Virus record (IMG/VR): IMGVR_UViG_3300042502_001136
Span: 1-64,000 of that record
Strand: one strand, 5' to 3'
Length of the DNA stretch: 64,000 bases
From: a virus
Part shown: one piece after another, positions 1 through 64,000 of the stretch
Layout of the letters: every line of letters starts with the position of its first letter
How positions within the stretch are numbered: the first letter of the stretch is position 1
Program-made: the position numbers and the translations under genes
Notes under the pieces: model-generated
The model's input: only the letters and a program-made list of their open reading frames with translations
The model's database searches: none
Told to the model about the DNA's origin: nothing

Positions 1-3000
1 TATCTGAATTAACTCCAAATAAACTATTTAAATAAGATAAAGCAGTACTAGTCATTTTAACATCATCAATAACTAATACATTCATAGTTTCATCTTTATC
101 TGATATAATAGGACTCTTACCACCATTATCCATACCAAGACGTTTACCCATAGTATTAGCAGTATTAATACCCATTTCTTCAGAAGTTTTACCAGTTTTA
201 TAAAATAAAGCAGGATCACCAATAAATAATTGTTGTATATTTAAATTAGCAATAGTAGTATTAATAACATAGTTTTTAAGTATATTATCAAGGTCATCAC
301 CTTTAACAGCTTTATAAACCTTATCTACTTTTATATAAGATTTTTTATTATCTTTACTTCTTTTAATAATACCATATTCTTGCCATAAAGCTCTTTTTTC
401 TGATACTAATTTAGATAAGTAACGAGTAACATATTCTATTAATATTGCATCAAATTCAGCAGTTTTTCCAACTCCTTCTACTAATGTACCATCTTCATTC
501 CATAATTCTTTAACATCATTTAATAAAGGAAATGATAAAAACTTTCCACCGCCTTGTTCATATTCTAAATTATTAAATGTTCCTTTATTAGCATTAAAAT
601 GATTAATTCTATCTATTTCAGGATAAAATAATATTTTAGCTAATTCTAATTTAGTTTCACTTGGTAGTACACCATTAACAAAAGTATATTCTCTTCTAGG
701 TACTTGTAATATAAATACATTACTTTTATCAGACATAGTAGGATATAATACTTTCATAATAGGAAGACCATTAGCATGAAGTCCTCTATTATAATATAAA
801 CCTAATTGGAAGTCTTCTAATTGTTCTGGTGTTAATTTATCAATAACTTTACCTATTTTACTATTTTTATATTTAATACTATCAGCAGTATAGTATTTAA
901 AGTATTTATACATTAAACTATGTTTATTTATACTAACTTCATTAGTATCTTCATCAATTTGATATAAATTAGCTAACCATGTAGAACTAGCACTATAAGG
1001 AACATCTAATAAATACTTTAATGGAACAGCATCATCTTTTAAATTAATAAATCTATCTACAACATATTTGTTATTTGCATAACTATATACTGTATCACCG
1101 TTACCGTTTTTAAAATTATCATTAAATAAATCATCTCTATAACGACTTACAACAAAAGCTAAATCTTTAAAAGAACTATCATCGTAAAGATTCATAGTAG
1201 ATAAATCTAAATCATTATCTTCTTCTATCTCTTCATTATTATTAGAGAAAGCAACAATAGTATTTTTAATATTTTTAAAAATACCATTAGATAAAATAAA
1301 ATGTTGATAAAGACTATATACTTGGTCATCTCTATACATACCATAATTAAGAAGGTTACTATGTACAATAGGTGGAATAACAATTCCTACCATTTCTAAC
1401 CAATCTTTAACTTTATAAACTTTAGTGGAATCAGCAACAATTTCATTATATAAAGCTTCAAATTCTTTAATGTTATCTGAATTAATTTTAATCTTATTTC
1501 CTTCTGTAATAAAAATATCTTTATTTTTAAGATTATTTTGCCACTCACTTAATACTAAATCTGTAACATTTTTAGCACTAGCAAGAGTAGGAATAAAATT
1601 ATATTCTTTTTTAGTACTATCATAATTAACACTTACATATAAATGATTAGTATGATGTTTACTAAAAGCAGTAACAAAAGCATTTTTAAAATGTGGTTCA
1701 GAATCTTTAAGTTTATTAATGATATCATGATAATAAGGTTTACCATCAACTTCTTCTTCTAATAATGCTATCACTTTATCATAAGTTAAAGTAATAGGAT
1801 TAGTATTAGATTTAGTTAATAATCTATTTAAACTAATATATACCTTATCAAATGGTACAATAATATCATTATTTAATATAGATTTCTTTGGATAAAATTG
1901 ATTTTCTCCATTAACATCTACAACATTATATTCTTTTATTCCTTCTAAGAAATTTTTAATCTCTTTAGTTAATGAAGTTCTAGGGTCAATAGTATATAAA
2001 GCTGTATCTAACCAAGTATTTCTTTCATCTTCTTCTGCATCTTTAACAGTATTATTATTTAATTCATTTTCTGAAGCACTAATACCTTTTTTACTTAATC
2101 GTCTTTCAACAGCTTTAATGATTTTAGATTTATTAGCTACGATACTATCTATTTGAAAATTAATAGTATCTATATCTATATCTCTACCCATATTAAAGGC
2201 TTGTAAATAGGCATCTTTAAGTCCTTCTAAACCATTTAGAGTTACTTTAACTTGTTGTTCAACATCAATTTTAAATCCTTCTGTATCTCTTTCTTCTAAT
2301 AATTCAGAATAAATTCTACTAGCAATAGATTCAATAAAATTATTAAAAGTACTAACATTTACACCTTTAATAATAGAAGAATTAGCTAATAAATAATCAT
2401 GACTATTTTTATCAAGATTATTATCAGCTATTGTATTATTATTACTTTTTAATTTAGAATCATTAGGATTAGCATCAAAATCAATATTATCTATATTAAA
2501 AATACTACCATCAGATAGTTTAATATCTTTTCCTTTTGTACGAGTAGGAACACCTTCATTTTCTTTAGCTTCAGCATTAACTTTTTTTGCAAATTCTTCA
2601 CCTACATTTTCAACAGCTTTAGTTACAGCAAAATTTAATCTACTTTGAATAGTATAAATAGGTTTACCATCTACATCTATTGAAAGATAAGAAGTTAATA
2701 AATTATCTTTAGCAAAATCATTATAATTTTCATAAGGTTTTATTAATTTATTATTACTGATTAAAAAAGGAACTTCTTTACTACCTAATTTATTAATATC
2801 AACATTAAAATAACTATTTTTAAGATGTTCTCTAAAATGTGCTAAATCTTGTGCTAAAGTTTCTTTACTATAATTTTTAGAACTTCCAATATAATTACTT
2901 TTATCATTTAAACCATAACCATAATAAATTATTCCATTTCTAACACTAATAAGAGATATACCTTCTCTAACTGTTTCTAAATAATTATTAAAATCAGTTA

Positions 3001-6000
3001 AATTTTCAGCTTTAGTATAAGTTAATTGAACAAAATTATTAAGGTATGTTTCAAGTCCTGCATTAGTTAATATATTAACACCATAAAGTTTCTGTATTTC
3101 ATCTACTAATGGTGTTTTAGTTTTATTTAAAAATAATTCTATTACAGATGCAATACTATCAATATAATCTTCTCTTACTTTAGCACGTCTAACAGGTAAA
3201 GCTAATTTCTTTTTACCAAAAGGTATTACAACAACAGTTTTACCCTCATCAAAAGTTGTTCTATTAGCAGTAGCTACAACTTTTTGTGGAGCATAAAATA
3301 GTTTACCGGCTTTAGATATAGCTATTTGAACATCAGGCATATTAGTACTAACAGGATTAAGTTCATTACTGTTATCAACAATAGGAACTCCAGGACTTCT
3401 TTCTGTTATTTTTGCTACAATTGTTTTATTAGAAGTTAATATATCACTTCTTAATGCTCGTAAAGCTTCTTGATCTTGTTTAACAGCTTCAATAGTAGAA
3501 TCTAAATTACTTAAGTTTACCCATGATACATCATGTAAATATAAACCTTCTATTAATTCTCCATTAATCATAATACCAATAGGAGCATCATCAATAGTAC
3601 TATTTTCACGAGTTCTAACATCTCCATTTTCTTCTACAATACTATCTAATGGTACAAATGTTATTTCAGTATCAACATTTAAGAATTTTGGGTCTAAAAT
3701 TCTCTTATCAAAATTAGTATTAAGAAAATTATTTAAATCTTGTTTACCTACTCTTACAAAAATATTAGTTTTATTATCTGATTCAACTTTAAAAGTATCT
3801 TTATAAGATTTAGCTAAATATGCTAATAGATTAGAACCGGTTTCATTGTATCTTTTAAATACAAATCCATTACCTGTTACATCTACTCCATTTAATTTTG
3901 CCATATCTCTATAGATAGCGAGATTATCTTTAGTGATATCATCTACTTGAAAATTATATAAACCTTTAGGAATACTAAATATTGCAACTTTATTAAAACG
4001 ATTAACTAAAGTTTTATTAGCTTTAGTATCATTTAATACTTCTTCATAAGTACCTTCAATATTTTGTTTAGTTGCAACATTATAAATATTCTTAAAAGCA
4101 ACGAAATTTTTAATAAATGTTTCTTTACCGATAATGCCTTCTATAGCTTCAGAAACTTCTTTAATATCTCTAATGTTAATATTAAGTCCTTCAAGTTTAC
4201 GTAAAATATCAGTTAAAGCTTGTGCTTGTTTTAATACTTCATTAAAATCAACATTATTATTAGGATTAAAATCCATTGTAGGATTTTCATCTTTAATATC
4301 AGCTAAATTACCAAAGAAATCATTAACAGATTGACTTAAATCAAGATTTTTTTGATTAATAGCATTAAGTTCAGCTTTAAGTTGATTTTCAATATCTACT
4401 AATGTTTTATTAGTAATGTCTATGCTATCTCCCAATAGAGGATAGCTCTGTTTCATCATAACTGAACCTTGTGCAAAACTTACTCTAAAAGCAGTAATAC
4501 TAGTAAGTAAATCTTTAACATTAATATTAGGATTTTCAACAGCTTGTTTAATACTATTTAAAGTACTATCTAAATCTGCTTCACCAAAAACAGGAAAATC
4601 AATACTTCTTACTGCTCCCGTATTATACTTTTTATCTACTGTTGCAGTTGGCACATTATCAGGTTGTACTACTGGTGCAGGTTTAGGAGTAGGAGTATTA
4701 ACAGGAGTAGCTTTAGTATCAACTACAACAGGGTCAACTGCAACTACCGGAGCCACAACAACATCTTCTATTGGGGAAACGGCTTTTTTATCAATACTTT
4801 TCTTTAAAGCATTAATATCTTTTCTATCTGCTGATTTTTTAGCAATAGTTTTCTGTAATTTTTCTTGCTCTTTTTTAGCTTCTTTATTTTTAGCAATAGC
4901 ATCTTTAATAAAACCTTGATATTCTTTACTAGTAATATTATCAAAATGTAATTGAATATTACTATTAGTATTTTGTAAAATATCTAATGCTAATACTAAT
5001 TCTTTAAATTTTCTATAAGTAGCAGTTTGTCTGAATCTAGGCTTAACTTTATTAATACTTTCTCTAGTTAATTCACCATTAACTAAATAACTATCACCAG
5101 GAGCAAATTCAGGTTTATATTTAAATCTTTCATTAGCTTCTTGTATTACAGCTAATGCTTCTTCTTTTCTTTGTTTAACTAGTTTTTTAATATCTTCTAA
5201 TTCTATAGAAGTTCCATAAACTTGGTCGCTATTAAGATATGCTTTACTTTCAATGAATTTCTTTTCAAGAGTTTCAATTGTTTTAATAGCTTCTTTAGCT
5301 CTAGTTTTATAGTAATTATTAGTACCTTTATCTTGTCTATTATAAATACCTTTTTCTTCTGCTTCTTCTTCTGATAATTCTTCAAAACTTTTGTATAATT
5401 CAATTAAACTATCAGTAGTACCTAATTCAAAGTTTTTAGTAGCTTGATGATATAACAATCTATTAGTTAAATCTTCTACTCTAACTTGGTCTTTAGCTTC
5501 TTGTGCTGTAGCTAATTCATTATATAATTCTGTTTCTTCTTGAGCAGTATAAAATACATTAGTAAAATCATTAACTTTATTAAGTTTACTACGTTTTTGA
5601 TTTTCTGCTATTTGTACCTGCTGTTGCGTATACCTTTTTTGTCTAATACTATTATCACTAATATAAGATTTGTCGTTCCCGACCTTTTTTAAGGCGATTT
5701 CCCGTGCTTTCGCTTGGCTTTCCTCACTAGACATACCTTGACTTTTAAACGTTTGATACGCATCAGAAAAAGCCTGTCTATACTCAATATTTTTGTTAAT
5801 TGGTAGGTACTTTCCGGCTTTGGTTAAAGCTGTTTGTCCTGCACCACCAATAAAGCCTAATATTCCTGCTTCTATACCTTCATCAGTAGCAATATCAGTT
5901 AAAGCATCTTTAAATGTGTAATTATCAGCTAATGCTCGTTTTTGTGCAATTAAATTTATTTCTTCTTCTAAAAATTCTTGTCCGCCTTCTAATCCAATTT

Positions 6001-7084
6001 GTCTAAGAGATTTTAATTTATTTGGAGCATCTATTAATACTCTAGTATTTATTGGAGTTTTAAGAAACATATTAGCACTAGTAATATTTAAAAGAATATT
6101 AAGTCTATTAAAATTAATAGCACTAGCAGCAGCTTCTGAAGCTTTTTGTTTAGCCATACTTGCTATTTCGGCATCACTTACATCTTTATATTTCTCATCT
6201 GCTCTTAGCATTTTTACATTAGTATTATAAGACTCTTCGAAAGTATCAAGACCTACTCCAAATGCTTCTGCATTATTTAACAAAAATGCATTAGATAAAG
6301 TAGTAGCAGTTCTTACACCTTGTTGAGCTCTAGCACCTAATTGAGAAGTTTTACCTAAAGTTTTAATATACTTAGCTAGTTGAGCACCTTTAGAAAAAGT
6401 ACCACCTGCTATACCTCCGGTAACATAACCCGCACCAACAAATCCTCCTATACTTGTTAATAGGCTTTCTCCTGTTTCAAACCAATAAGCAGGGTCTCCA
6501 ATATCTAATGATTTACCTTCATTTTCTCTATAGATAGGCATAGCATCTTTAGCACCTTGTTGAAACTCTCTTATTTTTTCTAATAAATGATTACTTACTT
6601 GACTTTCATTTTCGTAGTAACTATTTACATCAAAACTACCAATAATATTGGCAGCTACTTCAGGTAGTACATTTACTGCAAGTCTACCCATAGCATTTCT
6701 AGCTTGTGCCCAATTACTTTGGGCTCTAGCACGTTCTCCAAAAGCCGCTTCTTTACTACTGATAAAATCAGTATTAAGATATCCGGCTAATTCATCTAAA
6801 TTTACACCTGTATTTCTTTCTGCTCCTGTTACAACACGATTAGTAGTAAACTTAGACATTCCTTCAGAAGTTCTACGTTTAATTTCTACTGGTTGTTCTC
6901 CTAAAGTTTGATTGTCAGTAGGAGTTTCGGTTTTAACAGTATTCCCTTTTTGTTTTTTAGGGTCTGTTTGATTTGTATTATCAGCAGAAAACCCCAAACT
7001 ATTGTTTGAGGTTAAATCTGCCATAATATCTGCAAGTGAATCCGGTGTTTTATTAACATTAGAATCATTAAAGTTATTATTCAT
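1..7084 (-). CDS. giant virion cargo polyprotein, probable virion RNA polymerase (continues beyond left edge)
   Basis: ATG at 7084 (MNNNFNDSNVNKTPD...). The same frame was open wherever I spot-checked it (both ends, 5640-5820); the ORF is absent from the track, consistent with no in-window stop. LFIGDPALFYK...GKRL near 140-230 resembles crAss-like vRNAP sequence, and the position after muzzle and cargo genes fits. The catalytic Asp motif was not seen. Confidence 0.8.
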   Translation of the reverse strand, partial: MNNNFNDSNVNKTPDSLADIMADLTSNNSLGFSADNTNQTDPKKQKGNTVKTETPTDNQTLGEQPVEIKRRTSEGMSKFTTNRVVTGAERNTGVNLDELAGYLNTDFISSKEAAFGERARAQSNWAQARNAMGRLAVNVLPEVAANIIGSFDVNSYYENESQVSNHLLEKIREFQQGAKDAMPIYRENEGKSLDIGDPAYWFETGESLLTSIGGFVGAGYVTGGIAGGTFSKGAQLAKYIKTLGKTSQLGARAQQGVRTATTLSNAFLLNNAEAFGVGLDTFEESYNTNVKMLRADEKYKDVSDAEIASMAKQKASEAAASAINFNRLNILLNITSANMFLKTPINTRVLIDAPNKLKSLRQIGLEGGQEFLEEEINLIAQKRALADNYTFKDALTDIATDEGIEAGILGFIGGAGQTALTKAGKYLPINKNIEYRQAFSDAYQTFKSQGMSSEESQAKAREIALKKVGNDKSYISDNSIRQKRYTQQQVQIAENQKRSKLNKVNDFTNVFYTAQEETELYNELATAQEAKDQVRVEDLTNRLLYHQATKNFELGTTDSLIELYKSFEELSEEEAEEKGIYNRQDKGTNNYYKTRAKEAIKTIETLEKKFIESKAYLNSDQVYGTSIELEDIKKLVKQRKEEALAVIQEANERFKYKPEFAPGDSYLVNGELTRESINKVKPRFRQTATYRKFKELVLALDILQNTNSNIQLHFDNITSKEYQGFIKDAIAKNKEAKKEQEKLQKTIAKKSADRKDINALKKSIDKKAVSPIEDVVVAPVVAVDPVVVDTKATPVNTPTPKPAPVVQPDNVPTATVDKKYNTGAVRSIDFPVFGEADLDSTLNSIKQAVENPNINVKDLLTSITAFRVSFAQGSVMMKQSYPLLGDSIDITNKTLVDIENQLKAELNAINQKNLDLSQSVNDFFGNLADIKDENPTMDFNPNNNVDFNEVLKQAQALTDILRKLEGLNINIRDIKEVSEAIEGIIGKETFIKNFVAFKNIYNVATKQNIEGTYEEVLNDTKANKTLVNRFNKVAIFSIPKGLYNFQVDDITKDNLAIYRDMAKLNGVDVTGNGFVFKRYNETGSNLLAYLAKSYKDTFKVESDNKTNIFVRVGKQDLNNFLNTNFDKRILDPKFLNVDTEITFVPLDSIVEENGDVRTRENSTIDDAPIGIMINGELIEGLYLHDVSWVNLSNLDSTIEAVKQDQEALRALRSDILTSNKTIVAKITERSPGVPIVDNSNELNPVSTNMPDVQIAISKAGKLFYAPQKVVATANRTTFDEGKTVVVIPFGKKKLALPVRRAKVREDYIDSIASVIELFLNKTKTPLVDEIQKLYGVNILTNAGLETYLNNFVQLTYTKAENLTDFNNYLETVREGISLISVRNGIIYYGYGLNDKSNYIGSSKNYSKETLAQDLAHFREHLKNSYFNVDINKLGSKEVPFLISNNKLIKPYENYNDFAKDNLLTSYLSIDVDGKPIYTIQSRLNFAVTKAVENVGEEFAKKVNAEAKENEGVPTRTKGKDIKLSDGSIFNIDNIDFDANPNDSKLKSNNNTIADNNLDKNSHDYLLANSSIIKGVNVSTFNNFIESIASRIYSELLEERDTEGFKIDVEQQVKVTLNGLEGLKDAYLQAFNMGRDIDIDTINFQIDSIVANKSKIIKAVERRLSKKGISASENELNNNTVKDAEEDERNTWLDTALYTIDPRTSLTKEIKNFLEGIKEYNVVDVNGENQFYPKKSILNNDIIVPFDKVYISLNRLLTKSNTNPITLTYDKVIALLEEEVDGKPYYHDIINKLKDSEPHFKNAFVTAFSKHHTNHLYVSVNYDSTKKEYNFIPTLASAKNVTDLVLSEWQNNLKNKDIFITEGNKIKINSDNIKEFEALYNEIVADSTKVYKVKDWLEMVGIVIPPIVHSNLLNYGMYRDDQVYSLYQHFILSNGIFKNIKNTIVAFSNNNEEIEEDNDLDLSTMNLYDDSSFKDLAFVVSRYRDDLFNDNFKNGNGDTVYSYANNKYVVDRFINLKDDAVPLKYLLDVPYSASSTWLANLYQIDEDTNEVSINKHSLMYKYFKYYTADSIKYKNSKIGKVIDKLTPEQLEDFQLGLYYNRGLHANGLPIMKVLYPTMSDKSNVFILQVPRREYTFVNGVLPSETKLELAKILFYPEIDRINHFNANKGTFNNLEYEQGGGKFLSFPLLNDVKELWNEDGTLVEGVGKTAEFDAILIEYVTRYLSKLVSEKRALWQEYGIIKRSKDNKKSYIKVDKVYKAVKGDDLDNILKNYVINTTIANLNIQQLFIGDPALFYKTGKTSEEMGINTANTMGKRLGMDNGGKSPIISDKDETMNVLVIDDVKMTSTALSYLNSLFGVNSD
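4765..4779 (-). repeat. dispersed motif copy TTTCCCCAATAGAAG
   Basis: inside the giant ORF; inverted partner at 4428-4442. Confidence 0.7.
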
Positions 7085-7112
7085 TTTTTATACTTTTTAA
7101 AGTTATATTAAT

Positions 7113-10100
7113 CTATATAGAGTCAGTAATAAATTCAGCGTGAATATGTGGTTTTCCGTCAATAGTGTGAGTAAATATTTTAGCAATACCATATTTTTTT
7201 AGTAAAGCTCCATCATTTTGTACTTTATTAAAGAAAGCTAATCCTTCTTTATTAGCTCTAAAATCTACACTATGTGCATATTTATGAGCACTATCTTTAG
7301 CACTACCTTTTAATCCAAAATGAGTAGCTTCTCCTCTAAATCCTCCATCAATTACTAAGTTATTTTCACTTAAAATTGTATCTATATAACTTACTATATT
7401 TTTATGTACATAAGGATATTGAGCAATAGCTGAAACAGCCGAACCATAAGAAGGTCTTAAATCTACTAAATCTTTTTGTGGTACTCTTGTTTCAAATGTT
7501 TTAGTTTCTCCTTTACTATTTTTTAATTGAGTAGTATAGTTAACACCACCATACATACTTTTCATAGTATTTAAAGTATTAGCATAATTAAATACTTCTA
7601 CTGCACCAGTAGGAGTAGTTCTATATCCTTCATCACTTAAATTACTATTATAAGTATTAACATAATTTTGAGCAGTATTAGTTGTTCTGAATTGATATTC
7701 TTCTTGTAATAAAGTAGCACCAACTACCTGTTTAATATCAGCAGGAGAATTAAAATAAACAGGTTTATAAGTTGTACTAGTTTCTAAGTCATCTTTATCT
7801 ATATAGCCTGAATTTCCTTTATCATCAATAGCCCATACTTCATTTCCACTTTCTAGCTTATAATCTACATTTCTTATGTTTCCTTGTCTAGCAGAACGAG
7901 CAACAGCAGTAATTCTTAATTTCTCTTCTCTATCTGTTCCTTTATTAAGAGTCCAAGTTTCTGATTCTCCGGCAGGTAATATATAAAGATTTTTAGTATC
8001 TAAATCTTTTCCTTCTGGTCTAGTATTAGCATAATATTCTCCCATATTTAAAGCTAAATTCTTTTTATGAGCAGAGTTAGTACTAGCAACATCAGTATAT
8101 AAACCAAATAAGAATTCTCTGACTTGATCATCTTCTCCGTTATCATGTTTAAATTCATTAGTTGCTACTAATTTAATACCTTTAGCATTAGGACTTTTAG
8201 TATCTGAACTAAACCATCCACCTTTAGTAGCCTCTTCTCCTTCTTTAGTTAAAATAACATTAATACCATACTGAATACCTTTATTTCTATCTCTTTGAAT
8301 TAAGTATTCTGCATTAGTTTTATCCCAATCAATATAAGTGCCAGATGCATCAGGTAAACCATAGTCATTAACTAATACATCAGCAAGTGTTCTACCATCA
8401 ACTTCAAATTGTTCAGGTGTTGCTTTAAGCGTAGTTTGTAAATTCTTTCTAAATTCTACATATTGTTTACTAGCAGTTTTAGTAGTTTCTCCACTTACCA
8501 TAAAATAAGATAAATCTTGTGTACCACTTATTCCACCCATTTCTTCAAATGTACCATGTTTTTTCTTCATCATATCTACACCATTAAGCATAGAAGCAGA
8601 AAATACTAATTTATTATCACTAACATAATAATCTTTAGGAACACCAAGAGCATTACTAGCAGATTCATCTTTAGCATAAGCTTCTACTACCATACTTTTA
8701 AATTCTTCTTCATCAGGAGTATCATAAAATTGACTAAAATTAGTAGAATTTGTTACAACTCTATTAGTATTAATTGCTCCAGTTTCAGTAAGTAAATCAG
8801 GTTTTAATTGATTAAGTATAAAACTATTATCTTTTGTATCAGTTCCTAATTTTAAATAAATTCTATTATTTTTAGTATATACTCCTGCGGTACTAGCAGA
8901 TTTATTTAATTCTTCTTCAGTTTGATAAAAAGATAATTTTTTACCAAATAGTTCAAAAGTTGTAGCATCTATTAGTTTTCCTTTATCTTCTACACTAATA
9001 CTAGGAGCATTAGAACGAGAACTAGGTTTTTCTAAAATACTAAAATTTAATCGTTTTGCTTCTTCTATTGATTCTGCTTTTCCTTTTTTATAAGTTTCTT
9101 CTACATTAAAATTTGCTTTACGAGCTAAGTCAACAGCTTGTTGATTAATTTGTTTTTCTTGTTGTTCAATACCAGCAATTTCTTCATCAATTTTTTGAAT
9201 ATTTTGTTGCATTAATTCTAGTTGAGCAGGTTCCATTCCTTTACCACCATTTTTAATAGCAATTCTATAAGAATTTAATTCTCCTTGAGCAACTAATCTT
9301 TTTTCAACAGCTTGTGCTTTTTGAAGTTGTAATTGTTTAACATCAGCAACATCATAAGTACTTTTAACACTAAAAGGCTCAACAGTAATAGCGACATTAT
9401 TTGCAGTTTCTACTTGTTGTGTAGCATTACTAGCTTTAATACTTTCTAATAATAATTCATCTTTAAGTGTTGTAAGTTCTTCTTGTTTATAGCCAAATTT
9501 AGCAACAGGTGCTTCTAAAGCTTTAACTTTTTGAGAACTTTTAGAATATTGAAGTATAATATCACGAGGATTAATTTCTCCATTTCTAATCATGTTATCA
9601 AGTTCTTCATTTGTAATAGCAGCATTACCAAATATTTGTTCTTTAACTTTACTACTTAAAATAGAATTTAATGCTTCGCCAGTAGGAGGAATTTGAGATG
9701 CTTGAAATTCAGCATATTCATCAATATATCTTTTACTTTCAGGATCTGCTTCTAAATAAGCTAAACCTGCACTAAATAATTCTGCTTCTGAAACTTCTGT
9801 ATTTGCTACTAATCCTAGATATCCAGGAATTTCTTTATTAACTGTTATTCTTCCTGTAGCAGGATTTCTAGTAATATACTTATCTGCCATCCACCCATCC
9901 ATAAGTTTAAGAAGTTTAGCTTGAGTATCTACATCGGCAACAATACTACGACCTGTAAAATTAGGTCTAGTAAACGTACCATCAGGTCTTTGTGTTATAC
10001 CTTTATGGTCTAATTGTGCTCTTTGTTTAGTCCAAGCAGCTCTTTCAGGGTCTAAAATAGCTTTATCAACTTCTGCATTATAAGCAGATGCTTGTTGTGC

Positions 10101-10448
10101 TTCAGTTATTAATTCGTATCCTCCTAATTTATTATAAAAATCATTAGCATATTGATTAACATCTAAAACTTTTTCTTCATAATTATCTTCATTTATTCCT
10201 GCTAAAACTTCATTATGTTTAGCTTTAAGATTATCATAAACAAGTTTAGAGTCCGGATTGGACTCTAAATATGGCATTTGATTAAGTACTCTATCCATTT
10301 CATTTTTAGCATTTTTGGTATAAATATAATCATCTTCTTTCTTTTCCATCAATGCTTTTCTTTCATCTATTGGAGGAGCTACATATTCTCTAGGAGTATT
10401 ATCATAATATAAATCTCCTAATAGTTTAGTTCTTATTGGTTGTAACAT
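7113..10448 (-). CDS. large virion cargo/ejection protein with C-terminal M15-like Zn peptidase domain
   Basis: 1111 aa; C-terminal GGFR...SAHKYAHSVDF...PHIHAEF; adjacent to the giant ORF. Confidence 0.7.
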   Translation of the reverse strand: MLQPIRTKLLGDLYYDNTPREYVAPPIDERKALMEKKEDDYIYTKNAKNEMDRVLNQMPYLESNPDSKLVYDNLKAKHNEVLAGINEDNYEEKVLDVNQYANDFYNKLGGYELITEAQQASAYNAEVDKAILDPERAAWTKQRAQLDHKGITQRPDGTFTRPNFTGRSIVADVDTQAKLLKLMDGWMADKYITRNPATGRITVNKEIPGYLGLVANTEVSEAELFSAGLAYLEADPESKRYIDEYAEFQASQIPPTGEALNSILSSKVKEQIFGNAAITNEELDNMIRNGEINPRDIILQYSKSSQKVKALEAPVAKFGYKQEELTTLKDELLLESIKASNATQQVETANNVAITVEPFSVKSTYDVADVKQLQLQKAQAVEKRLVAQGELNSYRIAIKNGGKGMEPAQLELMQQNIQKIDEEIAGIEQQEKQINQQAVDLARKANFNVEETYKKGKAESIEEAKRLNFSILEKPSSRSNAPSISVEDKGKLIDATTFELFGKKLSFYQTEEELNKSASTAGVYTKNNRIYLKLGTDTKDNSFILNQLKPDLLTETGAINTNRVVTNSTNFSQFYDTPDEEEFKSMVVEAYAKDESASNALGVPKDYYVSDNKLVFSASMLNGVDMMKKKHGTFEEMGGISGTQDLSYFMVSGETTKTASKQYVEFRKNLQTTLKATPEQFEVDGRTLADVLVNDYGLPDASGTYIDWDKTNAEYLIQRDRNKGIQYGINVILTKEGEEATKGGWFSSDTKSPNAKGIKLVATNEFKHDNGEDDQVREFLFGLYTDVASTNSAHKKNLALNMGEYYANTRPEGKDLDTKNLYILPAGESETWTLNKGTDREEKLRITAVARSARQGNIRNVDYKLESGNEVWAIDDKGNSGYIDKDDLETSTTYKPVYFNSPADIKQVVGATLLQEEYQFRTTNTAQNYVNTYNSNLSDEGYRTTPTGAVEVFNYANTLNTMKSMYGGVNYTTQLKNSKGETKTFETRVPQKDLVDLRPSYGSAVSAIAQYPYVHKNIVSYIDTILSENNLVIDGGFRGEATHFGLKGSAKDSAHKYAHSVDFRANKEGLAFFNKVQNDGALLKKYGIAKIFTHTIDGKPHIHAEFITDSI

Positions 10449-10455
10449 ACTTTAA

Positions 10456-12663
10456 TTAATTAAAAGGATTATTAGCTAGTCTATCTTTAAAAACATTTAC
10501 TCCAACATTAGCTCTACCAAAAACATCAGCATTTAGTTTATTTCTAAAATACTTTTTACCTTCAGCAGTAGATTTTAGATATTTATTGTATCTAGGGTCT
10601 ATTTTAGCCATTGCTTTAGCTCTTGCACCTGTAGGGTCATCTGATAATATTATTTCCATTAATTCTGCATCTCTTAATGTTTTATCTTTTCTTTCAAAAG
10701 TTTCAGTAATATCTCCACTCATATCAGCTAAGTTACTAGAAATTCTACTTTGAATATCATTAGCTCTAGTAAACTCCATTAAGCTATTAGAATTAAGAGT
10801 ATCAACATTTTTACTATTAATAGATTGTCTATTCATAATGTTTTGATTACGTAATCCTGTTTCTATATTCTCTTTTTGTCCTAATATATTATTAGTAACT
10901 TCTAAACCTCTTAATCTTGTACTAGCTACATTTGCTCTAGCTACATTACTATTAGATGTATTAGCATAGATATTATCTACCATTGCTCTTGTTTGTCCTT
11001 TTACTTCAGCTAATTGTGGATTAACATTGTAATTAGTATTAATTCTTTCAGCTTTAGTTAAAATAGGTTTAGGTAATTTAGGACTAAAAGCAGTTAAAGC
11101 TGCATTTCCTACATTATCAATTAATGTAGGAGCTAATTCTTTCATAAAATTAAAAGATTCTTCTTCTCCTATTGTTTCATCAGGAGAAGTTCCGTTTGCA
11201 TATTTTTTAACTTTACCTCCATAAGCAAGATTATCTAATTCATTTTGACCTACTACCATTTTAGCCATTTCTTGTTTTTGTGTTAAAACTTCTTCAGCCA
11301 TATTAAGTCCTGCTAATTGACGTTCAATAGTATTACGAGAAAGACTATCTTTAGTTCCTTCTAATTTTTTATCTAATTTATTTCTTTTAGCAGTTAACTG
11401 TTTCATACGTTTAGCAAAACTTACTCCTTTTTCATCAGTAAGTTGCTCACTATAAACCATATCAGTTCCATCCCCTTGTTCTACTAATACTTCTTCATCT
11501 TCTACTTCTGCAATAGGTTCTCCTTGTTGATATAAAGTGATACCGTAAGAATTATCAATTCTTTTTTCTGAATGTTTATTACCTTCAGCTACTGCAACAC
11601 CATCTCCAATTGGCTTAAGGTTTCCGCCTTTTGTTTGATATTCCCCAATAGAGGTTGTGTTCTGTTTATTAGGTAATTCACCACCACCTGCATAATAATC
11701 AACATAATTACCATCAGTATTATAATCAACTAGGTCTTGAGCATCACTAACAGACTTCTCTTTCCACATTTGATTTAATGCAGAGCTTCTAGCTTTAACA
11801 GCAGCATTTTTTTGCATAGCTCCTTGAATTAATCCCATTCCCATATTAACTCCTGCACCAATTATAGCAGGAGCAATATATCTTTTTTTACTATTTAATC
11901 TTGGTTTTTTCATAATGTTTATTGTATTTATTTTACCACCATTTTCATAAATAGGAGTAATTGTTCTTTTACTACCTTTATCAAGACTTATATTATCAAA
12001 ATCAGTTACTTCTTCTGTTCTTGTCCATCCTCCAAATTTACCTCCACCTTGTGTTTCAACTCTATAACTTTTAGGTATTCTAGCTATAGGAGTTAATTCA
12101 GTAGTTTGTATACTTAAATTAGAATTAAATGGTTTAATATCTAATGGTATTGTAGATATAGGAGTTTGTTTTACTCTTGGTACTGCTATTTCTATAAGTT
12201 GTGTTGGTTTTTTTTGAAAAGTTTCATTTAACACCATTCCCCTACCATTACTTTCTTTAACTTGTTTACCTGTAGTAGTATTTGGTTTTCTTGTATCTTT
12301 TACTATTACTTGTTGTTGTGGTTTTTTCCAAAAAGGTAAAGTAAAAATTAAATTATTCTTTATTCCTTGAGCAGAAGCATATATATTTGTTTTATGTATA
12401 GGTTTTATTTTATTAAATTTATTTTCAACTTGTTCATGATAAGCAATATCTTTAAAACTATTTCTTGTATTGTCATCCAATTTATGTAAAAGTTGTGATG
12501 GGGCTTCTCCTAACTTTCCATTTAAATAATCACCTACATATTTTTTATTTCTATTTCCATAATTATACAAATTTAAACTATCTTGGTAAGCTTTATATCT
12601 AGGGTCATTTTTATCAGAAACTACAATAGGTTTCTTTTTTTTATTTTTATTAGGTTGTAACAT
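10456..12663 (-). CDS. virion cargo/ejection protein
   Basis: 735 aa; Gly-rich hydrophobic segment IAPAIIGAGVNMGMGLIQG, H...GI...AEVEDEEV segment, repeated YxxGG-like motifs; synteny. Confidence 0.6.
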   Translation of the reverse strand: MLQPNKNKKKKPIVVSDKNDPRYKAYQDSLNLYNYGNRNKKYVGDYLNGKLGEAPSQLLHKLDDNTRNSFKDIAYHEQVENKFNKIKPIHKTNIYASAQGIKNNLIFTLPFWKKPQQQVIVKDTRKPNTTTGKQVKESNGRGMVLNETFQKKPTQLIEIAVPRVKQTPISTIPLDIKPFNSNLSIQTTELTPIARIPKSYRVETQGGGKFGGWTRTEEVTDFDNISLDKGSKRTITPIYENGGKINTINIMKKPRLNSKKRYIAPAIIGAGVNMGMGLIQGAMQKNAAVKARSSALNQMWKEKSVSDAQDLVDYNTDGNYVDYYAGGGELPNKQNTTSIGEYQTKGGNLKPIGDGVAVAEGNKHSEKRIDNSYGITLYQQGEPIAEVEDEEVLVEQGDGTDMVYSEQLTDEKGVSFAKRMKQLTAKRNKLDKKLEGTKDSLSRNTIERQLAGLNMAEEVLTQKQEMAKMVVGQNELDNLAYGGKVKKYANGTSPDETIGEEESFNFMKELAPTLIDNVGNAALTAFSPKLPKPILTKAERINTNYNVNPQLAEVKGQTRAMVDNIYANTSNSNVARANVASTRLRGLEVTNNILGQKENIETGLRNQNIMNRQSINSKNVDTLNSNSLMEFTRANDIQSRISSNLADMSGDITETFERKDKTLRDAELMEIILSDDPTGARAKAMAKIDPRYNKYLKSTAEGKKYFRNKLNADVFGRANVGVNVFKDRLANNPFN
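11641..11654 (+). repeat. dispersed motif copy TTCCCCAATAGAGG
   Basis: intragenic; next copy, inverted, at 12837-12851. Confidence 0.7.
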
Positions 12664-12666
12664 ATC

Positions 12667-15600
12667 TTATCTTTTATCAATTAAACTTTTAACATTAACT
12701 TGATTAATATATACATCATTAGTATTACTATTACTCATAATAAGCCGTATTACTACAAATGTACCAATAAATTTTGATTTATCAAAGAAACTTTTGTTAA
12801 TATTTATATTACTTTCAATTACTGAACCAACACTATCTACTATTGGGGAAGATGCAGAAACTACAACATCTCTAAATTCATTGAAATTCCAAACTCCTTT
12901 AACATTTCTACAATTATTAAATTGTTCTAATGTAATAACACCGCTACATTGATAGTCAGTATATAACATTATTTTATCAATAGTACTATTATATAAAGTA
13001 GCTCCAGCAATAGTCTTAACAACAGATTCCCATGTAACTGCTTTATATAATTTACTTAAATCTAATCTACTATTAAATATTAAATCTACATAACTTTCAT
13101 AATTTGTTTTATAATAATATCCTCTATTAACAGATTTTTGATTATGAGCATAATTACTAAAATTAAAAGTAATAGCAAATTCAGAAATAGTATTATTATA
13201 AAAACTAAATAAACCTAATTGATTAAAATAATAAGCATTAGGATAATAATCATGTTCACATACCCAAACTTTATCATATAATTGAAAAGATAAAGTTTTA
13301 CTTAAATTATTAAAGTAACGCTCATCATTATATATTAGTCTTTTCGGATAAGGTATTTCAATAGCAGGATAATCAAAAGAAAAACCAATAACATTATTAC
13401 TAGTAGAAACTAAAACAGTACTATTAAAAATAGTTAATACAAAATAAGGAGTATCAATTCCATTATTACTAATAGTTAAATAATAGTCTTCATCTTCTAT
13501 TAAATTAGCTTCACTTAATTTTAAATTTATATAAGTTATATAATTATCAAATGTAGCAAAACGATTAATACCAATTAAAACATGATTAGGGTCTGTTACT
13601 ACATTTACAAATATACAAGTAACATTAAATAATTGAACATTATTAATATCTCTATAATTTAAAAAAGTAGTATTACCATTTAAAGGTTGACTATTTACAT
13701 TAACTTGAATACCATTAACTAAACTTGTTTTACTATAATAAAATTCTCCATCAAATGTATAAGTAAAAGGTCCTACTTCTTCATCATTTTCTACTAATTC
13801 AGGAAACTTAAATTCATATAATTTTTTAGTAAATAATAATCTATTATACTTTTCATCATATCCTACTAAATGTCCTATACTATTAAAAGGATTATCAACT
13901 CTTTGATGTTTACCAAATCTATCTTCTTTATAAAAACCTTTTGTATCCCAATTAGCTTCAAACCAATTAATAACATTTGCTTTAGTTAATTCAGTAAATC
14001 CTTCACCTATTAAAAATATTTTACCTTTAATTTGGTCTACAACTACATAACCATCAGGACAAACAATACAAGCAAATTGATTAGTACAACCAATATAACC
14101 TTTATTAGTATTAAATTTAATTTCATCAGGTGTTCTATCAAAAATATCTCCTTCTCCTAAATAAGTAGTACTACCATCTGTATTAAGTTTATCTTTTAAA
14201 GTTGCTACAAATAAACTATATTTTTGTTGAATAAATAATTGTTTATTAGTACCTCTTACAGCTACAACCTCTCCTCTGTCATTAAGCATTTCATAATAAT
14301 CATTAGCTCTAAAAGTTCTTAATGCATTAGTTTGTAAATTTTCATTAGGTATTTTAATAGTTCTAGCAATTCTAAAAGGAAAATAATCAATAAAAGGAAT
14401 ACTACTATTATTAGAAACAGCAACAATTAAATCATTAAGACTTCTTTGAATATCTTTATTAAAGAAATCCATAGTATAATTAAAAGTATTTACTAAATCA
14501 GATTGAGAACCACCACCACTTAATATATATTCAACAGTATAATCTCTATCTTTAGTAATAAATACATTTGAATTATTATTAATTCCCCATATACCTTTAA
14601 TAAATAAATCATTAAACCTCATTCTACCAAATATAACAGTACCAAAAGCAATAGATATAGGAAAACGTATAATGTTATTTGTAAATACATCACCATTATC
14701 ATATAACTTTTTATCACTATTAGTTAAAGGAACTCTACCCAAACTAATAAATTCAGTAGGATTAAATCCGACATAAACATTAGTAAGAAGATTTAAAATA
14801 GTAGCACTTAATGTTATACTATATGCAGCATCTTCAAAAGCTGCACCATAATCAACTAATGTATCGTATAATCTAGTATCAGAATTAAATACTTCTATGG
14901 ATGGAATTACTACATTTTCACTTATAACTTCTGTTAATAAAGGATTCCATTTAGTATCCGGTAAATCAGTATATCCACCTGTTTCTGTTTGTAAAGAATT
15001 TTTAGCTTTAAGTAAAATAGTTTCTTCTACAAACATTGTTTTAGCTTCAATATTATTTCCGGGAAGGTATTCAATATCTTTAATTACTGCATATTTTTGT
15101 TCATCACTTATTTTAAAAAATCTATTTGGGTCAAAGTATATATTAAAACTACCTCTATCTTGTGGGGTTAACTCAGGGTCACTAGGATAAATAACTCTAC
15201 TATGATAAACACCATAATTAGCTTTAATTAATTTAGAATTTATTTCTGTTTTATAATTATATAAAGTTGAACTCCATATTTTACTAAAACCATGTTGTAA
15301 ATATCTATATCTTAAAGTATTACCATCAGTTACAGGGTCATCAAATGTAGCAGTAATGAAATCACGATTAGTACCATCTATATTCATTGCAACAGTTATA
15401 GCATGATGAATAAAAGGAATATCTTCTACTAGTCTATCTCCAACTTTTCTTTTTACAATTAGTATTCTATATGCTTGTAATTTTTCTTTTACTTCAGTAG
15501 GAAACATAGCATCAAAATTAGGAATATTAACTCCAAATTTAGGAACTTTACCATAAAATTTATCAGCAGCAGTACCATATTCTTCTCCTGTATTTTTATG

Positions 15601-17031
15601 TGTTCTACCTAAAATACAAGGAACTTTATCACTAATTGCATCTAATCCAGGAACTCTAAAATATCTAATAGGTTCTCCTCTTAAATCTACTCCAGTACTA
15701 AGACCACTACTATTAAAATCATCTTTATTAGGATATACTTCTTCATTTTCCCAATATCCCCAATCTAATTCATTATGAGCAGGATTATTTTCTACATATG
15801 GAGCACCAATAGTAAATTTTCCTGAATTTAGTATATGAAAATTTCTATATACATCAGGAGTTAATTCACTTAGACCTAAAGCATCTAAATCACTTTGAGT
15901 TAATATATCTCTTTCTCCTACTAAGGCTTCTCTACCTATTAAAGGATAAGCTCTACCAAATTCACCATTTAACCATTGTGGTTGAAAATATAAAGCATAT
16001 ACTTCATCAGGAGATAAAGTAGGATGTGTAAATTTTTCATCTCCATCATCATCAGAAATAAAGTGTAATTTAGGAACAAGAACATTAACATAAGGTTGAA
16101 TAGATTCTTCTGTTTCAACTGCTAAGTGTCCTGCTACTATTTGACTATTTTGAGTAGTAAGAGATTTAATGCGAGAATAAAATATAGTAGGTACTACTAA
16201 AGCATCTATAGTGGTAGTAATAAAATTACTAAAACTACTAATATTATATGTTAATTCTTGATTAGCATAAGAAATAGCATTACTTTCATATGCAACTAAT
16301 CCATTATCTGTATTAACTAATAATCCTATTTTAATTTTACTAAAGTTACTATCTAATTCAGTTAATTTAAGTATTACTGTTCTTCTTTCTTCTTCATCCC
16401 ATTCATAGATAGGATAAGCAATATGATGAGCAGGATAGTAAGGAGTAGTAGATATTCCATCAGATAAAACATATGCAAAAGTAATATAAACTAAATCAAT
16501 TGGAACACTTGTGTTAGCTCCATATGAAATTGCTATATTACCTTCTAAAGTTTTAACAAATAAATTTAATAAATTTACATCTTCTGGATTAACTAATTCA
16601 TAATCTCCATCTAAATCAACGCCAATATTAGTTAAATTAATTAATTTAGGAGTATTACTATCAAAGCTAACACCATCACAAAAAGTAACAATTAATTCTT
16701 TTTTATAATTATAAAAAAATACTCCTTCAATAGGATTACTAATATTAAATCCTAAATAAATAGTTTTAATAACAGGAATATAAATTAAATCTTCATTATC
16801 AAAATATCCTATTCTAGAAAATTCACCTTCTATACTAAATACAACAGTTTCTTCATTAGTACTTATTACCCCAATTAGTTCTCCGGGAATATTAACTTGT
16901 TCAACAAATCCATATTCATTAGATACAGATGTAAAACCTTTTGTTAATAGTATATTACGAGCAAACTCCCACATTCCTGTAGGAGTCTTAACTCTAGTAG
17001 TATCTCTACTTAAACCTTTAAATTCTTCCAT
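12667..17031 (-). CDS. tail muzzle / stabilization protein
   Basis: 1454 aa; N-terminal FKGLSRD...WEFARNI; beta-rich; position typical of crAss-like tail block. Confidence 0.75.
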   Translation of the reverse strand: MEEFKGLSRDTTRVKTPTGMWEFARNILLTKGFTSVSNEYGFVEQVNIPGELIGVISTNEETVVFSIEGEFSRIGYFDNEDLIYIPVIKTIYLGFNISNPIEGVFFYNYKKELIVTFCDGVSFDSNTPKLINLTNIGVDLDGDYELVNPEDVNLLNLFVKTLEGNIAISYGANTSVPIDLVYITFAYVLSDGISTTPYYPAHHIAYPIYEWDEEERRTVILKLTELDSNFSKIKIGLLVNTDNGLVAYESNAISYANQELTYNISSFSNFITTTIDALVVPTIFYSRIKSLTTQNSQIVAGHLAVETEESIQPYVNVLVPKLHFISDDDGDEKFTHPTLSPDEVYALYFQPQWLNGEFGRAYPLIGREALVGERDILTQSDLDALGLSELTPDVYRNFHILNSGKFTIGAPYVENNPAHNELDWGYWENEEVYPNKDDFNSSGLSTGVDLRGEPIRYFRVPGLDAISDKVPCILGRTHKNTGEEYGTAADKFYGKVPKFGVNIPNFDAMFPTEVKEKLQAYRILIVKRKVGDRLVEDIPFIHHAITVAMNIDGTNRDFITATFDDPVTDGNTLRYRYLQHGFSKIWSSTLYNYKTEINSKLIKANYGVYHSRVIYPSDPELTPQDRGSFNIYFDPNRFFKISDEQKYAVIKDIEYLPGNNIEAKTMFVEETILLKAKNSLQTETGGYTDLPDTKWNPLLTEVISENVVIPSIEVFNSDTRLYDTLVDYGAAFEDAAYSITLSATILNLLTNVYVGFNPTEFISLGRVPLTNSDKKLYDNGDVFTNNIIRFPISIAFGTVIFGRMRFNDLFIKGIWGINNNSNVFITKDRDYTVEYILSGGGSQSDLVNTFNYTMDFFNKDIQRSLNDLIVAVSNNSSIPFIDYFPFRIARTIKIPNENLQTNALRTFRANDYYEMLNDRGEVVAVRGTNKQLFIQQKYSLFVATLKDKLNTDGSTTYLGEGDIFDRTPDEIKFNTNKGYIGCTNQFACIVCPDGYVVVDQIKGKIFLIGEGFTELTKANVINWFEANWDTKGFYKEDRFGKHQRVDNPFNSIGHLVGYDEKYNRLLFTKKLYEFKFPELVENDEEVGPFTYTFDGEFYYSKTSLVNGIQVNVNSQPLNGNTTFLNYRDINNVQLFNVTCIFVNVVTDPNHVLIGINRFATFDNYITYINLKLSEANLIEDEDYYLTISNNGIDTPYFVLTIFNSTVLVSTSNNVIGFSFDYPAIEIPYPKRLIYNDERYFNNLSKTLSFQLYDKVWVCEHDYYPNAYYFNQLGLFSFYNNTISEFAITFNFSNYAHNQKSVNRGYYYKTNYESYVDLIFNSRLDLSKLYKAVTWESVVKTIAGATLYNSTIDKIMLYTDYQCSGVITLEQFNNCRNVKGVWNFNEFRDVVVSASSPIVDSVGSVIESNININKSFFDKSKFIGTFVVIRLIMSNSNTNDVYINQVNVKSLIDKR

Positions 17032-17041
17032 ATTCTTTATT

Positions 17042-17716
17042 TTAATGTATATAATTAAGAGCTCTTAAATCACCTAATATACTATTATTCCACATCTCAG
17101 TAAATTCCTGATATTCTTCTAAGTTCATCCAATTCACACTATTTCCAGCACGAGGATAATGTTTTTCCCATAATTGATAAGCACTATTATAATCAAGTAT
17201 AGGATGTTTATATCCTGTTAATGCTAATCTCATTATACAATAATATTCAAGTGCTTGAAGAAAATCAGCATCAGAAGGTACTAAAGGAAACCCTTCTTCA
17301 TCACAAGGTAAGCCTTTATAAACAAGTATTACTATTCCTTTTTCAAAAGTTACTTCAATAAATCTTCCATTTGTAGTACCATAAGCTGTATCATGAATAG
17401 GAGCTTTAATTGCCTTTCCTATCAATGGGTTATTTCTAATAATTAATCTACATAAATTAGTAGCATTAGATTCATCATAAAGAGTTTTACCTACCCAAAA
17501 ACTATGAGCATGTTCAATATCACAAGGTAATTGTCCTTTATGATTTATAATAGGAATACTAGCATCTTTATTAATATAGTAATCAGGAATTCCTATTATA
17601 CTAATAGCATCTTCTATCATTTGTGGAAATAAATGACTATAAGAAGTGCTATCAAGTCCATAAATAGTAAGGAGTCTACCTATAAAATTCTTAGTTGTAA
17701 TAAATTTAGTTATCAT
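17042..17716 (-). CDS. tail ring (tubular) protein
   Basis: 224 aa; LPCD...YKGLPCDEEGFPLVP...ALEYY pattern; directly upstream of the muzzle gene. Confidence 0.7.
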   Translation of the reverse strand: MITKFITTKNFIGRLLTIYGLDSTSYSHLFPQMIEDAISIIGIPDYYINKDASIPIINHKGQLPCDIEHAHSFWVGKTLYDESNATNLCRLIIRNNPLIGKAIKAPIHDTAYGTTNGRFIEVTFEKGIVILVYKGLPCDEEGFPLVPSDADFLQALEYYCIMRLALTGYKHPILDYNSAYQLWEKHYPRAGNSVNWMNLEEYQEFTEMWNNSILGDLRALNYIH

Positions 17717-18473
17717 TAGTTACAAGATTAAAACGATTATTAAATTGTTCATCAGTTAAACTTTTCTTATATTCTATTAATTTAGCTACTGAACCATTTT
17801 GTCCTCTAAAAGGAATAAAAACATAGTTTCTAACATTACTTATAAGAGCAGCAGGAAGTAAATTATATTTCCAATCAAACCATAAATCTCTACCTTTATA
17901 ATACTCTAACCATTTTACACCTTTATAAGACTCTCCTTGTGCTTCAAATTCAGCTTTATAATAAGGAATATTTCCGGCTTCTATTATTGCTTCTCTATTT
18001 TTTAAACTTTTACCCCAATCTATTTTCTTTTTATTATTTCTATAAGAAACAATATTAATAGTTCCTATAAAATATTCAGTAAAAGTATATCCTTTTTCAA
18101 TAAGAGCTTTTACTATTAATATATTAAGAGTTCTTAATGTAAAAATAAAGATATTAAGAGTAAGTTTTTGTTTAGTTAATTCCTTAATTTTTAATTCTTT
18201 ATTTTTAATAATACAAACATTACTATAATGTGTTTTAAGTTTTATGTTTGCTAGTTCTTCAATAGTATTAATAGGAGTTTTTATTGTTTGTTCTTCCCCC
18301 AATAGAAGTTGTTGTTTGTTCACAACGTTAGCTAATTTGCCTTTATTACAATCAATAAAAGTTTCTATATCTTTATTAAGTTTTTTATACTTATTAATTT
18401 CTTTTTGAAGACTTTCAATTTCAAGATTAACTTTTACGTTATTTAATTTGTATATTGTTTCAGCTGTTATCAT
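17706..18473 (-). CDS. IHF/HU-like protein of the crAss-like structural block
   Basis: 255 aa; FIGTINI...KKIDWGKS...FDW...YVFIP; located between ring genes. Confidence 0.55.
   Translation of the reverse strand: MITAETIYKLNNVKVNLEIESLQKEINKYKKLNKDIETFIDCNKGKLANVVNKQQLLLGEEQTIKTPINTIEELANIKLKTHYSNVCIIKNKELKIKELTKQKLTLNIFIFTLRTLNILIVKALIEKGYTFTEYFIGTINIVSYRNNKKKIDWGKSLKNREAIIEAGNIPYYKAEFEAQGESYKGVKWLEYYKGRDLWFDWKYNLLPAALISNVRNYVFIPFRGQNGSVAKLIEYKKSLTDEQFNNRFNLVTNDN
18293..18308 (+). repeat. dispersed motif copy CTTCCCCCAATAGAAG
   Basis: intragenic; weaker inverted copy at 18566-18578. Confidence 0.7.
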
Positions 18474-19182
18474 CTGGTTTTATATTTACTTGTTTACCAT
18501 CTTTAGGTTCTAATCGATATTCACCACTAATAATACCTGCATGAAGTTGCATTAACATATCAACACCTATTGGGAAAATAGCATCGTCAGTAAAACCATC
18601 AGTAATAGAACATACTTTATATGCTTCTCTTGGGTCTTCAAATACTCCACGTATCATAACATTACATAATTTTAATGTAGCATTAATATCACATAAATTA
18701 AGATTATTAATGATATATAAATATCCATTAATAACAGTATAATAAATAGTATTAAGTTGATATTTCATACCTACTAAATAAGGAAATCTATCTAAAGTAG
18801 TAAAAACAAAACTTTTAGTACCTTCAATACTACCAATATAAGAATAAGGTGCTATATGAGCAGTTTTAGTTCTAATTGGTAAAGGTATTCTTTTTCTACT
18901 TTTAAGAATTTTATATTCATCTTGTTCTGCAACATTAGGACAAATAGCAGAAATACAAGAAAAATCAGCACCAAATTCAGTTAAAAGATTAACTTGTTCA
19001 AATTGAACAGTAATAGTTTGAGCAAAATGAATATCAGATAGATAATTTCTATCAATATCATCTCTTAAAAATTTAGCTCTCCAATTAATAAGAGTATTTT
19101 TAATACTCTCACGTAATGTTTGATTAAATTGGTCACCTAGTTTATAAGCAATATTTTCTGCTTCTTTGTTTAATGTTGTCAT
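18460..19182 (-). CDS. tail ring protein
   Basis: 240 aa; MTTLN..AENI, NGYLYI, RGVFEDP, DAIFPI motifs. Confidence 0.7.
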   Translation of the reverse strand: MTTLNKEAENIAYKLGDQFNQTLRESIKNTLINWRAKFLRDDIDRNYLSDIHFAQTITVQFEQVNLLTEFGADFSCISAICPNVAEQDEYKILKSRKRIPLPIRTKTAHIAPYSYIGSIEGTKSFVFTTLDRFPYLVGMKYQLNTIYYTVINGYLYIINNLNLCDINATLKLCNVMIRGVFEDPREAYKVCSITDGFTDDAIFPIGVDMLMQLHAGIISGEYRLEPKDGKQVNIKPDDNS

Positions 19183-19194
19183 TATTAATATGAT

Positions 19195-19881
19195 TTAAAA
19201 TAATTTAACTAATCCGACTTTAATAGCACCAGTATTTCTAATATTATTACTATCAAAAGTATTAGTATTCCACTGATAACCACCTTGTATTTGCCAATTT
19301 GATTTACTTTGATATACTCCAAATAAACTAAAATCTTTATTAAAAGTAGCATCTGCTCCAATACCTAATTTAACTTTAGGTTCTTCTGATAAAGTTTCAG
19401 TAACAGTTTCTTTAATAGTAATATATTCTTTTACTAATATAGGGAATTTAGGTTTATATTCCAAATTTTGTTCCACAATTTCGCAATTCCTTGCGTCTAT
19501 CACTGTTTTTATCGTTCCTGATATTAGAGTATCATTTATAGGGTTAAAGCTCGTATAAGCCACAGGAATCGATATGGGAGCATCTGAACCGGAATTTTGC
19601 GGTTTTACTTTCCATTTTATAAGGTAATTTGTCACCGTATCACGTTTAACAATAACATCAACATTAGTAACAAGTTTATTATATTTAAAATAAAGAGTAT
19701 CATATTTAACACTAAGAGTATCTATTGTAGTAGTCATTTCTCTTTTAGTATATCCTCCTAATAATTTTATAATATTAGGTCTAAGCCAATCTTTAGCTAA
19801 ATGAAATAATAGTAATAATAACAATACTATTACTCCGGTTCTAATAATCTTTTTATATTGTGTATATACAGGAATGTTCAT
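19195..19881 (-). CDS. membrane-anchored protein, possible spanin-like lysis accessory
   Basis: N-terminal TM helix, DTL/DTV repeats, C-terminal beta strands ending in LF. Confidence 0.45.
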   Translation of the reverse strand: MNIPVYTQYKKIIRTGVIVLLLLLLFHLAKDWLRPNIIKLLGGYTKREMTTTIDTLSVKYDTLYFKYNKLVTNVDVIVKRDTVTNYLIKWKVKPQNSGSDAPISIPVAYTSFNPINDTLISGTIKTVIDARNCEIVEQNLEYKPKFPILVKEYITIKETVTETLSEEPKVKLGIGADATFNKDFSLFGVYQSKSNWQIQGGYQWNTNTFDSNNIRNTGAIKVGLVKLF

Positions 19882-19883
19882 AA

Positions 19884-20240
19884 TTAATTTACATTAAGGT
19901 TAATACTTTTTTCAACATGATTTTTATCTATAAAATTTAAAATAGTACATATAATTTTTCCTAATTTAGTAAGAGTTTTATCTCTTTTGTTTTTACCTAA
20001 TGCACTACTAATAGTTTCTTTAAAATTACCAAATTGGTAACCTTCTTTTGTTATTAGTAGTGTATTAAGTAAAGTTCTAAAGTTATGATTACCAAATCTA
20101 TCTATATCAATAGCAGTTTGTTTAAAATAACCATTAAATACTTTCCAAGTACAACCATATTTATATAATACTACTATTAGGTTTAATAGCGTTAAAGGAT
20201 TAAATAGTATTATTGCAATTATGTACAATAGTATTCCCAT
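19884..20240 (-). CDS. small phage membrane protein
   Basis: 118 aa; hydrophobic N-terminus; IDRFGN...ETISSALG...IDKNH. Confidence 0.6.
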   Translation of the reverse strand: MGILLYIIAIILFNPLTLLNLIVVLYKYGCTWKVFNGYFKQTAIDIDRFGNHNFRTLLNTLLITKEGYQFGNFKETISSALGKNKRDKTLTKLGKIICTILNFIDKNHVEKSINLNVN

Positions 20241-20241
20241 A

Positions 20242-20652
20242 TTAAGCTAATTCCCAAGCAGCTCCATATACTTGGTCTTGATTATTAATTAATAAATGTC
20301 CTAATTCTGCATATTTAGCTCTTCTACTACTACCTGTTTCTATAATGTTATACATTTGGTCTAGTATATTAGATACATAGTCTGCTTGAGCAAAAGAATA
20401 AGTAATATCTTTATAAGCTCTACCATCGGGCTGAATAATAATAACTTTTTTAGTAAAAGTTTGTTTTTCCATTTCACCTAATTCATTTGTAACCTCTTGT
20501 ACATAAGATATATTATAAAATTCTACAATTTTAAGTTTGTAAACTTTTAAATTATCTATTGCTAGACGTTCAATAATTTCCGCATAAACAATAACAGCTT
20601 GTTCATTTGGATTTCTTCCGTAAACTTTAACGGGAATAACTGTCTTTACCAT
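20242..20652 (-). CDS. hypothetical tail-associated protein
   Basis: ORF track 20242..20670; the ATG at 20652 avoids overlap with the upstream gene. Confidence 0.6.
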   Translation of the reverse strand: MVKTVIPVKVYGRNPNEQAVIVYAEIIERLAIDNLKVYKLKIVEFYNISYVQEVTNELGEMEKQTFTKKVIIIQPDGRAYKDITYSFAQADYVSNILDQMYNIIETGSSRRAKYAELGHLLINNQDQVYGAAWELA

Positions 20653-20662
20653 AATGTTTAAA

Positions 20663-21991
20663 TTAAGCAATAGGAGAAAGTCCTATTGCAGTTAAATAAT
20701 TGTTATATGCTGTTCTAAATAATTGTCCATCTACTACTACTTCTGCACCCATTGAATAATATTTATACCTTCCTGCATTATTTCTATTAAGAGAAGCATA
20801 AATCCATTGTTCTCCATTATAAATAGAAGTTGAATTTGCAGTAGTATTTAATACAGTAGCTTGTTTAATTAGTGTTAAATTTGTTGAATTTATTCTATTT
20901 ATTGCTACATAACCATAACCTGACGTATCTAATGAAGATACAGGGTTATTAGCTCCTTGATTCACTCTTAGCTCAGTTGTTGAACTTCCTAATCTAATAA
21001 GATTATTAACTGTAGCTTCGGCAGAATCTAAATAATTATTAGTACTTACATAACTATGTATTACTACATCTCTACTTGCATTATTAAGAGTATATTGATT
21101 AATCCCAACACTAGGATTAAAACCTGTTCTAATATAATATGTAAGAGGTACAGATGCTCCTTGAGGAATACTACCAAAGAATCCAATAGCATCATATTGT
21201 AAAGCACTATAAGAAGCACTTGTTTGTTGATAAGGTCTTAATCCATATCCTTCAGTTAATTGAGCACCCCATAACCACATAGTACCTAAAGTAACTCCTC
21301 CTGATATTCCAAAATTAATATTAGTTCCTGTTGCTATTATATCTACACTACATCTATAAAAACCATAAGACTCTGCTGTTATAGTTGCATTAATACCATT
21401 ACCTATAGCTGTTGCAGTAACAGTAGTTAAATTAAAACTAGCTCCATTAGGAGAATTTAATTGGTCTCTTAATAAAACAATATCTTTAGTACCTGCTTTA
21501 GCATAGATACTTAAGTTGTATTTATTACCTATTAAAATAGAGTTTATTATATTAGTAGTACCTTGTAATCTTATAGTAGTTGCAGTAGCTGTAAATAGGT
21601 CTGCTGTTAAATTTCCATCAGGAGCTGTAGTATTATTTGCTATAAAAGTACAGGATATTCTTGACCAATTACTGTTTTCAAATTCTTCACTTCTAGGAAG
21701 TAAATTATAATATAAATTAACTTCTTGTGCTAAAGCACCGCTAGGATTTTTCCAATTAATCATTGAAAATCTTCTACAATTAATATCATTATAACAAAAG
21801 TTAAGAATTAAATCTCTTTTACCCCAATAACCACTTGCTTTCATTGCTTCTATAAGAACATCTATAGATAATAAAGTAGCTTCAGCAGGAATAATAAATC
21901 CTTCTAAATTAGCTCTATTAATTATAGCTTGTAATTCACTAGAATATCCTGTTCCTGTAAATTGTAATAAAGTTCTGTATCTAGTACTCAT
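20663..21991 (-). CDS. tail/head fiber protein with carbohydrate-binding-like domain
   Basis: NLLPRSEEF...TAPDG..TAD...SIYAKAG...WGAQL.EG...PYQQT module. Confidence 0.65.
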   Translation of the reverse strand: MSTRYRTLLQFTGTGYSSELQAIINRANLEGFIIPAEATLLSIDVLIEAMKASGYWGKRDLILNFCYNDINCRRFSMINWKNPSGALAQEVNLYYNLLPRSEEFENSNWSRISCTFIANNTTAPDGNLTADLFTATATTIRLQGTTNIINSILIGNKYNLSIYAKAGTKDIVLLRDQLNSPNGASFNLTTVTATAIGNGINATITAESYGFYRCSVDIIATGTNINFGISGGVTLGTMWLWGAQLTEGYGLRPYQQTSASYSALQYDAIGFFGSIPQGASVPLTYYIRTGFNPSVGINQYTLNNASRDVVIHSYVSTNNYLDSAEATVNNLIRLGSSTTELRVNQGANNPVSSLDTSGYGYVAINRINSTNLTLIKQATVLNTTANSTSIYNGEQWIYASLNRNNAGRYKYYSMGAEVVVDGQLFRTAYNNYLTAIGLSPIA

Positions 21992-21995
21992 AATA

Positions 21996-22637
21996 TTAAG
22001 GTTCTTGTATTATCCAACATTCAACTCTAGCAGATTCACACCATTCAGCGTAAATAATATTATAGCTATTTATTACATATTCTCCATTAAGAATTACCCA
22101 ATTAATAGGAATTGGATTATGACTACATTTACTATAAATTTTTTGTATTATTCCAATTCTAGCACCTACTAATGAATTAGTTAAAACATTATTAATATAA
22201 TTACTTGGTGTACCATATTGATATTCTTTTTCAAAATTTATAATATCTGTATTCAAAATAATAGGATATCTTTTAAAATCTAAAGTAATAGAACCATTAG
22301 TGTCAGCAGTAATACCATTTATATCTGTCACTAAATTTTCTCCATTACTCTTTGCTACATTAGCACCAATTAAATCTATTACTCCATCTGTAATAGTAAT
22401 AGCAGCGACTAATTCATCGCTGCTATTAAAAAATTTAATGCTTTTGTTGTATATCTCGATATCTTCTTTAAATTTAACAACTTCTTCTATTGTATAAAAA
22501 TCTTCAAATATTACAAGTTTTCCTGCTTCTGTAATACCTATTACTTTTACATTTTTAGTAGTAGAAGTTCTATCATTAAATTTAATAATATCAGGAAATT
22601 TAATTTCCCCTTTGAGCATCTTAATGAATTTTAACAT
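21996..22637 (-). CDS. tail fiber-associated structural protein
   Basis: 213 aa; VTDINGITAD..G.ITL fiber-type repeat. Confidence 0.5.
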   Translation of the reverse strand: MLKFIKMLKGEIKFPDIIKFNDRTSTTKNVKVIGITEAGKLVIFEDFYTIEEVVKFKEDIEIYNKSIKFFNSSDELVAAITITDGVIDLIGANVAKSNGENLVTDINGITADTNGSITLDFKRYPIILNTDIINFEKEYQYGTPSNYINNVLTNSLVGARIGIIQKIYSKCSHNPIPINWVILNGEYVINSYNIIYAEWCESARVECWIIQEP

Positions 22638-22648
22638 TTCTTAGATTT

Positions 22649-23284
22649 TTAAGGATAAATATGTTCACCATATAAATCAATATTAGCAGAAACTATACCA
22701 TCAATAGTACATCTTGCGAGTAAATCAATGTTATTTTCATCACTTAACCATTTGTAATCTTCATAGTTATCAAAGAACCCATATTCAATAAGAACAGAAG
22801 GCATTAAAGTAGCTCTAAGAACATACAAATTTGCTTCTTTATCTAAATCTTTATCCGTAGTATCAGTTCTTAATTTTCTATGAGGTAACATACTTTTAAT
22901 TCGTTGTAATATATGTTCAGCATATATATCAGATAAAGTTTGTCCTATAGAAGTAAAAATTTCAGTTCCTTCTGCTTTTCCTGTAGGACTAGCATTATTA
23001 TGTACAGAAAGAAAAAACATACTATTTTTACTAGGATGTTTATTAGCTTTAGCAACTCTTTCTGTAAGAGGTACATCTAAATGATTAGAAGGTAAAACAC
23101 TATAAACTACATTAAATCCTGCTTCTTTAGCATATTTAGCAAGAGCTATAACATATTTATTGTTTTCTACACCTTCATAAACCTTTTCCCCATTAGGGAA
23201 ACTTGCTCTTTTTCCGGGAGTAACATAATTTCCATTTTTATCAAGAGTTCCATGTCCTCTATCAAGCATTATCGTTGTTATCAT
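22649..23284 (-). CDS. endolysin, N-acetylmuramoyl-L-alanine amidase (Amidase_3)
   Basis: LDRGHG, E, SVHNNA, GTEIF, LYVLR...PSVLIEYGF motifs. Confidence 0.93.
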   Translation of the reverse strand: MITTIMLDRGHGTLDKNGNYVTPGKRASFPNGEKVYEGVENNKYVIALAKYAKEAGFNVVYSVLPSNHLDVPLTERVAKANKHPSKNSMFFLSVHNNASPTGKAEGTEIFTSIGQTLSDIYAEHILQRIKSMLPHRKLRTDTTDKDLDKEANLYVLRATLMPSVLIEYGFFDNYEDYKWLSDENNIDLLARCTIDGIVSANIDLYGEHIYP

Positions 23285-23525
23285 TTTCTTTTGATTTTAT
23301 TATGTTAATACAATCTTTTTCTTTTTCTTCTTTTTCTATTCTTTCTTCTTCCTTTATTCTAGCTTTTCTTTTTGCATATGCTTCGTCTATTTTAAATCCT
23401 GTATAAACAATAGAAAAAGCTAGAACAAAAGTAGTAAAAACATCATTAATATTAGCATAAGCAAAAACAAGACTAATAAAAGAAATAAATAAAGCCTTAT
23501 ATTCAAAGAAATCTAAATTATTCAT
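23262..23525 (-). CDS. holin-like membrane protein
   Basis: two TM segments plus charged C-terminus, overlapping the amidase start; track start 23561, ATG at 23525 preferred. Confidence 0.55.
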   Translation of the reverse strand: MNNLDFFEYKALFISFISLVFAYANINDVFTTFVLAFSIVYTGFKIDEAYAKRKARIKEEERIEKEEKEKDCINIIKSKENDNNDNA

Positions 23526-23850
23526 TTTCAACATTGATTTTTCTTTTATTTTTACTAACATCTTTAACTAAATTAGAAACTCCTAATCCAAGAGTAAAAA
23601 AAGCTGCATTAGAATTAGTAATATCTAGACCTAAAAAAGTTTTAAGAAAACCTGCAGTTTCAGGTTCTAAAGTTATAACTAACCCTATAAGAATAATAGT
23701 AATACAAGACCATAACCATTTATATTTATTATCTTTTAAAAAATAAATAATATTAAAAGTATTAGTTTGTATATAAGGTAAAGCTTTAAATAGAGTATAT
23801 ATAATTATACCTAATAAACTTAATAAAAGTTTTATTGCAATATCCTCCAT
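23518..23850 (-). CDS. holin-like membrane protein
   Basis: 110 aa; three hydrophobic segments; next to the amidase. Confidence 0.55.
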   Translation of the reverse strand: MEDIAIKLLLSLLGIIIYTLFKALPYIQTNTFNIIYFLKDNKYKWLWSCITIILIGLVITLEPETAGFLKTFLGLDITNSNAAFFTLGLGVSNLVKDVSKNKRKINVENE

Positions 23851-23874
23851 AATTCGTTTGGTTAAGTTTATTAA

Positions 23875-24204
23875 TTATTTTACTACCAAAAATAAGGTAA
23901 ATACAGCTAATAGTGCTCCTGCACAACCGACTGCAATATCATTAAAATCAGTTCCTTTTTTAATTGTAATACCATCTGCCTGTTCTATGGCATCAAGACG
24001 TTCTTTAAAAACATTAATCATACCTACCATAATAAAAACTATAATAGCTATTTCATAGGGTCTTAAAGTGTTTCTAAACATAGGTATAAAATATATGATA
24101 ATAAAACCATATACACCTAATACATAACTCCATGTAAAATGTAGTTGTTTATCTATTGCATAAACATACAAAAGATTTCTAATAAATTTTAGTGCATTTT
24201 TCAT
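23875..24204 (-). CDS. small membrane protein (VanZ/YfiM-like DKxLH motif)
   Basis: DKQLHF...KERLD...DFNDIAVG; three TM segments. Confidence 0.55.
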   Translation of the reverse strand: MKNALKFIRNLLYVYAIDKQLHFTWSYVLGVYGFIIIYFIPMFRNTLRPYEIAIIVFIMVGMINVFKERLDAIEQADGITIKKGTDFNDIAVGCAGALLAVFTLFLVVK

Positions 24205-24223
24205 CTTTTTAATTTTAAATTAA

Positions 24224-26485
24224 TTAATCAGTTATTATTATTTGACAAGGAGCAATATTACTAACATACCCATTTACATCAGTAAAAGTATAATAAAATA
24301 ATACACTATTAGGAAAAGGAATAGCATTATTAATATCATAAAGATATCTAAATCTATCATTTAATTGACCAACATTATAATTAAGAACTAAATTTTGATT
24401 AGCACTTAATGCAGGTAGTCCTTCAACTTCTAATATACCTGCTGCAGGTAAAGTAATAATAGTAATAGAAGTAGGAAGTAAACCTTGACTATGTTGATAA
24501 TTATTAATTAATAATTGCATTAAATTTACTGTTTCTCCTGTATAAAATCCATTACTATCAACTACTGTTAAAATATAAGCAGTGTTTAAGATATTAATAG
24601 TAGGAACATTAGAAAGAATAGCAATATTAACTTCATAAGTATAGGTATCTCCATCATTAATAATAGTTAATAATAAACTAATACTTTGTCCATTTTGTAC
24701 AAATGTTAATGTAGGAGATAATGTAGTAGCATTAGTAAGAACTACACCATTAGGTGCAGCTCCAACAAAAGTCCATAAAATAGAAGATGTATTAACATTA
24801 CTACTTTCTACTGCAATGATAGTAGCTAAGCTAGTACCAGCAGGTAAAACTACTTGATTATTAACAACCGGAATACTATTAACAGTATTTATACTTGCTG
24901 AATAAGTAGCTGCTTTATTTTTAACAACAGTAACAATTATATTACCATATGCTCCAAATACATCAGAACCCTCATCAGATACTTGAAATAATAAGGTATA
25001 AGTTCCAACAGATGTAGTACTAGGAACATTAATTCCTAAATGTCCTTGAACAAAAACATCATCATAACTAATACTAGCTCCTGCAGGATAAGCAATTTCA
25101 GAATCAAGATTAGATAACAATACTCCTGCTGCGAATAAATTAACAATTTTAAGATTCTTTAAAGCATCATTTTCAGGATCAACATATCCATCTAATATAT
25201 TTTGAATAGGGACAGCAACAGTTGCATTTTCTGTATTATCAATAATCATAGTAACACTACCAACTTTAATAGGTGGCTGATTTGCTAATCCAAATTCATT
25301 ATCACTGATTACAATACTAATTCCATTTCCTGCTCCAAAGGTATTACTTCCACTATCAGAAATATTATAAGGAATAAAAAAAGAGCTAATAACATCAGTT
25401 TCATCTACTTCAATAGTTAAATTTCCTGCAATAATATCTTCAAATGAAATAACTTGATTTTCTTCTACTTCAACATCAGATAATAATAGTCTAATATAAA
25501 CAGGAAGAATAAAAGTATTAATTCTTATAGCATTAGGAGGATTATTTTCAGGGTCAATATAATCAACAAGAAAATTATTACTAGTAAGTGTTACTACTTG
25601 TGTAGTCACTTGTTCAGTTTGAAATTGAGCAATAACTAGACTTGCTTGTGTAGGAGGTAAATTAGAAACTACTATTGCTTCATTATTTTCATTTGCAATA
25701 TCTTCATAGATTTCTTCTAATTCAGAAAAAGAAATACCTAATACATAAATACATTCTTTAATAGCTTCAATATCATATAAGGTATCTAATGTAGTAATTT
25801 GTAATTCTGTTAAAGCAGGATTAGTAAATTTTTCACTAAAATAAGCACCTAAATAATATAAAGCTATATAATATTTATATAAAGTAACATTACTATATGG
25901 TTTACCTTTTAAAGAAATTTGTAATAATTGTTTACATAATTCTTTATTTAATTTACAATATTGAGTAGATGTTACTAGTTGTATAAAAGTAAATAGACTA
26001 TCATTACTTACAACATAAGTATTAATCATTAATCCCCCTAAATAATATTTATAGGTTTCTAATGTATTAAATAAACTTTGATGCTTTAAACAAATTTTAG
26101 CTTCTTTACTCATACAATCTCCATCATTGCAATTATTACAATTACATTTATCACATAATAAAGATTTAATATCTTTAATTAAAGATACTCTAATATTACT
26201 ATAATGATAAAATCCAATAAAATCATCAGGGTCTAAACTAGAACCAAGACTAGGACTTACTATAAAAGATAATTTATATTTACCATCTAATACAACAGGA
26301 AGAAAAGTAAATTGTTCAAATGTTACTAAATTTCCGGTAGCTATTAATATAAAAACATTAGTATTACAATCATGCTTATATAAACTATAAGTAAGTGTAA
26401 CACTATCATTAGTATTTTTAATAACTTTATAAGTATCAAGAGATTTAATTACAGTATAATTAATATTATTTATTATATTATTCAT
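24224..26485 (-). CDS. tail hub/fiber protein with cadherin/Ig-like repeats
   Basis: 753 aa; Cys-rich N-terminal part; NxPP...YxDPEN...SDxGS repeats. Confidence 0.6.
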   Translation of the reverse strand: MNNIINNINYTVIKSLDTYKVIKNTNDSVTLTYSLYKHDCNTNVFILIATGNLVTFEQFTFLPVVLDGKYKLSFIVSPSLGSSLDPDDFIGFYHYSNIRVSLIKDIKSLLCDKCNCNNCNDGDCMSKEAKICLKHQSLFNTLETYKYYLGGLMINTYVVSNDSLFTFIQLVTSTQYCKLNKELCKQLLQISLKGKPYSNVTLYKYYIALYYLGAYFSEKFTNPALTELQITTLDTLYDIEAIKECIYVLGISFSELEEIYEDIANENNEAIVVSNLPPTQASLVIAQFQTEQVTTQVVTLTSNNFLVDYIDPENNPPNAIRINTFILPVYIRLLLSDVEVEENQVISFEDIIAGNLTIEVDETDVISSFFIPYNISDSGSNTFGAGNGISIVISDNEFGLANQPPIKVGSVTMIIDNTENATVAVPIQNILDGYVDPENDALKNLKIVNLFAAGVLLSNLDSEIAYPAGASISYDDVFVQGHLGINVPSTTSVGTYTLLFQVSDEGSDVFGAYGNIIVTVVKNKAATYSASINTVNSIPVVNNQVVLPAGTSLATIIAVESSNVNTSSILWTFVGAAPNGVVLTNATTLSPTLTFVQNGQSISLLLTIINDGDTYTYEVNIAILSNVPTINILNTAYILTVVDSNGFYTGETVNLMQLLINNYQHSQGLLPTSITIITLPAAGILEVEGLPALSANQNLVLNYNVGQLNDRFRYLYDINNAIPFPNSVLFYYTFTDVNGYVSNIAPCQIIITD

Positions 26486-26498
26486 ATATTTTTAAATT

Positions 26499-26537
26499 AA
26501 AAAGCTACTGATAATGAATATCAGTATCAGTAGCTTT
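26499..26537 (-). terminator. intrinsic terminator
   Basis: 13-bp stem AAAGCTACTGATA/TATCAGTAGCTTT with an A-run on the left, downstream of 26564..27484. Confidence 0.75.
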
Positions 26538-26563
26538 AGGATTAACAACAAAATAATATCAAA

Positions 26564-27484
26564 TTATTCAACAGGAGTTTCATCAATATATGTATCTCCG
26601 GATAAATATCTTAAAAGTGTTTCAACTGTATCTATTACAGCAGCTCCAGTAGGAAATGCAATAGTAATAGATTGTGTACCGACACCCATAGTAGAACTTG
26701 CAGTAGGAGATTCACCTTTCCAAGTAATAACAAGTAAATCATAATTTTGACTTGCTACTGCTTCTGTAGGAGCATTATACCAAAGGTCTGTTAATTTTTC
26801 ATAACCTTGATTACCAAGATGTTTAGAAAAATCTTTTTCCAAAGCTACAATATCAGCACCGTAACCATTACCAACAACAGCAGCAGTAGGATTTGTAATT
26901 AGTGTTCCTTCGAACATACCATCACATTTAATACTAATATCAGCTTCTCTTGTTAAAGCAGTAATATTAATAAAATAATTAGAACCACTATTAGCTAAAG
27001 TAGCAGAAAAGAATGGGACAGAAAGGGCACTAGCTTGTGTATTTAAATTAGCAACTACTCTTGCTAAATATGTAGCAGTAGTTTCAGCAGATTTTTTAGT
27101 TACATTACTGGAAACTCTTTGTGTATTAATATTTCTATTATAAGATTTATTAAATACAGTAATTTCTCCTTCTCCGGTAGTTTCAACATTTAATCCTGTT
27201 GTACCATCTGCTAATCTAAATACAGGTAATACTGCGGCAACATAATCTTTTTTAGTAATACTTACTATATTACGTCTTTTAATTATTGCAGATGTTCTAA
27301 ATTTACCACTTGTTAATTTAGTAGTAAGACAAAAAGCATCTACACCAACACAATCAGCAGGGTCTTCTAATACAACATTATTAGTACCAAGAACTATTAA
27401 TTCTCTAGCAGCTAACCCTTCAATACTTGCAGTTGTGGAAGCTTCTTTAGTTCCTACTGCACTAATAACAAATACATTTTCCAT
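26564..27484 (-). CDS. structural protein (auxiliary capsid protein-like)
   Basis: 306 aa; Ala/Thr-rich; downstream of the MCP cluster and followed by a terminator. Confidence 0.55.
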   Translation of the reverse strand: MENVFVISAVGTKEASTTASIEGLAARELIVLGTNNVVLEDPADCVGVDAFCLTTKLTSGKFRTSAIIKRRNIVSITKKDYVAAVLPVFRLADGTTGLNVETTGEGEITVFNKSYNRNINTQRVSSNVTKKSAETTATYLARVVANLNTQASALSVPFFSATLANSGSNYFINITALTREADISIKCDGMFEGTLITNPTAAVVGNGYGADIVALEKDFSKHLGNQGYEKLTDLWYNAPTEAVASQNYDLLVITWKGESPTASSTMGVGTQSITIAFPTGAAVIDTVETLLRYLSGDTYIDETPVE

Positions 27485-27500
27485 AAATTTTTAAATTTAA

Positions 27501-28541
27501 TTATTCAACAAGACTATTTTCTCTAATAAACTTTTCATAACCATCATCAGAAATAATACCTTTTAAAGTTCTAGCAACATTATCAATAACTTCTTCAAGA
27601 GCACTATCTGATATATCAGTATTATGATTCAAAAATACATCAACTTTTTTAGGGTTACAAAGATATGTTAAATTTACAGTACTAAGTATAACAGTATCCG
27701 TTATTGGAAAGATAACAACTTTATCTCTAAGGTAAGCAATACGACTATTATCTTTATTACCTGATAAATTAGAATGTTTAATAGACGTTTTAAATTCTTC
27801 ATCTACAATTCTTACTTCTGCATCTAAAGTGTTAGCTAATTCATAAACATTATAAGTTTCTTGTACTTCTTCTACTGTTATGTCCGTTTCCCCAATAGAG
27901 AAAGTTGTTGTTGAGTTTGTGTAACTTGCAATAACAATTTTATTATTAACTTTATCATATGTTACTTCAAAACCAATAGGAAGATTTCGTTCAATAAGAC
28001 TTATAATAAGATTATTATAAATAAAAGCTTTTTTATAAACACTAACATTATCAGTAGGAAAATACTCATCAGGAAGTGTAGCAGTGTCTACTAAAGTAAT
28101 AGTATCATCATCTACTTCTAGTATAATAAGTATATCACTTATATCATCCAAACCACTATCTTCTATTGGGGGAAGGTATGTAAAATACTTTACTTTCTCG
28201 ACAGTTTCCACTGTTTGACAATTACAACAAACAGAGGCTTCTGCACTAATATAATATAAATGATTAAAAGGAAGCTGAATAACAGCTTCCTTTTCATTTA
28301 ATTGTAGTACAGGAACTTCTATTGTTTTTACTAAACTATTAACATCTAAGATACGTTTGATAATATCGTAAGCCCCTTGTCTTTTTTCATTAGATAAAGG
28401 ACTAAGACGTTGTTTAATAAACTTTAAGATTTCTTTATTAATAAATATATCTTTTTCTTGTGGTAAAAAGTTATTACTCCAATTACTACTAACTTCTTGT
28501 AACAGTAAGTCTATATTTACGTGTAATTCCTGTGTAGTCAT
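27501..28541 (-). CDS. head-tail ring/adaptor protein
   Basis: MTTQELH...FLPQEKDIFIN...LTYLCNP...EEVID; crAss-like synteny. Confidence 0.6.
   Translation of the reverse strand: MTTQELHVNIDLLLQEVSSNWSNNFLPQEKDIFINKEILKFIKQRLSPLSNEKRQGAYDIIKRILDVNSLVKTIEVPVLQLNEKEAVIQLPFNHLYYISAEASVCCNCQTVETVEKVKYFTYLPPIEDSGLDDISDILIILEVDDDTITLVDTATLPDEYFPTDNVSVYKKAFIYNNLIISLIERNLPIGFEVTYDKVNNKIVIASYTNSTTTFSIGETDITVEEVQETYNVYELANTLDAEVRIVDEEFKTSIKHSNLSGNKDNSRIAYLRDKVVIFPITDTVILSTVNLTYLCNPKKVDVFLNHNTDISDSALEEVIDNVARTLKGIISDDGYEKFIRENSLVE
27887..28175. repeat. inverted pair of dispersed motif copies
   Basis: TTTCCCCAATAGAG at 27887 and CTTCTATTGGGGGAAG at 28160. Confidence 0.7.
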
Positions 28542-28544
28542 TTC

Positions 28545-29696
28545 TTATGTAAGATTAACTTCTTTTAATAATGTATTCTTAATATTAGTCATTTCTTCTC
28601 TACCACTATTTAACTCAATAACTGCTTCATCAATAGTTCTACCAATTAAAACTTGATTATAGTAATAAACAGAGCTATTAGTTGGATTATTTAATTTACC
28701 TTTACTAACAGCTAAGTTAATAAGATATTTTGTTTCCCAATTTGCATCACTAGCAACAGCTATAAAGAATTTAACTGTTTCGGTAGTTTTATTATAAAGT
28801 TCATCAATTTTAAGTAATTTCTCTAAAGCATCTTCATAAGCAGTAGGATTTTCTTTAAATGCTAAAAGAACAGAATCTATTTTCTTTTCATCATTAGTTA
28901 AACTTTCATATAACTTCATAGCCATACTTCTATTTTTAACTAATAAATCTTGAGCTTTAATAGCATTAGCTTTTTCATAGATATAAAATTCTATTTTAGG
29001 AGAAGCTTCTACATCAACAAAACTATTAGCAACTCTTGAATATTTTAAACAATAGTTTAATAATAAGAAATCAGAAATAGAATCATCTAAAATTACAGCT
29101 CTTTTATTAGAATTAGTAGCTGAAATAGGAGTAATTAATGCTTCATTAATATATTCCATTTTCTTTTCAGTACTTGTTTCTCTTTCAATTCTGTTTTTAA
29201 GTACAGCACCAACTACATGAAGTTGAATTTTAATAGGAACTCCCATTTTATGTTTAGGAAGAAATTCTTCATCAGCAGGAACAGGAAGTCCAAAGAAAGA
29301 CCAATATTCATCAACTGCTTTTTTAAATTCAGGAGCATTATGACTAACATTAACAATACTAGGCATAATAAGAATTTCAAGTTCTCCTGAAATTCCTTTT
29401 AAAGCTCCCCTAGAACGAGCATCTAAAGAAGAACCAATTCTATAAACTCTTTCAGCAGGGTCAGCACCAGGAAGTCCAACCATTCCAGGTCTACGTCTAA
29501 TAGCAACTTCAACAGTTATTAAATATTTGGCAAAATCTTCTTTAACTTCTGCAGTTAATACATCATTAGGAGTTACAGTAGGAGCATTAGGAGAGGCATT
29601 AGTAGCAGCAGTAGAATCAGTAGCAGCATTAGCATTAGGAGTAGCACTTGGTGTGTTTATACCTTGTTGTGGTTTTACATTATTACCAGTTTCCAT
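28545..29696 (-). CDS. conserved crAss-like structural-block protein following MCP
   Basis: 383 aa; Ala/Pro/Thr-rich N-terminus; synteny. Confidence 0.6.
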   Translation of the reverse strand: METGNNVKPQQGINTPSATPNANAATDSTAATNASPNAPTVTPNDVLTAEVKEDFAKYLITVEVAIRRRPGMVGLPGADPAERVYRIGSSLDARSRGALKGISGELEILIMPSIVNVSHNAPEFKKAVDEYWSFFGLPVPADEEFLPKHKMGVPIKIQLHVVGAVLKNRIERETSTEKKMEYINEALITPISATNSNKRAVILDDSISDFLLLNYCLKYSRVANSFVDVEASPKIEFYIYEKANAIKAQDLLVKNRSMAMKLYESLTNDEKKIDSVLLAFKENPTAYEDALEKLLKIDELYNKTTETVKFFIAVASDANWETKYLINLAVSKGKLNNPTNSSVYYYNQVLIGRTIDEAVIELNSGREEMTNIKNTLLKEVNLT

Positions 29697-29732
29697 GTTT
29701 TATTTATTTTAATTATTAAGAATAGTTTTAAG

Positions 29733-29773
29733 AAAAATAAGACTACTAATAGGTTTAGTATTAGTAGCCTTAT
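29733..29773 (-). terminator. intrinsic terminator after MCP
   Basis: ATAAGACTACTAATA/TATTAGTAGCCTTAT inverted repeat with A-run. Confidence 0.65.
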
Positions 29774-29790
29774 AATTATATTAATCAATA

Positions 29791-31302
29791 TTAGATGTTA
29801 CAATATAAAGAGAAACAATGAGTATTTCTACGGATAGCTACTCCACAAGTTTTAAGGTAGTGAATAGCAGTTTTATCTTGTGATGTAGATAATTGAATAT
29901 CCATTACATTTCCTTTGTAAGAACCATAATCAACACCACTTAATAAAGTCATACCTTGTTCAATACCTCTAATTAAAGAACGACCTTTTTGAGTAACAAG
30001 TTTAACATTGTTTTCTCCATCATATGTAGACATATCTACAAAGTGCATTTCGTGAGAAGTCATAGGTTTACCTGAAATAGGGTGTCTAGGAGCATTTTCA
30101 GCAGTACCACCAAAATCTAAATAAGGAAGGTGTACTACATTAATAACATGACCATCAACGTGTCTAAATCCAGTAAAGAATGCACCATATACTAGATTAC
30201 GTGGTCCACCTGTAATAGTACTATTTAATGCACCATCATATGCAGACCAACCACTCATTTCATTCATAATAGCACTAGAAAAATCTTCTTTACCACCCAT
30301 ACCGGTAAATAAAGTAATATTCATGTTTTCAGTATCAGTAGCACCATAAGTTACTTCAGATACAACATTTTTAATTTTTCTAGCAGTAAGAATACCAAAA
30401 GTATCTCTATTAGGAATTTGTTCTTTAATACCTGCACCAAAAGGAATAGGAAGTTGAGTATCAGGGTCTATATTCATAATAGTTCCATTCTCATCTCTAT
30501 TGTATTTAGATTCCCATAAAGATTCTTCTACAGCTTCCTTAAACTGCATCTCATGTTGCCACTCCTCAAATGGTAAGTAGTAATTAGACATACCTCCTGC
30601 ACCTTTAGGGAAATGAAAAGTCATCATACGTTGACTAACATTACCACCTACTTCATAAGATTTTCTAAGAATACCAATTTGATTCTTAAGTTTTCCGGGA
30701 AATTGTTTATTACTTTCATTACCAACAGAATAACTTTCAGAAACGTTAGCTCCGGCAGACATTGCCCACATTGTATTTGGTGCTAATTCAGAAAGACTAA
30801 CAAAAGCAGTATTACTTGTTCTGATAATATCTAATTGATAACGGTATCCATTAGCTACTTTTTCAGGTTTAGACATAATACGACATTGTGTACCATTAGG
30901 AGAAGTAACATTATGTTGATACTTTAACCATCTTGTTTTAAAAGTAACAATAACAGCTGTTCCACCAAGACCCGGTTTATCACCAGTAACATATTCAGTA
31001 GAAGCAACAGCATCTGTACGTCTTAATCTACCAAATACCGGCCAATCATATTCAACATCTTGTATTTCTACATATTTAGTTCCACCTTTTTGTCCTTCTG
31101 TAAGGAACAACAATGGGAACTTCTTACTCTCTTTACCCATTAAATGTGTAATAACAGGATTAAGAGTATCAGGGTTTGTCATACGGGCTTTAGTTAAGGA
31201 TAAGTTATTTGTATAACCTTCATCTCCAAAACTTTCGTGTTGCACAACTCTATAAGTTTGATTACCTTGAAGTGCAAATGTACTATTAGGGGTACTAATC
31301 AT
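29791..31302 (-). CDS. major capsid protein
   Basis: 503 aa; FPLLFLTEG, NQIGILRKS, GAGIKEQI, LFTGMGG, HVDGH motifs; portal-scaffold-MCP order. Confidence 0.9.
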   Translation of the reverse strand: MISTPNSTFALQGNQTYRVVQHESFGDEGYTNNLSLTKARMTNPDTLNPVITHLMGKESKKFPLLFLTEGQKGGTKYVEIQDVEYDWPVFGRLRRTDAVASTEYVTGDKPGLGGTAVIVTFKTRWLKYQHNVTSPNGTQCRIMSKPEKVANGYRYQLDIIRTSNTAFVSLSELAPNTMWAMSAGANVSESYSVGNESNKQFPGKLKNQIGILRKSYEVGGNVSQRMMTFHFPKGAGGMSNYYLPFEEWQHEMQFKEAVEESLWESKYNRDENGTIMNIDPDTQLPIPFGAGIKEQIPNRDTFGILTARKIKNVVSEVTYGATDTENMNITLFTGMGGKEDFSSAIMNEMSGWSAYDGALNSTITGGPRNLVYGAFFTGFRHVDGHVINVVHLPYLDFGGTAENAPRHPISGKPMTSHEMHFVDMSTYDGENNVKLVTQKGRSLIRGIEQGMTLLSGVDYGSYKGNVMDIQLSTSQDKTAIHYLKTCGVAIRRNTHCFSLYCNI

Positions 31303-31348
31303 AATAATAATAATTTAAATGTTTTTAATTAATTAAAAAGTAAGTATA

Positions 31349-32656
31349 TTAGCCTAAGAGTCTTTCTAGTGATAAATTATCATCAGCTTGTTGTGCAGTT
31401 CTTGGTACACCAGTATCTGTTATAACTTTAGCTTTTTGTTGTTTTAATCTATCTTTAAGACTTGAGACTTTTTGTTCTTTAGCAATAACTTCTGCAAGTT
31501 TGCTAATATCGTATTTTTTAAAACGTAAAAAAGAAACCATTAATTGGAAGTTAATATCTTCTTTGGCTTCATCTAACATTTCAGCACTATTTCCTTCTGC
31601 ATCTACCGGTTTAGATAGGTAAGTAAGAAAAGCATCTTTATCTTTAATAGGAATATTAATATTTCCTAATTTTCCTTCTTTTACAGTTTCAGAAACTTTA
31701 TTCCAATATTGTTCTACTTGTTGTCTTTCAAGAGCAACCTGTTGTTTAATTTGATTATCTCTTTCAGCAATATCTTGATGTTGTTTTTGGTTTAAATAGG
31801 CAACAGCAGTAGCTAATTCAGCATCTACAATTTCTTGTCCACCTTTTTTAAGTCCTTCTATAATATTAGTAGGATTTGCAATACCTTGTTTTTTATAGTA
31901 ACGAGATAATAAATCTTCTTTAGAATTATTATCAAGAGCAGTTAGATTAATTTTCTTATAATCAACTATATCTTGAACAAATGTAGAAGGGTCATCACCT
32001 AATAACAAGTGTTGATAGAATTGTTTCATTCTATAATCACTGTCTAAAAATTCTTTAATACTATTAGCTTTACCGAGTTTAACAGCTTCTTCTACTACGG
32101 TAATCATTCCTTCTATTGTATCATCTACTTGTAGATGAGATAAATCAAGACCGAATTGAGTATTTAAAGCATTTTTAGTTTCTTCTACTAAAGGTAAATC
32201 TACTTGAGCAGGTGTAACTACTTCTCCTTTTGCATTAACTAAATCTCCTTTATCATTTAAAGGAAGATTATCATTTTCAATATATTCTTTTAATTGAGCA
32301 GCAGTAAAGATAATTTCATTCTTATCATTTAATAAATTACCACTTTTATCAATATTACTAGCTTTAAATACATCAAGTATTCCAGCTTTAAGTTCTTTTT
32401 CTTCTGCAGATAAAGCTTCATCAGCTTTAATTAAAGAAGGTAAAGTACTTTCAAAAGATTCTACTGCCGGTTCCCCACTAGAAGAAGGTGTTTGTGTTGT
32501 TGGTACAACAGGTACAACAGGTGCTTCAGGAGCAGGTGTTTGTGCAGCGGGTTGTGCAGGTGGAGTAACTTGTTGTACTCCATCAATAATATTGTCAAGG
32601 GTTACTAATGGTTCATCTACAGCAGGTGCTGTATTACCTTGTGCTTGTCCTTCCAT
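31349..32656 (-). CDS. scaffold-like protein
   Basis: 435 aa; acidic, Pro-rich N-terminus, helical; lies between portal and MCP. Confidence 0.65.
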   Translation of the reverse strand: MEGQAQGNTAPAVDEPLVTLDNIIDGVQQVTPPAQPAAQTPAPEAPVVPVVPTTQTPSSSGEPAVESFESTLPSLIKADEALSAEEKELKAGILDVFKASNIDKSGNLLNDKNEIIFTAAQLKEYIENDNLPLNDKGDLVNAKGEVVTPAQVDLPLVEETKNALNTQFGLDLSHLQVDDTIEGMITVVEEAVKLGKANSIKEFLDSDYRMKQFYQHLLLGDDPSTFVQDIVDYKKINLTALDNNSKEDLLSRYYKKQGIANPTNIIEGLKKGGQEIVDAELATAVAYLNQKQHQDIAERDNQIKQQVALERQQVEQYWNKVSETVKEGKLGNINIPIKDKDAFLTYLSKPVDAEGNSAEMLDEAKEDINFQLMVSFLRFKKYDISKLAEVIAKEQKVSSLKDRLKQQKAKVITDTGVPRTAQQADDNLSLERLLG

Positions 32657-32667
32657 CTTAATAATGT

Positions 32668-34980
32668 TTAATTAGTTTTTGCTTTTTTATTATTTTTATC
32701 GATATTAAGTTTTTTATCTTTCAATTCTAAATCTTTATTCTCTTTTTGTATTTTATGGTCAGCTAATCTACGTTCAACTTCATTACTAGGTCTTTCTTCA
32801 TTTCTACTGTTAGCTTCAGAACGAATACTAGCACTATCAACTGCTTTAGCGTATTCACTATCAATTTTATAATATTCTATTTCTCTATTTTGTGCATCAT
32901 TAGCAGCAATAGAATCTTGTAATGCTTGTTGAGCATCTTCTGCTTGTTTTTGCATTAACATAGCTTGGTCGTTTTTCAACTTTTCCATCTTCTCTAAAAC
33001 CTTATCTAATTTGGCTACATTATTAGTACTATATAGTCCACTTAAACTTTGATAAGGAGCATTATTTTGAATAAGATTTAAAGCTTGTCCTCTAATAGCA
33101 GTAACAGCTTCAGTATTTAATGCGGCATCTTTAACAAAAATACCAAAACTACTTTCACTTCTACTTGCTGCTTCATCAGCATTAATATTAAGAAAAGCAA
33201 GAGAACCATCAGTTCTAATATATCTTTTCTTTTTACCATTAATCCATGCTACTTTACTATAATCTAATAAACCTGCATAATCTTTTTCAATTAATTTATC
33301 AAATTGTCTTGTAAGTTCAGCAGTAATAATAGCACTACGAACAATAGCTTGTTCTGTAACAGCTTTACCTGCATTTTGTCCAACATCAGAATAACGTTGA
33401 GCGTTCATTCCAATCTCTTCCCAATACTCTGATTTAATGAACTTCATTACCTCAACAGTATTACTAATATAATTACCTAAACCCATATCAACGGATTTAA
33501 TCATTTGAGCAGCAAAAGATGCATTAGGAGCAGTTTCATCTACCCATAATATAGAAGTAGCATCAGCATGATACATAGTACTTTTAGTATTCATACCTGC
33601 TTTTTTATTAATTAAACCATATGGCATAATTAATAGTTTATCTTTATTTTTATTAATAAGTTTTTCAGTTTGATAATGTAATACATTAACTAATACTTGA
33701 TAAGGTAAACCTTGTTTAATAATAGATTGTAATTCACCAGTAAAACTTCTTTCTATAATACCATTATAAGAAAGTTTTTGTTCTCCATTACTATTTAAAT
33801 CAGCTCTATTAACTTCAAGAGGTCCGCAATCAAGATAAAATCCTAGAGCTCTATAACCTTGCATTATTTGAGATTCATAATCCCATATAATATTAATATC
33901 TCCTTGTGCTTTATTAAGTTTATAAGTTTCATCTACTTCCATTTCTCTTTCTTGTCCAATTTCATCAATGTAAGTAAGAACACCAAATTTTCTCCAAGTT
34001 CTATATTGAACATGAAACACTTCAATACCACTAGAATTAGTTAAACCAAAAGCATCAGTATAATTAGCAGAAGCATAGTTAGCAGGTAATGTGATAATAC
34101 CATTTCTTCCTGTAGCTTGAACATCAACAAAGTTCATTTCAAAACCTTTATTTATTCCTTGTTCTAAAGCTTCCATAAGTTCTTCTCCTACTCTACCTCT
34201 AAAAAAATCAACTACTTTAAATACAGGAACTATGTTACGTCTAACAGCAAAACTATAATCTTCAATAAATCTACTATGTTTTTCATTAGGAACAAATAAT
34301 TCATGTGCAGGAACAGCTTCCCACATAACATCATCATGATTAACAGCTTTATATGTAAAAGCTCTACCGGTTACAACCCAATCCCAATATAAATCAATAT
34401 ATTTATTATCAAGGTCACAATTCCATCTAATATAATCAATTGCATCTTGTCCACTAATAACTCTAGTAGTAGTATACTTTTCTTTAAATCCTGCAACATA
34501 TTCTTCTAGTGGGGGAAGTTCTTGTACTTGTTGTCCAACTTTCATACCAAGTTGAGCTAATTCATTAGCAATATGCTGAGCATAATAACCTCTAACTAAA
34601 ACAGCTAAACCTTCTTTATAACTATATTCTGCATCAGGATTAAAATCAAATACTACAAATTCATGACTTCTTCTACCAAATTCTCCCATAAGAAGATTAG
34701 CAATACCTTTAAGTATATTATAGTTACGAAGTTTAGCACCATAAGTAGGAATTTCTCCACCTTTACCTTCTATATTAAAAGGGTTTTGAACATATTTATA
34801 TTCATTAGGATGAATAATACCTTCAACAGCAGCATAAAGATTTGCTATCTCGGTGGTTTGATTTGCCCATGTACATTGACTAATATAATAATCAATAGTT
34901 TCTTCTATATTATTTTTACCAGATTTTTCATCTCTAGCTATCTTTTCAGCATAAGATAATTTTTGTGGTGGATATATCAT
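32668..34980 (-). CDS. portal protein
   Basis: likely start ATG 34980 (MIYPPQKLS; the track start overlaps terminase); LRNYNILKGIANLLMGE; C-terminal coiled coil. Confidence 0.88.
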   Translation of the reverse strand: MIYPPQKLSYAEKIARDEKSGKNNIEETIDYYISQCTWANQTTEIANLYAAVEGIIHPNEYKYVQNPFNIEGKGGEIPTYGAKLRNYNILKGIANLLMGEFGRRSHEFVVFDFNPDAEYSYKEGLAVLVRGYYAQHIANELAQLGMKVGQQVQELPPLEEYVAGFKEKYTTTRVISGQDAIDYIRWNCDLDNKYIDLYWDWVVTGRAFTYKAVNHDDVMWEAVPAHELFVPNEKHSRFIEDYSFAVRRNIVPVFKVVDFFRGRVGEELMEALEQGINKGFEMNFVDVQATGRNGIITLPANYASANYTDAFGLTNSSGIEVFHVQYRTWRKFGVLTYIDEIGQEREMEVDETYKLNKAQGDINIIWDYESQIMQGYRALGFYLDCGPLEVNRADLNSNGEQKLSYNGIIERSFTGELQSIIKQGLPYQVLVNVLHYQTEKLINKNKDKLLIMPYGLINKKAGMNTKSTMYHADATSILWVDETAPNASFAAQMIKSVDMGLGNYISNTVEVMKFIKSEYWEEIGMNAQRYSDVGQNAGKAVTEQAIVRSAIITAELTRQFDKLIEKDYAGLLDYSKVAWINGKKKRYIRTDGSLAFLNINADEAASRSESSFGIFVKDAALNTEAVTAIRGQALNLIQNNAPYQSLSGLYSTNNVAKLDKVLEKMEKLKNDQAMLMQKQAEDAQQALQDSIAANDAQNREIEYYKIDSEYAKAVDSASIRSEANSRNEERPSNEVERRLADHKIQKENKDLELKDKKLNIDKNNKKAKTN

Positions 34981-34984
34981 ATTA

Positions 34985-37267
34985 TTATGTATTAAAAGGG
35001 TCATTAAAATAAGATTCTTCTTCTCTATCAATAACAGCAGTACTAGGAGCAACTTGTTTAAATACTGTTTCTTTAATATCAAACATACCTACAATAGCAC
35101 AAGATATTCTATCAAAATTACCTTTACCATTAAATTTAAGTAGTTCCCTTAGTAGTCCTATATCAAAAACATAATGCAAATTTAATAAAGTATTCCCATT
35201 ACTGTCAATACCTCTTTTTGTTAGTAACCAATCTTTAAAGTATATAACACCGTTGGCTTTTCTCTGTGGATTTGTACCAATAGAAACTCCTCTTTTTCTA
35301 CCTTTACCTCCAGCAGTTATATCTTTTTGAAATTGAAAAGTTGTTTCTTCTTTAAGAAGGTCTAATAATCCTTTACTTAATGCATTATTATATACATCTC
35401 CCCTATCATTTTCATAAAGTATTTTAGCATTAAAGTATATAGCAGCTTGAAACATTTGATTATCATAATCTTTAGTTTCTTCTGTTCTACCATGATACCA
35501 TCCTATAATTCTATCTCCTTTAGAATGTGTAAAGTTATTAGCGTGTTCATATATATAACAAGAACCAAGAGAGTCTGTTAATTTAAATTCACCTTTATCT
35601 TTAGAAATACCAAAAGGGTCATTCCAAATACTATATAAGTTATCAGGAATACTACCACTAGCATCACGATATGGCTGTTCTACTAATACAAAACAACCTG
35701 TTAAATCTTTATCTTCGTCTCTAAGAGGATAATTATTTAATTCAGGTTTAATAAATTGTTTTTGAAATGAATCAGCAGTAGCTTCATCAATAAATTTAAT
35801 ATTTCCTTTATCTCCTTGTACAAAATATCCTTTTCTACCAATACCTTGTAAACTAGGTTCATGTAAACATCTTCTTAATTGTTCATTAATTTCTTTAGAA
35901 GGATAAATGTTATTAGCAGAACGACTAAATGCTTCAGAAGGTTTTCTAGGTTCTTCCATTTCATGAGCATTAAGTTTAGAAGGATTATGTTTAACAAGAG
36001 ATTTTTCATAATCATCAAAAGCAAGACTACCTTGAATATCACTATTACCGTGTTTATCAATAAGTCCCGGCTTATTCATAAAACTACCATGAAAATAACC
36101 ACAACTAGTACCTTGCATATCTTCATCCCATACATTTTCAAAAGACATAAAATGTCTAGCAAAAGTTTCATAAAATAAATCTTCAAATCCTTGCCATTGA
36201 TTATCTTCTCCACCACCAGTACCAAACACAATCATAAGACCTGTAATAAAAGCACCATCAGAAAGTGTTTTAAGTGTAGCATCTAATACAGCAGAAAGAT
36301 TAGGACATTTTCCTGATTCTTCTAAAAGAAGTAAATCGGCATCTTTACCTCTCATTCCACCTGGATTAGTTTTTAATACAGCAGTATATATATTAGAAAG
36401 AAAACCTCTTGCTACATCACTACCTCTAAACTTATATCCAATTTCAATATGTTCAAGGGTGTTATGAAGTCTACCTTTATTCCAATCAGTATGTTTACAA
36501 ATAAAGTTAAGATAATTCATAACTTTATTCATAGTACCATCATCAAATAAAGAACCTGCATCATAAGCACCAACAACAGATGTACTACGTCTATATAAAT
36601 TTGCTCTATTTGCTACTAACCAACCATTTTTATAACTATATCCTTTTCTACGTGCTTTACCTACTACAAGATGTTTACCAATTTGTCTACATAATTCAAT
36701 AGCTTTAAAGAAGTAATAATCACCATCCCAAAAAGCAGGAAGACTAAATGTTTTTGTATGTCCACCTTTATGAGTACTATTAATAAGTTCACCACTTGGA
36801 CCAACTAATGCACCTTTTTTAATTTCAAATTCTTTAGAACGTTTAATTTCTGCATAGTTAAGATATCCGTAATGTTCTCCTGTAATATGAACATTCTGCA
36901 TAGCATAACTACCGTCAGCAGATTTAATTAATTTTCCGGGAAGAGTCATACCTTCAATACATCTCTTTTCTTCTCTATCCCAAAAAGCATTATATTCTCT
37001 ACTATCGAATTTAGGGTGAGCTTTAGTATACTTTCCTGTTTTAATAAATTCTTGTCCTACTTTACTAAATTCTGCTGTATTAACAAAAGCAATATCTTCT
37101 GCTGTAAACATAGTAAGTTTACTATCATCATTAGCAAGAGTGTGTAAAGGAACTTCTTTATAAGGAGTAGTATATAAACCAGATTTAGGGTCAAGTGTTA
37201 ATCTTTGAATAACACTATCTCCTAAATTATTTACAACATCAAAAGCAGTAGAATTAATCGTTCTCAT
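34985..37267 (-). CDS. terL: terminase large subunit
   Basis: GKARRKGYSY Walker A, LLLLEESG Walker B, GTGG coupling motif, C-terminal nuclease DP...GNFDR. Confidence 0.93.
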   Translation of the reverse strand: MRTINSTAFDVVNNLGDSVIQRLTLDPKSGLYTTPYKEVPLHTLANDDSKLTMFTAEDIAFVNTAEFSKVGQEFIKTGKYTKAHPKFDSREYNAFWDREEKRCIEGMTLPGKLIKSADGSYAMQNVHITGEHYGYLNYAEIKRSKEFEIKKGALVGPSGELINSTHKGGHTKTFSLPAFWDGDYYFFKAIELCRQIGKHLVVGKARRKGYSYKNGWLVANRANLYRRSTSVVGAYDAGSLFDDGTMNKVMNYLNFICKHTDWNKGRLHNTLEHIEIGYKFRGSDVARGFLSNIYTAVLKTNPGGMRGKDADLLLLEESGKCPNLSAVLDATLKTLSDGAFITGLMIVFGTGGGEDNQWQGFEDLFYETFARHFMSFENVWDEDMQGTSCGYFHGSFMNKPGLIDKHGNSDIQGSLAFDDYEKSLVKHNPSKLNAHEMEEPRKPSEAFSRSANNIYPSKEINEQLRRCLHEPSLQGIGRKGYFVQGDKGNIKFIDEATADSFQKQFIKPELNNYPLRDEDKDLTGCFVLVEQPYRDASGSIPDNLYSIWNDPFGISKDKGEFKLTDSLGSCYIYEHANNFTHSKGDRIIGWYHGRTEETKDYDNQMFQAAIYFNAKILYENDRGDVYNNALSKGLLDLLKEETTFQFQKDITAGGKGRKRGVSIGTNPQRKANGVIYFKDWLLTKRGIDSNGNTLLNLHYVFDIGLLRELLKFNGKGNFDRISCAIVGMFDIKETVFKQVAPSTAVIDREEESYFNDPFNT

Positions 37268-37270
37268 ATC

Positions 37271-37726
37271 TTATAAATCTGTTATATCAAAATAGTTAAC
37301 AATAGCTACTTCTTCAGCAGCTTTTCTATCGTCATAAGAACTTCCAATAAAACAAGAATTTTTAATATCTAATTCATAGTCACAAGCTAATTCAAATATA
37401 AGTCCAGGATTAGGTAAAGCTCTATATGATGCTGCTTCAAAACAATAACTATAAGATATAGAGTTTTTTCTCAATTTTAATGCTTTTTCAACATTAGTAA
37501 TAACATCTTCTAATTTTTTTAGAAATGCTTTAGGTGTAGTAAGTCCATAGGTAACTTGAAATTGATTACATATAATACAAATTTTATAATCTTTATTATA
37601 ATAATCTTTAATAACATTTAATATATTATCTTTAAATTTCCAATCTTCACTATGAACAGAATAAGACTTTCCACTTAATGTAGTTATAAGTGTATTGTCT
37701 AATGTTATGAATACTGCTTTTTTCAT
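37271..37726 (-). CDS. HAD-family polynucleotide 3'-phosphatase-like protein with degenerate active site
   Basis: FITLDNTLITTLSG...EDW...CNQ...LPNPG...FIGSS. Confidence 0.75.
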   Translation of the reverse strand: MKKAVFITLDNTLITTLSGKSYSVHSEDWKFKDNILNVIKDYYNKDYKICIICNQFQVTYGLTTPKAFLKKLEDVITNVEKALKLRKNSISYSYCFEAASYRALPNPGLIFELACDYELDIKNSCFIGSSYDDRKAAEEVAIVNYFDITDL

Positions 37727-37750
37727 ATATATAAAATTAAAAAACAACCT

Positions 37751-38683
37751 CTACTTTAGTAAAGATTGTTTATGATGATTTAACATTATCTGTACCTCAT
37801 TTTTTAAATAAGGCATTTTTAGTAGTCTAGGAGCATTACCAACAGGAAAGTGAATTATCTCTAATCCATTCTCAATAAAATTATATCCCCACTGTTCTAA
37901 TATAAAAGCATAAGTACTTAATTGTAAAGCCATAATATTAAATTTACTAGCTTCAATCATATCAAGAGGGTATTTAAATGTTTCTCCAGTTGCTATAAAT
38001 AAATCACTTTTAATCCATTTACCACCAACATTAATTTTTTTATAATAACCTGCTTGTTGTTTTATAGTATCTTTATTAGTCTTCCAATCTAATATACAAA
38101 AGTGTTTATCTTTAACAACAGGACAATCTATCATACCAGCAATACCATATTCTCTAAGAAATACTTTTTTCTCAGCAAATATAGAAAAACCTCTATCAAG
38201 ATAAGCACTAAGTCTAGTATGAACTTCAGGATATTTTTCTGCTATAGGAGTACCATCTAATTCGTGCTTTAACGTTATTATCTTTTCCCCTCTAGGTGTG
38301 ATGTTTGTGTTGGTCGTGGCAAAGTAATCTCCTTTACTTTGATTAATACTAAGCTCTAATTCATTGTGGGTAGCATTTCCTCTTTCACAAGCTTCAAAAT
38401 TAAGTCCTTTCCATTTAGCTACAACTTCATCATACCAATTCTTAAATCTTGTATCTAACATTAAATTCTTTAAAGGATATAAAACATTATTAACATAAAT
38501 ACTTCTAGTTTCAGGTTGAGGTTTAACTTTATAGTTATGGTCTTTTAAACAAGTATACATAGCCCAAAATTCATTATCAAATTGATTAGTATATTTACCT
38601 ATTAAAGTAGTAACAGATGTATAAACTGTACCTTGTTCATCGTAATACTTATGTTCTGCTTCATTAAATAATATAGTATCCAT
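37751..38683 (-). CDS. PD-(D/E)XK exonuclease-like protein
   Basis: FNEAEHKY, SVTTLI, RGNATH, IAGMID...ILDWKT, LQLSTY. Confidence 0.85.
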   Translation of the reverse strand: MDTILFNEAEHKYYDEQGTVYTSVTTLIGKYTNQFDNEFWAMYTCLKDHNYKVKPQPETRSIYVNNVLYPLKNLMLDTRFKNWYDEVVAKWKGLNFEACERGNATHNELELSINQSKGDYFATTNTNITPRGEKIITLKHELDGTPIAEKYPEVHTRLSAYLDRGFSIFAEKKVFLREYGIAGMIDCPVVKDKHFCILDWKTNKDTIKQQAGYYKKINVGGKWIKSDLFIATGETFKYPLDMIEASKFNIMALQLSTYAFILEQWGYNFIENGLEIIHFPVGNAPRLLKMPYLKNEVQIMLNHHKQSLLK

Positions 38684-38685
38684 GA

Positions 38686-39066
38686 TTATCTTCTGTTATT
38701 AGAGTTAGCACTACTACTATCATTATCTAAATTTTGAGAAGATATAAAAGAACGTTGTACCTCTACTATATAATCTTCTAAACTTTTACTATAAGAAATA
38801 CATTCTGTTACATGACTAAAATCTACTATTCTCATTTTATTAAATGTATCAAGTAAATCAATAAATTTAACAGCAGTATTAATATTACTAGAAGGTATAT
38901 CTCCCATACTATTATTTTCTATAATAGCATATCCTGTTTCTTCTTGTTCTGTAATAGTTTTAATAGTACTAAAGTTAATAGGAGTTATACTAACTTTAAT
39001 TTCACCTTCAAACTTATTAGTTATCGGGTTAATTATTTGTATTGGTAATAATAATATTGGTATCAT
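38686..39066 (-). CDS. hypothetical protein
   Basis: 126 aa ORF tightly packed in the operon. Confidence 0.65.
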   Translation of the reverse strand: MIPILLLPIQIINPITNKFEGEIKVSITPINFSTIKTITEQEETGYAIIENNSMGDIPSSNINTAVKFIDLLDTFNKMRIVDFSHVTECISYSKSLEDYIVEVQRSFISSQNLDNDSSSANSNNRR

Positions 39067-39082
39067 AATTATAATTTTATTA

Positions 39083-39766
39083 TTAATCTTCTCTATTTCC
39101 TACTTCACGTCCACCTACTGCTAATTTTAATTCTCCTCCTGCTTCTGCATATGCTGCGGCTAAATCATTTTTAACTTTAGTCATAGCAGGAAGTTCTTTA
39201 ATAATTTTACTAGCATCAAGTTGTAGTTTTTGTATTTGTGAATACAATGCAATAGCTTTATCAATATTAACTAATTTTTCAGTTTCACTAAAAACATTAG
39301 TACCTTCTGCTGTAAGTTGTTTCATTGTTTCTTTACACATACGTTTCAATTCACTTATATCATTTTGCATATCATGTATATCTTCAGCAGTATTATAAAG
39401 ATTCTTTTCTGCAGCAAGATAAGCATTAGCAGTAGAATCTAATTTAAGATGTATCTCATAATATAATAAAGCATTAACAACAGCTTCATCAGGAATCCAA
39501 TTTTGTGGTAGGGTTGCGTGTATCTTAGCTTTACGTCTTTTTTCAGTAAGAGAAAGATTGTAATATACACTTCTAGGGTCTGCTATAAGATATATGTATA
39601 ATAACTCACGCTTAGCCATTGACTTCTTTCTACCATCAGCGTCACCAACAGAACCTTTATCCTTTTCTAATATTACTTTAAAAGCAGGATGTTCTCTAAC
39701 TTCAGGTTTATTTATTTCAATAAGCCCTTGTTCATTAAGTATAAATATTGAATTATTTTGACTCAT
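39083..39766 (-). CDS. conserved crAss-like helical protein (terminase small subunit candidate)
   Basis: likely start MSQNN at 39766; ELLYIY...DPRS...WIPD; C-terminal GG; upstream of terminase. Confidence 0.5.
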   Translation of the reverse strand: MSQNNSIFILNEQGLIEINKPEVREHPAFKVILEKDKGSVGDADGRKKSMAKRELLYIYLIADPRSVYYNLSLTEKRRKAKIHATLPQNWIPDEAVVNALLYYEIHLKLDSTANAYLAAEKNLYNTAEDIHDMQNDISELKRMCKETMKQLTAEGTNVFSETEKLVNIDKAIALYSQIQKLQLDASKIIKELPAMTKVKNDLAAAYAEAGGELKLAVGGREVGNRED

Positions 39767-40205
39767 TACTTCTGATTCTATGCATTGGTCTAAATTGTAG
39801 TTTATTATATGTAGAAGCATCAGGAGCTTCAAGTACTTGTTCAGCATCTAATCCAACAGGTTTATTAGTACTTTTTAATATAGCTTGTTTTTCTTTACCT
39901 TTTTGAATAATATATTCTTTTCGTAAAGCAACTTCATCTAGTTCAGGGTGAATTTGTTTTAGAGCAGTTAAATTTTTAACAAATTTAGTACCTTCTATTG
40001 CAACTTCTTTTCTTTTAACATTAACAAATTTACCAAAACCTGTAAAGAAAACATTAAAACCTTTAAGAACACCATATTTAAAACCTTCTACTTGAGCATT
40101 TAAAACATTTAATAGTTGTTCATCTGATAATTCTATATTATATTTCTCCATAACTATCTTTCTAGTTTCAGAGAATATACCTAATAAAGTATCATCTATT
40201 TTCAT
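39753..40205 (-). CDS. HU/IHF-like DNA-binding protein
   Basis: helical N-terminus, then GFNVFFTGFGKFVNVKRK. Confidence 0.55.
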   Translation of the reverse strand: MKIDDTLLGIFSETRKIVMEKYNIELSDEQLLNVLNAQVEGFKYGVLKGFNVFFTGFGKFVNVKRKEVAIEGTKFVKNLTALKQIHPELDEVALRKEYIIQKGKEKQAILKSTNKPVGLDAEQVLEAPDASTYNKLQFRPMHRIRSNESK

Positions 40206-40206
40206 A

Positions 40207-40773
40207 CTATTTATTATTACCTTTATCTGTTAATATAAGTGGTGGATTTTTTTCATCTATATAGGCTTTAACTTGGTCAACTACGCCTACTATTGGTTCT
40301 GCTCTATTATTAATAATAGCAGCTTCTCTTATAGCTTCTTCTACAGTAATATCTTCAGGAGTTACTACTGGTTTACTAATACTATTAATATAAATAGCAA
40401 AGCTAGTATTAATATAACTAGCAATACCATTAAGAAAGAAATCTTTATATGCTTGTAGTTCGCATTTTGTTGCATTTTCCCCAATAGAAGGAGGATAGTA
40501 GTTATTTACTAATTCAATTCGTTTACCAATAATACTTTCACTTTTATCAGTAAGTACTAATATAAAAGCATAATAATTAGTAATAGGTTTAACTCCATCA
40601 AGAGTAATAACTTTATCACCTTTAACAAATTCAATAGTATATGAATATTTACGTTTATTAGCATAAGCTTGATTAGTAAGAAAAGCTAATATAGATTTAG
40701 CTTGTAGACGATAATTAGTAAGTTCTTGAGGAACAACTTTATTACCTTTGTCAGTATTATTAGATTCTATCAT
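40207..40773 (-). CDS. hypothetical protein, first gene of the leftward block
   Basis: 188 aa ORF. Confidence 0.7.
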   Translation of the reverse strand: MIESNNTDKGNKVVPQELTNYRLQAKSILAFLTNQAYANKRKYSYTIEFVKGDKVITLDGVKPITNYYAFILVLTDKSESIIGKRIELVNNYYPPSIGENATKCELQAYKDFFLNGIASYINTSFAIYINSISKPVVTPEDITVEEAIREAAIINNRAEPIVGVVDQVKAYIDEKNPPLILTDKGNNK

Positions 40774-40912
40774 CTTTATAATCTTTAATAGTTATTAATA
40801 TTAGTTCATAGTCAGTAGCAAATATACAAATACTTTTTTAATATACCTATTTTAAAGCGAAAATTCGTATAATATTTTTCATTCTTACAAAACCATCTTC
40901 TATTGGGGAAAA
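40475..40912. repeat. inverted pair of dispersed motif copies
   Basis: TTTTCCCCAATAGAAG at 40475-40490 and its exact reverse complement at 40897-40912. Confidence 0.75.
40819..40826 (-). promoter_or_regulatory. Bacteroidota-type -7 promoter element for the leftward block
   Basis: TATATTTG (TAnnTTTG) about 45 nt upstream of the ATG at 40773; no clear -33 TTTG. Confidence 0.45.
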
Positions 40913-41039
40913 GCCGGTACGAGTGTTAAAAATGTTAAATTATTAGTATATCAAATCCATATACAATATATTATATATATAGTAAATTATAATATATGTA
41001 TTTTTGATAGAGGTAATATAGGTGGAACTATTTAATACT

Positions 41040-41343
41040 TGTAAATGTGCAAGTATAGGGTTTCTTGTGGGTGGTTTTGACGAAAGTCTTGAGGGTAATC
41101 GATGTTGGTGTTAGGTAGAGGTGTAAGGATTTTGTAGGAAAAAGGTAGAGGGTAAGGTGTTTAAAGAGAGGGATTTAAATGAGGTTGTATAGGGATTGTA
41201 ATAAAAGGGGATTTTGTTGTAGGAGTTTATGGAGGGTAAGGGGATTTTGTTGATGGTGTTGGAAGGGTTGATGTGGGTGTAGGGATTAGAGGATTGGGGT
41301 GTAGAGGAATAGGTACTTATATATTAGACCCGTACACGTGTAC
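41040..41343 (+). other. G-rich non-coding tract ending at a 12-bp palindrome (origin/terminus candidate)
   Basis: nearly C-free plus strand; direct repeat AAGGGGATTTTGTTG at 41205 and 41238; GTACACGTGTAC at 41332-41343. Confidence 0.5.
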
Positions 41344-41555
41344 CCACCCTAGAAAGAACCCCTACCAAGTTTTGGCGATTTAACATAGCCCGTACTATTG
41401 GCTACAATCGTTAAACAACATAATGCTTAAATTAAAAATGAAACTATTGCCGAAATAAATGGTAATGGAGTTCGAGCTTCATTTAGGCATTAACCACGTT
41501 CTGTCATTGCTCGTTGCGATGAAAATATTATTTATTAATCATTAATTGTTTTACA

Positions 41556-42176
41556 ATGAAAAAGTCTTTATTAATTACAGGTGTTAGAGTAATACCTGCT
41601 AACGCAAAGGTTGCAAGACCTTTAGTAATCTTCAGTGTTCAAGGACACGATGATATTGTATTAGCACCAAACCAAGCTCTTATCGGTTTACAAAACAGTG
41701 GTAGAGCATTAGGTGTTACAGACGCTATGTCAGCAGACGCTCAACAAGCTTACCGAGAAACTATTGGTGCAATTGTTACTGCTGATATTTCTTACCATAA
41801 AGCAGGAGAATTCTATGTTATTGACGAGAATCATCCTGCTATTACAGGTAAAACTCCTCATGAACTTGCAGGACAAGTTAAAATTGGAGATAAAGTTGCT
41901 TATAAAGAAGACGGTATGCGTATTGAGGGATTTATTGATATTCCTTATACACAAGCTGAACTTATGCGACGTGATATCTCCAAAGAAGTTGCTAAAGGTT
42001 TTATGTCCATGTTTGGAGTACAATCTTTTGCTATTCCTTCTGCTACTTCTTCTGCTACTCCTGTTATAGAGGGTGCACAAGCAGAGCCACCTTTTGAGCC
42101 TATTTCTGAACCTGCTACTGAACCTGCTACTGCTGAATCAGAGGCTTTTGGTAAACCTGCTAGAAGAACCAAATAA
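41556..42176 (+). CDS. hypothetical early protein
   Basis: 206 aa; AT-rich leader; Pro/Ala/Glu-rich tail. Confidence 0.8.
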   Translation: MKKSLLITGVRVIPANAKVARPLVIFSVQGHDDIVLAPNQALIGLQNSGRALGVTDAMSADAQQAYRETIGAIVTADISYHKAGEFYVIDENHPAITGKTPHELAGQVKIGDKVAYKEDGMRIEGFIDIPYTQAELMRRDISKEVAKGFMSMFGVQSFAIPSATSSATPVIEGAQAEPPFEPISEPATEPATAESEAFGKPARRTK

Positions 42177-42222
42177 TCATTTCATGTAATTGTTTACGGG
42201 AATGATTACGTTGACAAAGATT

Positions 42223-42330
42223 ATGGTAACTACACGTGCTCGTGTTCGTGGTCACTTCGGTGCTACGACACGTGCTCGTGTTATGGTTACTATACTTGCT
42301 CAACATTGTGGTTACGACACGGAGCGTTAC
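42223..42330. repeat. degenerate tandem repeats (iteron-like)
   Basis: ACACGTGCTCGTGTT twice, plus TGGTTAC/TGGTAAC-led degenerate units. Confidence 0.55.
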
Positions 42331-42416
42331 GTTGACCTCTGTCTGTGCGAGTAATCGAAGAATTAATACAAATCAAATCAATACAAATAATCGAAGTAAA
42401 ATTAATAATCAAAACA

Positions 42417-42872
42417 ATGAAAAAAGTATTACCAATTACAATTACCATCTTCTTACTAATAGCATTAGTATTAATGATGATGCAAACAGTTACAGTATAT
42501 AAAGTAGAACCAGTATCACATGGTATAACTACAATGAAGTTTTATGCTAGTATATCTTTACTATTTATTAATGTTATAATAGTAGGAGGATTAATAGTTC
42601 ATACATTGTTCTTTTATAAAGTATATAAACTTAATAAAAAGAAAGCTAGAATGAAAGCTATGGTTGATGATGCTATTAAGACTATATTTAAAGATGATAA
42701 ATATTTTGAATCTAGTAGTATTAAGAAAGAAGATTTTGATAAGGCTATGAAAGAGGATATATTTGAACGTAAGGTAGATGATAGTATGAAGATGAAACAT
42801 GAAGATATATTTGGTAAACCTATTAGGAAGAGTAATAAGGTTAGAGTTGATGGGGATGGAGATAGTGATTAA
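42417..42872 (+). CDS. membrane protein
   Basis: ATG 42417; two TM helices; charged tail. Confidence 0.65.
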   Translation: MKKVLPITITIFLLIALVLMMMQTVTVYKVEPVSHGITTMKFYASISLLFINVIIVGGLIVHTLFFYKVYKLNKKKARMKAMVDDAIKTIFKDDKYFESSSIKKEDFDKAMKEDIFERKVDDSMKMKHEDIFGKPIRKSNKVRVDGDGDSD

Positions 42873-43232
42873 GGTGTTAAGGGTTTGGGGAGTGTTATAG
42901 CTGATTGGAATAATCGTGAGAGAGATGAACCATAGGCACAAGCACGTAGAGGCAGGAGAGGTAGTGATAGTTAATAGTATTGTTGGTTAATACTCAAATT
43001 ATACAAGTCATTTTACTCCTGCATTCTCCCCTAATCATAACCCTCATAATAAACACCATCAAAACCCTACACACACACACCCTAATAACCCTATTCCTAT
43101 TCCAATCCACACACAACAACCTCAACAACCTACTAAACCTTATACACCATTAACACCAATACACGACCATTACAATACAATTACAGTAACCAATGTGATT
43201 ATCAACAACTTACCTAATACTACAATATTACA

Positions 43233-43523
43233 ATGTATAGACCAAGAAAAATACAAGTTTGTAGCACTGCTACTGCACTTAAAGCATCTAATAGAAGATT
43301 TCTTATTATTAGAAAAGAAAAAGATGATAAAACTATTAATATGATTCATATTAAATCCTTAACAGCTGAAACAGGTGAAGAATTAGGAGCAGGTAGTCAT
43401 CTATCAATTAATAAAAAGGTAAAGTATTCATCAATAGGTTTAACTGATGATGCTGCTAAAGAACTTTATGTATGTTTACATCATTATTTAAAAAATAGTA
43501 TAAATATACCAAATACACAATAA
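43233..43523 (+). CDS. hypothetical protein
   Basis: 96 aa ORF. Confidence 0.7.
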   Translation: MYRPRKIQVCSTATALKASNRRFLIIRKEKDDKTINMIHIKSLTAETGEELGAGSHLSINKKVKYSSIGLTDDAAKELYVCLHHYLKNSINIPNTQ

Positions 43524-43525
43524 TC

Positions 43526-43657
43526 ATGATGAAACACATTATACTAAATGCAATAATAGTAATAATTATTATACTAATAGGTAATTTATATATTGGTTAT
43601 TATTTGAAGATTAAATCAATTAACAATCTTAAAAATAAAGGTCATGAATCAGTTTAA
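43526..43657 (+). CDS. small single-TM protein
   Basis: 43 aa read by hand (MMKHIILNAIIVIIIILIG...); fills the gap between neighbours. Confidence 0.45.
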   Translation: MMKHIILNAIIVIIIILIGNLYIGYYLKIKSINNLKNKGHESV

Positions 43658-44396
43658 AAGAGCACAAGTAATAATGTTACCTACAAAAGATAAAAATTCA
43701 GGTATTATTCTTAGTAATAAAAAACCTTATATATATAATAGAATAGGAAAAAATAATAATTTACTAGGTAATGATGATTCAGTATCTTTTCAACATTTAT
43801 CTATTATTTCAGATGATGAAATTAAAAAAAAGGATTGGTATATTAAAGCAGGTTGTGAATTACCTATTAAGGCAAGTTATAATATAGGTTTATGTAAAAA
43901 TCGTAAAAAAATTATAGCTACAATAGATACTTCATTAAAAATTACTAAATCTGTTACTCATTCAAGTCCTAATAATACAAATAGTATTAGAAAAGAATTA
44001 ATTGTAGAAACATTACCTCAACCATCACAACAATTTATTGAAAGATATATTGAATCTTATAATAAAGGTGAAGTTATTACTGATGTATTAGTTGAGTATG
44101 AAACTAAATGTATTGGTTGTGGTGCTTATGTTAATAAAGATATGAAATATTGTTCTTATCCTGTACCTGATGAACATAATAGATGTTTACATGATGTACT
44201 TAAAGTAAATTCTAAAGACAATACTATTACAATTAAAAAACTAAAAGATAGTTGGAGTAGAGAAGAGGTTATTGAATTTGCTTATAATTTATTAAAAGCT
44301 ACGGGTAAAGAAATTAAAGCAGAAATGGTAGAAATTAGAACAAATCCTCATATTGAATTTACAGGAGTAGATGAATGGATTGAAGAAAACTTATAA
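43644..44396 (+). CDS. hypothetical protein with Zn-ribbon-like segment
   Basis: 250 aa; CIGC...C...H..C. Confidence 0.75.
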   Translation: MNQFKRAQVIMLPTKDKNSGIILSNKKPYIYNRIGKNNNLLGNDDSVSFQHLSIISDDEIKKKDWYIKAGCELPIKASYNIGLCKNRKKIIATIDTSLKITKSVTHSSPNNTNSIRKELIVETLPQPSQQFIERYIESYNKGEVITDVLVEYETKCIGCGAYVNKDMKYCSYPVPDEHNRCLHDVLKVNSKDNTITIKKLKDSWSREEVIEFAYNLLKATGKEIKAEMVEIRTNPHIEFTGVDEWIEENL

Positions 44397-44425
44397 ACAA
44401 ACACAAATAAAACCAATACAAGATT

Positions 44426-44746
44426 ATGAACACAGAAAACATAGAAACAGTAAAAGCTCCTATTGATTTAACATCTAACTTAACCAATGAGAGTGTATTA
44501 ATACCTAGAAAAGTATTAGATGCTTTAATAGGTAATCTTATGATGGTTAACTTTGACTATTATAGAAAAAGTTTATCTAATAAAATATTAGATGCTAAAT
44601 CAATGAAAGATTTAAAAGATATAATATTCTTTGAAGCTGAATATTGGAATACTCTTGATAAGTATGAAACTATACTAAAAGAAGAGATTGAAATAGAAGT
44701 AACAGCTGATGAAGCTACTGAAAGTGTTGAATATAAAGCTCATTAA
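44426..44746 (+). CDS. hypothetical protein
   Basis: 106 aa ORF. Confidence 0.7.
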   Translation: MNTENIETVKAPIDLTSNLTNESVLIPRKVLDALIGNLMMVNFDYYRKSLSNKILDAKSMKDLKDIIFFEAEYWNTLDKYETILKEEIEIEVTADEATESVEYKAH

Positions 44747-44749
44747 GCT

Positions 44750-44980
44750 ATGTCAATACAAATAGCACGTTTATCAGCTGACATTGAAGTAGGAGGAACT
44801 ATTCATAAAATTAACTACGTTCAAACAAAATTGGACGTAGTTAAATTTGCAGGAGGTTCTGAAAGAGGAACATCATTACAACTATCATTTCTAAATGAAG
44901 ATAAAGAAAGACAACATATTCAATTAGATAATGATAATGTAAAAGAATTAATACAAGCATTAATAGAATATTTTAAATAA
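44750..44980 (+). CDS. hypothetical protein
   Basis: 76 aa; FAGGSERGTSLQLS. Confidence 0.7.
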   Translation: MSIQIARLSADIEVGGTIHKINYVQTKLDVVKFAGGSERGTSLQLSFLNEDKERQHIQLDNDNVKELIQALIEYFK

Positions 44981-44985
44981 TAATC

Positions 44986-45228
44986 ATGACAAAAGTAAAA
45001 GAAATAACAGTAGCTATTGCACAACATAGTTTCTTTATAATAGAAGAAAATAATAAAGTTAATAGAATTATTGATGGTAATGAAGGAGATAATACTGTAT
45101 TTAAAATAGTTAATTTATCGCCTTCAATAGCTTTAAAACTTACTGATTTTTTATTAGATGCTGTCGATAAAGATATTCTTGTAAAGTTATTTAATGATAC
45201 ACATTCATTAATTTTTAATCCAAAATAA
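44986..45228 (+). CDS. hypothetical protein
   Basis: 80 aa ORF. Confidence 0.65.
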   Translation: MTKVKEITVAIAQHSFFIIEENNKVNRIIDGNEGDNTVFKIVNLSPSIALKLTDFLLDAVDKDILVKLFNDTHSLIFNPK

Positions 45229-45232
45229 TAAT

Positions 45233-45634
45233 ATGTTTGACATGAATTATATAATACTAACTATAGCCATTATCGTTGTATTTGGACTAATAGTAACTTT
45301 ATTAGTTATGAAGATATCTTCTGCTACTATTAAAGAAAGACAACATGATGTTGCATTTAATTGTGATATATATACTCCTTTTAATGATAAAGAAGTGTAT
45401 GAAAGACAGTATAGTGTTACAATACACTATTTAGATAATCTTATCCAACTTTTAGAAAGTTCAGATTATGCTATTAAAGATGGAACAATTGCAAGATTTA
45501 AGGGAAATTATTATATTTATTGTACTACTAGTATACATAAAGATAAATGGATTCCTTGTAATGTTGTTCTTATTGCAGATAAAATTAAATTTATATCCAT
45601 AAAACAAGATGTACTACTTAAACAAAAACCTTAG
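45233..45634 (+). CDS. membrane-anchored hypothetical protein
   Basis: 133 aa; N-terminal TM helix. Confidence 0.65.
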   Translation: MFDMNYIILTIAIIVVFGLIVTLLVMKISSATIKERQHDVAFNCDIYTPFNDKEVYERQYSVTIHYLDNLIQLLESSDYAIKDGTIARFKGNYYIYCTTSIHKDKWIPCNVVLIADKIKFISIKQDVLLKQKP

Positions 45635-46019
45635 AATATCTACACCTGCTCTTATTACTTTACTTGAAGCTAATAATTTCAAGATTAATAAAGATGAAAC
45701 AAAAGTAATTATTGTAGATAAAATCAGACTTAGTGAAGCTTCTTGTACTTTAGAAGAAGCTCACACAGAATTAAAACGATTATCTCCTATTTATAATAAA
45801 TATGAAAAAGTACCTGAAAATCTACTTAAACTTAAAACAATAAATCATATGTTTATTGATATTGAGAAAGAATATAGAGAATTAAGAGAAAAACTTGTTT
45901 ATTATTATTGTATTCAAAATTGTGTTAAACGATTAGGAAGAGTTAATAAAATAATCGAAAAATCTATTACTACTCCTTTTGCTATTGATAGCCCTTGTGA
46001 TAGTAATACTCCGACATAA
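45609..46019 (+). CDS. hypothetical protein
   Basis: 136 aa ORF. Confidence 0.65.
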   Translation: MYYLNKNLRISTPALITLLEANNFKINKDETKVIIVDKIRLSEASCTLEEAHTELKRLSPIYNKYEKVPENLLKLKTINHMFIDIEKEYRELREKLVYYYCIQNCVKRLGRVNKIIEKSITTPFAIDSPCDSNTPT

Positions 46020-46039
46020 TATGTGCCGATATATTAGAG

Positions 46040-46192
46040 TCACTACCTGTAAAGGTGGCAGCATAGAAATATGCCTTACACATAGTAATATGTTATCAGT
46101 TAACCAATAACACTGATATTAATGTAAGTAGTTAATAAGAATCTTATTAACATTGTGCAAATAGACAACACTCCTGCTTGTGTTTCTATTAA
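46040..46192 (+). ncRNA. candidate structured RNA with three GNRA-capped hairpins
   Basis: CTACCT-GTAA-AGGTGG, GCATA-GAAA-TATGC and CATA-GTAA-TATG, plus further stems. Confidence 0.55.
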
Positions 46193-46217
46193 GTATTAAC
46201 AAAAAAACAACCAAATA

Positions 46218-46592
46218 ATGGAAGCATTTAAAGACTATTACAAATTTCCACTCAAACAAGAACCAGTATTAGAAGAAGTAGTATTAACTGCTGATGATAA
46301 TTTTGCTATTGAGTTTGTAGAAGAAGATGATAAAAAAGGATTATATCTTTCTGATGTAACTAAAAAAGAAATAATTCATGCTCTTAATAAAGGAAATAAA
46401 ATACAACAGTATTTTCCTAATCTTAATATTGAAGGAAGTTATATTAAATCAGGTAACAAAACTCTTATATCTATAAGAGGTTGGGGTAATCTTACTGGTA
46501 TTGGTGGACATAATTTAGATGTTGATAAAGCTAAATCTATTCAACATCAATTTGCTCTTTATATAGTTAATTGTTTGACTAAATCTTTATAG
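46218..46592 (+). CDS. hypothetical protein
   Basis: 124 aa; IRGWGNLTGIGGHNL motif. Confidence 0.75.
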   Translation: MEAFKDYYKFPLKQEPVLEEVVLTADDNFAIEFVEEDDKKGLYLSDVTKKEIIHALNKGNKIQQYFPNLNIEGSYIKSGNKTLISIRGWGNLTGIGGHNLDVDKAKSIQHQFALYIVNCLTKSL

Positions 46593-46594
46593 AT

Positions 46595-46771
46595 ATGAGC
46601 AAAGAAAAACGACCTAGAATAGCAATAGGACAATTAGTTCGTTCAACAAATGAAGTACAACAAAGTTGTATTAGACAATTATGCATTGCTCAATATTATA
46701 ATCCTAATAATTATACTCGTATTAAACGAAAAGTAATACAATCAGAAGATGAACAAGAAAAAACCAATTAA
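46595..46771 (+). CDS. small hypothetical protein
   Basis: 58 aa read by hand (MSKEKRPRIAIG...); below the track cutoff. Confidence 0.55.
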   Translation: MSKEKRPRIAIGQLVRSTNEVQQSCIRQLCIAQYYNPNNYTRIKRKVIQSEDEQEKTN

Positions 46772-46785
46772 ATAAATAACTAATA

Positions 46786-46989
46786 ATGAAGAAGAAGCCT
46801 AAGTATGTGGTAGTAGTACCTACACATAGAAGAACAGGTGCAACAGCTCCTGCAATTACAACATCAGTAACATATGTTAATATTGATGATTTAAATAATA
46901 ATGATCGAAAAAGAGCAATAGATGAAGCTGAACAAGCATCAAGACTAAGTGCTTCTGATGAATACGATTTTAGAATCAAAGAAAACTAA
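46786..46989 (+). CDS. hypothetical protein
   Basis: 67 aa ORF. Confidence 0.6.
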   Translation: MKKKPKYVVVVPTHRRTGATAPAITTSVTYVNIDDLNNNDRKRAIDEAEQASRLSASDEYDFRIKEN

Positions 46990-46994
46990 GATTG

Positions 46995-47365
46995 TAGAGG
47001 TTAAACATTGAAACCTTGTATCTAAATCACCTGATACAAAAGAAAGAGTATCGAAAATAGTAATATATAAGATGCTCCACACAACACTTGAAATGGTATT
47101 TGAGAGTGAACATAGGATATTAGTAGTATTTAGAGATACTTATAGTGATATATCTGTTGATATATCTGTTGATGTGTGATGGGTTACCAGCATGACCATT
47201 ATAAATAATAAAAGTATTAGATAACAAATCTAAAATTGGGATACTTAAAGTTTATGATGGTGCTAATGATTAAAAAGGAGAAATCCATAAAGATACTCAT
47301 TTTTGGTTGAGTTTTATTTGTTTGTTTGATGTACTACCCCGCTACACTTACATAGTGTAGCGGAA
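46995..47365 (+). ncRNA. candidate large structured intergenic RNA
   Basis: nested stems, including GAGTATC/GATACTC and ACCATTATAAA/TTTATGATGGT; ends with hairpin CCGCTACACT/AGTGTAGCGG. Confidence 0.4.
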
Positions 47366-47462
47366 TTACATTTTTACCCCTTTGTAGTACTATAATATTA
47401 CTTTAGATATAAAGTTCAATACAAGTGTTTAAAATAAGCCAAGAATTTTACTAATGATGATA

Positions 47463-47576
47463 TTTACCCCAATAGAAGATAGTGTTCGTTTGAGGTAATT
47501 GAAATATATCATTATATTAGTGATAATATTAATGCTCATATTACAGACAAAACAAACATTCCCTCTATTGGGAAAA
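47463..47576. repeat. inverted pair of dispersed motif copies (intergenic)
   Basis: TTTACCCCAATAGAAG at 47463 and CCTCTATTGGGAAAA at 47562. Confidence 0.7.
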
Positions 47577-47611
47577 ATATTAACTATAGAAACTTTAATA
47601 ATTATATATAT

Positions 47612-47944
47612 ATGGCGTTAGAACTAGAACAAATCAAATTGAAACATGGTCTTCTACTAATAGAAGAAGAAAAACCAATGGTAGCAACACACTCAGGTGG
47701 TGTAGCTAAAACACAAGACACTATTAATGCAGAAATTGCAAAAAAACAAATTTACATAGGTAAAGTTGTTAAAGTAATTAAATCATTAAAAGACGAAGAT
47801 GAAGATTGTATTGATTGCAAAGAAGGTGACATAGTATGTTATCAAAAACAAGCTTGTGACCCTTTTGATATTCCTATTAATGGATATAACAATCTTAAAA
47901 CAATAAGACCTGTTTATATCATTGCTATTATTACAAGTGAGTAA
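47612..47944 (+). CDS. groES: co-chaperonin GroES-like protein
   Basis: LLLIEEE...THSGG mobile loop, GKVVKV, KEGDIVCY, IIAII. Confidence 0.75.
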   Translation: MALELEQIKLKHGLLLIEEEKPMVATHSGGVAKTQDTINAEIAKKQIYIGKVVKVIKSLKDEDEDCIDCKEGDIVCYQKQACDPFDIPINGYNNLKTIRPVYIIAIITSE

Positions 47945-48269
47945 TGTAATCACAAAATATCTATTAGAACAAGGAGAACTTATTGCACAAACTACCAGCT
48001 ATGGTAGAGCAGAAAAATTCAATAAAACTCTTGAAGCTATAGAAAAAGAAAGACCTAATTGGGTAACTAGAATAGGTTATTTTAAAAAACTTATTGTTCC
48101 AAATAAAATAGAGTTTAATAATGTTAATAAAGAACCTTATCCTATAACTCTAAGCATACTTCCTACATTAGATGTTCCAAAAGAAAATATTAAATATGAA
48201 ATACTATTTACTATTGGAAGTGAAGATGATGGAAAATTATTAAGTTATATAGAAATAGAAGAACCTTAA
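47922..48269 (+). CDS. hypothetical protein
   Basis: ORF; start codon uncertain. Confidence 0.6.
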   Translation: MLLLQVSNVITKYLLEQGELIAQTTSYGRAEKFNKTLEAIEKERPNWVTRIGYFKKLIVPNKIEFNNVNKEPYPITLSILPTLDVPKENIKYEILFTIGSEDDGKLLSYIEIEEP

Positions 48270-48287
48270 CTATTTATACTCTCTCAT

Positions 48288-48560
48288 ATGGATAAAAATA
48301 CACCCAATTTAGAACATGATAAATATCCACAAGTATTTAATAGAGAATATCCTATTAAAGATATGTCTGTTGGATATTTAAAGACTCAAATTGAAAAGAT
48401 AGAAAGAACTGAAATTAATTCTGAATATCTTAAAGATTTGAAAGCTGAATATAAATTTAAAACAACTATTAGATTTGTATCTCTTACAACTAAAACTAAT
48501 TGTGATTTTACAATTAAATCAAAAATTACTATAACCCTTAATCCTAATAATCTAAAATAA
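48288..48560 (+). CDS. hypothetical protein
   Basis: 90 aa ORF. Confidence 0.65.
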   Translation: MDKNTPNLEHDKYPQVFNREYPIKDMSVGYLKTQIEKIERTEINSEYLKDLKAEYKFKTTIRFVSLTTKTNCDFTIKSKITITLNPNNLK

Positions 48561-48562
48561 AA

Positions 48563-48745
48563 ATGAACGATAGATTCAAAATCCTTAAAGGAACGCCACA
48601 AGATGTAGAAGAAGTATTAAATGAACTTGTAACAAAAGGACAATTTGTTAAAGTAATTAGTAGTTGTGCTATGGGCACAAAAGATATTGCTGTTACTTGT
48701 TTTGTTCGTCCTGATAAATTAACTGCCGGTAAAGGTACAAAGTAA
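48563..48745 (+). CDS. hypothetical protein
   Basis: 60 aa ORF. Confidence 0.65.
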   Translation: MNDRFKILKGTPQDVEEVLNELVTKGQFVKVISSCAMGTKDIAVTCFVRPDKLTAGKGTK

Positions 48746-48748
48746 GAA

Positions 48749-49417
48749 ATGAAAAGAATACTAATTTTTGATACAGAAACACATGATAGAGCTAAGAATT
48801 TTGGTAAACCTGAAGATGATTTAACTAATTATCCTTATGTTTTACAAATTGCTGGTAAAATCATTGAAGTTGATGAAACTCTTGCAGATTTTAATCCTAA
48901 GATAATATATACTTTTAATAAGTATGTAAGACCTACTAGGGATAACAAAGAATTTATAATAACTCCTGCTTCTAAAAAAATACATAATTTATCAGAAGAA
49001 TTACTTTTTAAAGAAGGAGAAGATATTAAAGATATTAGTTATCACTTTAATGGATTAGCAAATGCAGTAGATTATATAGTTGCTCATAACATTCAATTTG
49101 ATAGAAATGTTATGGCTTCTGAATTACTTAGATTAGGCATTAAACCTACAGCTAAAAAAGGTTGTAGAGCATTTTGTACTATGAAATATAATACTAACAT
49201 TATTAAACTTCCTAATCCTAACTACCCTAATAGTTTTAAATTTCCATCATTAAGTGATATGTATTTGTATTACTTCAAAAAGGAATTAGCAGAGAACTAT
49301 AAAGCACATGATGCTATGGGTGATGTAGACGCATTAACAGATTGTGTATTAGTTATGCTATTAACTGATAATAATTTTGCTGAATGGATTAAAGGAAATG
49401 TTGAAGATATTTATTAA
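48749..49417 (+). CDS. DEDDh 3'-5' exonuclease (DnaQ-like)
   Basis: IFDTET, VAHNIQFD, AHDAMGDV. Confidence 0.92.
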   Translation: MKRILIFDTETHDRAKNFGKPEDDLTNYPYVLQIAGKIIEVDETLADFNPKIIYTFNKYVRPTRDNKEFIITPASKKIHNLSEELLFKEGEDIKDISYHFNGLANAVDYIVAHNIQFDRNVMASELLRLGIKPTAKKGCRAFCTMKYNTNIIKLPNPNYPNSFKFPSLSDMYLYYFKKELAENYKAHDAMGDVDALTDCVLVMLLTDNNFAEWIKGNVEDIY

Positions 49418-49438
49418 CATATTTTAATATTACATTTA

Positions 49439-50794
49439 ATGACTCTTACACCTGACCAAGAGTTAGCAAAAACACAAATATTAGCATGGGCTGAAAACAC
49501 TATTCTTAAAACTGATTATGATTATTTTATTACACTAGCAGGTTATGCTGGTACTGGTAAAACAACTGTAATTAATAATATCTTACAACAGTTAAGACAT
49601 AAAAAGATAGTGGTTTCAGCTCCTACACATAAAGCTAAAAATGTAATTGCTGCCTCTACAAATAAAACTGCTGAAACTATACAAAAACTATTAGGTTTAA
49701 GACCTGATGTTGATTTAGCAGATTTTAATCCTAATAAACCTGTTTTTATGCAAATGGCAGAAGAAACTATTCAATTTTATAACATACTTGTTATAGATGA
49801 AAGTTCTATGCTTAATGAAGCCGCTGTTAATCTTATTTTTGAAAAAGCAGTTAAACACAGAGTTAAAGTAATTTTTATGGGAGATAAATATCAACTTCCT
49901 CCAGTAGGAGAAGTATTAAGTAAAATATTTAATCTACCCAATGTTGTATATTTAGATACTATTGTTAGACAATCTAATACTAACCCTAATCAAAAGTTAA
50001 TTGAAATAGCTAGAGATGATGTTAGAAATGGAACTGACCATATTCATAAATATATTAAAGAAGTTAAACATGATATGAATGACAAAGAAGGATTTAAAGT
50101 CCTTAATAAAGAACATTTTTATCCTGCATTAATAGAAAAGTATTATGATGCTGAATACAATCAAAATCCTAATTTAGTTAAAACTATTGCATGGACAAAT
50201 AAATCTGTTAAAGCATTAAATCTTTATATTAGAAGTAAACTTCTTCCTAATAGTGATTTAGTTACAGTAGGTGATATTCTTATGGGATATAAACCTATTA
50301 CAAAAGAAATACAAGCTCCACCTTATTATATTCCATTAGTAGAAAACTCTGCTGATTATATAGTAACTAAAGTAACTAAAAAAAGTAATTTTATTGTAGG
50401 TGTTCCTATTGAAGGCTATGATGTAGAATTTAAAGATAAAAAATATCCTGTTTTTATTCTAGCTAGAGAAAGTTATCCTGTTTTTATTGAACAATATAAA
50501 CAAAGACTTTCAGTAGGTAAAACACAAAGACGTTGGAAATCTTTTTATGAATTTAAAGATGCTATTTGTATCATTGAAGATATTTATGATGAAAACCTTC
50601 AATTAGTTTGTAGTAAAGATATTGATTATGGTTATGCTATTACAGTACATAAATCTCAAGGTAGTACGTATACAAATGTTTGTACATTATTATCTGATAT
50701 TTGTCGTAATAGAACTGCTGCTGATAGAAGAAAACTTATTTATGTAGCTCTTTCAAGAACTTCTCAAGAAAATATAATATATGATAACTCTTAA
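49439..50794 (+). CDS. SF1 helicase (Dda/RecD-like)
   Basis: GYAGTGKT, APTHKA, IDESSM, GDKYQLPPV, YAITVHKSQGST, YVALSR. Confidence 0.93.
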   Translation: MTLTPDQELAKTQILAWAENTILKTDYDYFITLAGYAGTGKTTVINNILQQLRHKKIVVSAPTHKAKNVIAASTNKTAETIQKLLGLRPDVDLADFNPNKPVFMQMAEETIQFYNILVIDESSMLNEAAVNLIFEKAVKHRVKVIFMGDKYQLPPVGEVLSKIFNLPNVVYLDTIVRQSNTNPNQKLIEIARDDVRNGTDHIHKYIKEVKHDMNDKEGFKVLNKEHFYPALIEKYYDAEYNQNPNLVKTIAWTNKSVKALNLYIRSKLLPNSDLVTVGDILMGYKPITKEIQAPPYYIPLVENSADYIVTKVTKKSNFIVGVPIEGYDVEFKDKKYPVFILARESYPVFIEQYKQRLSVGKTQRRWKSFYEFKDAICIIEDIYDENLQLVCSKDIDYGYAITVHKSQGSTYTNVCTLLSDICRNRTAADRRKLIYVALSRTSQENIIYDNS

Positions 50795-50814
50795 TTATAA
50801 TAAATATACTCTAA

Positions 50815-51120
50815 ATGGCTAATCCTCTAATTACAACATTAAATCAAAGTCCTAATACTTTTAAAGAGTGTAGACTATATTTATTGGCGAAATTAGGAGA
50901 TAAAGAAACATTATTTAAAGTAGAAGCATCTAGTGTTGATGCTTGTCTTAAATACTATATAAGCTTTTTAGAATATAAAGAACTTAACATTTCAAATGTT
51001 ATAAGTTATTATACTTATGAACGACCAGATATTACAAGTTATTGGGAGCTACTTAAAATAAGTATAATAGGTGCTTTTAGAAAACTAGAAAAAGGAGATA
51101 CTAACTTTGATATAATTTAA
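50815..51120 (+). CDS. hypothetical protein
   Basis: 101 aa ORF. Confidence 0.65.
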   Translation: MANPLITTLNQSPNTFKECRLYLLAKLGDKETLFKVEASSVDACLKYYISFLEYKELNISNVISYYTYERPDITSYWELLKISIIGAFRKLEKGDTNFDII

Positions 51121-51122
51121 CT

Positions 51123-53450
51123 ATGATATACTTTGTAACAGAAAGAAAAGAATATTATAGAGAACGTATTAATAAAGATATATTTTCTGATATTATTATT
51201 CTAGATAGTATCGAAGGAAAAGAGCTTTATTATAAATTACTAGGTAAACGAAAAATACTAGCATTTGATATTGAAGCTAATGGATTGGATGCTCATACAC
51301 TTAGTCCCATACTTTATGGTATTGGTGTTAAAGGTATTCAATTTATGTTTGATTGGACTGTTGATATTAAAGATATTTTTGAACACATATTAAAGTATAA
51401 TATTATATTACTAGGACACAATTTAAAGTATGATATAAAGGTAATAGCAGTAAATTATAATATACTGTTTACAAAACTTTATGATACTATGATTGCAGAC
51501 CAAAGAATATGGATGAAAACTGGATATAGATTTAGTTATGCTGAATTAGTACAAAGATACTTAAATAAAACAGTTCTTAAATCTACTAGAAATGAATTTA
51601 TTGATGCAGACCCTTCTACATTTAAAATAACTGCTTCTCATTTATATTATCTTAAAGGAGATTTAGTTGATTTATTTGATATTAGAAAAATACAACAAAA
51701 ACACATTAAGAAATATAATATTCCTTTTCTTATTTATGGTATAGAATTTCCATTAATCTCAGTTATAGCAGAAGCAGAACTTACTGGTTTTGAATTTAAC
51801 ATAGATTTATGGAGAGAACGTATTAAAAAAGATAAAGAAGAATTATATAAACTTAAATTAGCTTTAGATGCTGAAGTTAAAAAGTTAAAAGAGTTTGTAA
51901 GTTTATTTGGAGATAATGGAGATATTAGTATTAATACTCTATTAGGCGGACAAAAATATAATAAAGAACGCAAACCTAGTGAATTAGAAGATTTTGTTAA
52001 TACTGATGATACTGTTAATCAACCTGATTTATTTGGTAACAAAATGACTACTAGAGCTTTTACAGGACTAAAAAAGAAGATTGATATTAATGTAGGAAAT
52101 ATTAATTATAAATCTAAAAAAGATATAGTTTTTATATTTGCTGCATTAAAAGAACCTCTTATTACTCCTTTAGAAACTATTGCCGTTCCACAACTAGATA
52201 AAAAAGGTAAATTAATTGGTAGCGTTGATAATTTTACTATTAAAGCTGATTTATTACAAAAGTTTATATTGTTAAAGCCTAATTCTAAGATGATACCATT
52301 TATAGAATTAATTATAAAACATAGTAAACTTGAAAAAGCTTTAAGTACTTATGGTGAAAATTTTATTAATAAAATTAATCCTAAGACTGGTAAAATTCAT
52401 ACTATCTTTAGACAATGTGATGCAGATACAGGTAGATATCAATCCGGAGGAGGAGATAATGAACCTGATAAATATAATGCACAAAACATTCCTAGAGATA
52501 ATGCTTATAGAAATTGTTTTACTGTTGATACAAGTAAATATAGTTTAGTTACTGCTGATTATGAAGGTGCAGAATTAGTAGTTATGGCATCTCATGCTCA
52601 AGACTTTAAACTAATAGAGATATCTAAACAAGATATGCATAGCTATATGGCAACTAAATGTTGGAAAAATATTTACTATTATAGAGCTAAAAGATTATTT
52701 GATTATTTTAGTGGTAATATTGCAGGAAAAACAACAGAATTAATAAATGAATATAAACAATTAAAAGACTTATCACAAAACTATTTAGTTACTAAAGCTA
52801 TAAAATATGTTCGTGATGCTTTTAAACCTATGACTTTTGGAGTTATTTATGGTATGTATCCTAAAAAAGCAGGAGCAACCTTAAATATACCATCAGAAGA
52901 AGGTAAAATTGTTATTCAAACTATTGAAGCTGAAATTCCTGATACTATTAAAATGGTTAAACAAGCTTCTGCTTTTGCTAAAGCTAATGGTTATGTTATT
53001 TTAGAATCTAGAACTAATGCACGTGCATGGTTTCCTAATCTTATTAAACTTCTTAAAAAAGAAATTAATGAAAAGGATAACTTTTATGATATATCTAGTG
53101 AATTATCGGCTGCTCGTAATATTAGAATTCAAGGTACTCAAGCTACATTTCTTAAAGAAGCCGCAGTAGTATTACGTAAATATTTTAAAAAACATAAAAT
53201 AGATGCTATTCAATTATCTTGGGTACATGATGAATTTATTATTCAAATACCTCTTCATTTAGATGGTCAATCAGATGAATGGAAAGAATGGAGTAAGTCA
53301 AATTCACTCAAACACCCTCTATCTATTGGGGAAACTGTTGAAAGTCTAGCAGATGTTATTAAAATTGTATTACAAGAAGTTGCTAATAAATATTTAGAAA
53401 ATATTACTATTAGAGTTGATTTACAAGTAAAACCTTATTGGTTTAAATAA
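51123..53450 (+). CDS. polA: DNA polymerase family A with 3'-5' exonuclease domain
   Basis: FDIEANG, GHNLKYD, TGRYQS, NAQNIP, ADYEGAEL, KPMTFGVIYG, IQGT, VHDE. Confidence 0.93.
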   Translation: MIYFVTERKEYYRERINKDIFSDIIILDSIEGKELYYKLLGKRKILAFDIEANGLDAHTLSPILYGIGVKGIQFMFDWTVDIKDIFEHILKYNIILLGHNLKYDIKVIAVNYNILFTKLYDTMIADQRIWMKTGYRFSYAELVQRYLNKTVLKSTRNEFIDADPSTFKITASHLYYLKGDLVDLFDIRKIQQKHIKKYNIPFLIYGIEFPLISVIAEAELTGFEFNIDLWRERIKKDKEELYKLKLALDAEVKKLKEFVSLFGDNGDISINTLLGGQKYNKERKPSELEDFVNTDDTVNQPDLFGNKMTTRAFTGLKKKIDINVGNINYKSKKDIVFIFAALKEPLITPLETIAVPQLDKKGKLIGSVDNFTIKADLLQKFILLKPNSKMIPFIELIIKHSKLEKALSTYGENFINKINPKTGKIHTIFRQCDADTGRYQSGGGDNEPDKYNAQNIPRDNAYRNCFTVDTSKYSLVTADYEGAELVVMASHAQDFKLIEISKQDMHSYMATKCWKNIYYYRAKRLFDYFSGNIAGKTTELINEYKQLKDLSQNYLVTKAIKYVRDAFKPMTFGVIYGMYPKKAGATLNIPSEEGKIVIQTIEAEIPDTIKMVKQASAFAKANGYVILESRTNARAWFPNLIKLLKKEINEKDNFYDISSELSAARNIRIQGTQATFLKEAAVVLRKYFKKHKIDAIQLSWVHDEFIIQIPLHLDGQSDEWKEWSKSNSLKHPLSIGETVESLADVIKIVLQEVANKYLENITIRVDLQVKPYWFK

Positions 53451-53536
53451 ATGGAAGAAAAAAAACAAAATTTAGTATTTAATAGAATTGCTACAAAAGA
53501 TAGTACTGATAAAGCTGTAACTTCCCCCAATAAAGG
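53320..53536. repeat. pair of dispersed motif copies (reverse then forward)
   Basis: TATCTATTGGGGAAA at 53320 and CTTCCCCCAATAAAGG at 53521. Confidence 0.6.
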
Positions 53537-53957
53537 AAAGGTTAGTTCAAGTCCTCGTAATGGTACATCTAATTCTATTAGTGAATCTAGTTTAATTAAA
53601 ATTACTCTTAAAAAAGGAGCAGTAGTTAAACTTGTTAAAAATGAAGAAGAAGATTATTCACATCTAACTACTTCACAGGATATTATAGATTTGGATATTA
53701 GAAATCCTAATGCTATATATAGTTTTGAACCGGCTTTATTTAATGATTTTATTGATAAAGCTACACATAACATTAACCCTTTTGTTAAAATAGGTGATAC
53801 TGTTATTGTTAAAAAGAAATATGCAAATAGTAAAGGACATATACCTAGAAAAGTAAAAGATATTTATTTTAAGTCTTTAGGTAATATGACTGTTATTATT
53901 GCAGTATTACAAGATGGAGAACTTGAACTTTGTAATAGATTACAATTATGGAAATAA
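53451..53957 (+). CDS. hypothetical protein
   Basis: 168 aa; KIGDTVIV (KOW/SH3-like) C-terminus. Confidence 0.65.
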   Translation: MEEKKQNLVFNRIATKDSTDKAVTSPNKGKVSSSPRNGTSNSISESSLIKITLKKGAVVKLVKNEEEDYSHLTTSQDIIDLDIRNPNAIYSFEPALFNDFIDKATHNINPFVKIGDTVIVKKKYANSKGHIPRKVKDIYFKSLGNMTVIIAVLQDGELELCNRLQLWK

Positions 53958-55357
53958 ATCAAATAAAACTAGAAAGACAATTACTAGGTAGAGATATTTG
54001 GTTTAATAATAATTGTGACGGTATACTAGATTATGCTCCCGGAGTAGGTAAAACCTATACTACATTTCTATGTCTTAAAGCATTAGAAAATATTAAAAGA
54101 CACAGTTATTTAATAGTAGTTCCCGGAGCAGAACTAGTTAAACAATGGGAAGATAAACTTGTCCTTGAATTTCCTAAATATTTTTTAGATAGAATATTTG
54201 TTAAAACAGTACAAACACTTTTATCTGAAAATAATAGTTATGAAGTAGATGTTCTTGTTATTGATGAAATTCATGAATTTACATCAGAAGAAAGACTAAA
54301 AGTTATTAATGGTACTTTAGTTAAATGTAAACATTTTTTAGGTCTTAGTGGTACTACTACTAATTATAATTTTAGAAGTATTATAAAATATCATAAAATT
54401 ATAGATACTATTACTATTGAAGAAGCTAAAGAAAAAGGATTTGTTGCAGATTTTGTTGAATATAACATGGGATTAGCTTTAACTGAAAAAGAAGTAGAGA
54501 AATATAATATTTATACTAATCGTATTTCTGATAATCTTCCTAAATTTAATAATGATTTAGCTTTAGCACAAAAGATTATTACAGGTGGATATGATAAACA
54601 TAAACGTTATTTTGTTGGAGCTAGTTGGGCAAGGTCTTATGCCTATTCAAAAGGATGGAAAGAAAACTTAAATATGTCATTAGAACAGCATCAACTATTA
54701 GAAGCTATATGGAATCCTAATACTGTTATAGGTTATGCACGAAGTTTATTAACTGCTATAAGAAGTAGAAAAGAACTATTAAATTTAGCAGAAAGTAAAT
54801 ATATTGCTACATTAGACCTTGTTAATAAATTCAATAAAGTTAAAACTATTATATTTTCAGAATCTACTGAATTTGCAGATATAATAGGAGATACTTTAAA
54901 TAAAAATAATCATCCTACTGTTATTTATCACTCTAATCTTCAAACTAAAATTATTACTTCTGATAAAACAGGTAAATTAATTAAATTTGGTAAAACAAGA
55001 TTAAAAACAAAAGCAATAGCAGATATTAAAACAGGAAAAGCTAGAGTTTTAAGTACTGCAAAATCTCTTGATAGAGGTTTAGATATTGAAGATTTAAGAT
55101 TTGGAATTACTACAAGTGGTACACAAAATGCTACACAATATAAGCAACGAAGAGGAAGAACAGGAAGAAAAGAAGCTAATATATTTGGAGATGTACCTGT
55201 ATTACTTGTTAATCTATTTATAGCTGATACACAAGATGAAAAATGGTTAAGAAATAGACAAAAAGATAGTGTACATGAAATTATATGGGTTACTACTATT
55301 GATGACATATCTTATACACCTCCGCCTAATATAGAATTTACTATTAAAGATTTATAA
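53948..55357 (+). CDS. SF2 (DExH) helicase
   Basis: APGVGKT, IDEIH, LSGT, LDRGLD, QRRGRTGR. Confidence 0.9.
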   Translation: MEINQIKLERQLLGRDIWFNNNCDGILDYAPGVGKTYTTFLCLKALENIKRHSYLIVVPGAELVKQWEDKLVLEFPKYFLDRIFVKTVQTLLSENNSYEVDVLVIDEIHEFTSEERLKVINGTLVKCKHFLGLSGTTTNYNFRSIIKYHKIIDTITIEEAKEKGFVADFVEYNMGLALTEKEVEKYNIYTNRISDNLPKFNNDLALAQKIITGGYDKHKRYFVGASWARSYAYSKGWKENLNMSLEQHQLLEAIWNPNTVIGYARSLLTAIRSRKELLNLAESKYIATLDLVNKFNKVKTIIFSESTEFADIIGDTLNKNNHPTVIYHSNLQTKIITSDKTGKLIKFGKTRLKTKAIADIKTGKARVLSTAKSLDRGLDIEDLRFGITTSGTQNATQYKQRRGRTGRKEANIFGDVPVLLVNLFIADTQDEKWLRNRQKDSVHEIIWVTTIDDISYTPPPNIEFTIKDL

Positions 55358-55358
55358 G

Positions 55359-55919
55359 ATGATATCAGAGGATGCGTATGTAGATTTTTTAGTTAAATAC
55401 AATTTAACTCAAGCACAAGTTTTATTATTATATCTATTATACAAAAATAGAGTAGATTTAATAAGAAAATATAAAGAAAAATTTCCTACTGAAAATGGTA
55501 CTATGATTGAAGAATATTTTATTAAAGATTTAATTAAAAAAGAATTTTTAATAGAAAATAAAGAAACTGGTGCTATTAAATTAGGACAGAAATTTTATCT
55601 TGCTTTTATTGATAAACACGAAGCTTGTGAACATGTATTTAGTGTTTATCCTACTCATATTACTAAAGATGGTGTTGATTTACCTCTTAGTGCTATGGAT
55701 AGAAATGTTTTTGCTAATTTATATGATACTTATATTAGAAGTTCTATAAATGAACATCTTGAAGTTATTAAAGATATAGAATATGCAAAACAAAATAATT
55801 TACTTAACATAGGAATTGAAAAATTTCTTAAAAGTAAATATTGGTTAATTTTAAGACCTAAAAGAATTGAAGGAAAATTAAAAGAAACTACTTTCTTAAA
55901 AGCTGATAATGAATATTAA
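55359..55919 (+). CDS. hypothetical protein, possible replication initiator/helicase loader
   Basis: wHTH-like N-terminus; FSVYP and EKFLKSKYW; overlaps the DnaB-like gene start. Confidence 0.5.
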   Translation: MISEDAYVDFLVKYNLTQAQVLLLYLLYKNRVDLIRKYKEKFPTENGTMIEEYFIKDLIKKEFLIENKETGAIKLGQKFYLAFIDKHEACEHVFSVYPTHITKDGVDLPLSAMDRNVFANLYDTYIRSSINEHLEVIKDIEYAKQNNLLNIGIEKFLKSKYWLILRPKRIEGKLKETTFLKADNEY

Positions 55920-56937
55920 GAAGGCTAAAGAACCATATGTACCAGTTTTAAAAACTAAAAAATCTATTAATGAAGAAGCTAAAATTAAAATTCAAGAAGA
56001 ACGTAGTGGTAAACAACTTGGATTAAAAACAAGATTTGGTAGGCTTAATATTGCTATTGGTAGATATTTTAGATTTAAACAAGTTACTTCTATTAATGGA
56101 TTATCAGGACATGGTAAGTCAACTTTACTTAATATGATTTTAGAAGATTTTACTAATGCTAAAATTAATAGTAAATTTACTGAACCTGTTGTTATAGTTC
56201 ATAATACATGGGAAATGGTTCCGGAAGATGAAGTTATTAGAGGATTAGCCTCTAAGGTAGAAAAGTCGCATTTATATCTATTAAGTTCTGAATTTGATAG
56301 AGAAACAGGTAAATACAATACTGTATCTGATTTAGAAATAGAAGAATTCTTTAATGTATTAGATAAAGAGGAAGATAAAGACCATTATTATTTTGATGAA
56401 GCTACTACTTTAAATGGTATTATTGAAAATATTAAACATGCTATTAGATTCTATCAAGATAAATATGCACAAGAAATAGAAGTAGGTAATAAGAAAGCTA
56501 TTCCTAAAGTAGTTGTTGCATTAGACCACACATTACTAACTGTAGGAGAAAAAGGTGAAACAATTAATGATATTATGTTTGGGCTTTCAAGACTTGCTAT
56601 ATACTTAAAAAAGAAAGGTTATATGGTAATTTTTGTAGGACAACTTAATAATGAAATTGAAAAGCTTGAAAGAGTTAGAAATATAGAAGGTCATTTTCCT
56701 ATTAAATCTGATATATATGCACAAGCTCAACTATTTAATGCTTGTGATACTGTTATTACTATACATCAACCTGAATTACTTGGTATTTTCTTTTATGGTA
56801 GGAATCAATATAAAACTAGTAATCTTATGCACCTTCAAATATTAAAACAAAGATTTGGAAAAGTAGGAAGTGTTTGGCTTTATAATGATTTAGGTAAAGG
56901 TAGAGTTTATGAAACAACACCCGAAAAAAAAGAATAA
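55909..56937 (+). CDS. DnaB-like replicative helicase
   Basis: GLSGHGKS, WEM, ALDH, GQLN, KQRFG. Confidence 0.85.
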   Translation: MNIKKAKEPYVPVLKTKKSINEEAKIKIQEERSGKQLGLKTRFGRLNIAIGRYFRFKQVTSINGLSGHGKSTLLNMILEDFTNAKINSKFTEPVVIVHNTWEMVPEDEVIRGLASKVEKSHLYLLSSEFDRETGKYNTVSDLEIEEFFNVLDKEEDKDHYYFDEATTLNGIIENIKHAIRFYQDKYAQEIEVGNKKAIPKVVVALDHTLLTVGEKGETINDIMFGLSRLAIYLKKKGYMVIFVGQLNNEIEKLERVRNIEGHFPIKSDIYAQAQLFNACDTVITIHQPELLGIFFYGRNQYKTSNLMHLQILKQRFGKVGSVWLYNDLGKGRVYETTPEKKE

Positions 56938-56989
56938 TACTTTTTGAATAAAAATAATAGGAAATTTTTAAAAAATTATTAGTAATTAA

Positions 56990-57020
56990 TTTGGTAAAAC
57001 AAAAAAAAGAGTTATATTTG
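56990..57020 (+). promoter_or_regulatory. Bacteroidota housekeeping-sigma promoter
   Basis: TTTG (56990) + 19 nt + TATATTTG (57013-57020), in a gap before 57093. Confidence 0.7.
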
Positions 57021-57092
57021 TATCACATTAAACCGGTACAAGGCAATTAGAGAGTTTTATTATCTAATGTACTAATAATAATTGTAAAGCAC

Positions 57093-58022
57093 ATGACAAA
57101 CCAAGACGAAAACAAAGTCGAAGTAGAAAATAACCAAGAGGTTATTGAAAAAGAAAAAGGAGAAGTTGTTGAAGTAGTTGAAGTAGTTACTGATGAAGAT
57201 AATCAAGGGATTGAAGAAGATAATCAAAACACTAATGAAACTATTGAAAACCAATTAACTCCTTTTTTCGTTTCTAATAATGAACCTCTTACTGGTAATT
57301 TTGCTGTTATTAGAGAAACTGCTCAAGCTTTAGCAGATATGACTAATATAGCAAATATTATATGTAAAAGTAAACTTAGTCCTTTAAAAACATCTGCTGA
57401 TATTGTATTAGCTATTATAACAGGTAATCAATATGGTTTTCCTTTTATGGTTAGTATAGCTAATATTTATCCTATTAATGGTAGACCTTCTATGGGTACT
57501 CACTTAATAAGAGGATTGATAATAAAGAATAAGATTATTTTTAAAAAAGTTTATAACTATGAACCTGTTTATGAATATGCTAAAGCTAAAAAAGAAGATG
57601 GTAAGATAGTTTTAGTTAAAGTAAAAAAACAAGTAAATGGTGAAACGAAAGAAGTTCCGGTATTAATAGGAAGATTTACTAAACAAGAAGCACCAGAAGA
57701 AGTACATATCAGAGGAGAAATAGTAGATTATATTACTAAATATACATTTACTAGAAAAATGAAAGATATAGACGGTTCTTGGACTTCCTTAGAAGTAGAA
57801 TCTGAATATAAAATATCAGAAGCTCGAAACGCAGGTTTTCTAGATAAAGATAATTGGATTAATCACCCTGCAAGAATGTTAGATGCTAGAGCTTTTAATA
57901 TAGGAGCAAAAGAAATAGCAGCTGATATACTTCTTGGTATGTATTCAATATCTGAACTAGCAGACGAAGCAAACCTTAAATACTCTATTGATAGTTCTCT
58001 ACAAGAAACTATTATTCCTTAA
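57093..58022 (+). CDS. RecT/Bet-like single-strand annealing protein
   Basis: AIITGNQYG...IYPINGRPS...EARNAG...NWINHPARML. Confidence 0.7.
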   Translation: MTNQDENKVEVENNQEVIEKEKGEVVEVVEVVTDEDNQGIEEDNQNTNETIENQLTPFFVSNNEPLTGNFAVIRETAQALADMTNIANIICKSKLSPLKTSADIVLAIITGNQYGFPFMVSIANIYPINGRPSMGTHLIRGLIIKNKIIFKKVYNYEPVYEYAKAKKEDGKIVLVKVKKQVNGETKEVPVLIGRFTKQEAPEEVHIRGEIVDYITKYTFTRKMKDIDGSWTSLEVESEYKISEARNAGFLDKDNWINHPARMLDARAFNIGAKEIAADILLGMYSISELADEANLKYSIDSSLQETIIP

Positions 58023-58059
58023 CAACAAATTATTATTAAATTTTTAATTAAAAAACATT

Positions 58060-58707
58060 ATGTTACAATTTAAAAACATTACAGGTAAAAAAGAAACTAA
58101 ATCTTTTACACATCCAGTTATTATTGCTAATTCTACTAAAGGAGAATGGAGAATTGCTCCACCTATTCAAGAAAAATTAGAAATTGTTGAAGGTGATTTC
58201 GTTATCATGGTTGAACACCCTGAAGATAATAAACGTGTATTCATTGGTAAAGGTGTAAAAGGAGTTCCTGTAATTGATGCTGCAACCGGTAAACAAGCAG
58301 TAGATGGAAGAGGTCGTTTAGTTTATGAAGATAATACTTGTTTTGGTGCTGTTGTTCGTCCTGCTTCTGAAGGTAGTTCAATGTTTAAATTAACAGTTGC
58401 ATCTGCTTGGAATAAATTATCAGGTAATGAAGAAACTCTTGATTACTTTACTTTATCTGAAGGTATTGAAGGAGAAATTCCATCTGATATTGTAGATGAA
58501 AATGGTGATTCTACAATGCACGTTACTACTCTTTATGAATTGAAATTCAAAGAATCTAAAGCTAAAGCTAAAAGAGAGAAAAAAGGAGAAGAAGGTGCTG
58601 AAGAAGAAGAAGAAGATGATGCTACATTTGAATTAGGAGAAACTAATGAAGAAGGTACATCTGAAGCTCCTGAAGCAGAAGCCTCTGAATATGAAGAAGA
58701 AGTTTAA
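58060..58707 (+). CDS. protein with long acidic C-terminal tail (SSB-like candidate)
   Basis: 215 aa; beta-rich core plus about 45 aa Glu-rich tail. Confidence 0.5.
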   Translation: MLQFKNITGKKETKSFTHPVIIANSTKGEWRIAPPIQEKLEIVEGDFVIMVEHPEDNKRVFIGKGVKGVPVIDAATGKQAVDGRGRLVYEDNTCFGAVVRPASEGSSMFKLTVASAWNKLSGNEETLDYFTLSEGIEGEIPSDIVDENGDSTMHVTTLYELKFKESKAKAKREKKGEEGAEEEEEDDATFELGETNEEGTSEAPEAEASEYEEEV

Positions 58708-58727
58708 TCAACTTTAAATATGTACTT

Positions 58728-58758
58728 AAAGCGTCTGCTATTGTAGACGCTTTTTTTT
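58728..58758 (+). terminator. intrinsic terminator
   Basis: AAAGCGTCTGC-TATT-GTAGACGC followed by T8. Confidence 0.88.
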
Positions 58759-58804
58759 GATTTAAAATTATAGCTATTATTTTAAAATTTAAAATTATTA
58801 CAAC

Positions 58805-59518
58805 ATGGATTTGAATTTAAGTATTAATAAAGATACTAGAGGAAGTGCTAATAATCCTATTCCTGCTCCTCGTTTGTTAGCTCTTGCTACAACCATATTT
58901 CCTTATAAATATGAATTTCCTGTTGCTCATTTAGTTAATGTTTCTTTTGACCCTAAGAAAGAAGTAAAACGTAATGATGTAACAGAAAATGTTCCTGCTC
59001 TTATTTTCTTATTTAAAGATAAGGATAAAAGACAATTTACTCATATTGAGTTCCCATTAGACCCAACAGATGATAAAATTAAGAAAAAACAAGATGCTTT
59101 ATTATCTCGTATTAAACATATTTGGGATGAAACTATTGGAGCTGATAAACTTCCTGCCGGTGTATTAGAAGGTAAATCTTTTGCTGAATTTTATGAAAAT
59201 GTAGCAAAAGGATTTAATGCAATTACTTATACTAAAGATGATAAAACATATAAAACTTACTCTGCTAATGCTTTATATATTAAATTATCTTATTATAATG
59301 CTAATTTGCAACTTCCTCAATACCCTAATTTCATACAACCTGCTACTAGTGGGGGAAATCAAAAAGTATGTGAATTGAGAATTAATCCTACTTATGACTC
59401 TGTTGAGCCTAAAGCTAAAGCTAAAGCAGGAGGAAATCAAAGTGGACATAATAATGAATTTGGTGGAGGAGAAAGTTTTGGTGGTAATTTCTCTGAAGAT
59501 TTACCTGATATTGAATAA
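58805..59518 (+). CDS. SSB-like replication protein
   Basis: 237 aa; Gly-rich acidic tail ending EDLPDIE; upstream of primase. Confidence 0.5.
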   Translation: MDLNLSINKDTRGSANNPIPAPRLLALATTIFPYKYEFPVAHLVNVSFDPKKEVKRNDVTENVPALIFLFKDKDKRQFTHIEFPLDPTDDKIKKKQDALLSRIKHIWDETIGADKLPAGVLEGKSFAEFYENVAKGFNAITYTKDDKTYKTYSANALYIKLSYYNANLQLPQYPNFIQPATSGGNQKVCELRINPTYDSVEPKAKAKAGGNQSGHNNEFGGGESFGGNFSEDLPDIE

Positions 59519-59539
59519 ATAGAAACAACAATTATTAAT

Positions 59540-59572
59540 AAGCAGGGTATATACGTATACCCTGCTTTTTTT
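59540..59572 (+). terminator. intrinsic terminator
   Basis: AAGCAGGGTAT...ATACCCTGC followed by T7. Confidence 0.85.
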
Positions 59573-59579
59573 ATACTAT

Positions 59580-60713
59580 ATGATAAACTTAAAGTTACTC
59601 CCTACTTTAACAAAACCATACTTATTAGAGAGGGTAAGTCAAGAGGAAATAATGTTATATTATATAGGTATTCCTGTTAATACACAAACATTAGAAGGCA
59701 GTTCCTTTTTATCTCCATTTAGAAGTGAAAATAACCCTGATAAAAATCCAACTTGTAATTATTATTATAGTGAAAATGGTAAACTACGAATCAAAGATTG
59801 GAATGGTTCTTTTCATGGAGATATATTTGATGTTGCATCTTGGGCAACAAAAATTAATAGTAAAACATCTCAAGGTTTTAAACTATTATTAAACAAAATT
59901 GCTTATGATTTTAAAGTACATAAATATAGTGTTGATGAAGAAAGAAAAAAATTCAATATTCTTTATAAACAACATATTACTACTAAAGAATTAAAAGTAT
60001 TTAAAGTTATACCAAGACCATTTAATAAATTTGATGGTAAAACTTGGTATGATAGATGGGAAATTTCTAGTAGTTTACTTAAATTAGGAAAAGTTATTCC
60101 TGTACAAGAACTACAAGTAGAAGGAAACGATGGGTATCTTCATACTAAATATGTATATAATTCTTATAATCCTGGATATGCTTATTATGGAGGAGAAATA
60201 AATGGAATTATATTATGGAAAGTTTACTTTCCTCTTACTAAAGATAAGAACAAAAAATTTATTACTAATTATTCTTTTATTCAAGGACTAAATCTATTAG
60301 TACCTGCTAGAGTAATTGTAATCACTAAATCTTTTAAAGATGTATTATGTTTTAGAGTATTTGGAATTGTAGCTATTTGTGTACCTTCTGAAACTTATGT
60401 AATTTCTAAGGAAATTATGTTTAAGTTAAAAAGCTATGCAGATATAGTAGTTACTAATTTTGATTACGATAAAACAGGTATATTACTTGCTAATAAATAT
60501 AAGAGAGTACATAATTGTTATCCTATTATGTTTACTCGTGGTAGATTTAATCAACCTGATTTTGGAGTTAAAGATTTTACAGAGTTCCGAGAAACATACG
60601 GAACAGAAAAAACAAAAGCATTAATAATTAATACTTTTGATAAATACAAAGAATTATTCACATACATCGATAACCTAAACAAACAAGCAATAAAATGGAT
60701 AGAGCCGAATTAG
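59580..60713 (+). CDS. DNA primase (crAss-like DnaG/TOPRIM)
   Basis: SPFR...NPTC, GDIFD, ITKSFKDV, PSET, FDYDKTG, KDFTE. Confidence 0.88.
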   Translation: MINLKLLPTLTKPYLLERVSQEEIMLYYIGIPVNTQTLEGSSFLSPFRSENNPDKNPTCNYYYSENGKLRIKDWNGSFHGDIFDVASWATKINSKTSQGFKLLLNKIAYDFKVHKYSVDEERKKFNILYKQHITTKELKVFKVIPRPFNKFDGKTWYDRWEISSSLLKLGKVIPVQELQVEGNDGYLHTKYVYNSYNPGYAYYGGEINGIILWKVYFPLTKDKNKKFITNYSFIQGLNLLVPARVIVITKSFKDVLCFRVFGIVAICVPSETYVISKEIMFKLKSYADIVVTNFDYDKTGILLANKYKRVHNCYPIMFTRGRFNQPDFGVKDFTEFRETYGTEKTKALIINTFDKYKELFTYIDNLNKQAIKWIEPN

Positions 60714-61201
60714 ATAAAATTAATAATTTTAACTTAAATCAAGTTAAAAAAACTTCAGTAATAATTCTTAAGAAAAAAGTAAGTGAATTTAGAACAATCT
60801 ATTACGTAGTAGTTAGTGCTACAGAAAAAGAAATAGAAGATACTAAAAGAGCTAAAGCTTTAACAGAAGGAACACTAATGGTATTAAAAGATAATAATCT
60901 TATTACTCTTAGAGAAGAGGTTAAAACTGTTGTATTCTTAGGAGAATTAGAAAATTATTATCCTAATGATGAAATTGTATATAAATTTCCAAAAAGAAAA
61001 GTAGATATACGAGAAAATAAACCTGATTACTATAGAGATTATAGTAAAACTCTTGAACAACAAAAAAATAGTATGTGGTTAGTTAATACTGCTCCTAGTC
61101 TTAGACATTGTTGGGAATCTATTATTAGAAAATGTAATAGTAAATACGGATTAATTCTAGAAATTGTAATAAAGAATGAGAATAATACTAGAAACAGTTA
61201 A
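60695..61201 (+). CDS. hypothetical protein
   Basis: 168 aa ORF. Confidence 0.65.
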   Translation: MDRAELDKINNFNLNQVKKTSVIILKKKVSEFRTIYYVVVSATEKEIEDTKRAKALTEGTLMVLKDNNLITLREEVKTVVFLGELENYYPNDEIVYKFPKRKVDIRENKPDYYRDYSKTLEQQKNSMWLVNTAPSLRHCWESIIRKCNSKYGLILEIVIKNENNTRNS

Positions 61202-61529
61202 TAATGGAGTAATATCTATTATTATTGACAGAGATTTTAATTATACTAATTTAGCTATTATTAAAAATCAAACAGAATTTATTTATATTGATAGAATTAA
61301 AAAATCATCAAAAGAAATAAGAGAAAAAGTAAATCTTTTAATAAAAAAATTTGATGTTAGACTAATTACAGAACTTGATAGTCTATTTGCTAATACTCAA
61401 ACTCTTCAAAGAATTCATTATGATAATGAAATTGAAAAATTAAAATTAAAAGATAATTGTGGTATTAATAAAGAAGATAAAGAAGAGAGAGTTCTTAGAT
61501 TTACTGCTTTTAATAAAATTTATAATTAA
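61176..61529 (+). CDS. hypothetical protein
   Basis: 117 aa ORF. Confidence 0.65.
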   Translation: MRIILETVNNGVISIIIDRDFNYTNLAIIKNQTEFIYIDRIKKSSKEIREKVNLLIKKFDVRLITELDSLFANTQTLQRIHYDNEIEKLKLKDNCGINKEDKEERVLRFTAFNKIYN

Positions 61530-61536
61530 ATAACTA

Positions 61537-61776
61537 ATGAAAAATACAGCACTTTATGAAGGAAATGTTGTTGAACTTAAAAAAGATGTAAAAGGAACTT
61601 CAGAAAGTACTACGTTTACATTAGGAGAAATTGATGTTATTACTACTATAAATATAAATACTACTTCTGATACAACTGGTATTGAAGTAGTATTTGTTAG
61701 TGGTAAAGTTTTAAATCAACAAGATGCAACAAATTATAGTAGTTGGTTGCATAGACACTTTAAATTAACAATCTAA
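61537..61776 (+). CDS. hypothetical protein
   Basis: 79 aa ORF. Confidence 0.65.
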   Translation: MKNTALYEGNVVELKKDVKGTSESTTFTLGEIDVITTININTTSDTTGIEVVFVSGKVLNQQDATNYSSWLHRHFKLTI

Positions 61777-61787
61777 AACCATAATTA

Positions 61788-63080
61788 ATGGAAAAGCTAT
61801 ATAAAAAAGATAGTAAAGGTAAAATACTTGAATGGTCAGCTGAATATGAACACACTTCAAATGGTGTTGATATTCATCTATATTCAGGTGAAATAAACGG
61901 AAAAATTACAAAGACTGTAAGAGCCGGAATTAAAGGAAAAAACATAGGAAAATCTAATGAAACTTCTCCTTTAACCCAAGCAGTTAATGAAATTGAAAGT
62001 TTATATAAAAGAAAAAAAGATTTAGGATATAAATCTCTTATAGATTTAAATTATAATTTTGGTAATGGTTTTGATACTGTTATGTCTATAAGTGATTTTC
62101 TTAATCAAACACTAACAAAAGATACTACTGATGCTGCTGGTAATCTTAAACCAATGAAAGCACAACAATATTATCGTAGTAAAAAAGATTGGGTTGATAA
62201 TCAAGGTAATATATGGAAAGATAGAAAATACTTTTATTTACTTAACCCATATGAAAGAAAAGAAAGAGGAGCAATAATTATAGGTTTTCCTTGTCTTATT
62301 CAACCTAAAATTAATGGTGTAAGATGCACTATTAGTTTAGATGAAAATAATAATGTTCAGATTCTTAGTAAAGAGGGTAAACGTTATAATCTTCCCCATA
62401 TAGAGGAAGTGTTCGTTCAGTACAAATCAATATTTACCGTATATAAAGAAGATGAACAAGAAGAAATTTTCTTTGATGGTGAATTATATATTCATGGTGA
62501 AAAATTACAAGTAATAAGTAGTGCAGTTAAAGCACCAAATTTAGATACAAGTAGAGTTAAATTTGTTTGTTTTGATTTAGGTACAACATTATTTAGTAAT
62601 TTAAAAAGAATACAATTAATGAAACAGTTAATAACTCAATTAACTTCTCATATAATTGATGCTTCAGTAGAATATTTAGCTACATATCGTGTTGGTTCTG
62701 ATGCAATTGTACAAAGTATGACTGATAAGTTTATTGAACAAGGTTATGAAGGTTCAATATTAAGAGAAGAATTTGGTGTATATGCTTTTGGTAAAAGACC
62801 TATGTCAATGGTTAAACTTAAAAGAGTTATGGATACTGAATTTTTAATTGTTGATATTATACCACAAGAAAAAGATAATAATCTAGGATTATATGTATGT
62901 AGAACTTCTGAAGGTAAAGAATTTAATGTTACTCCTACTGGTAATAATGAATTCAAAAGTTTAATATTATTTCAAAAACATCTTTATATAGGTAAAATGT
63001 TAACTTGTAAATTTTATGAATATACAGAAGCAGGAATACCTTTTCATGTATTAGATAATATTGTAAGAGATTATGAATAA
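61788..63080 (+). CDS. ATP-dependent DNA ligase
   Basis: QPKINGVRC, FFDGELY, FD, GYEGSILR, KLK; C-terminal OB fold. Confidence 0.92.
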   Translation: MEKLYKKDSKGKILEWSAEYEHTSNGVDIHLYSGEINGKITKTVRAGIKGKNIGKSNETSPLTQAVNEIESLYKRKKDLGYKSLIDLNYNFGNGFDTVMSISDFLNQTLTKDTTDAAGNLKPMKAQQYYRSKKDWVDNQGNIWKDRKYFYLLNPYERKERGAIIIGFPCLIQPKINGVRCTISLDENNNVQILSKEGKRYNLPHIEEVFVQYKSIFTVYKEDEQEEIFFDGELYIHGEKLQVISSAVKAPNLDTSRVKFVCFDLGTTLFSNLKRIQLMKQLITQLTSHIIDASVEYLATYRVGSDAIVQSMTDKFIEQGYEGSILREEFGVYAFGKRPMSMVKLKRVMDTEFLIVDIIPQEKDNNLGLYVCRTSEGKEFNVTPTGNNEFKSLILFQKHLYIGKMLTCKFYEYTEAGIPFHVLDNIVRDYE

Positions 63081-64000
63081 TAAAAGTATAAAAATAGTTA
63101 ATTACGGTATAGGAGAAAATTATCTTAAAGATTGGGGTATTCAAGAGGCTCTTAGAGAAATATATCAAAACTTTATTGATTATGGTAGCTTTAAACAAAA
63201 GATTGAAGTAGATGCTAGTAAAACAGTAACAACTATTACTCTTAGTAATGATTTTAAACCTAATGATTATTCTTTTCTTAAAATAGGAGAATCACAAAAA
63301 GTTGATAAAGAAAATTCAATAGGTCAACACGGAGAAGGACTTAAAATGGCTTTTCTTATATTTCTTAGACTTGGTTATTGTATCAAACTTAAAGCTAATA
63401 ACCATGAAATAAAACCTATTTGGCAAAAACAACCTATATTAGGTACTACATTAGCTTTAAGATTTGCCCCTTTTGATTTAAATGATGATTTTTATATTAA
63501 ATTTACTATACTTAAATCTGACTTTGATTATTTTAATAATAATTTAATTAAAAAGAAAGATATAGTATATTCACATTCTTTTCATGGTGATATAGTAGAT
63601 AAACCAATAGGTAATATTTATTCAGGTAAATTATTTGTATGTAATCTTAAAAACATTAAAAAATCTTATAATCTTCCACCTGCTAGACTTAAATTAGATA
63701 GAGATAGAAAAGTACCAGGAAGTTTTGAGGTTAGTTATCATACTTCTAAAATTAATGAAGCACAAGCAGAAATTAATTTTGTAGACCAAAATTATGATGA
63801 TTTTAGACACGTAAGTAGTATTCCTCGTACTTATTATCCTTCTATTAGAGCTAAAGCAGTAGGAGAAAATGTAGAATTTATTGCAAAAGTGATAGATAAA
63901 GAAACTAACGAAACTAAAGAAGTTCTTATTACTAATCAAAGTATAAAAGAACATCTTAAACAACAAAGTTTCTTTCAAAAAGCAATTAATGGTATTAAAA
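63073..64000 (+). CDS. GHKL (HSP90-like) ATPase domain protein, truncated by the window end
   Basis: read by hand from ATG 63073: WGIQEALREIYQNFID...IGESQK...IGQHGEGLKMA; absent from the ORF track. Confidence 0.8.
   Translation, partial: MNNKSIKIVNYGIGENYLKDWGIQEALREIYQNFIDYGSFKQKIEVDASKTVTTITLSNDFKPNDYSFLKIGESQKVDKENSIGQHGEGLKMAFLIFLRLGYCIKLKANNHEIKPIWQKQPILGTTLALRFAPFDLNDDFYIKFTILKSDFDYFNNNLIKKKDIVYSHSFHGDIVDKPIGNIYSGKLFVCNLKNIKKSYNLPPARLKLDRDRKVPGSFEVSYHTSKINEAQAEINFVDQNYDDFRHVSSIPRTYYPSIRAKAVGENVEFIAKVIDKETNETKEVLITNQSIKEHLKQQSFFQKAINGIK

Follow-up and report, generated by a model that had tools for sequence, protein, structure and literature searches.

The genome of this crAss-like phage from lake water (83,238 bp with a 127-bp terminal repeat) raises the question of why one DNA word should recur throughout it, mostly hidden within genes. 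The original prediction, made on a 64-kb stretch of the genome (the window), listed ten exact copies of the core CCCCAATAG and ten near variants. All ten exact copies are present where they were listed, compared with 0.15 expected, and none of 100 shuffles reached ten; the whole genome contains 14. The full word is TTTCCCCAATAGAAGATAGTGTTyGTT, with ~27 positions and ~30 bits. A 27-column scoring matrix was made from the copies themselves, and with a cut-off of at least 15 bits for a strong copy it identified 23 copies in the whole genome, or ~24 with one weak copy, while Markov-shuffled controls gave 0.9 matches at 10 bits or more. Of the near variants, eight have scores of 16.7-35.5 bits (Table 1) and the other two fall below the cut-off. 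The variant placed at 18566 on the minus strand in fact lies at 18552 and is a shortened copy of 5 bits, and the one at 23184 on the plus strand is a weak palindrome-like match of 10 bits that was left out of the count. No Rfam families or tRNAs were found within the window.

Table 1. Copies of the word within the 64-kb window.
Coordinates	Strand	Bits	Sequence	Context
4427..4453	+	26.7	near variant, ATCTCCCAATAGAGGATAGCTCTGTTT	antisense within giant virion ORF 1..7084
4753..4779	-	38.0	exact core	sense, read SPIED; pairs with 4427 copy, 326 bp
11640..11666	+		exact core	same codons keep the site in G001 (47224-) and G003 (28410+)
12825..12851	-		exact core	local dialect at homologous codons of G001, G003 and L177
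18294..18320	+	34.6	exact core	
18552..18578	-	5	weak, shortened; TTTTCCCAATAG then directly GTGTTG	fills sole long minus-strand gap
27887..27913	+		exact core	homologous place in G001 and G003 has neither site nor insertion
28148..28174	-		exact core	pairs with 27887 copy, 261 bp
32470..32496	+	35.5	near variant, CCCCACTAG	
34491..34517	-	16.7	near variant, CCCCACTAG	portal gene
38284..38310	+	17.5	near variant, CCCCTCTAG	no partner within 2 kb
40476..40502	+	26.7	exact core	first gene of leftward block
40885..40911	-	34.4	exact core	intergenic, divergent strand-switch region; pairs with 40476 copy
47464..47490	+	31.6	exact core	intergenic
47550..47576	-		near variant	intergenic; inverted pair with 47464 copy, 86-bp spacing
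53308..53334	-		exact core	antisense, 3' end of PolA gene
53522..53548	+	29.7	near variant, CCCCAATAA	syntenic counterpart G001 6313-
59331..59357	-	27.3	near variant, CCCCACTAG	
62392..62418	+	28.4	near variant, CCCCATATAG	DNA ligase gene

The copies are enriched beyond what the encoded proteins require. Nineteen of the 23 strong copies are intragenic, and shuffling that preserves codons, which had been proposed as a test, left 3.2 exact cores compared with the 14 observed (3 of the 3.2 being untouched intergenic copies) and 7.6 matrix matches, at most 12, compared with 23. The copies also use rare codons, as had been suspected: CCC makes up 2.5% of proline codons and GGG 3.2% of glycine codons in the phage, and 11 of its 44 GGG codons sit within copies of the word. 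The idea that the copies are read in different frames held only in part, as nearly all sense copies share one reading frame (S/P-P-I-E-D) and the majority of antisense copies another (x-I/L-G-E).

Relatives of the phage carry the word as lineage-specific dialects. The form TTCCCCAATAG of the studied genome, G000, is replaced by TTTCCCCATAG in L177, by cTTGCCCRTAG in G001, G005 and G006, and by TTGCCCnTAA in G003, G004 and G007, at partly identical codons. Several sites are kept at identical codons across lineages that are ~50% identical in protein, with the word changed everywhere in step. At one set of homologous codons, three lineages read TCT TCC CCA ATA GTA GAT, AAT TTC CCC ATA GTT GAT and GAC TTG CCC ATA GTC GAT, so that the products are S-S-P-I, N-F-P-I and D-L-P-I and the residues follow the dialect. 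The change of dialect at homologous sites is thus seen at the codon level, and the nucleotide conservation in relatives that had been anticipated takes this form, even where the amino acid changes. Protein alignments run without gaps through non-conserved sites, implying that sites arose by point substitution and not by insertion. The codon shuffles, the rare codons and the dialects at homologous codons support selection acting on the DNA, not the protein, at the copies, as the original prediction held. We consider it very probable that the copies are a selected recognition element, namely cis-acting DNA sites kept by selection on their nucleotides.

The claim that the system is dispersed across the genome was borne out, and its spacing is regular. 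Each strand carries ~12 copies ~6.9 kb apart, or about one copy per 3.5 kb for the whole genome, and the largest gap in a series is at most 9.7 kb. The coefficient of variation (CV) of the gaps is 0.30 for the 12 plus-strand sites (P=4e-5) and 0.34 for the 11 strong minus-strand sites (P=3e-4), falling to 0.17 (P<1e-5) when the weak 18552 copy is included; in relative G001 the gap CV of the clusters is 0.34. The copies occupy 12-15 loci. Across five genomes, 26 of 27 neighbours no more than 1.3 kb apart lie on opposite strands. Paired copies can be as close as 34 bp or more than 1 kb apart, and some pairs in relatives are separated by only 34-46 bp. Orientation relative to gene direction follows no rule, with sense to antisense ratios of 14:9 in G000 and 9:9 in G001, and the unpaired copies of both genomes point inconsistently relative to the strand-switch region. 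At the intergenic loci, the 47464/47550 pair folds as a hairpin (z -2.97); hairpin arms as a general feature of intergenic copies were rejected, because folding was no better than in shuffles at 65.0 kb and 40.9 kb and only this 86-bp pair at 47.5 kb was significant. The sequence TACRAGYSTTTAAAA adjoins three of the four intergenic loci.

Gut crAss-like phages contain a similar word. Read on the opposite strand, the word is CTTCTATTGGGGAA, which resembles the CCTTTACGGGGGAA word of gut crAssphage that we confirmed in crAss002, where YYYTACGGGG occurs 14 times compared with 0 for the control. The consensus sequences, tCCTtTACGGGGGAA in crAss002 and, on the opposite strand, CtTCTATTGGGGaA in G000 and cttCTAcGGGCAag in G001, have one layout: on one strand, a pyrimidine tract is followed by TA(C/T) and then a G-run. 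All three words are present in roughly 15-30 copies on both strands and are mostly intragenic. The G000 word is longer than that of the gut crAss-like phages, with an added GT-rich tail that brings it to ~27 nt and 30 bits, and it also differs in its nearly strict opposite-strand pairing. Even spacing was not seen in crAss002 by a simple 10-mer count (15 sites). In crAss001 a possible dialect, CTTCTGGAG, has 27 copies; it was not enriched among 61 Bacteroidales genomes, and a literature search for this word together with the phage name found nothing. The purine-rich words of phi14:2 and FPSV-S29 were rejected as kin, as they lack the preceding C-run and by eye resemble ordinary x-E-E-G coding words.

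The word does not appear to be borrowed from a host. A 19-mer of it gave only chance matches among 185,579 species genomes, none of them phage-related, and the core 10-mer occurred at no more than ~4 per Mb in a sample of 401 Bacteroidota genomes, compared with ~130 per Mb in the phage, with none of the 401 enriched. For the genomes sampled, a host-derived word was rejected on these two results; at ~30 bits, the word carries enough information to be absent from a host genome. In public viral contigs, a 14-mer returned nothing beyond chance matches and a single fragment of this very phage, 99% identical. The original prediction knew of no description of the motif, and a literature search likewise found none; neither the preprint on the polymerase of phi14:2 nor the paper on epsilon-crAss describes it.

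The reading that we tentatively favor, though we hold it at somewhat less than even probability, is that each copy marks where a phage enzyme would nick or start a DNA strand. The copies would be read strand by strand by a protein that changes with the phage lineage and is most likely encoded by the phage. An asymmetric word that is read on a single strand would have to recur in a separate series on either strand, which would account for 12 copies per strand at ~6.9 kb, and two series nearly in register would give inverted pairs. The absence of an orientation rule relative to genes also fits DNA processing better than mRNA promoters. In favor of this reading, the phage has genes for a primase, a DnaB-like helicase, PolA, ligase, a RecT-like protein, an SF1 helicase and an exonuclease; against it, no nickase was identified. 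A GIY-YIG endonuclease (genome positions 68804-69664), the only homing-type nuclease, was rejected as the reader because it has no counterpart in G001, though G001 has the signal.

Paired single-strand initiation sites of plasmid origins offer one comparison for a nick or strand start. These sites, such as ssiA and ssiB of RSF1010, and the archaeal ORB boxes are confined to between one and three loci in each replicon, on either side of an unwinding region. Like the phage word they are asymmetric, ~20-40 bp, and lie facing on opposite strands, and they are read by a dedicated initiator or primase. The phage differs in its 12-15 loci and its widely varying pair spacing, and GC content between paired partners (0.247) is only marginally and not significantly below that of the flanks (0.262; 21 pairs, P=0.08). 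With no significant AT enrichment and no step in GC or AT skew at sites or clusters, the copies show no clear origin-like signature, which counts against a nick or strand start.

The nick motifs of T5 and of tf/Rembedalsseter-type phages are another counterpart. In Rembedalsseter and 60 relatives, the family-conserved and mostly intragenic word WACTRTGAC marks nicks; there are ~10-14 copies per genome, 88% in coding sequences, and they are kept across relatives with little nucleotide identity (PMC11780129). The motifs of T5/BF23, tf and Rembedalsseter and the lake-water word are alike in being short, family-conserved DNA words that are mostly intragenic. The comparison also counts against the nick reading. 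Known nick motifs are confined to one strand, as are all 13 copies in Rembedalsseter, and are unevenly spread and clustered toward one genome end (PMC11780129), whereas the lake-water word uses both strands, with 12 plus-strand and 11-12 minus-strand copies in evenly spaced series that form pairs. In addition, nicks on both strands in those pairs of relatives that are 34-46 bp apart would amount nearly to a double-strand break.

Alternatively, the word could be a promoter or polar terminator for a phage-specific transcription machine, such as the giant virion RNA polymerase or a factor redirecting host polymerase, with copies on both strands driving sense and antisense or primer transcripts. 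About 20 copies of 25-30 bp in lineage-specific versions that presumably change with the reader are the classic signature of polymerase promoters in T7-like phages. In T7, every promoter sits between genes and is oriented along them, whereas most copies here are intragenic and about half are antisense. Parts of the genome do look promoter-like. The rightward block has six copies with the G-run end directed along the genes, and each of them precedes the next start codon, five by 47-236 bp and the sixth (40900) by 656 bp; in cr127_1, seven of ten copies are oriented like the genes, and five or six of these sit just upstream of one, as does a copy 38 bp ahead of the primase gene. Sites also fall within 250 bp of a gene start more often than expected (65% compared with 43% by chance, P=7e-5, with sites that are not independent), which could reflect gene expression or merely tolerant gene ends. 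Against this, orientation is balanced overall and most copies lie deep within genes, sense copies of the leftward block being 270-1200 bp from the next start. The RNA data were assembled contigs, which cannot show molecule or transcript ends and are weak evidence; holes in coverage and differences in depth were left out of the argument. One contig that begins 15 bp after the 47550-47576 copy would favor a promoter; others span 53308 and 59331 unbroken, and depth shows no step or rise at or after any copy. The word also does not fit the Bacteroidota -33/-7 promoter pattern at the right spacing. In phi14:2, no upstream motif is shared by the early transcripts of the virion polymerase, and the middle promoters are of the host type, in sense orientation (bioRxiv 10.1101/2020.03.07.982082), a precedent that likewise argues against a promoter. 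Taken together, we regard a role in transcription as unlikely.

An architectural role, in which a phage DNA-bending or bridging protein (an HU/IHF-type protein or a packaged cargo protein) organizes the chromosome for packaging, ejection or compaction, appears more doubtful. Even spacing over the whole chromosome and a footprint-sized, asymmetric 27-bp word would suit it, but a bender needs neither strict opposite-strand pairing (26:1) nor a separate periodic series on each strand, and the word is unlike the E. coli IHF consensus WATCAANNNNTTR. The original prediction named ORFs 17706..18473 and 39753..40205 as HU/IHF-like binders, a label that profile searches did not sustain. ORF 17706..18473 has no match at all. 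ORF 39753..40205 is conserved in relatives and contains a GFGKF stretch that we take to resemble the HU/IHF signature; its Pfam match is sub-threshold (E 0.005, 17.4 bits compared with a cutoff of 22.4), no PHROG or PDB match was found, and its model is all-helical at low confidence (pLDDT 57).

It is improbable that the word acts as a Chi-like self-tag. Such a tag would switch off or redirect a helicase-nuclease whose target is untagged (host) DNA, or would seed recombination, so that each stretch needs a tag facing each direction. It would account for both orientations at each locus, for gaps that never exceed 9.7 kb and for a word that is not enriched in the genomes sampled from the likely host phylum. 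In the phage, the gene for an SF1 RecD-like helicase adjoins that for a DnaQ-type exonuclease, and the RecT-like annealing protein is encoded as well. Degradation of host DNA by the phage is without support, and Chi sites are 5-8 nt, over-represented in the host and matched to the host enzyme, whereas the word is ~27 nt and 30 bits and not enriched in the sampled Bacteroidota. The overall pattern is like that of Chi and also like that of the DNA uptake sequences, USS in Pasteurellaceae and DUS in Neisseriaceae, which are found in bacterial chromosomes at about one copy per kb and are read by the competence machinery. Uptake sequences share with the word an asymmetric core that is flanked by a tail, occurrence in either orientation, more even spacing than random, frequent inverted pairs, preferred frames within genes and lineage dialects that track the reader. 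The phage is lytic with one copy per 3.5 kb, and the high density expected of an uptake sequence in a competent host was not seen in the 401 genomes sampled from Bacteroidota, the likely host phylum, or in the 19-mer scan.

It is highly improbable that the word has no cellular function and is selfish or a by-product of mutation, whether as a small mobile element or through template switching or gene conversion that homogenizes inverted repeats. In favor of this, REP/MITE-type elements and template switching can give inverted pairs and concerted change (compare PMC8604942), and variant-strain contigs diverge at 47565, inside the 47550-47576 copy. Against it, the copies are not insertions, the word is retained at the price of rare codons and altered residues, sites stay at the same codons at ~50% protein identity while the word changes in step, and drift would not be expected to yield a strict period on each strand. 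REP/BIME and MITE elements in particular were rejected, as pair interiors share no similarity and alignments have no gaps at sites.

Returning to a nick or strand start, its extension to all Crassvirales is speculative and somewhat unlikely. Gut Intestiviridae, crAss001-type Steigviridae, the lake-water lineage, whose TerL is only ~30% identical to any catalogued Crassvirales, and perhaps Crevaviridae would have in common an undescribed DNA-handling step. In it, a phage enzyme would recognize the word of its own lineage at intervals of about 7 kb on each strand, and nicks or strand starts would split each strand into roughly a dozen units. Word and reader would have changed together since before the families split.

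The crAss-like phages are among the most abundant viruses, and their replication, packaging and DNA delivery are little understood. A 30-bit word at a fixed period on each strand, running through essential genes with rare codons and amino-acid changes and re-tuned in each lineage, implies a dedicated reader and an undescribed genome-wide process. The signal occurs far outside the human gut, and the words could act as lineage markers. Phages with recoded genomes would have to preserve the words. Since crAss001 is cultured and has a possible dialect, the function of the word is testable at the bench.

The exact core CCCCAATAG recurs across the window as the original prediction held, with 10 copies against 0.15 expected, and the whole genome carries 14. 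With a 27-column matrix at a threshold of ≥15 bits, 23 copies are found genome-wide, 18 of them inside the window, and their consensus TTTCCCCAATAGAaGatgg.ttTgtt holds ~30 bits; one extra minus-strand copy at 18552 is weak and shortened. When codons were shuffled with amino-acid sequences and codon usage fixed, exact cores fell to 3.2, of which 3 are untouched intergenic copies, and matrix matches fell to 7.6. The GGG and CCC codons used by the copies are rare in this genome, again as first proposed (3.2% of Gly and 2.5% of Pro codons, respectively), and a quarter of all its GGG codons lie in motif copies. A palindrome-like near-match to the core, TTTCCCCATTAGGGAAA, reads on both strands with 10 bits each way and was excluded from the copy count.

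Copies recur periodically along each strand, with 12 on the plus strand and 11 on the minus strand, or 12 counting the weak copy, and a mean gap of 6.9 kb (7.6 kb on the minus strand when its 11 strong copies alone are counted). The coefficient of variation of the gaps is 0.30 for the plus strand (P=4e-5) and 0.34 for the minus strand (P=3e-4), the latter becoming 0.17 (P<1e-5) if the weak copy is included. Because the two series run nearly in register, the copies look like inverted pairs whose members lie 86-420 bp from each other, in some cases 1-3 kb. Neighbours ≤1.3 kb apart lie on opposite strands in 8/8 cases here and in 26/27 across five genomes, and the sequence enclosed by one pair bears no relation to that enclosed by another. 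No rule was found relating the orientation of copies to gene direction. Copies do fall ≤250 bp from a gene start more often than by chance (65% vs 43%), an excess that may reflect function or merely tolerance of change at gene ends. A second short element, TACRAGYSTTTAAAA, adjoins three of the four intergenic motif loci; at 65.0 kb a motif copy lies between inverted arms made of this element, and these arms fold no better than shuffles.

The whole record spans 83,238 bp with direct terminal repeats of 127 bp and a G+C content of 27%, and its gene order and content are those of a crAss-like phage. It has genes for the portal, TerL and the major capsid protein along with two giant virion ORFs, and others for PolA, SNF2, DnaB-like and SF1 helicases, primase, ligase and a RecT-like protein. 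The leftward gene block extends from 40773 across the genome end as far as 74254, the rightward block from 41556 to 74196. TerL is only ~30% identical to that of any catalogued Crassvirales, and the phage turns up in many metagenomes and metatranscriptomes from lake water, at least 24 runs in all. Its closest relative with a complete genome, G001, is collinear at 81,848 bp, with 43% identity in the portal and 55% in TerL.

Each lineage has its own version, or dialect, of the word. G001 carries cTTGCCCRTAGaaGAGAGtTTatTCG in 19-22 copies with opposite-strand pairs and even spacing, further contigs of its clade have other versions (TTGCCCnTAA...), and the metagenome contig L177 (56% protein identity) has TTTCCCCATAGnnGATArTGTTGG. 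Five to seven sites of the present genome (G000) lie at the same place in relatives. Those at 11640, 12825 and 72393 coincide codon for codon with sites in G001 and in a further relative, G003, while synteny matches copy 53522 and the 47.5-kb intergenic pair. At the 12825 site, the codons of each of three lineages fit that lineage's own genome-wide word, so here it is the protein that has changed to follow the DNA word. Where a site has no counterpart in relatives, the protein alignments run on without a gap, so copies were made by point substitution and not by insertion. Site positions turn over among relatives, and density (one per ~3.6 kb) and spacing stay constant.

Positions of individual features and codons at the 12825 site (genome coordinates unless stated)
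Feature	Source	Position	Codons	Peptide
12825 site	G000	12825	TCT TCC CCA ATA GTA GAT AGT GTT	SSPIVDSV
12825 site	L177		AAT TTC CCC ATA GTT GAT AGT GTT	NFPIVDSV
12825 site	G001		GAC TTG CCC ATA GTC GAT AAA TAC	DLPIVDKY
Second short element	G000	window 40918-40932, 47420-47434; 65007-65021, 65097-65111		
Palindrome-like near-match	G000	window 23175-23211		
Island at strand switch	G000	window 41384-43516		
G-rich tract	G000	window 41040-41330		
Intergenic RNA-covered stretch	G000	window 46585-47254		
GIY-YIG endonuclease gene	G000	68804-69664 (L135:4804-5664)		

In a sample of 185,579 prokaryote species, each represented by a single genome, the extended word gave chance matches only, at loci unrelated to the phage, and the 10-mer core stood at background level in a sample of 401 Bacteroidota genomes. 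This lack of enrichment in the sampled genomes, together with the dialects, favours a phage-encoded reader of the word. The HU/IHF-like label of the two ORFs originally put forward as candidate binders is unsupported. ORF 39753..40205 has a GFGKF stretch and an HU-family match below threshold, no PHROG or PDB support and a poor, all-helical structure model, and ORF 17706..18473 gave no match. Separately, the nucleotide-metabolism block contains a GIY-YIG and NUMOD1 homing-type endonuclease gene that is probably a recent mobile insertion, since the syntenic position in G001 holds no such gene; as G001 nevertheless carries the signal, it was also rejected as the reader.

Any account of function has to explain why a 30-bit asymmetric word forms a separate periodic series on each strand regardless of gene direction, how it is created by substitutions within essential genes and changes dialect in concert, and why the sampled genomes of the host phylum show no enrichment. 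A tentative proposal, to which we give less than an even chance, is that the copies are strand-specific sites where a phage enzyme would act, cutting the DNA or starting it. This reading was chosen because nick motifs are, among published phage words, the one class conserved within families, located mostly inside genes and indifferent to gene structure (PMC11780129), and because paired initiation sites on opposite strands offer another working analogy. The published nick motifs are confined to one strand and unevenly spread, whereas the word here is on both strands and even. As to an origin signature, there is no GC/AT skew step at the clusters and the AT-richness between partners is not significant. 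A transcription signal would agree with the copy number and the dialects, but does not fit the balance of sense and antisense copies or their position deep inside genes, and the virion polymerase transcripts of phi14:2 share no upstream motif (bioRxiv 10.1101/2020.03.07.982082). A DNA-bending protein would leave the strand rules unexplained. A selfish element is excluded by the unrelated pair interiors and the gapless alignments at sites. Literature searches covering crAss promoters and transcription starts, repeats in Crassvirales, nick motifs of phages, the crAss001 word and Crevaviridae turned up no account of the signal.

RNA contigs and strain variation were also seen near some sites. At the strand switch lies a ~2-kb island next to a G-rich tract; contigs over it in three lake metatranscriptomes reached word depths of 53-122, compared with roughly 2-35 across most early genes, and 40668-41334 was covered by no RNA contig. 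Neither of the two ORFs inside the island has a Pfam match. The island may give rise to an abundant transcript, either non-coding or very early, of the kind reported from strongly transcribed intergenic regions of phi14:2. An intergenic stretch without a long ORF, overlapping a nested-stem region noted earlier, has RNA contig depths of 18-31, above its neighbours; one contig runs straight into sequencing adapter at 47247, so the RNA fragment ended there. In two RNA runs, contigs begin to match the phage at 47565, a position within the 47550-47576 motif copy, and follow it to the right; their left part is 255 bases of unrelated sequence absent from the phage genome. From this break, the word seems to be the exact site of a mosaic junction in a variant strain.

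Candidate kin words are found in other crAss-like phages, with no dominant word of this kind in phi14:2, FPSV-S29 or ProJPt-Bp1. In cr127_1 (Crevaviridae, NC_055886.1; L133, L134), a ~45-bp word, tACGAATTTCGGAACACCTCTCGCCCTTGTGGCCATTA, occurs in ten near-identical copies, 7/10 intergenic, with five or six just upstream of genes and pointing with them and three pairs on opposite strands; it was found in no other phage record, and its likeness to the tail of the present word is weaker. In the cultured phage crAss002, YYYTACGGGG has 14 copies against 0 for the control, and the consensus, tCCTtTACGGGGGAA, aligns with cttCTAcGGGCAag of G001 and CtTCTATTGGGGaA of this phage, where the word is read on the other strand. 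In all three, TA(C/T) and a G-run come after a pyrimidine tract. The freshwater lineage is distant and its word longer. In crAss001 (NC_049977.1; loci L187-L191), CTTCTGGAG (reverse complement CTCCAGAAG) has 27 copies against 4.7 after codon-preserving shuffles and is not enriched among 61 Bacteroidales genomes. It lies on both strands, sense and antisense, in several frames, is preceded by a G-poor tract and is evenly spaced on each strand (P=0.001 and 0.04). Given the likeness, which consists of a short shared CTTCT-GG layout, the signal may take the form of CTTCTGGAG as its dialect in crAss001, a phage that is cultured.

What the first reader, a model, noticed from the sequence alone, without database searches (positions are those of the whole stretch)
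46040..46192. Compact intergenic RNA candidate with three GNRA tetraloop hairpins and a multibranch junction
Seen in a 198-nt gap: CTACCT-GTAA-AGGTGG (46043-46058); GCATA-GAAA-TATGC (46061-46074); stem CTTACA(46075)/TGTAAG(46123) enclosing CATA-GTAA-TATG and TATCAGT/ACTGATA; GTTAATAAG/CTTATTAAC (46131-46151); and a final AATAGA-C-AACAC/GTGTT-TCTATT hairpin. Established: GNRA loops are hallmarks of folded RNAs. These loops and a G-U pair work only on the plus strand. It does not look like a tRNA or a terminator. Inference: an unannotated ncRNA, ribozyme or cis-regulatory leader.
Basis: partly seen in the sequence, partly recalled or inferred. Interest (0 to 1): 0.72.

Follow-up and report, generated by a model that had tools for sequence, protein, structure and literature searches.

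The report
Conserved folded RNA between phage genes
The 198-base gap between two small early genes of an uncultured lake-water crAss-like phage holds a real, compactly folded plus-strand RNA element that a related phage keeps through compensating base-pair changes; it matches no catalogued RNA family and its job is still unknown.

Summary
The gap folds better than all 200 shuffles (z -3.3).

The only relative I could reach is an 81-kb phage whose helicase is 70% identical. It keeps the element in the same gap. The core differs at 12 positions: 8 form four compensated pairs, none breaks a pair, and the GNRA loop stays GNRA. The outer hairpins are resized or replaced but keep their positions.

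Rfam 15, ARAGORN and the terminator scan find nothing. L007 has no ORF of 20 aa or more in its gap.

The window is an 83-kb freshwater crAss-like phage. Fifteen lake metatranscriptome runs hold the stretch. In the two laid, RNA contigs run from the upstream genes into the element and stop inside the last hairpin, and depth falls 2-3 fold.

Best reading: a lineage-specific structured RNA inside the early transcript, acting in cis as a 3'-end, processing or stability module. A stable small RNA, a leader for the downstream gene and DNA-level hairpins remain open. Nothing supports a ribozyme.

This scan noted other uncatalogued structured RNAs in crAss-like early regions on other DNA, but not this family.

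The parts
45609..46019 (+). Upstream gene, 136 aa, no family. Its stop codon directly precedes the element.
   Evidence: ORF list. No PHROG or credible Pfam hit. The homologue in L007 is 43% identical.
46043..46058 (+). P1 hairpin: a 6-bp stem with one U.G pair and a GUAA loop.
   Evidence: pair probability 0.96-1.0. In L007, CUACU/AGUGG (U.G kept) can pair around a 44-nt insert that is itself a hairpin and carries a GAAA word (my reading).
46056..46062 (+). Invariant word GGCAGCA, spanning the P1 3' arm, the CA linker and the start of P2.
   Evidence: GTGGCAGCA is present in both phages.
46061..46074 (+). P2 hairpin: a 5-bp stem with a GAAA loop.
   Evidence: In L007 the same position holds a 38-nt extended hairpin that keeps the closing GCA/UGC.
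46075..46128 (+). P3 three-way-junction domain. The outer stem pairs 46075-80 with 46123-28. P3a is 46081-92 (GUAA loop). P3b is 46094-46118 (7 bp, 11-nt loop). The junction is U46093 and UUAA 46119-22.
   Evidence: Ungapped alignment with L007. P3a has 2 pairs and P3b 2 pairs changed on both sides, with 0 broken. The P3a loop changes GUAA to GCAA. The P3 stem and junction are invariant. Simulation.
46131..46151 (+). P4 hairpin: 9 bp with a 3-nt loop, a near-perfect palindrome.
   Evidence: L007 has a 6-bp hairpin at the same position. The first four pairs align and one of them is compensated.
46151..46158 (+). Invariant single-stranded word CAUUGUGC between P4 and P5.
   Evidence: Identical in both phages. 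It pairs with CACAGU upstream in the L007 MFE. The equivalent pairing has probability 0 in the window.
46160..46190 (+). P5 hairpin: 6+5 bp with one bulged C, an 8-nt loop and no U-tract. RNA contigs of two studies end inside it.
   Evidence: L007 has an unrelated 7-bp hairpin at the same position. RNA contigs end at 46174 (X7) and 46169 (X9), while a DNA contig runs through.
46191..46217 (+). A-rich unpaired leader up to the ATG of the downstream gene.
   Evidence: Unpaired in the MFE. Partly conserved in L007.
46218..46592 (+). Downstream gene, 124 aa, phrog_12467 (function unknown).
   Evidence: It is 67% identical in L007. It has 35% relatives in Flavobacterium phages FpV4/Fpv3, whose genome FpV4 has no match to the element model. 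The AlphaFold model is too poor to use (pLDDT 43).

Best explanation
Shown: the gap encodes a compact, multi-helix, plus-strand RNA domain. It has five tandem helices, one of them a three-way junction, and three GNRA loops. Its base pairing is kept by selection in a small lineage of freshwater crAss-like phages.

Shown in part: the element is present in lake metatranscriptome assemblies on the same contigs as the two upstream genes.

Inferred: it has no promoter of its own. It is made as part of the rightward early polycistronic transcript and acts in cis as a punctuation module. An RNA 3' end, from pausing, partial termination or endonuclease cutting, forms at the last hairpin P5. The tightly folded P1-P4 domain then shields the upstream message from 3'-to-5' decay. 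The upstream genes would therefore end up 2-3 times more abundant than the gene that follows.

The generic part, a conserved structured RNA, I put at about 0.8. The cis punctuation and stability mechanism I put at about 0.4.
For: Structure is real and selected:
- z -3.3 with 0 of 200 shuffles as good.
- The syntenic copy in L007 sits between the same two genes.
- The 59-nt ungapped core has 12 differences: 8 in four fully compensated pairs, 1 at the N of a GNRA loop, 3 in the 11-nt loop, and none in junctions or breaking a pair.
- Random placement keeps all pairs in 6e-4 of trials, and adds at least 4 double changes in 1e-6.
- P1 and P2 are resized, and P4 and P5 replaced, by other hairpins at the same positions.

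RNA rather than protein:
- L007 has no ORF of 20 aa or more in its gap, and the short window ORFs have no counterpart there.

Plus strand:
- GNRA loops, a conserved U.G pair, and the plus-strand structure being 3-7 kcal/mol better than its mirror.

Transcription:
- 15 RNA runs hold the stretch.
- RNA-library depth varies from 0 to 77 along 6 kb, unlike the DNA runs.
- RNA contigs span 45233-46174 (X7, depth 10.8) and 45617-46169 (X9, depth 7.5). The next contigs have depth 3.2 in both runs.
- The DNA contig 46026-47017 runs through the stop point.

No own promoter seen:
- No TAnnTTTG word on the plus strand between 45240 and 46297.
- No strong sigma-70-like site nearby.

Not a plain terminator:
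- The phage's own terminators are long stems with U-tracts, and P5 is not.
Against: - There are only two distinct sequences, so covariation rests on one comparison.
- The P3 stem and the junctions never vary.
- The RNA evidence is from assembled contigs. It gives no strand, no true ends and only one mean depth per contig, and the tool itself rates coincident contig stops as a weak hint.
- The contigs stop 16-21 nt before the 3' foot of P5, not after it, which does not fit simple hairpin termination.
- P5's sequence and loop are not conserved.
- A stability hairpin would not need GNRA loops, a three-way junction or invariant single-stranded words. These features suggest a more specific fold or partner.
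- The minus strand folds as well by z-score.
Confidence: 0.4

Rival explanations
1. It is a separate, stable small non-coding RNA of about 130-150 nt (P1-P4, perhaps with part of P5). It would be released from the early transcript or made from an unrecognised promoter. It would act in trans on a host or phage partner, as a small counterpart of the abundant early intergenic RNAs of phi14:2.
For: - The compact fold has GNRA loops, a three-way junction and invariant single-stranded words, which fit a specific partner better than a mere decay barrier does.
- In crAss-like phage phi14:2, two early intergenic regions are transcribed above most genes and persist through infection, function unknown (bioRxiv 10.1101/2020.03.07.982082).
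- RNA contigs stop at 46169-46174.
Against: - No promoter-like motif lies upstream.
- RNA contigs are continuous with the upstream genes.
- The complement of the 11-nt loop has no target in the window above chance.
- It is not homologous to anything in phi14:2.
Confidence: 0.2
2. It is a 5' leader that controls the downstream 124-aa gene. It would be a protein-binding or ligand-sensing domain (P1-P4) followed by an expression platform (P5 and the conserved CAUUGUGC word).
For: - The layout is a folded domain, then a hairpin, then an A-rich leader 27 nt before the ATG.
- The element travels with this gene in both phages.
- AUUGUG can pair with the bases just 5' of, or overlapping, the start codon in both phages (my reading).
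- The stretch 46187-46201 is 13/15 complementary to the P3/P4 strands at 46123-37.
- Depth falls before the gene.
Against: - The alternative pairings are AU-rich, short and not clearly kept in L007.
- P5 has no U-tract.
- Relatives of the gene at 35-39% identity (L003-L006, FpV4) have no match to the element model. L003-L005 have coding sequence running up to the gene; L002 has an unrelated-looking non-coding stretch upstream.
- Riboswitch classes are normally widespread, and this element is confined to two phages.
Confidence: 0.15
3. The hairpins act in DNA, not RNA. They would be extruded stem-loops serving as start or pause signals for the injected virion RNA polymerase, as in N4-type hairpin promoters. 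Alternatively they would be binding sites or a single-strand initiation signal.
For: - Compensatory changes preserve DNA hairpins as well as RNA ones, and the minus strand folds as well.
- P4 is a near-perfect 21-bp palindrome with a 3-nt loop.
- The crAss-like virion polymerase gp66 transcribes denatured DNA, and its early transcripts share no linear upstream motif.
- The element lies among small early-type genes.
Against: - Three of three tetraloops are GNRA, and one stays GNRA after a substitution.
- A U.G pair is conserved in P1.
- The plus-strand structure is consistently better than its mirror.
- A three-way junction is hard to extrude from duplex DNA.
- RNA contigs run through P1-P4 from upstream rather than starting there.
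Confidence: 0.1
4. It is a new self-cleaving ribozyme whose cut site lies near 46170-46175.
For: - The three-way junction and GNRA loops.
- RNA contigs of two studies stop at 46169 and 46174 while DNA runs on.
- Small ribozymes are common in phage metagenomes (general knowledge).
Against: - No match to any Rfam ribozyme family, even at E<10.
- The junction strands (0, 1 and 4 nt) lack the hammerhead core.
- The region around the putative cut (P5) is not conserved in sequence between the two phages.
- Contig stops are weak evidence.
Confidence: 0.04
5. There is no function. The hairpins are chance or neutral features of AT-rich spacer DNA.
For: - Narrow distribution, with only two genomes.
- AT-rich sequence makes short complementarities common.
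Against: The z-score, the compensatory pattern with probability about 1e-6 under random placement, and conservation of the core at 75-78% identity, as high as the neighbouring conserved gene.
Confidence: 0.05

Closest known systems
Abundant early intergenic non-coding RNAs of the crAss-like Cellulophaga phage phi14:2 (g004-g005 and g005-g006 junctions; Drobysheva et al., bioRxiv 10.1101/2020.03.07.982082)
   Same: - Also a crAss-like phage, and the RNA lies among the small rightward early genes.
- Also an ORF-free intergenic stretch that is transcribed.
- Function unknown and not in Rfam.
   Different: - The phi14:2 regions lie in a 1.7-kb CDS-free stretch, whereas this element is about 150 nt.
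- The core model finds nothing in NC_021806, so there is no detectable homology.
- High abundance or persistence has not been shown here.
Intercistronic mRNA-stabilising hairpins (REP elements such as malE-malF in E. coli; from general knowledge)
   Same: - Structured RNA between two cistrons of one operon.
- The upstream segment is more abundant than the downstream one (10.8 vs 3.2 and 7.5 vs 3.2).
   Different: - REPs are simple repeated palindromes present in many copies per genome.
- This is a single-copy, multi-helix domain with a three-way junction, GNRA loops and invariant single-stranded words.
Intrinsic (Rho-independent) terminators
   Same: P5 is a hairpin at the place where RNA depth falls.
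   Different: - P5 has no U-tract and an AU-rich bulged stem.
- It was not called by the terminator scan.
- The phage's own terminators at 58728-58753 and 29737-29773 are long perfect stems followed by U-runs.
Hammerhead and other small self-cleaving ribozymes of phage metagenomes
   Same: Similar size, a three-way-junction topology, and a phage setting.
   Different: - No Rfam hit.
- The junction strands are 0, 1 (U) and 4 (UUAA) nt, so the CUGANGA/GAAA core is absent.
N4-type DNA hairpin promoters for a virion RNA polymerase (from general knowledge)
   Same: - Short stem with a 3-nt loop (P4) in the early region.
- The phage carries a giant virion polymerase-like gene.
   Different: - The features here favour RNA: GNRA loops, the U.G pair and the junction.
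- No transcript start is seen at the hairpins.

Membership tests
Any Rfam 15 family | Covariance-model score at or above the family's gathering threshold | tested here: not met
   There are 0 matches in the whole window at gathering thresholds. At E<10 on 45950-46280 there are only three matches, at 7.6-20 bits against cut-offs of 54-290.
tRNA / tmRNA | Cloverleaf recognised by ARAGORN | tested here: not met
   No gene found in the window.
Hammerhead ribozyme | Three helices around the conserved core CUGANGA ... GAAA with a UH cleavage site | tested here: not met
   The junction strands are 0 nt, U and UUAA. No Rfam hammerhead hit at E<10.
Intrinsic terminator | GC-containing hairpin followed directly by a U-tract | tested here: not met
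   P5 is followed by AAGUAUUAAC. It was not listed by the scan. The phage's real terminators have U-runs.
phi14:2 early intergenic lncRNAs | Sequence or structure homology to the phi14:2 RNAs | tested here: not met
   Model R1 finds nothing in NC_021806 at E<=1. Only the core model was tried.
phi14:2 early intergenic lncRNAs | [quoted passage not shown] | not testable with these tools
   Only assembled contigs of environmental RNA libraries are available. They give one mean depth per contig and no time course.
Riboswitch or regulatory leader | Conserved aptamer plus mutually exclusive pairings that gate a terminator or the start codon | tested here: inconclusive
   Alternative pairings exist in the window but are not clearly kept in L007. 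P5 has no U-tract. Ligand or protein binding cannot be tested.
Intercistronic stabiliser (REP-like) | Upstream message more abundant than the downstream one, with 3' ends at the structure | tested here: inconclusive
   Depth falls from 10.8 to 3.2 in X7 and from 7.5 to 3.2 in X9. Contig stops are at 46174 and 46169. This is contig-level evidence only.
N4-type hairpin promoter | Transcripts of the virion polymerase that start just downstream of a 5-7-bp, 3-nt-loop DNA hairpin | not testable with these tools
   No 5'-end data. P4 is 9 bp with a 3-nt loop.

The most novel reading that the evidence does not exclude
The P1-P4 domain is a self-contained tertiary fold. GNRA loops would dock on helices, and the invariant CAUUGUGC and GGCAGCA words would make long-range contacts. 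Such a fold would have a specific biochemical activity new for phages: either a nuclease-resistant knot that halts host exoribonucleases (analogous to viral xrRNAs), or a new small self-cleaving or protein-recruiting RNA that cuts the early transcript at P5.
Probability: 0.08. Interest if true: 0.85.

Novelty: new variant of a known kind. Interest (0 to 1): 0.45.

Why it matters
CrAss-like phages are among the most abundant viruses known. Their early transcription, carried out by an injected giant polymerase, has no known promoters, terminators or RNA signals. The only cultured model showed unexplained, abundant early non-coding RNAs.

This element is small, about 150 nt, and cleanly delimited, with visible covariation. 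It is therefore an experimentally tractable example: it is short enough for SHAPE, in-line probing, cleavage assays and structure determination.

If it marks RNA 3' ends or blocks decay, it would give a first handle on how these phages set the ratios of their early gene products. As it stands it is a candidate new RNA family with two members and no demonstrated function.

Tried and rejected
**Searches for more homologues**
Four DNA-pattern scans covered viral, metagenome and genome contigs.
  - They returned only L007/L009/L092, one identical version of the element.
  - The other hits were chance or coding matches: L008, L089-L091, L100-L106, and about 48 portal-like coding hits.
  - L104 scored 21 bits with the model, but it is antisense inside a coding region and has no P3b hairpin.
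- Protein-guided scans used the downstream gene, alone and as a 6-sequence profile, and the upstream gene.
  - They found only L007 and relatives at 34-39% identity, in which the core model finds no match.
- A helicase-profile scan gave 80 loci. The next relative, L010 (50% identical helicase), lacks the small genes and the element.
- blastn of the locus against 50,697 phage records found no match.
The ENA/Logan contigs of four closer relatives (P0002-P0005, 62-77% identical) could not be fetched, and the listing of cluster members gave no accessions.

**Other tests that led nowhere**
- The AlphaFold model of the downstream protein has pLDDT 43, so no fold search was made.
- A closing helix P0 (46015-20 with 46152-57) appears in the L007 MFE but has probability 0 in the window. 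It is left as tentative.
- The motif after P5 (TTCTA..TAAC) is not convincingly repeated elsewhere.
- The complement of the P3b loop has no target above chance.
- My first attempt at a genome-wide z-score script timed out and was rerun on a smaller set.
- Runs X15 and X24 showed no sequence variants inside the element, so they add no covariation data.

Full report
**What is there**

The window is the first 64 kb of an 83,238-bp virus record with direct terminal repeats and about 27% G+C. Structural genes lie on the minus strand. Small unknown genes, followed by replication genes, lie on the plus strand.

The major head protein and large terminase fall in PHROG families 11589 and 6681. The head protein is 35-37% identical to those of crAss-like phages and has matches in Flavobacterium phages. 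Sequencing runs that hold the stretch are all labelled lake water. The window is therefore a divergent freshwater crAss-like phage.

The finding sits in the 198-nt gap 46020-46217. On one side is a 136-aa gene with no family. On the other is a 124-aa gene of phrog_12467, function unknown.

**Checking the observation**

- P1, 46043-58: GUAA loop and one U.G pair.
- P2, 46061-74: GAAA loop.
- P3 stem, 46075-80 with 46123-28. It encloses P3a (46081-92, GUAA loop) and P3b (46094-46118, 11-nt loop).
- P4, 46131-51.
- P5, 46160-46190: one bulged C and an 8-nt loop.

RNAfold returns exactly these helices as the minimum-energy structure. The energy is -42.8 kcal/mol against -30.5 +/- 3.7 for dinucleotide shuffles, z -3.30, with none of 200 shuffles as good. 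Pair probabilities are 0.67-1.0, apart from one terminal P3 pair at 0.27.

Among 11 gaps of 90-360 nt in the genome, only three reach z below -3. The other two are single classical terminators.

The reverse strand folds as well by z-score. Energy alone therefore does not give the strand.

**Comparative evidence**

Only one relative could be reached, an 81-kb virus record with terminal repeats (L007). An identical copy of its element lies on a JGI metagenome contig (L092). L007's helicase is 70% identical, the downstream gene 67% and the upstream gene 43%.

L007 has a 221-nt gap between the same two genes, and the gap contains the element.

The 59-nt core, from the end of P2 to just past P3, aligns without gaps and differs at 12 positions:
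- Eight differences make four fully compensated pairs: C-G to A-U and A-U to G-C in P3a, and C-G to U-A and U-A to C-G in P3b.
- One difference is the N of the GNRA loop (GUAA to GCAA).
- Three differences lie in the 11-nt loop.
- None lies in a junction or breaks a pair.

A fifth compensated pair lies in P4. With partners slid by 1-3 columns, no compensated pair remains. Placing 12 substitutions at random keeps all 17 pairs in 6e-4 of trials. It keeps them with four or more double changes in 1e-6 of trials.

Outside the core the helices behave as modules:
- P1's stem words recur in L007 (CUACU/AGUGG, with the U.G kept). They flank a 44-nt inserted hairpin that carries a GAAA word. This pairing is my reading of the sequence.
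- P2 is lengthened to 38 nt.
- P4 is shortened to 6 bp.
- P5 is replaced by an unrelated 7-bp hairpin in the same place.

Three single-stranded words are invariant: GGCAGCA, UUAA followed by UGUAAGUAG, and CAUUGUGC.

Core identity is 75-78%. That is as high as in the well-conserved downstream gene and higher than in the upstream gene.

L007 has no ORF of 20 aa or more in its gap on either strand. The short ORFs in the window's gap have no counterpart there.

**Strand and molecule**

Several features point to plus-strand RNA:
- All three tetraloops in the window are GNRA, and one stays GNRA after a substitution.
- L007's P1 insert also carries a GAAA word.
- P1 keeps a U.G pair, which would be a C.A mismatch on the other strand.
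- The consensus structure is better on the plus strand than its mirror on the minus strand in both phages: -37.7 vs -34.3 and -51.3 vs -43.9 kcal/mol.
- The flanking genes are on the plus strand.

I take this as good, not conclusive, evidence for RNA rather than DNA hairpins.

**Known families**

- Rfam 15 gives nothing at gathering thresholds for the whole window. At E<10 on the locus it gives only three sub-threshold matches.
- ARAGORN finds no tRNA or tmRNA.
- The junction strands (0 nt, U, UUAA) exclude a hammerhead core.
- P5 has no U-tract and was not called as a terminator. The phage's real terminators, at 58728-58753 and at 29737-29773 after the head gene, are long perfect stems followed by U-runs.
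- A covariance model of the core (R1, 89 positions, 26 pairs) finds one copy in each of the two phages.
  - It finds nothing credible in 1.36 Mb of loci from 80 helicase-related phages.
  - It finds nothing in the next relative's whole genome, in phi14:2, or in Flavobacterium phage FpV4.
- Five further pattern scans of the public collections gave only chance or coding hits.

The family is real but, as far as I could see, confined to two phages. Four closer relatives of the downstream protein exist in ENA/Logan assemblies.

**Expression**

Fifteen lake metatranscriptome runs hold the stretch. I laid two RNA runs from different studies and two DNA runs on 43000-49000.
- In the RNA libraries the summed depth ranges from 0 to 77 along the 6 kb, which argues for RNA rather than carried-over DNA.
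- RNA contigs run from the upstream genes into the element and stop at 46174 (X7, 45233-46174, depth 10.8) and 46169 (X9, 45617-46169, depth 7.5).
- The following contigs over the downstream gene have depth 3.2 in both runs.
- A DNA contig (46026-47017) passes straight through the stop point.

These are assembled contigs. They show no strand and no true ends, and the tool rates such coincident stops as a weak hint. The stops also lie in the 5' arm or loop of P5, not behind the hairpin.

No Bacteroidota-type TAnnTTTG word lies on the plus strand between 45240 and 46297. No strong sigma-70-like site lies nearby either. This fits co-transcription with the upstream genes.

**Interpretation**

Shown: a conserved, structured, plus-strand RNA element that is present in RNA libraries and matches no catalogued family.

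Inferred: it is part of the early polycistronic transcript and acts in cis. A 3' end forms at P5, by pausing, partial termination or cleavage. The folded P1-P4 domain then protects the upstream message, giving the 2-3-fold step in abundance.

I rate this mechanism at about 0.4. The rivals are:
- A released, stable small RNA acting in trans (0.2). This would be a small analogue of the abundant, persistent early intergenic RNAs reported for the crAss-like phage phi14:2, whose function is unknown (bioRxiv 10.1101/2020.03.07.982082).
- A leader controlling the downstream gene (0.15).
- DNA-level hairpins for the injected virion polymerase (0.1). In phi14:2 that polymerase transcribes denatured DNA, and no linear early-promoter motif was found upstream of its transcripts.
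- A new self-cleaving ribozyme (0.04).
- No function (0.05).

The GNRA loops, the junction and the invariant single-stranded words are more elaborate than a decay barrier needs. I cannot explain them, and they keep the more specific readings alive.

**Relation to earlier notes of this scan**

The same stretch was noted once more from an overlapping window (e1-6065847). A look-up by sequence found no look-alike on other DNA.

By words, the scan holds several follow-up reports of other uncatalogued structured RNAs in the early regions of crAss-like phages. These are unchecked AI notes on different sequences. They make this a recurring theme rather than an isolated oddity. They do not support this element's function.

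**Verdict**

This is a candidate new small RNA family with two members, clear but thin covariation, contig-level evidence of transcription, and unknown function. Interest is moderate: the element is tractable and sits in an interesting biological setting, but its distribution is narrow and its role is unproven.

Noticed in passing
window 46585-47260 (gap 46990-47611): RNA contigs of both metatranscriptomes are deepest here (X7 46585-47247, depth 31.4; X9 46791-47260, depth 8.2). They end at 47247/47260, in X7 with Illumina adapter joined directly. Depth then falls to about 0 until 47614. This suggests an abundant RNA with a 3' end near 47250 inside the second, 622-nt gene-free gap. The same gap is about 1.7 kb in L007.
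   Followed up: partly
window, 15 sites, e.g. 40899-40913, 40474-40488, 47564-47578, 47462-47476, 53322-53336: The word TCTATTGGGGAAAAG (up to 3 mismatches) occurs 15 times against 2.4 expected. It lies on both strands and in both genes and gaps.
   Followed up: partly
window 58728-58753 (+) and 29737-29773 (-): Two textbook intrinsic terminators: long perfect stems followed by U-runs. The second lies directly after the major head protein gene. They show what ordinary terminators look like in this phage.
   Followed up: yes
window 41040-41310: A G-rich, nearly C-free tract with repeated GGGATTTTGTTG-like words at the switch between leftward and rightward genes. The palindrome GTACACGTGTAC follows at 41332-41343.
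   Followed up: no
L098 3381-5711 (Flavobacterium phage FpV4, NC_041872): 2.3 kb without any annotated CDS directly after the FpV4 homologue of the 124-aa gene. This may be another long non-coding stretch in a related setting.
   Followed up: no
window 45057-45091, 43295-43329, 43670-43704, 46708-46742: Pieces of about 35 nt were laid from DNA and RNA runs with unlike sequence on both sides. They are short words shared with other contigs of the same lakes and remain unexplained.
   Followed up: no
L002 495-754: A distant (34%) homologue of the 124-aa gene in another viral contig is also preceded by about 250 nt of non-coding sequence. It looks hairpin-rich and unrelated in sequence to this element.
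   Followed up: no
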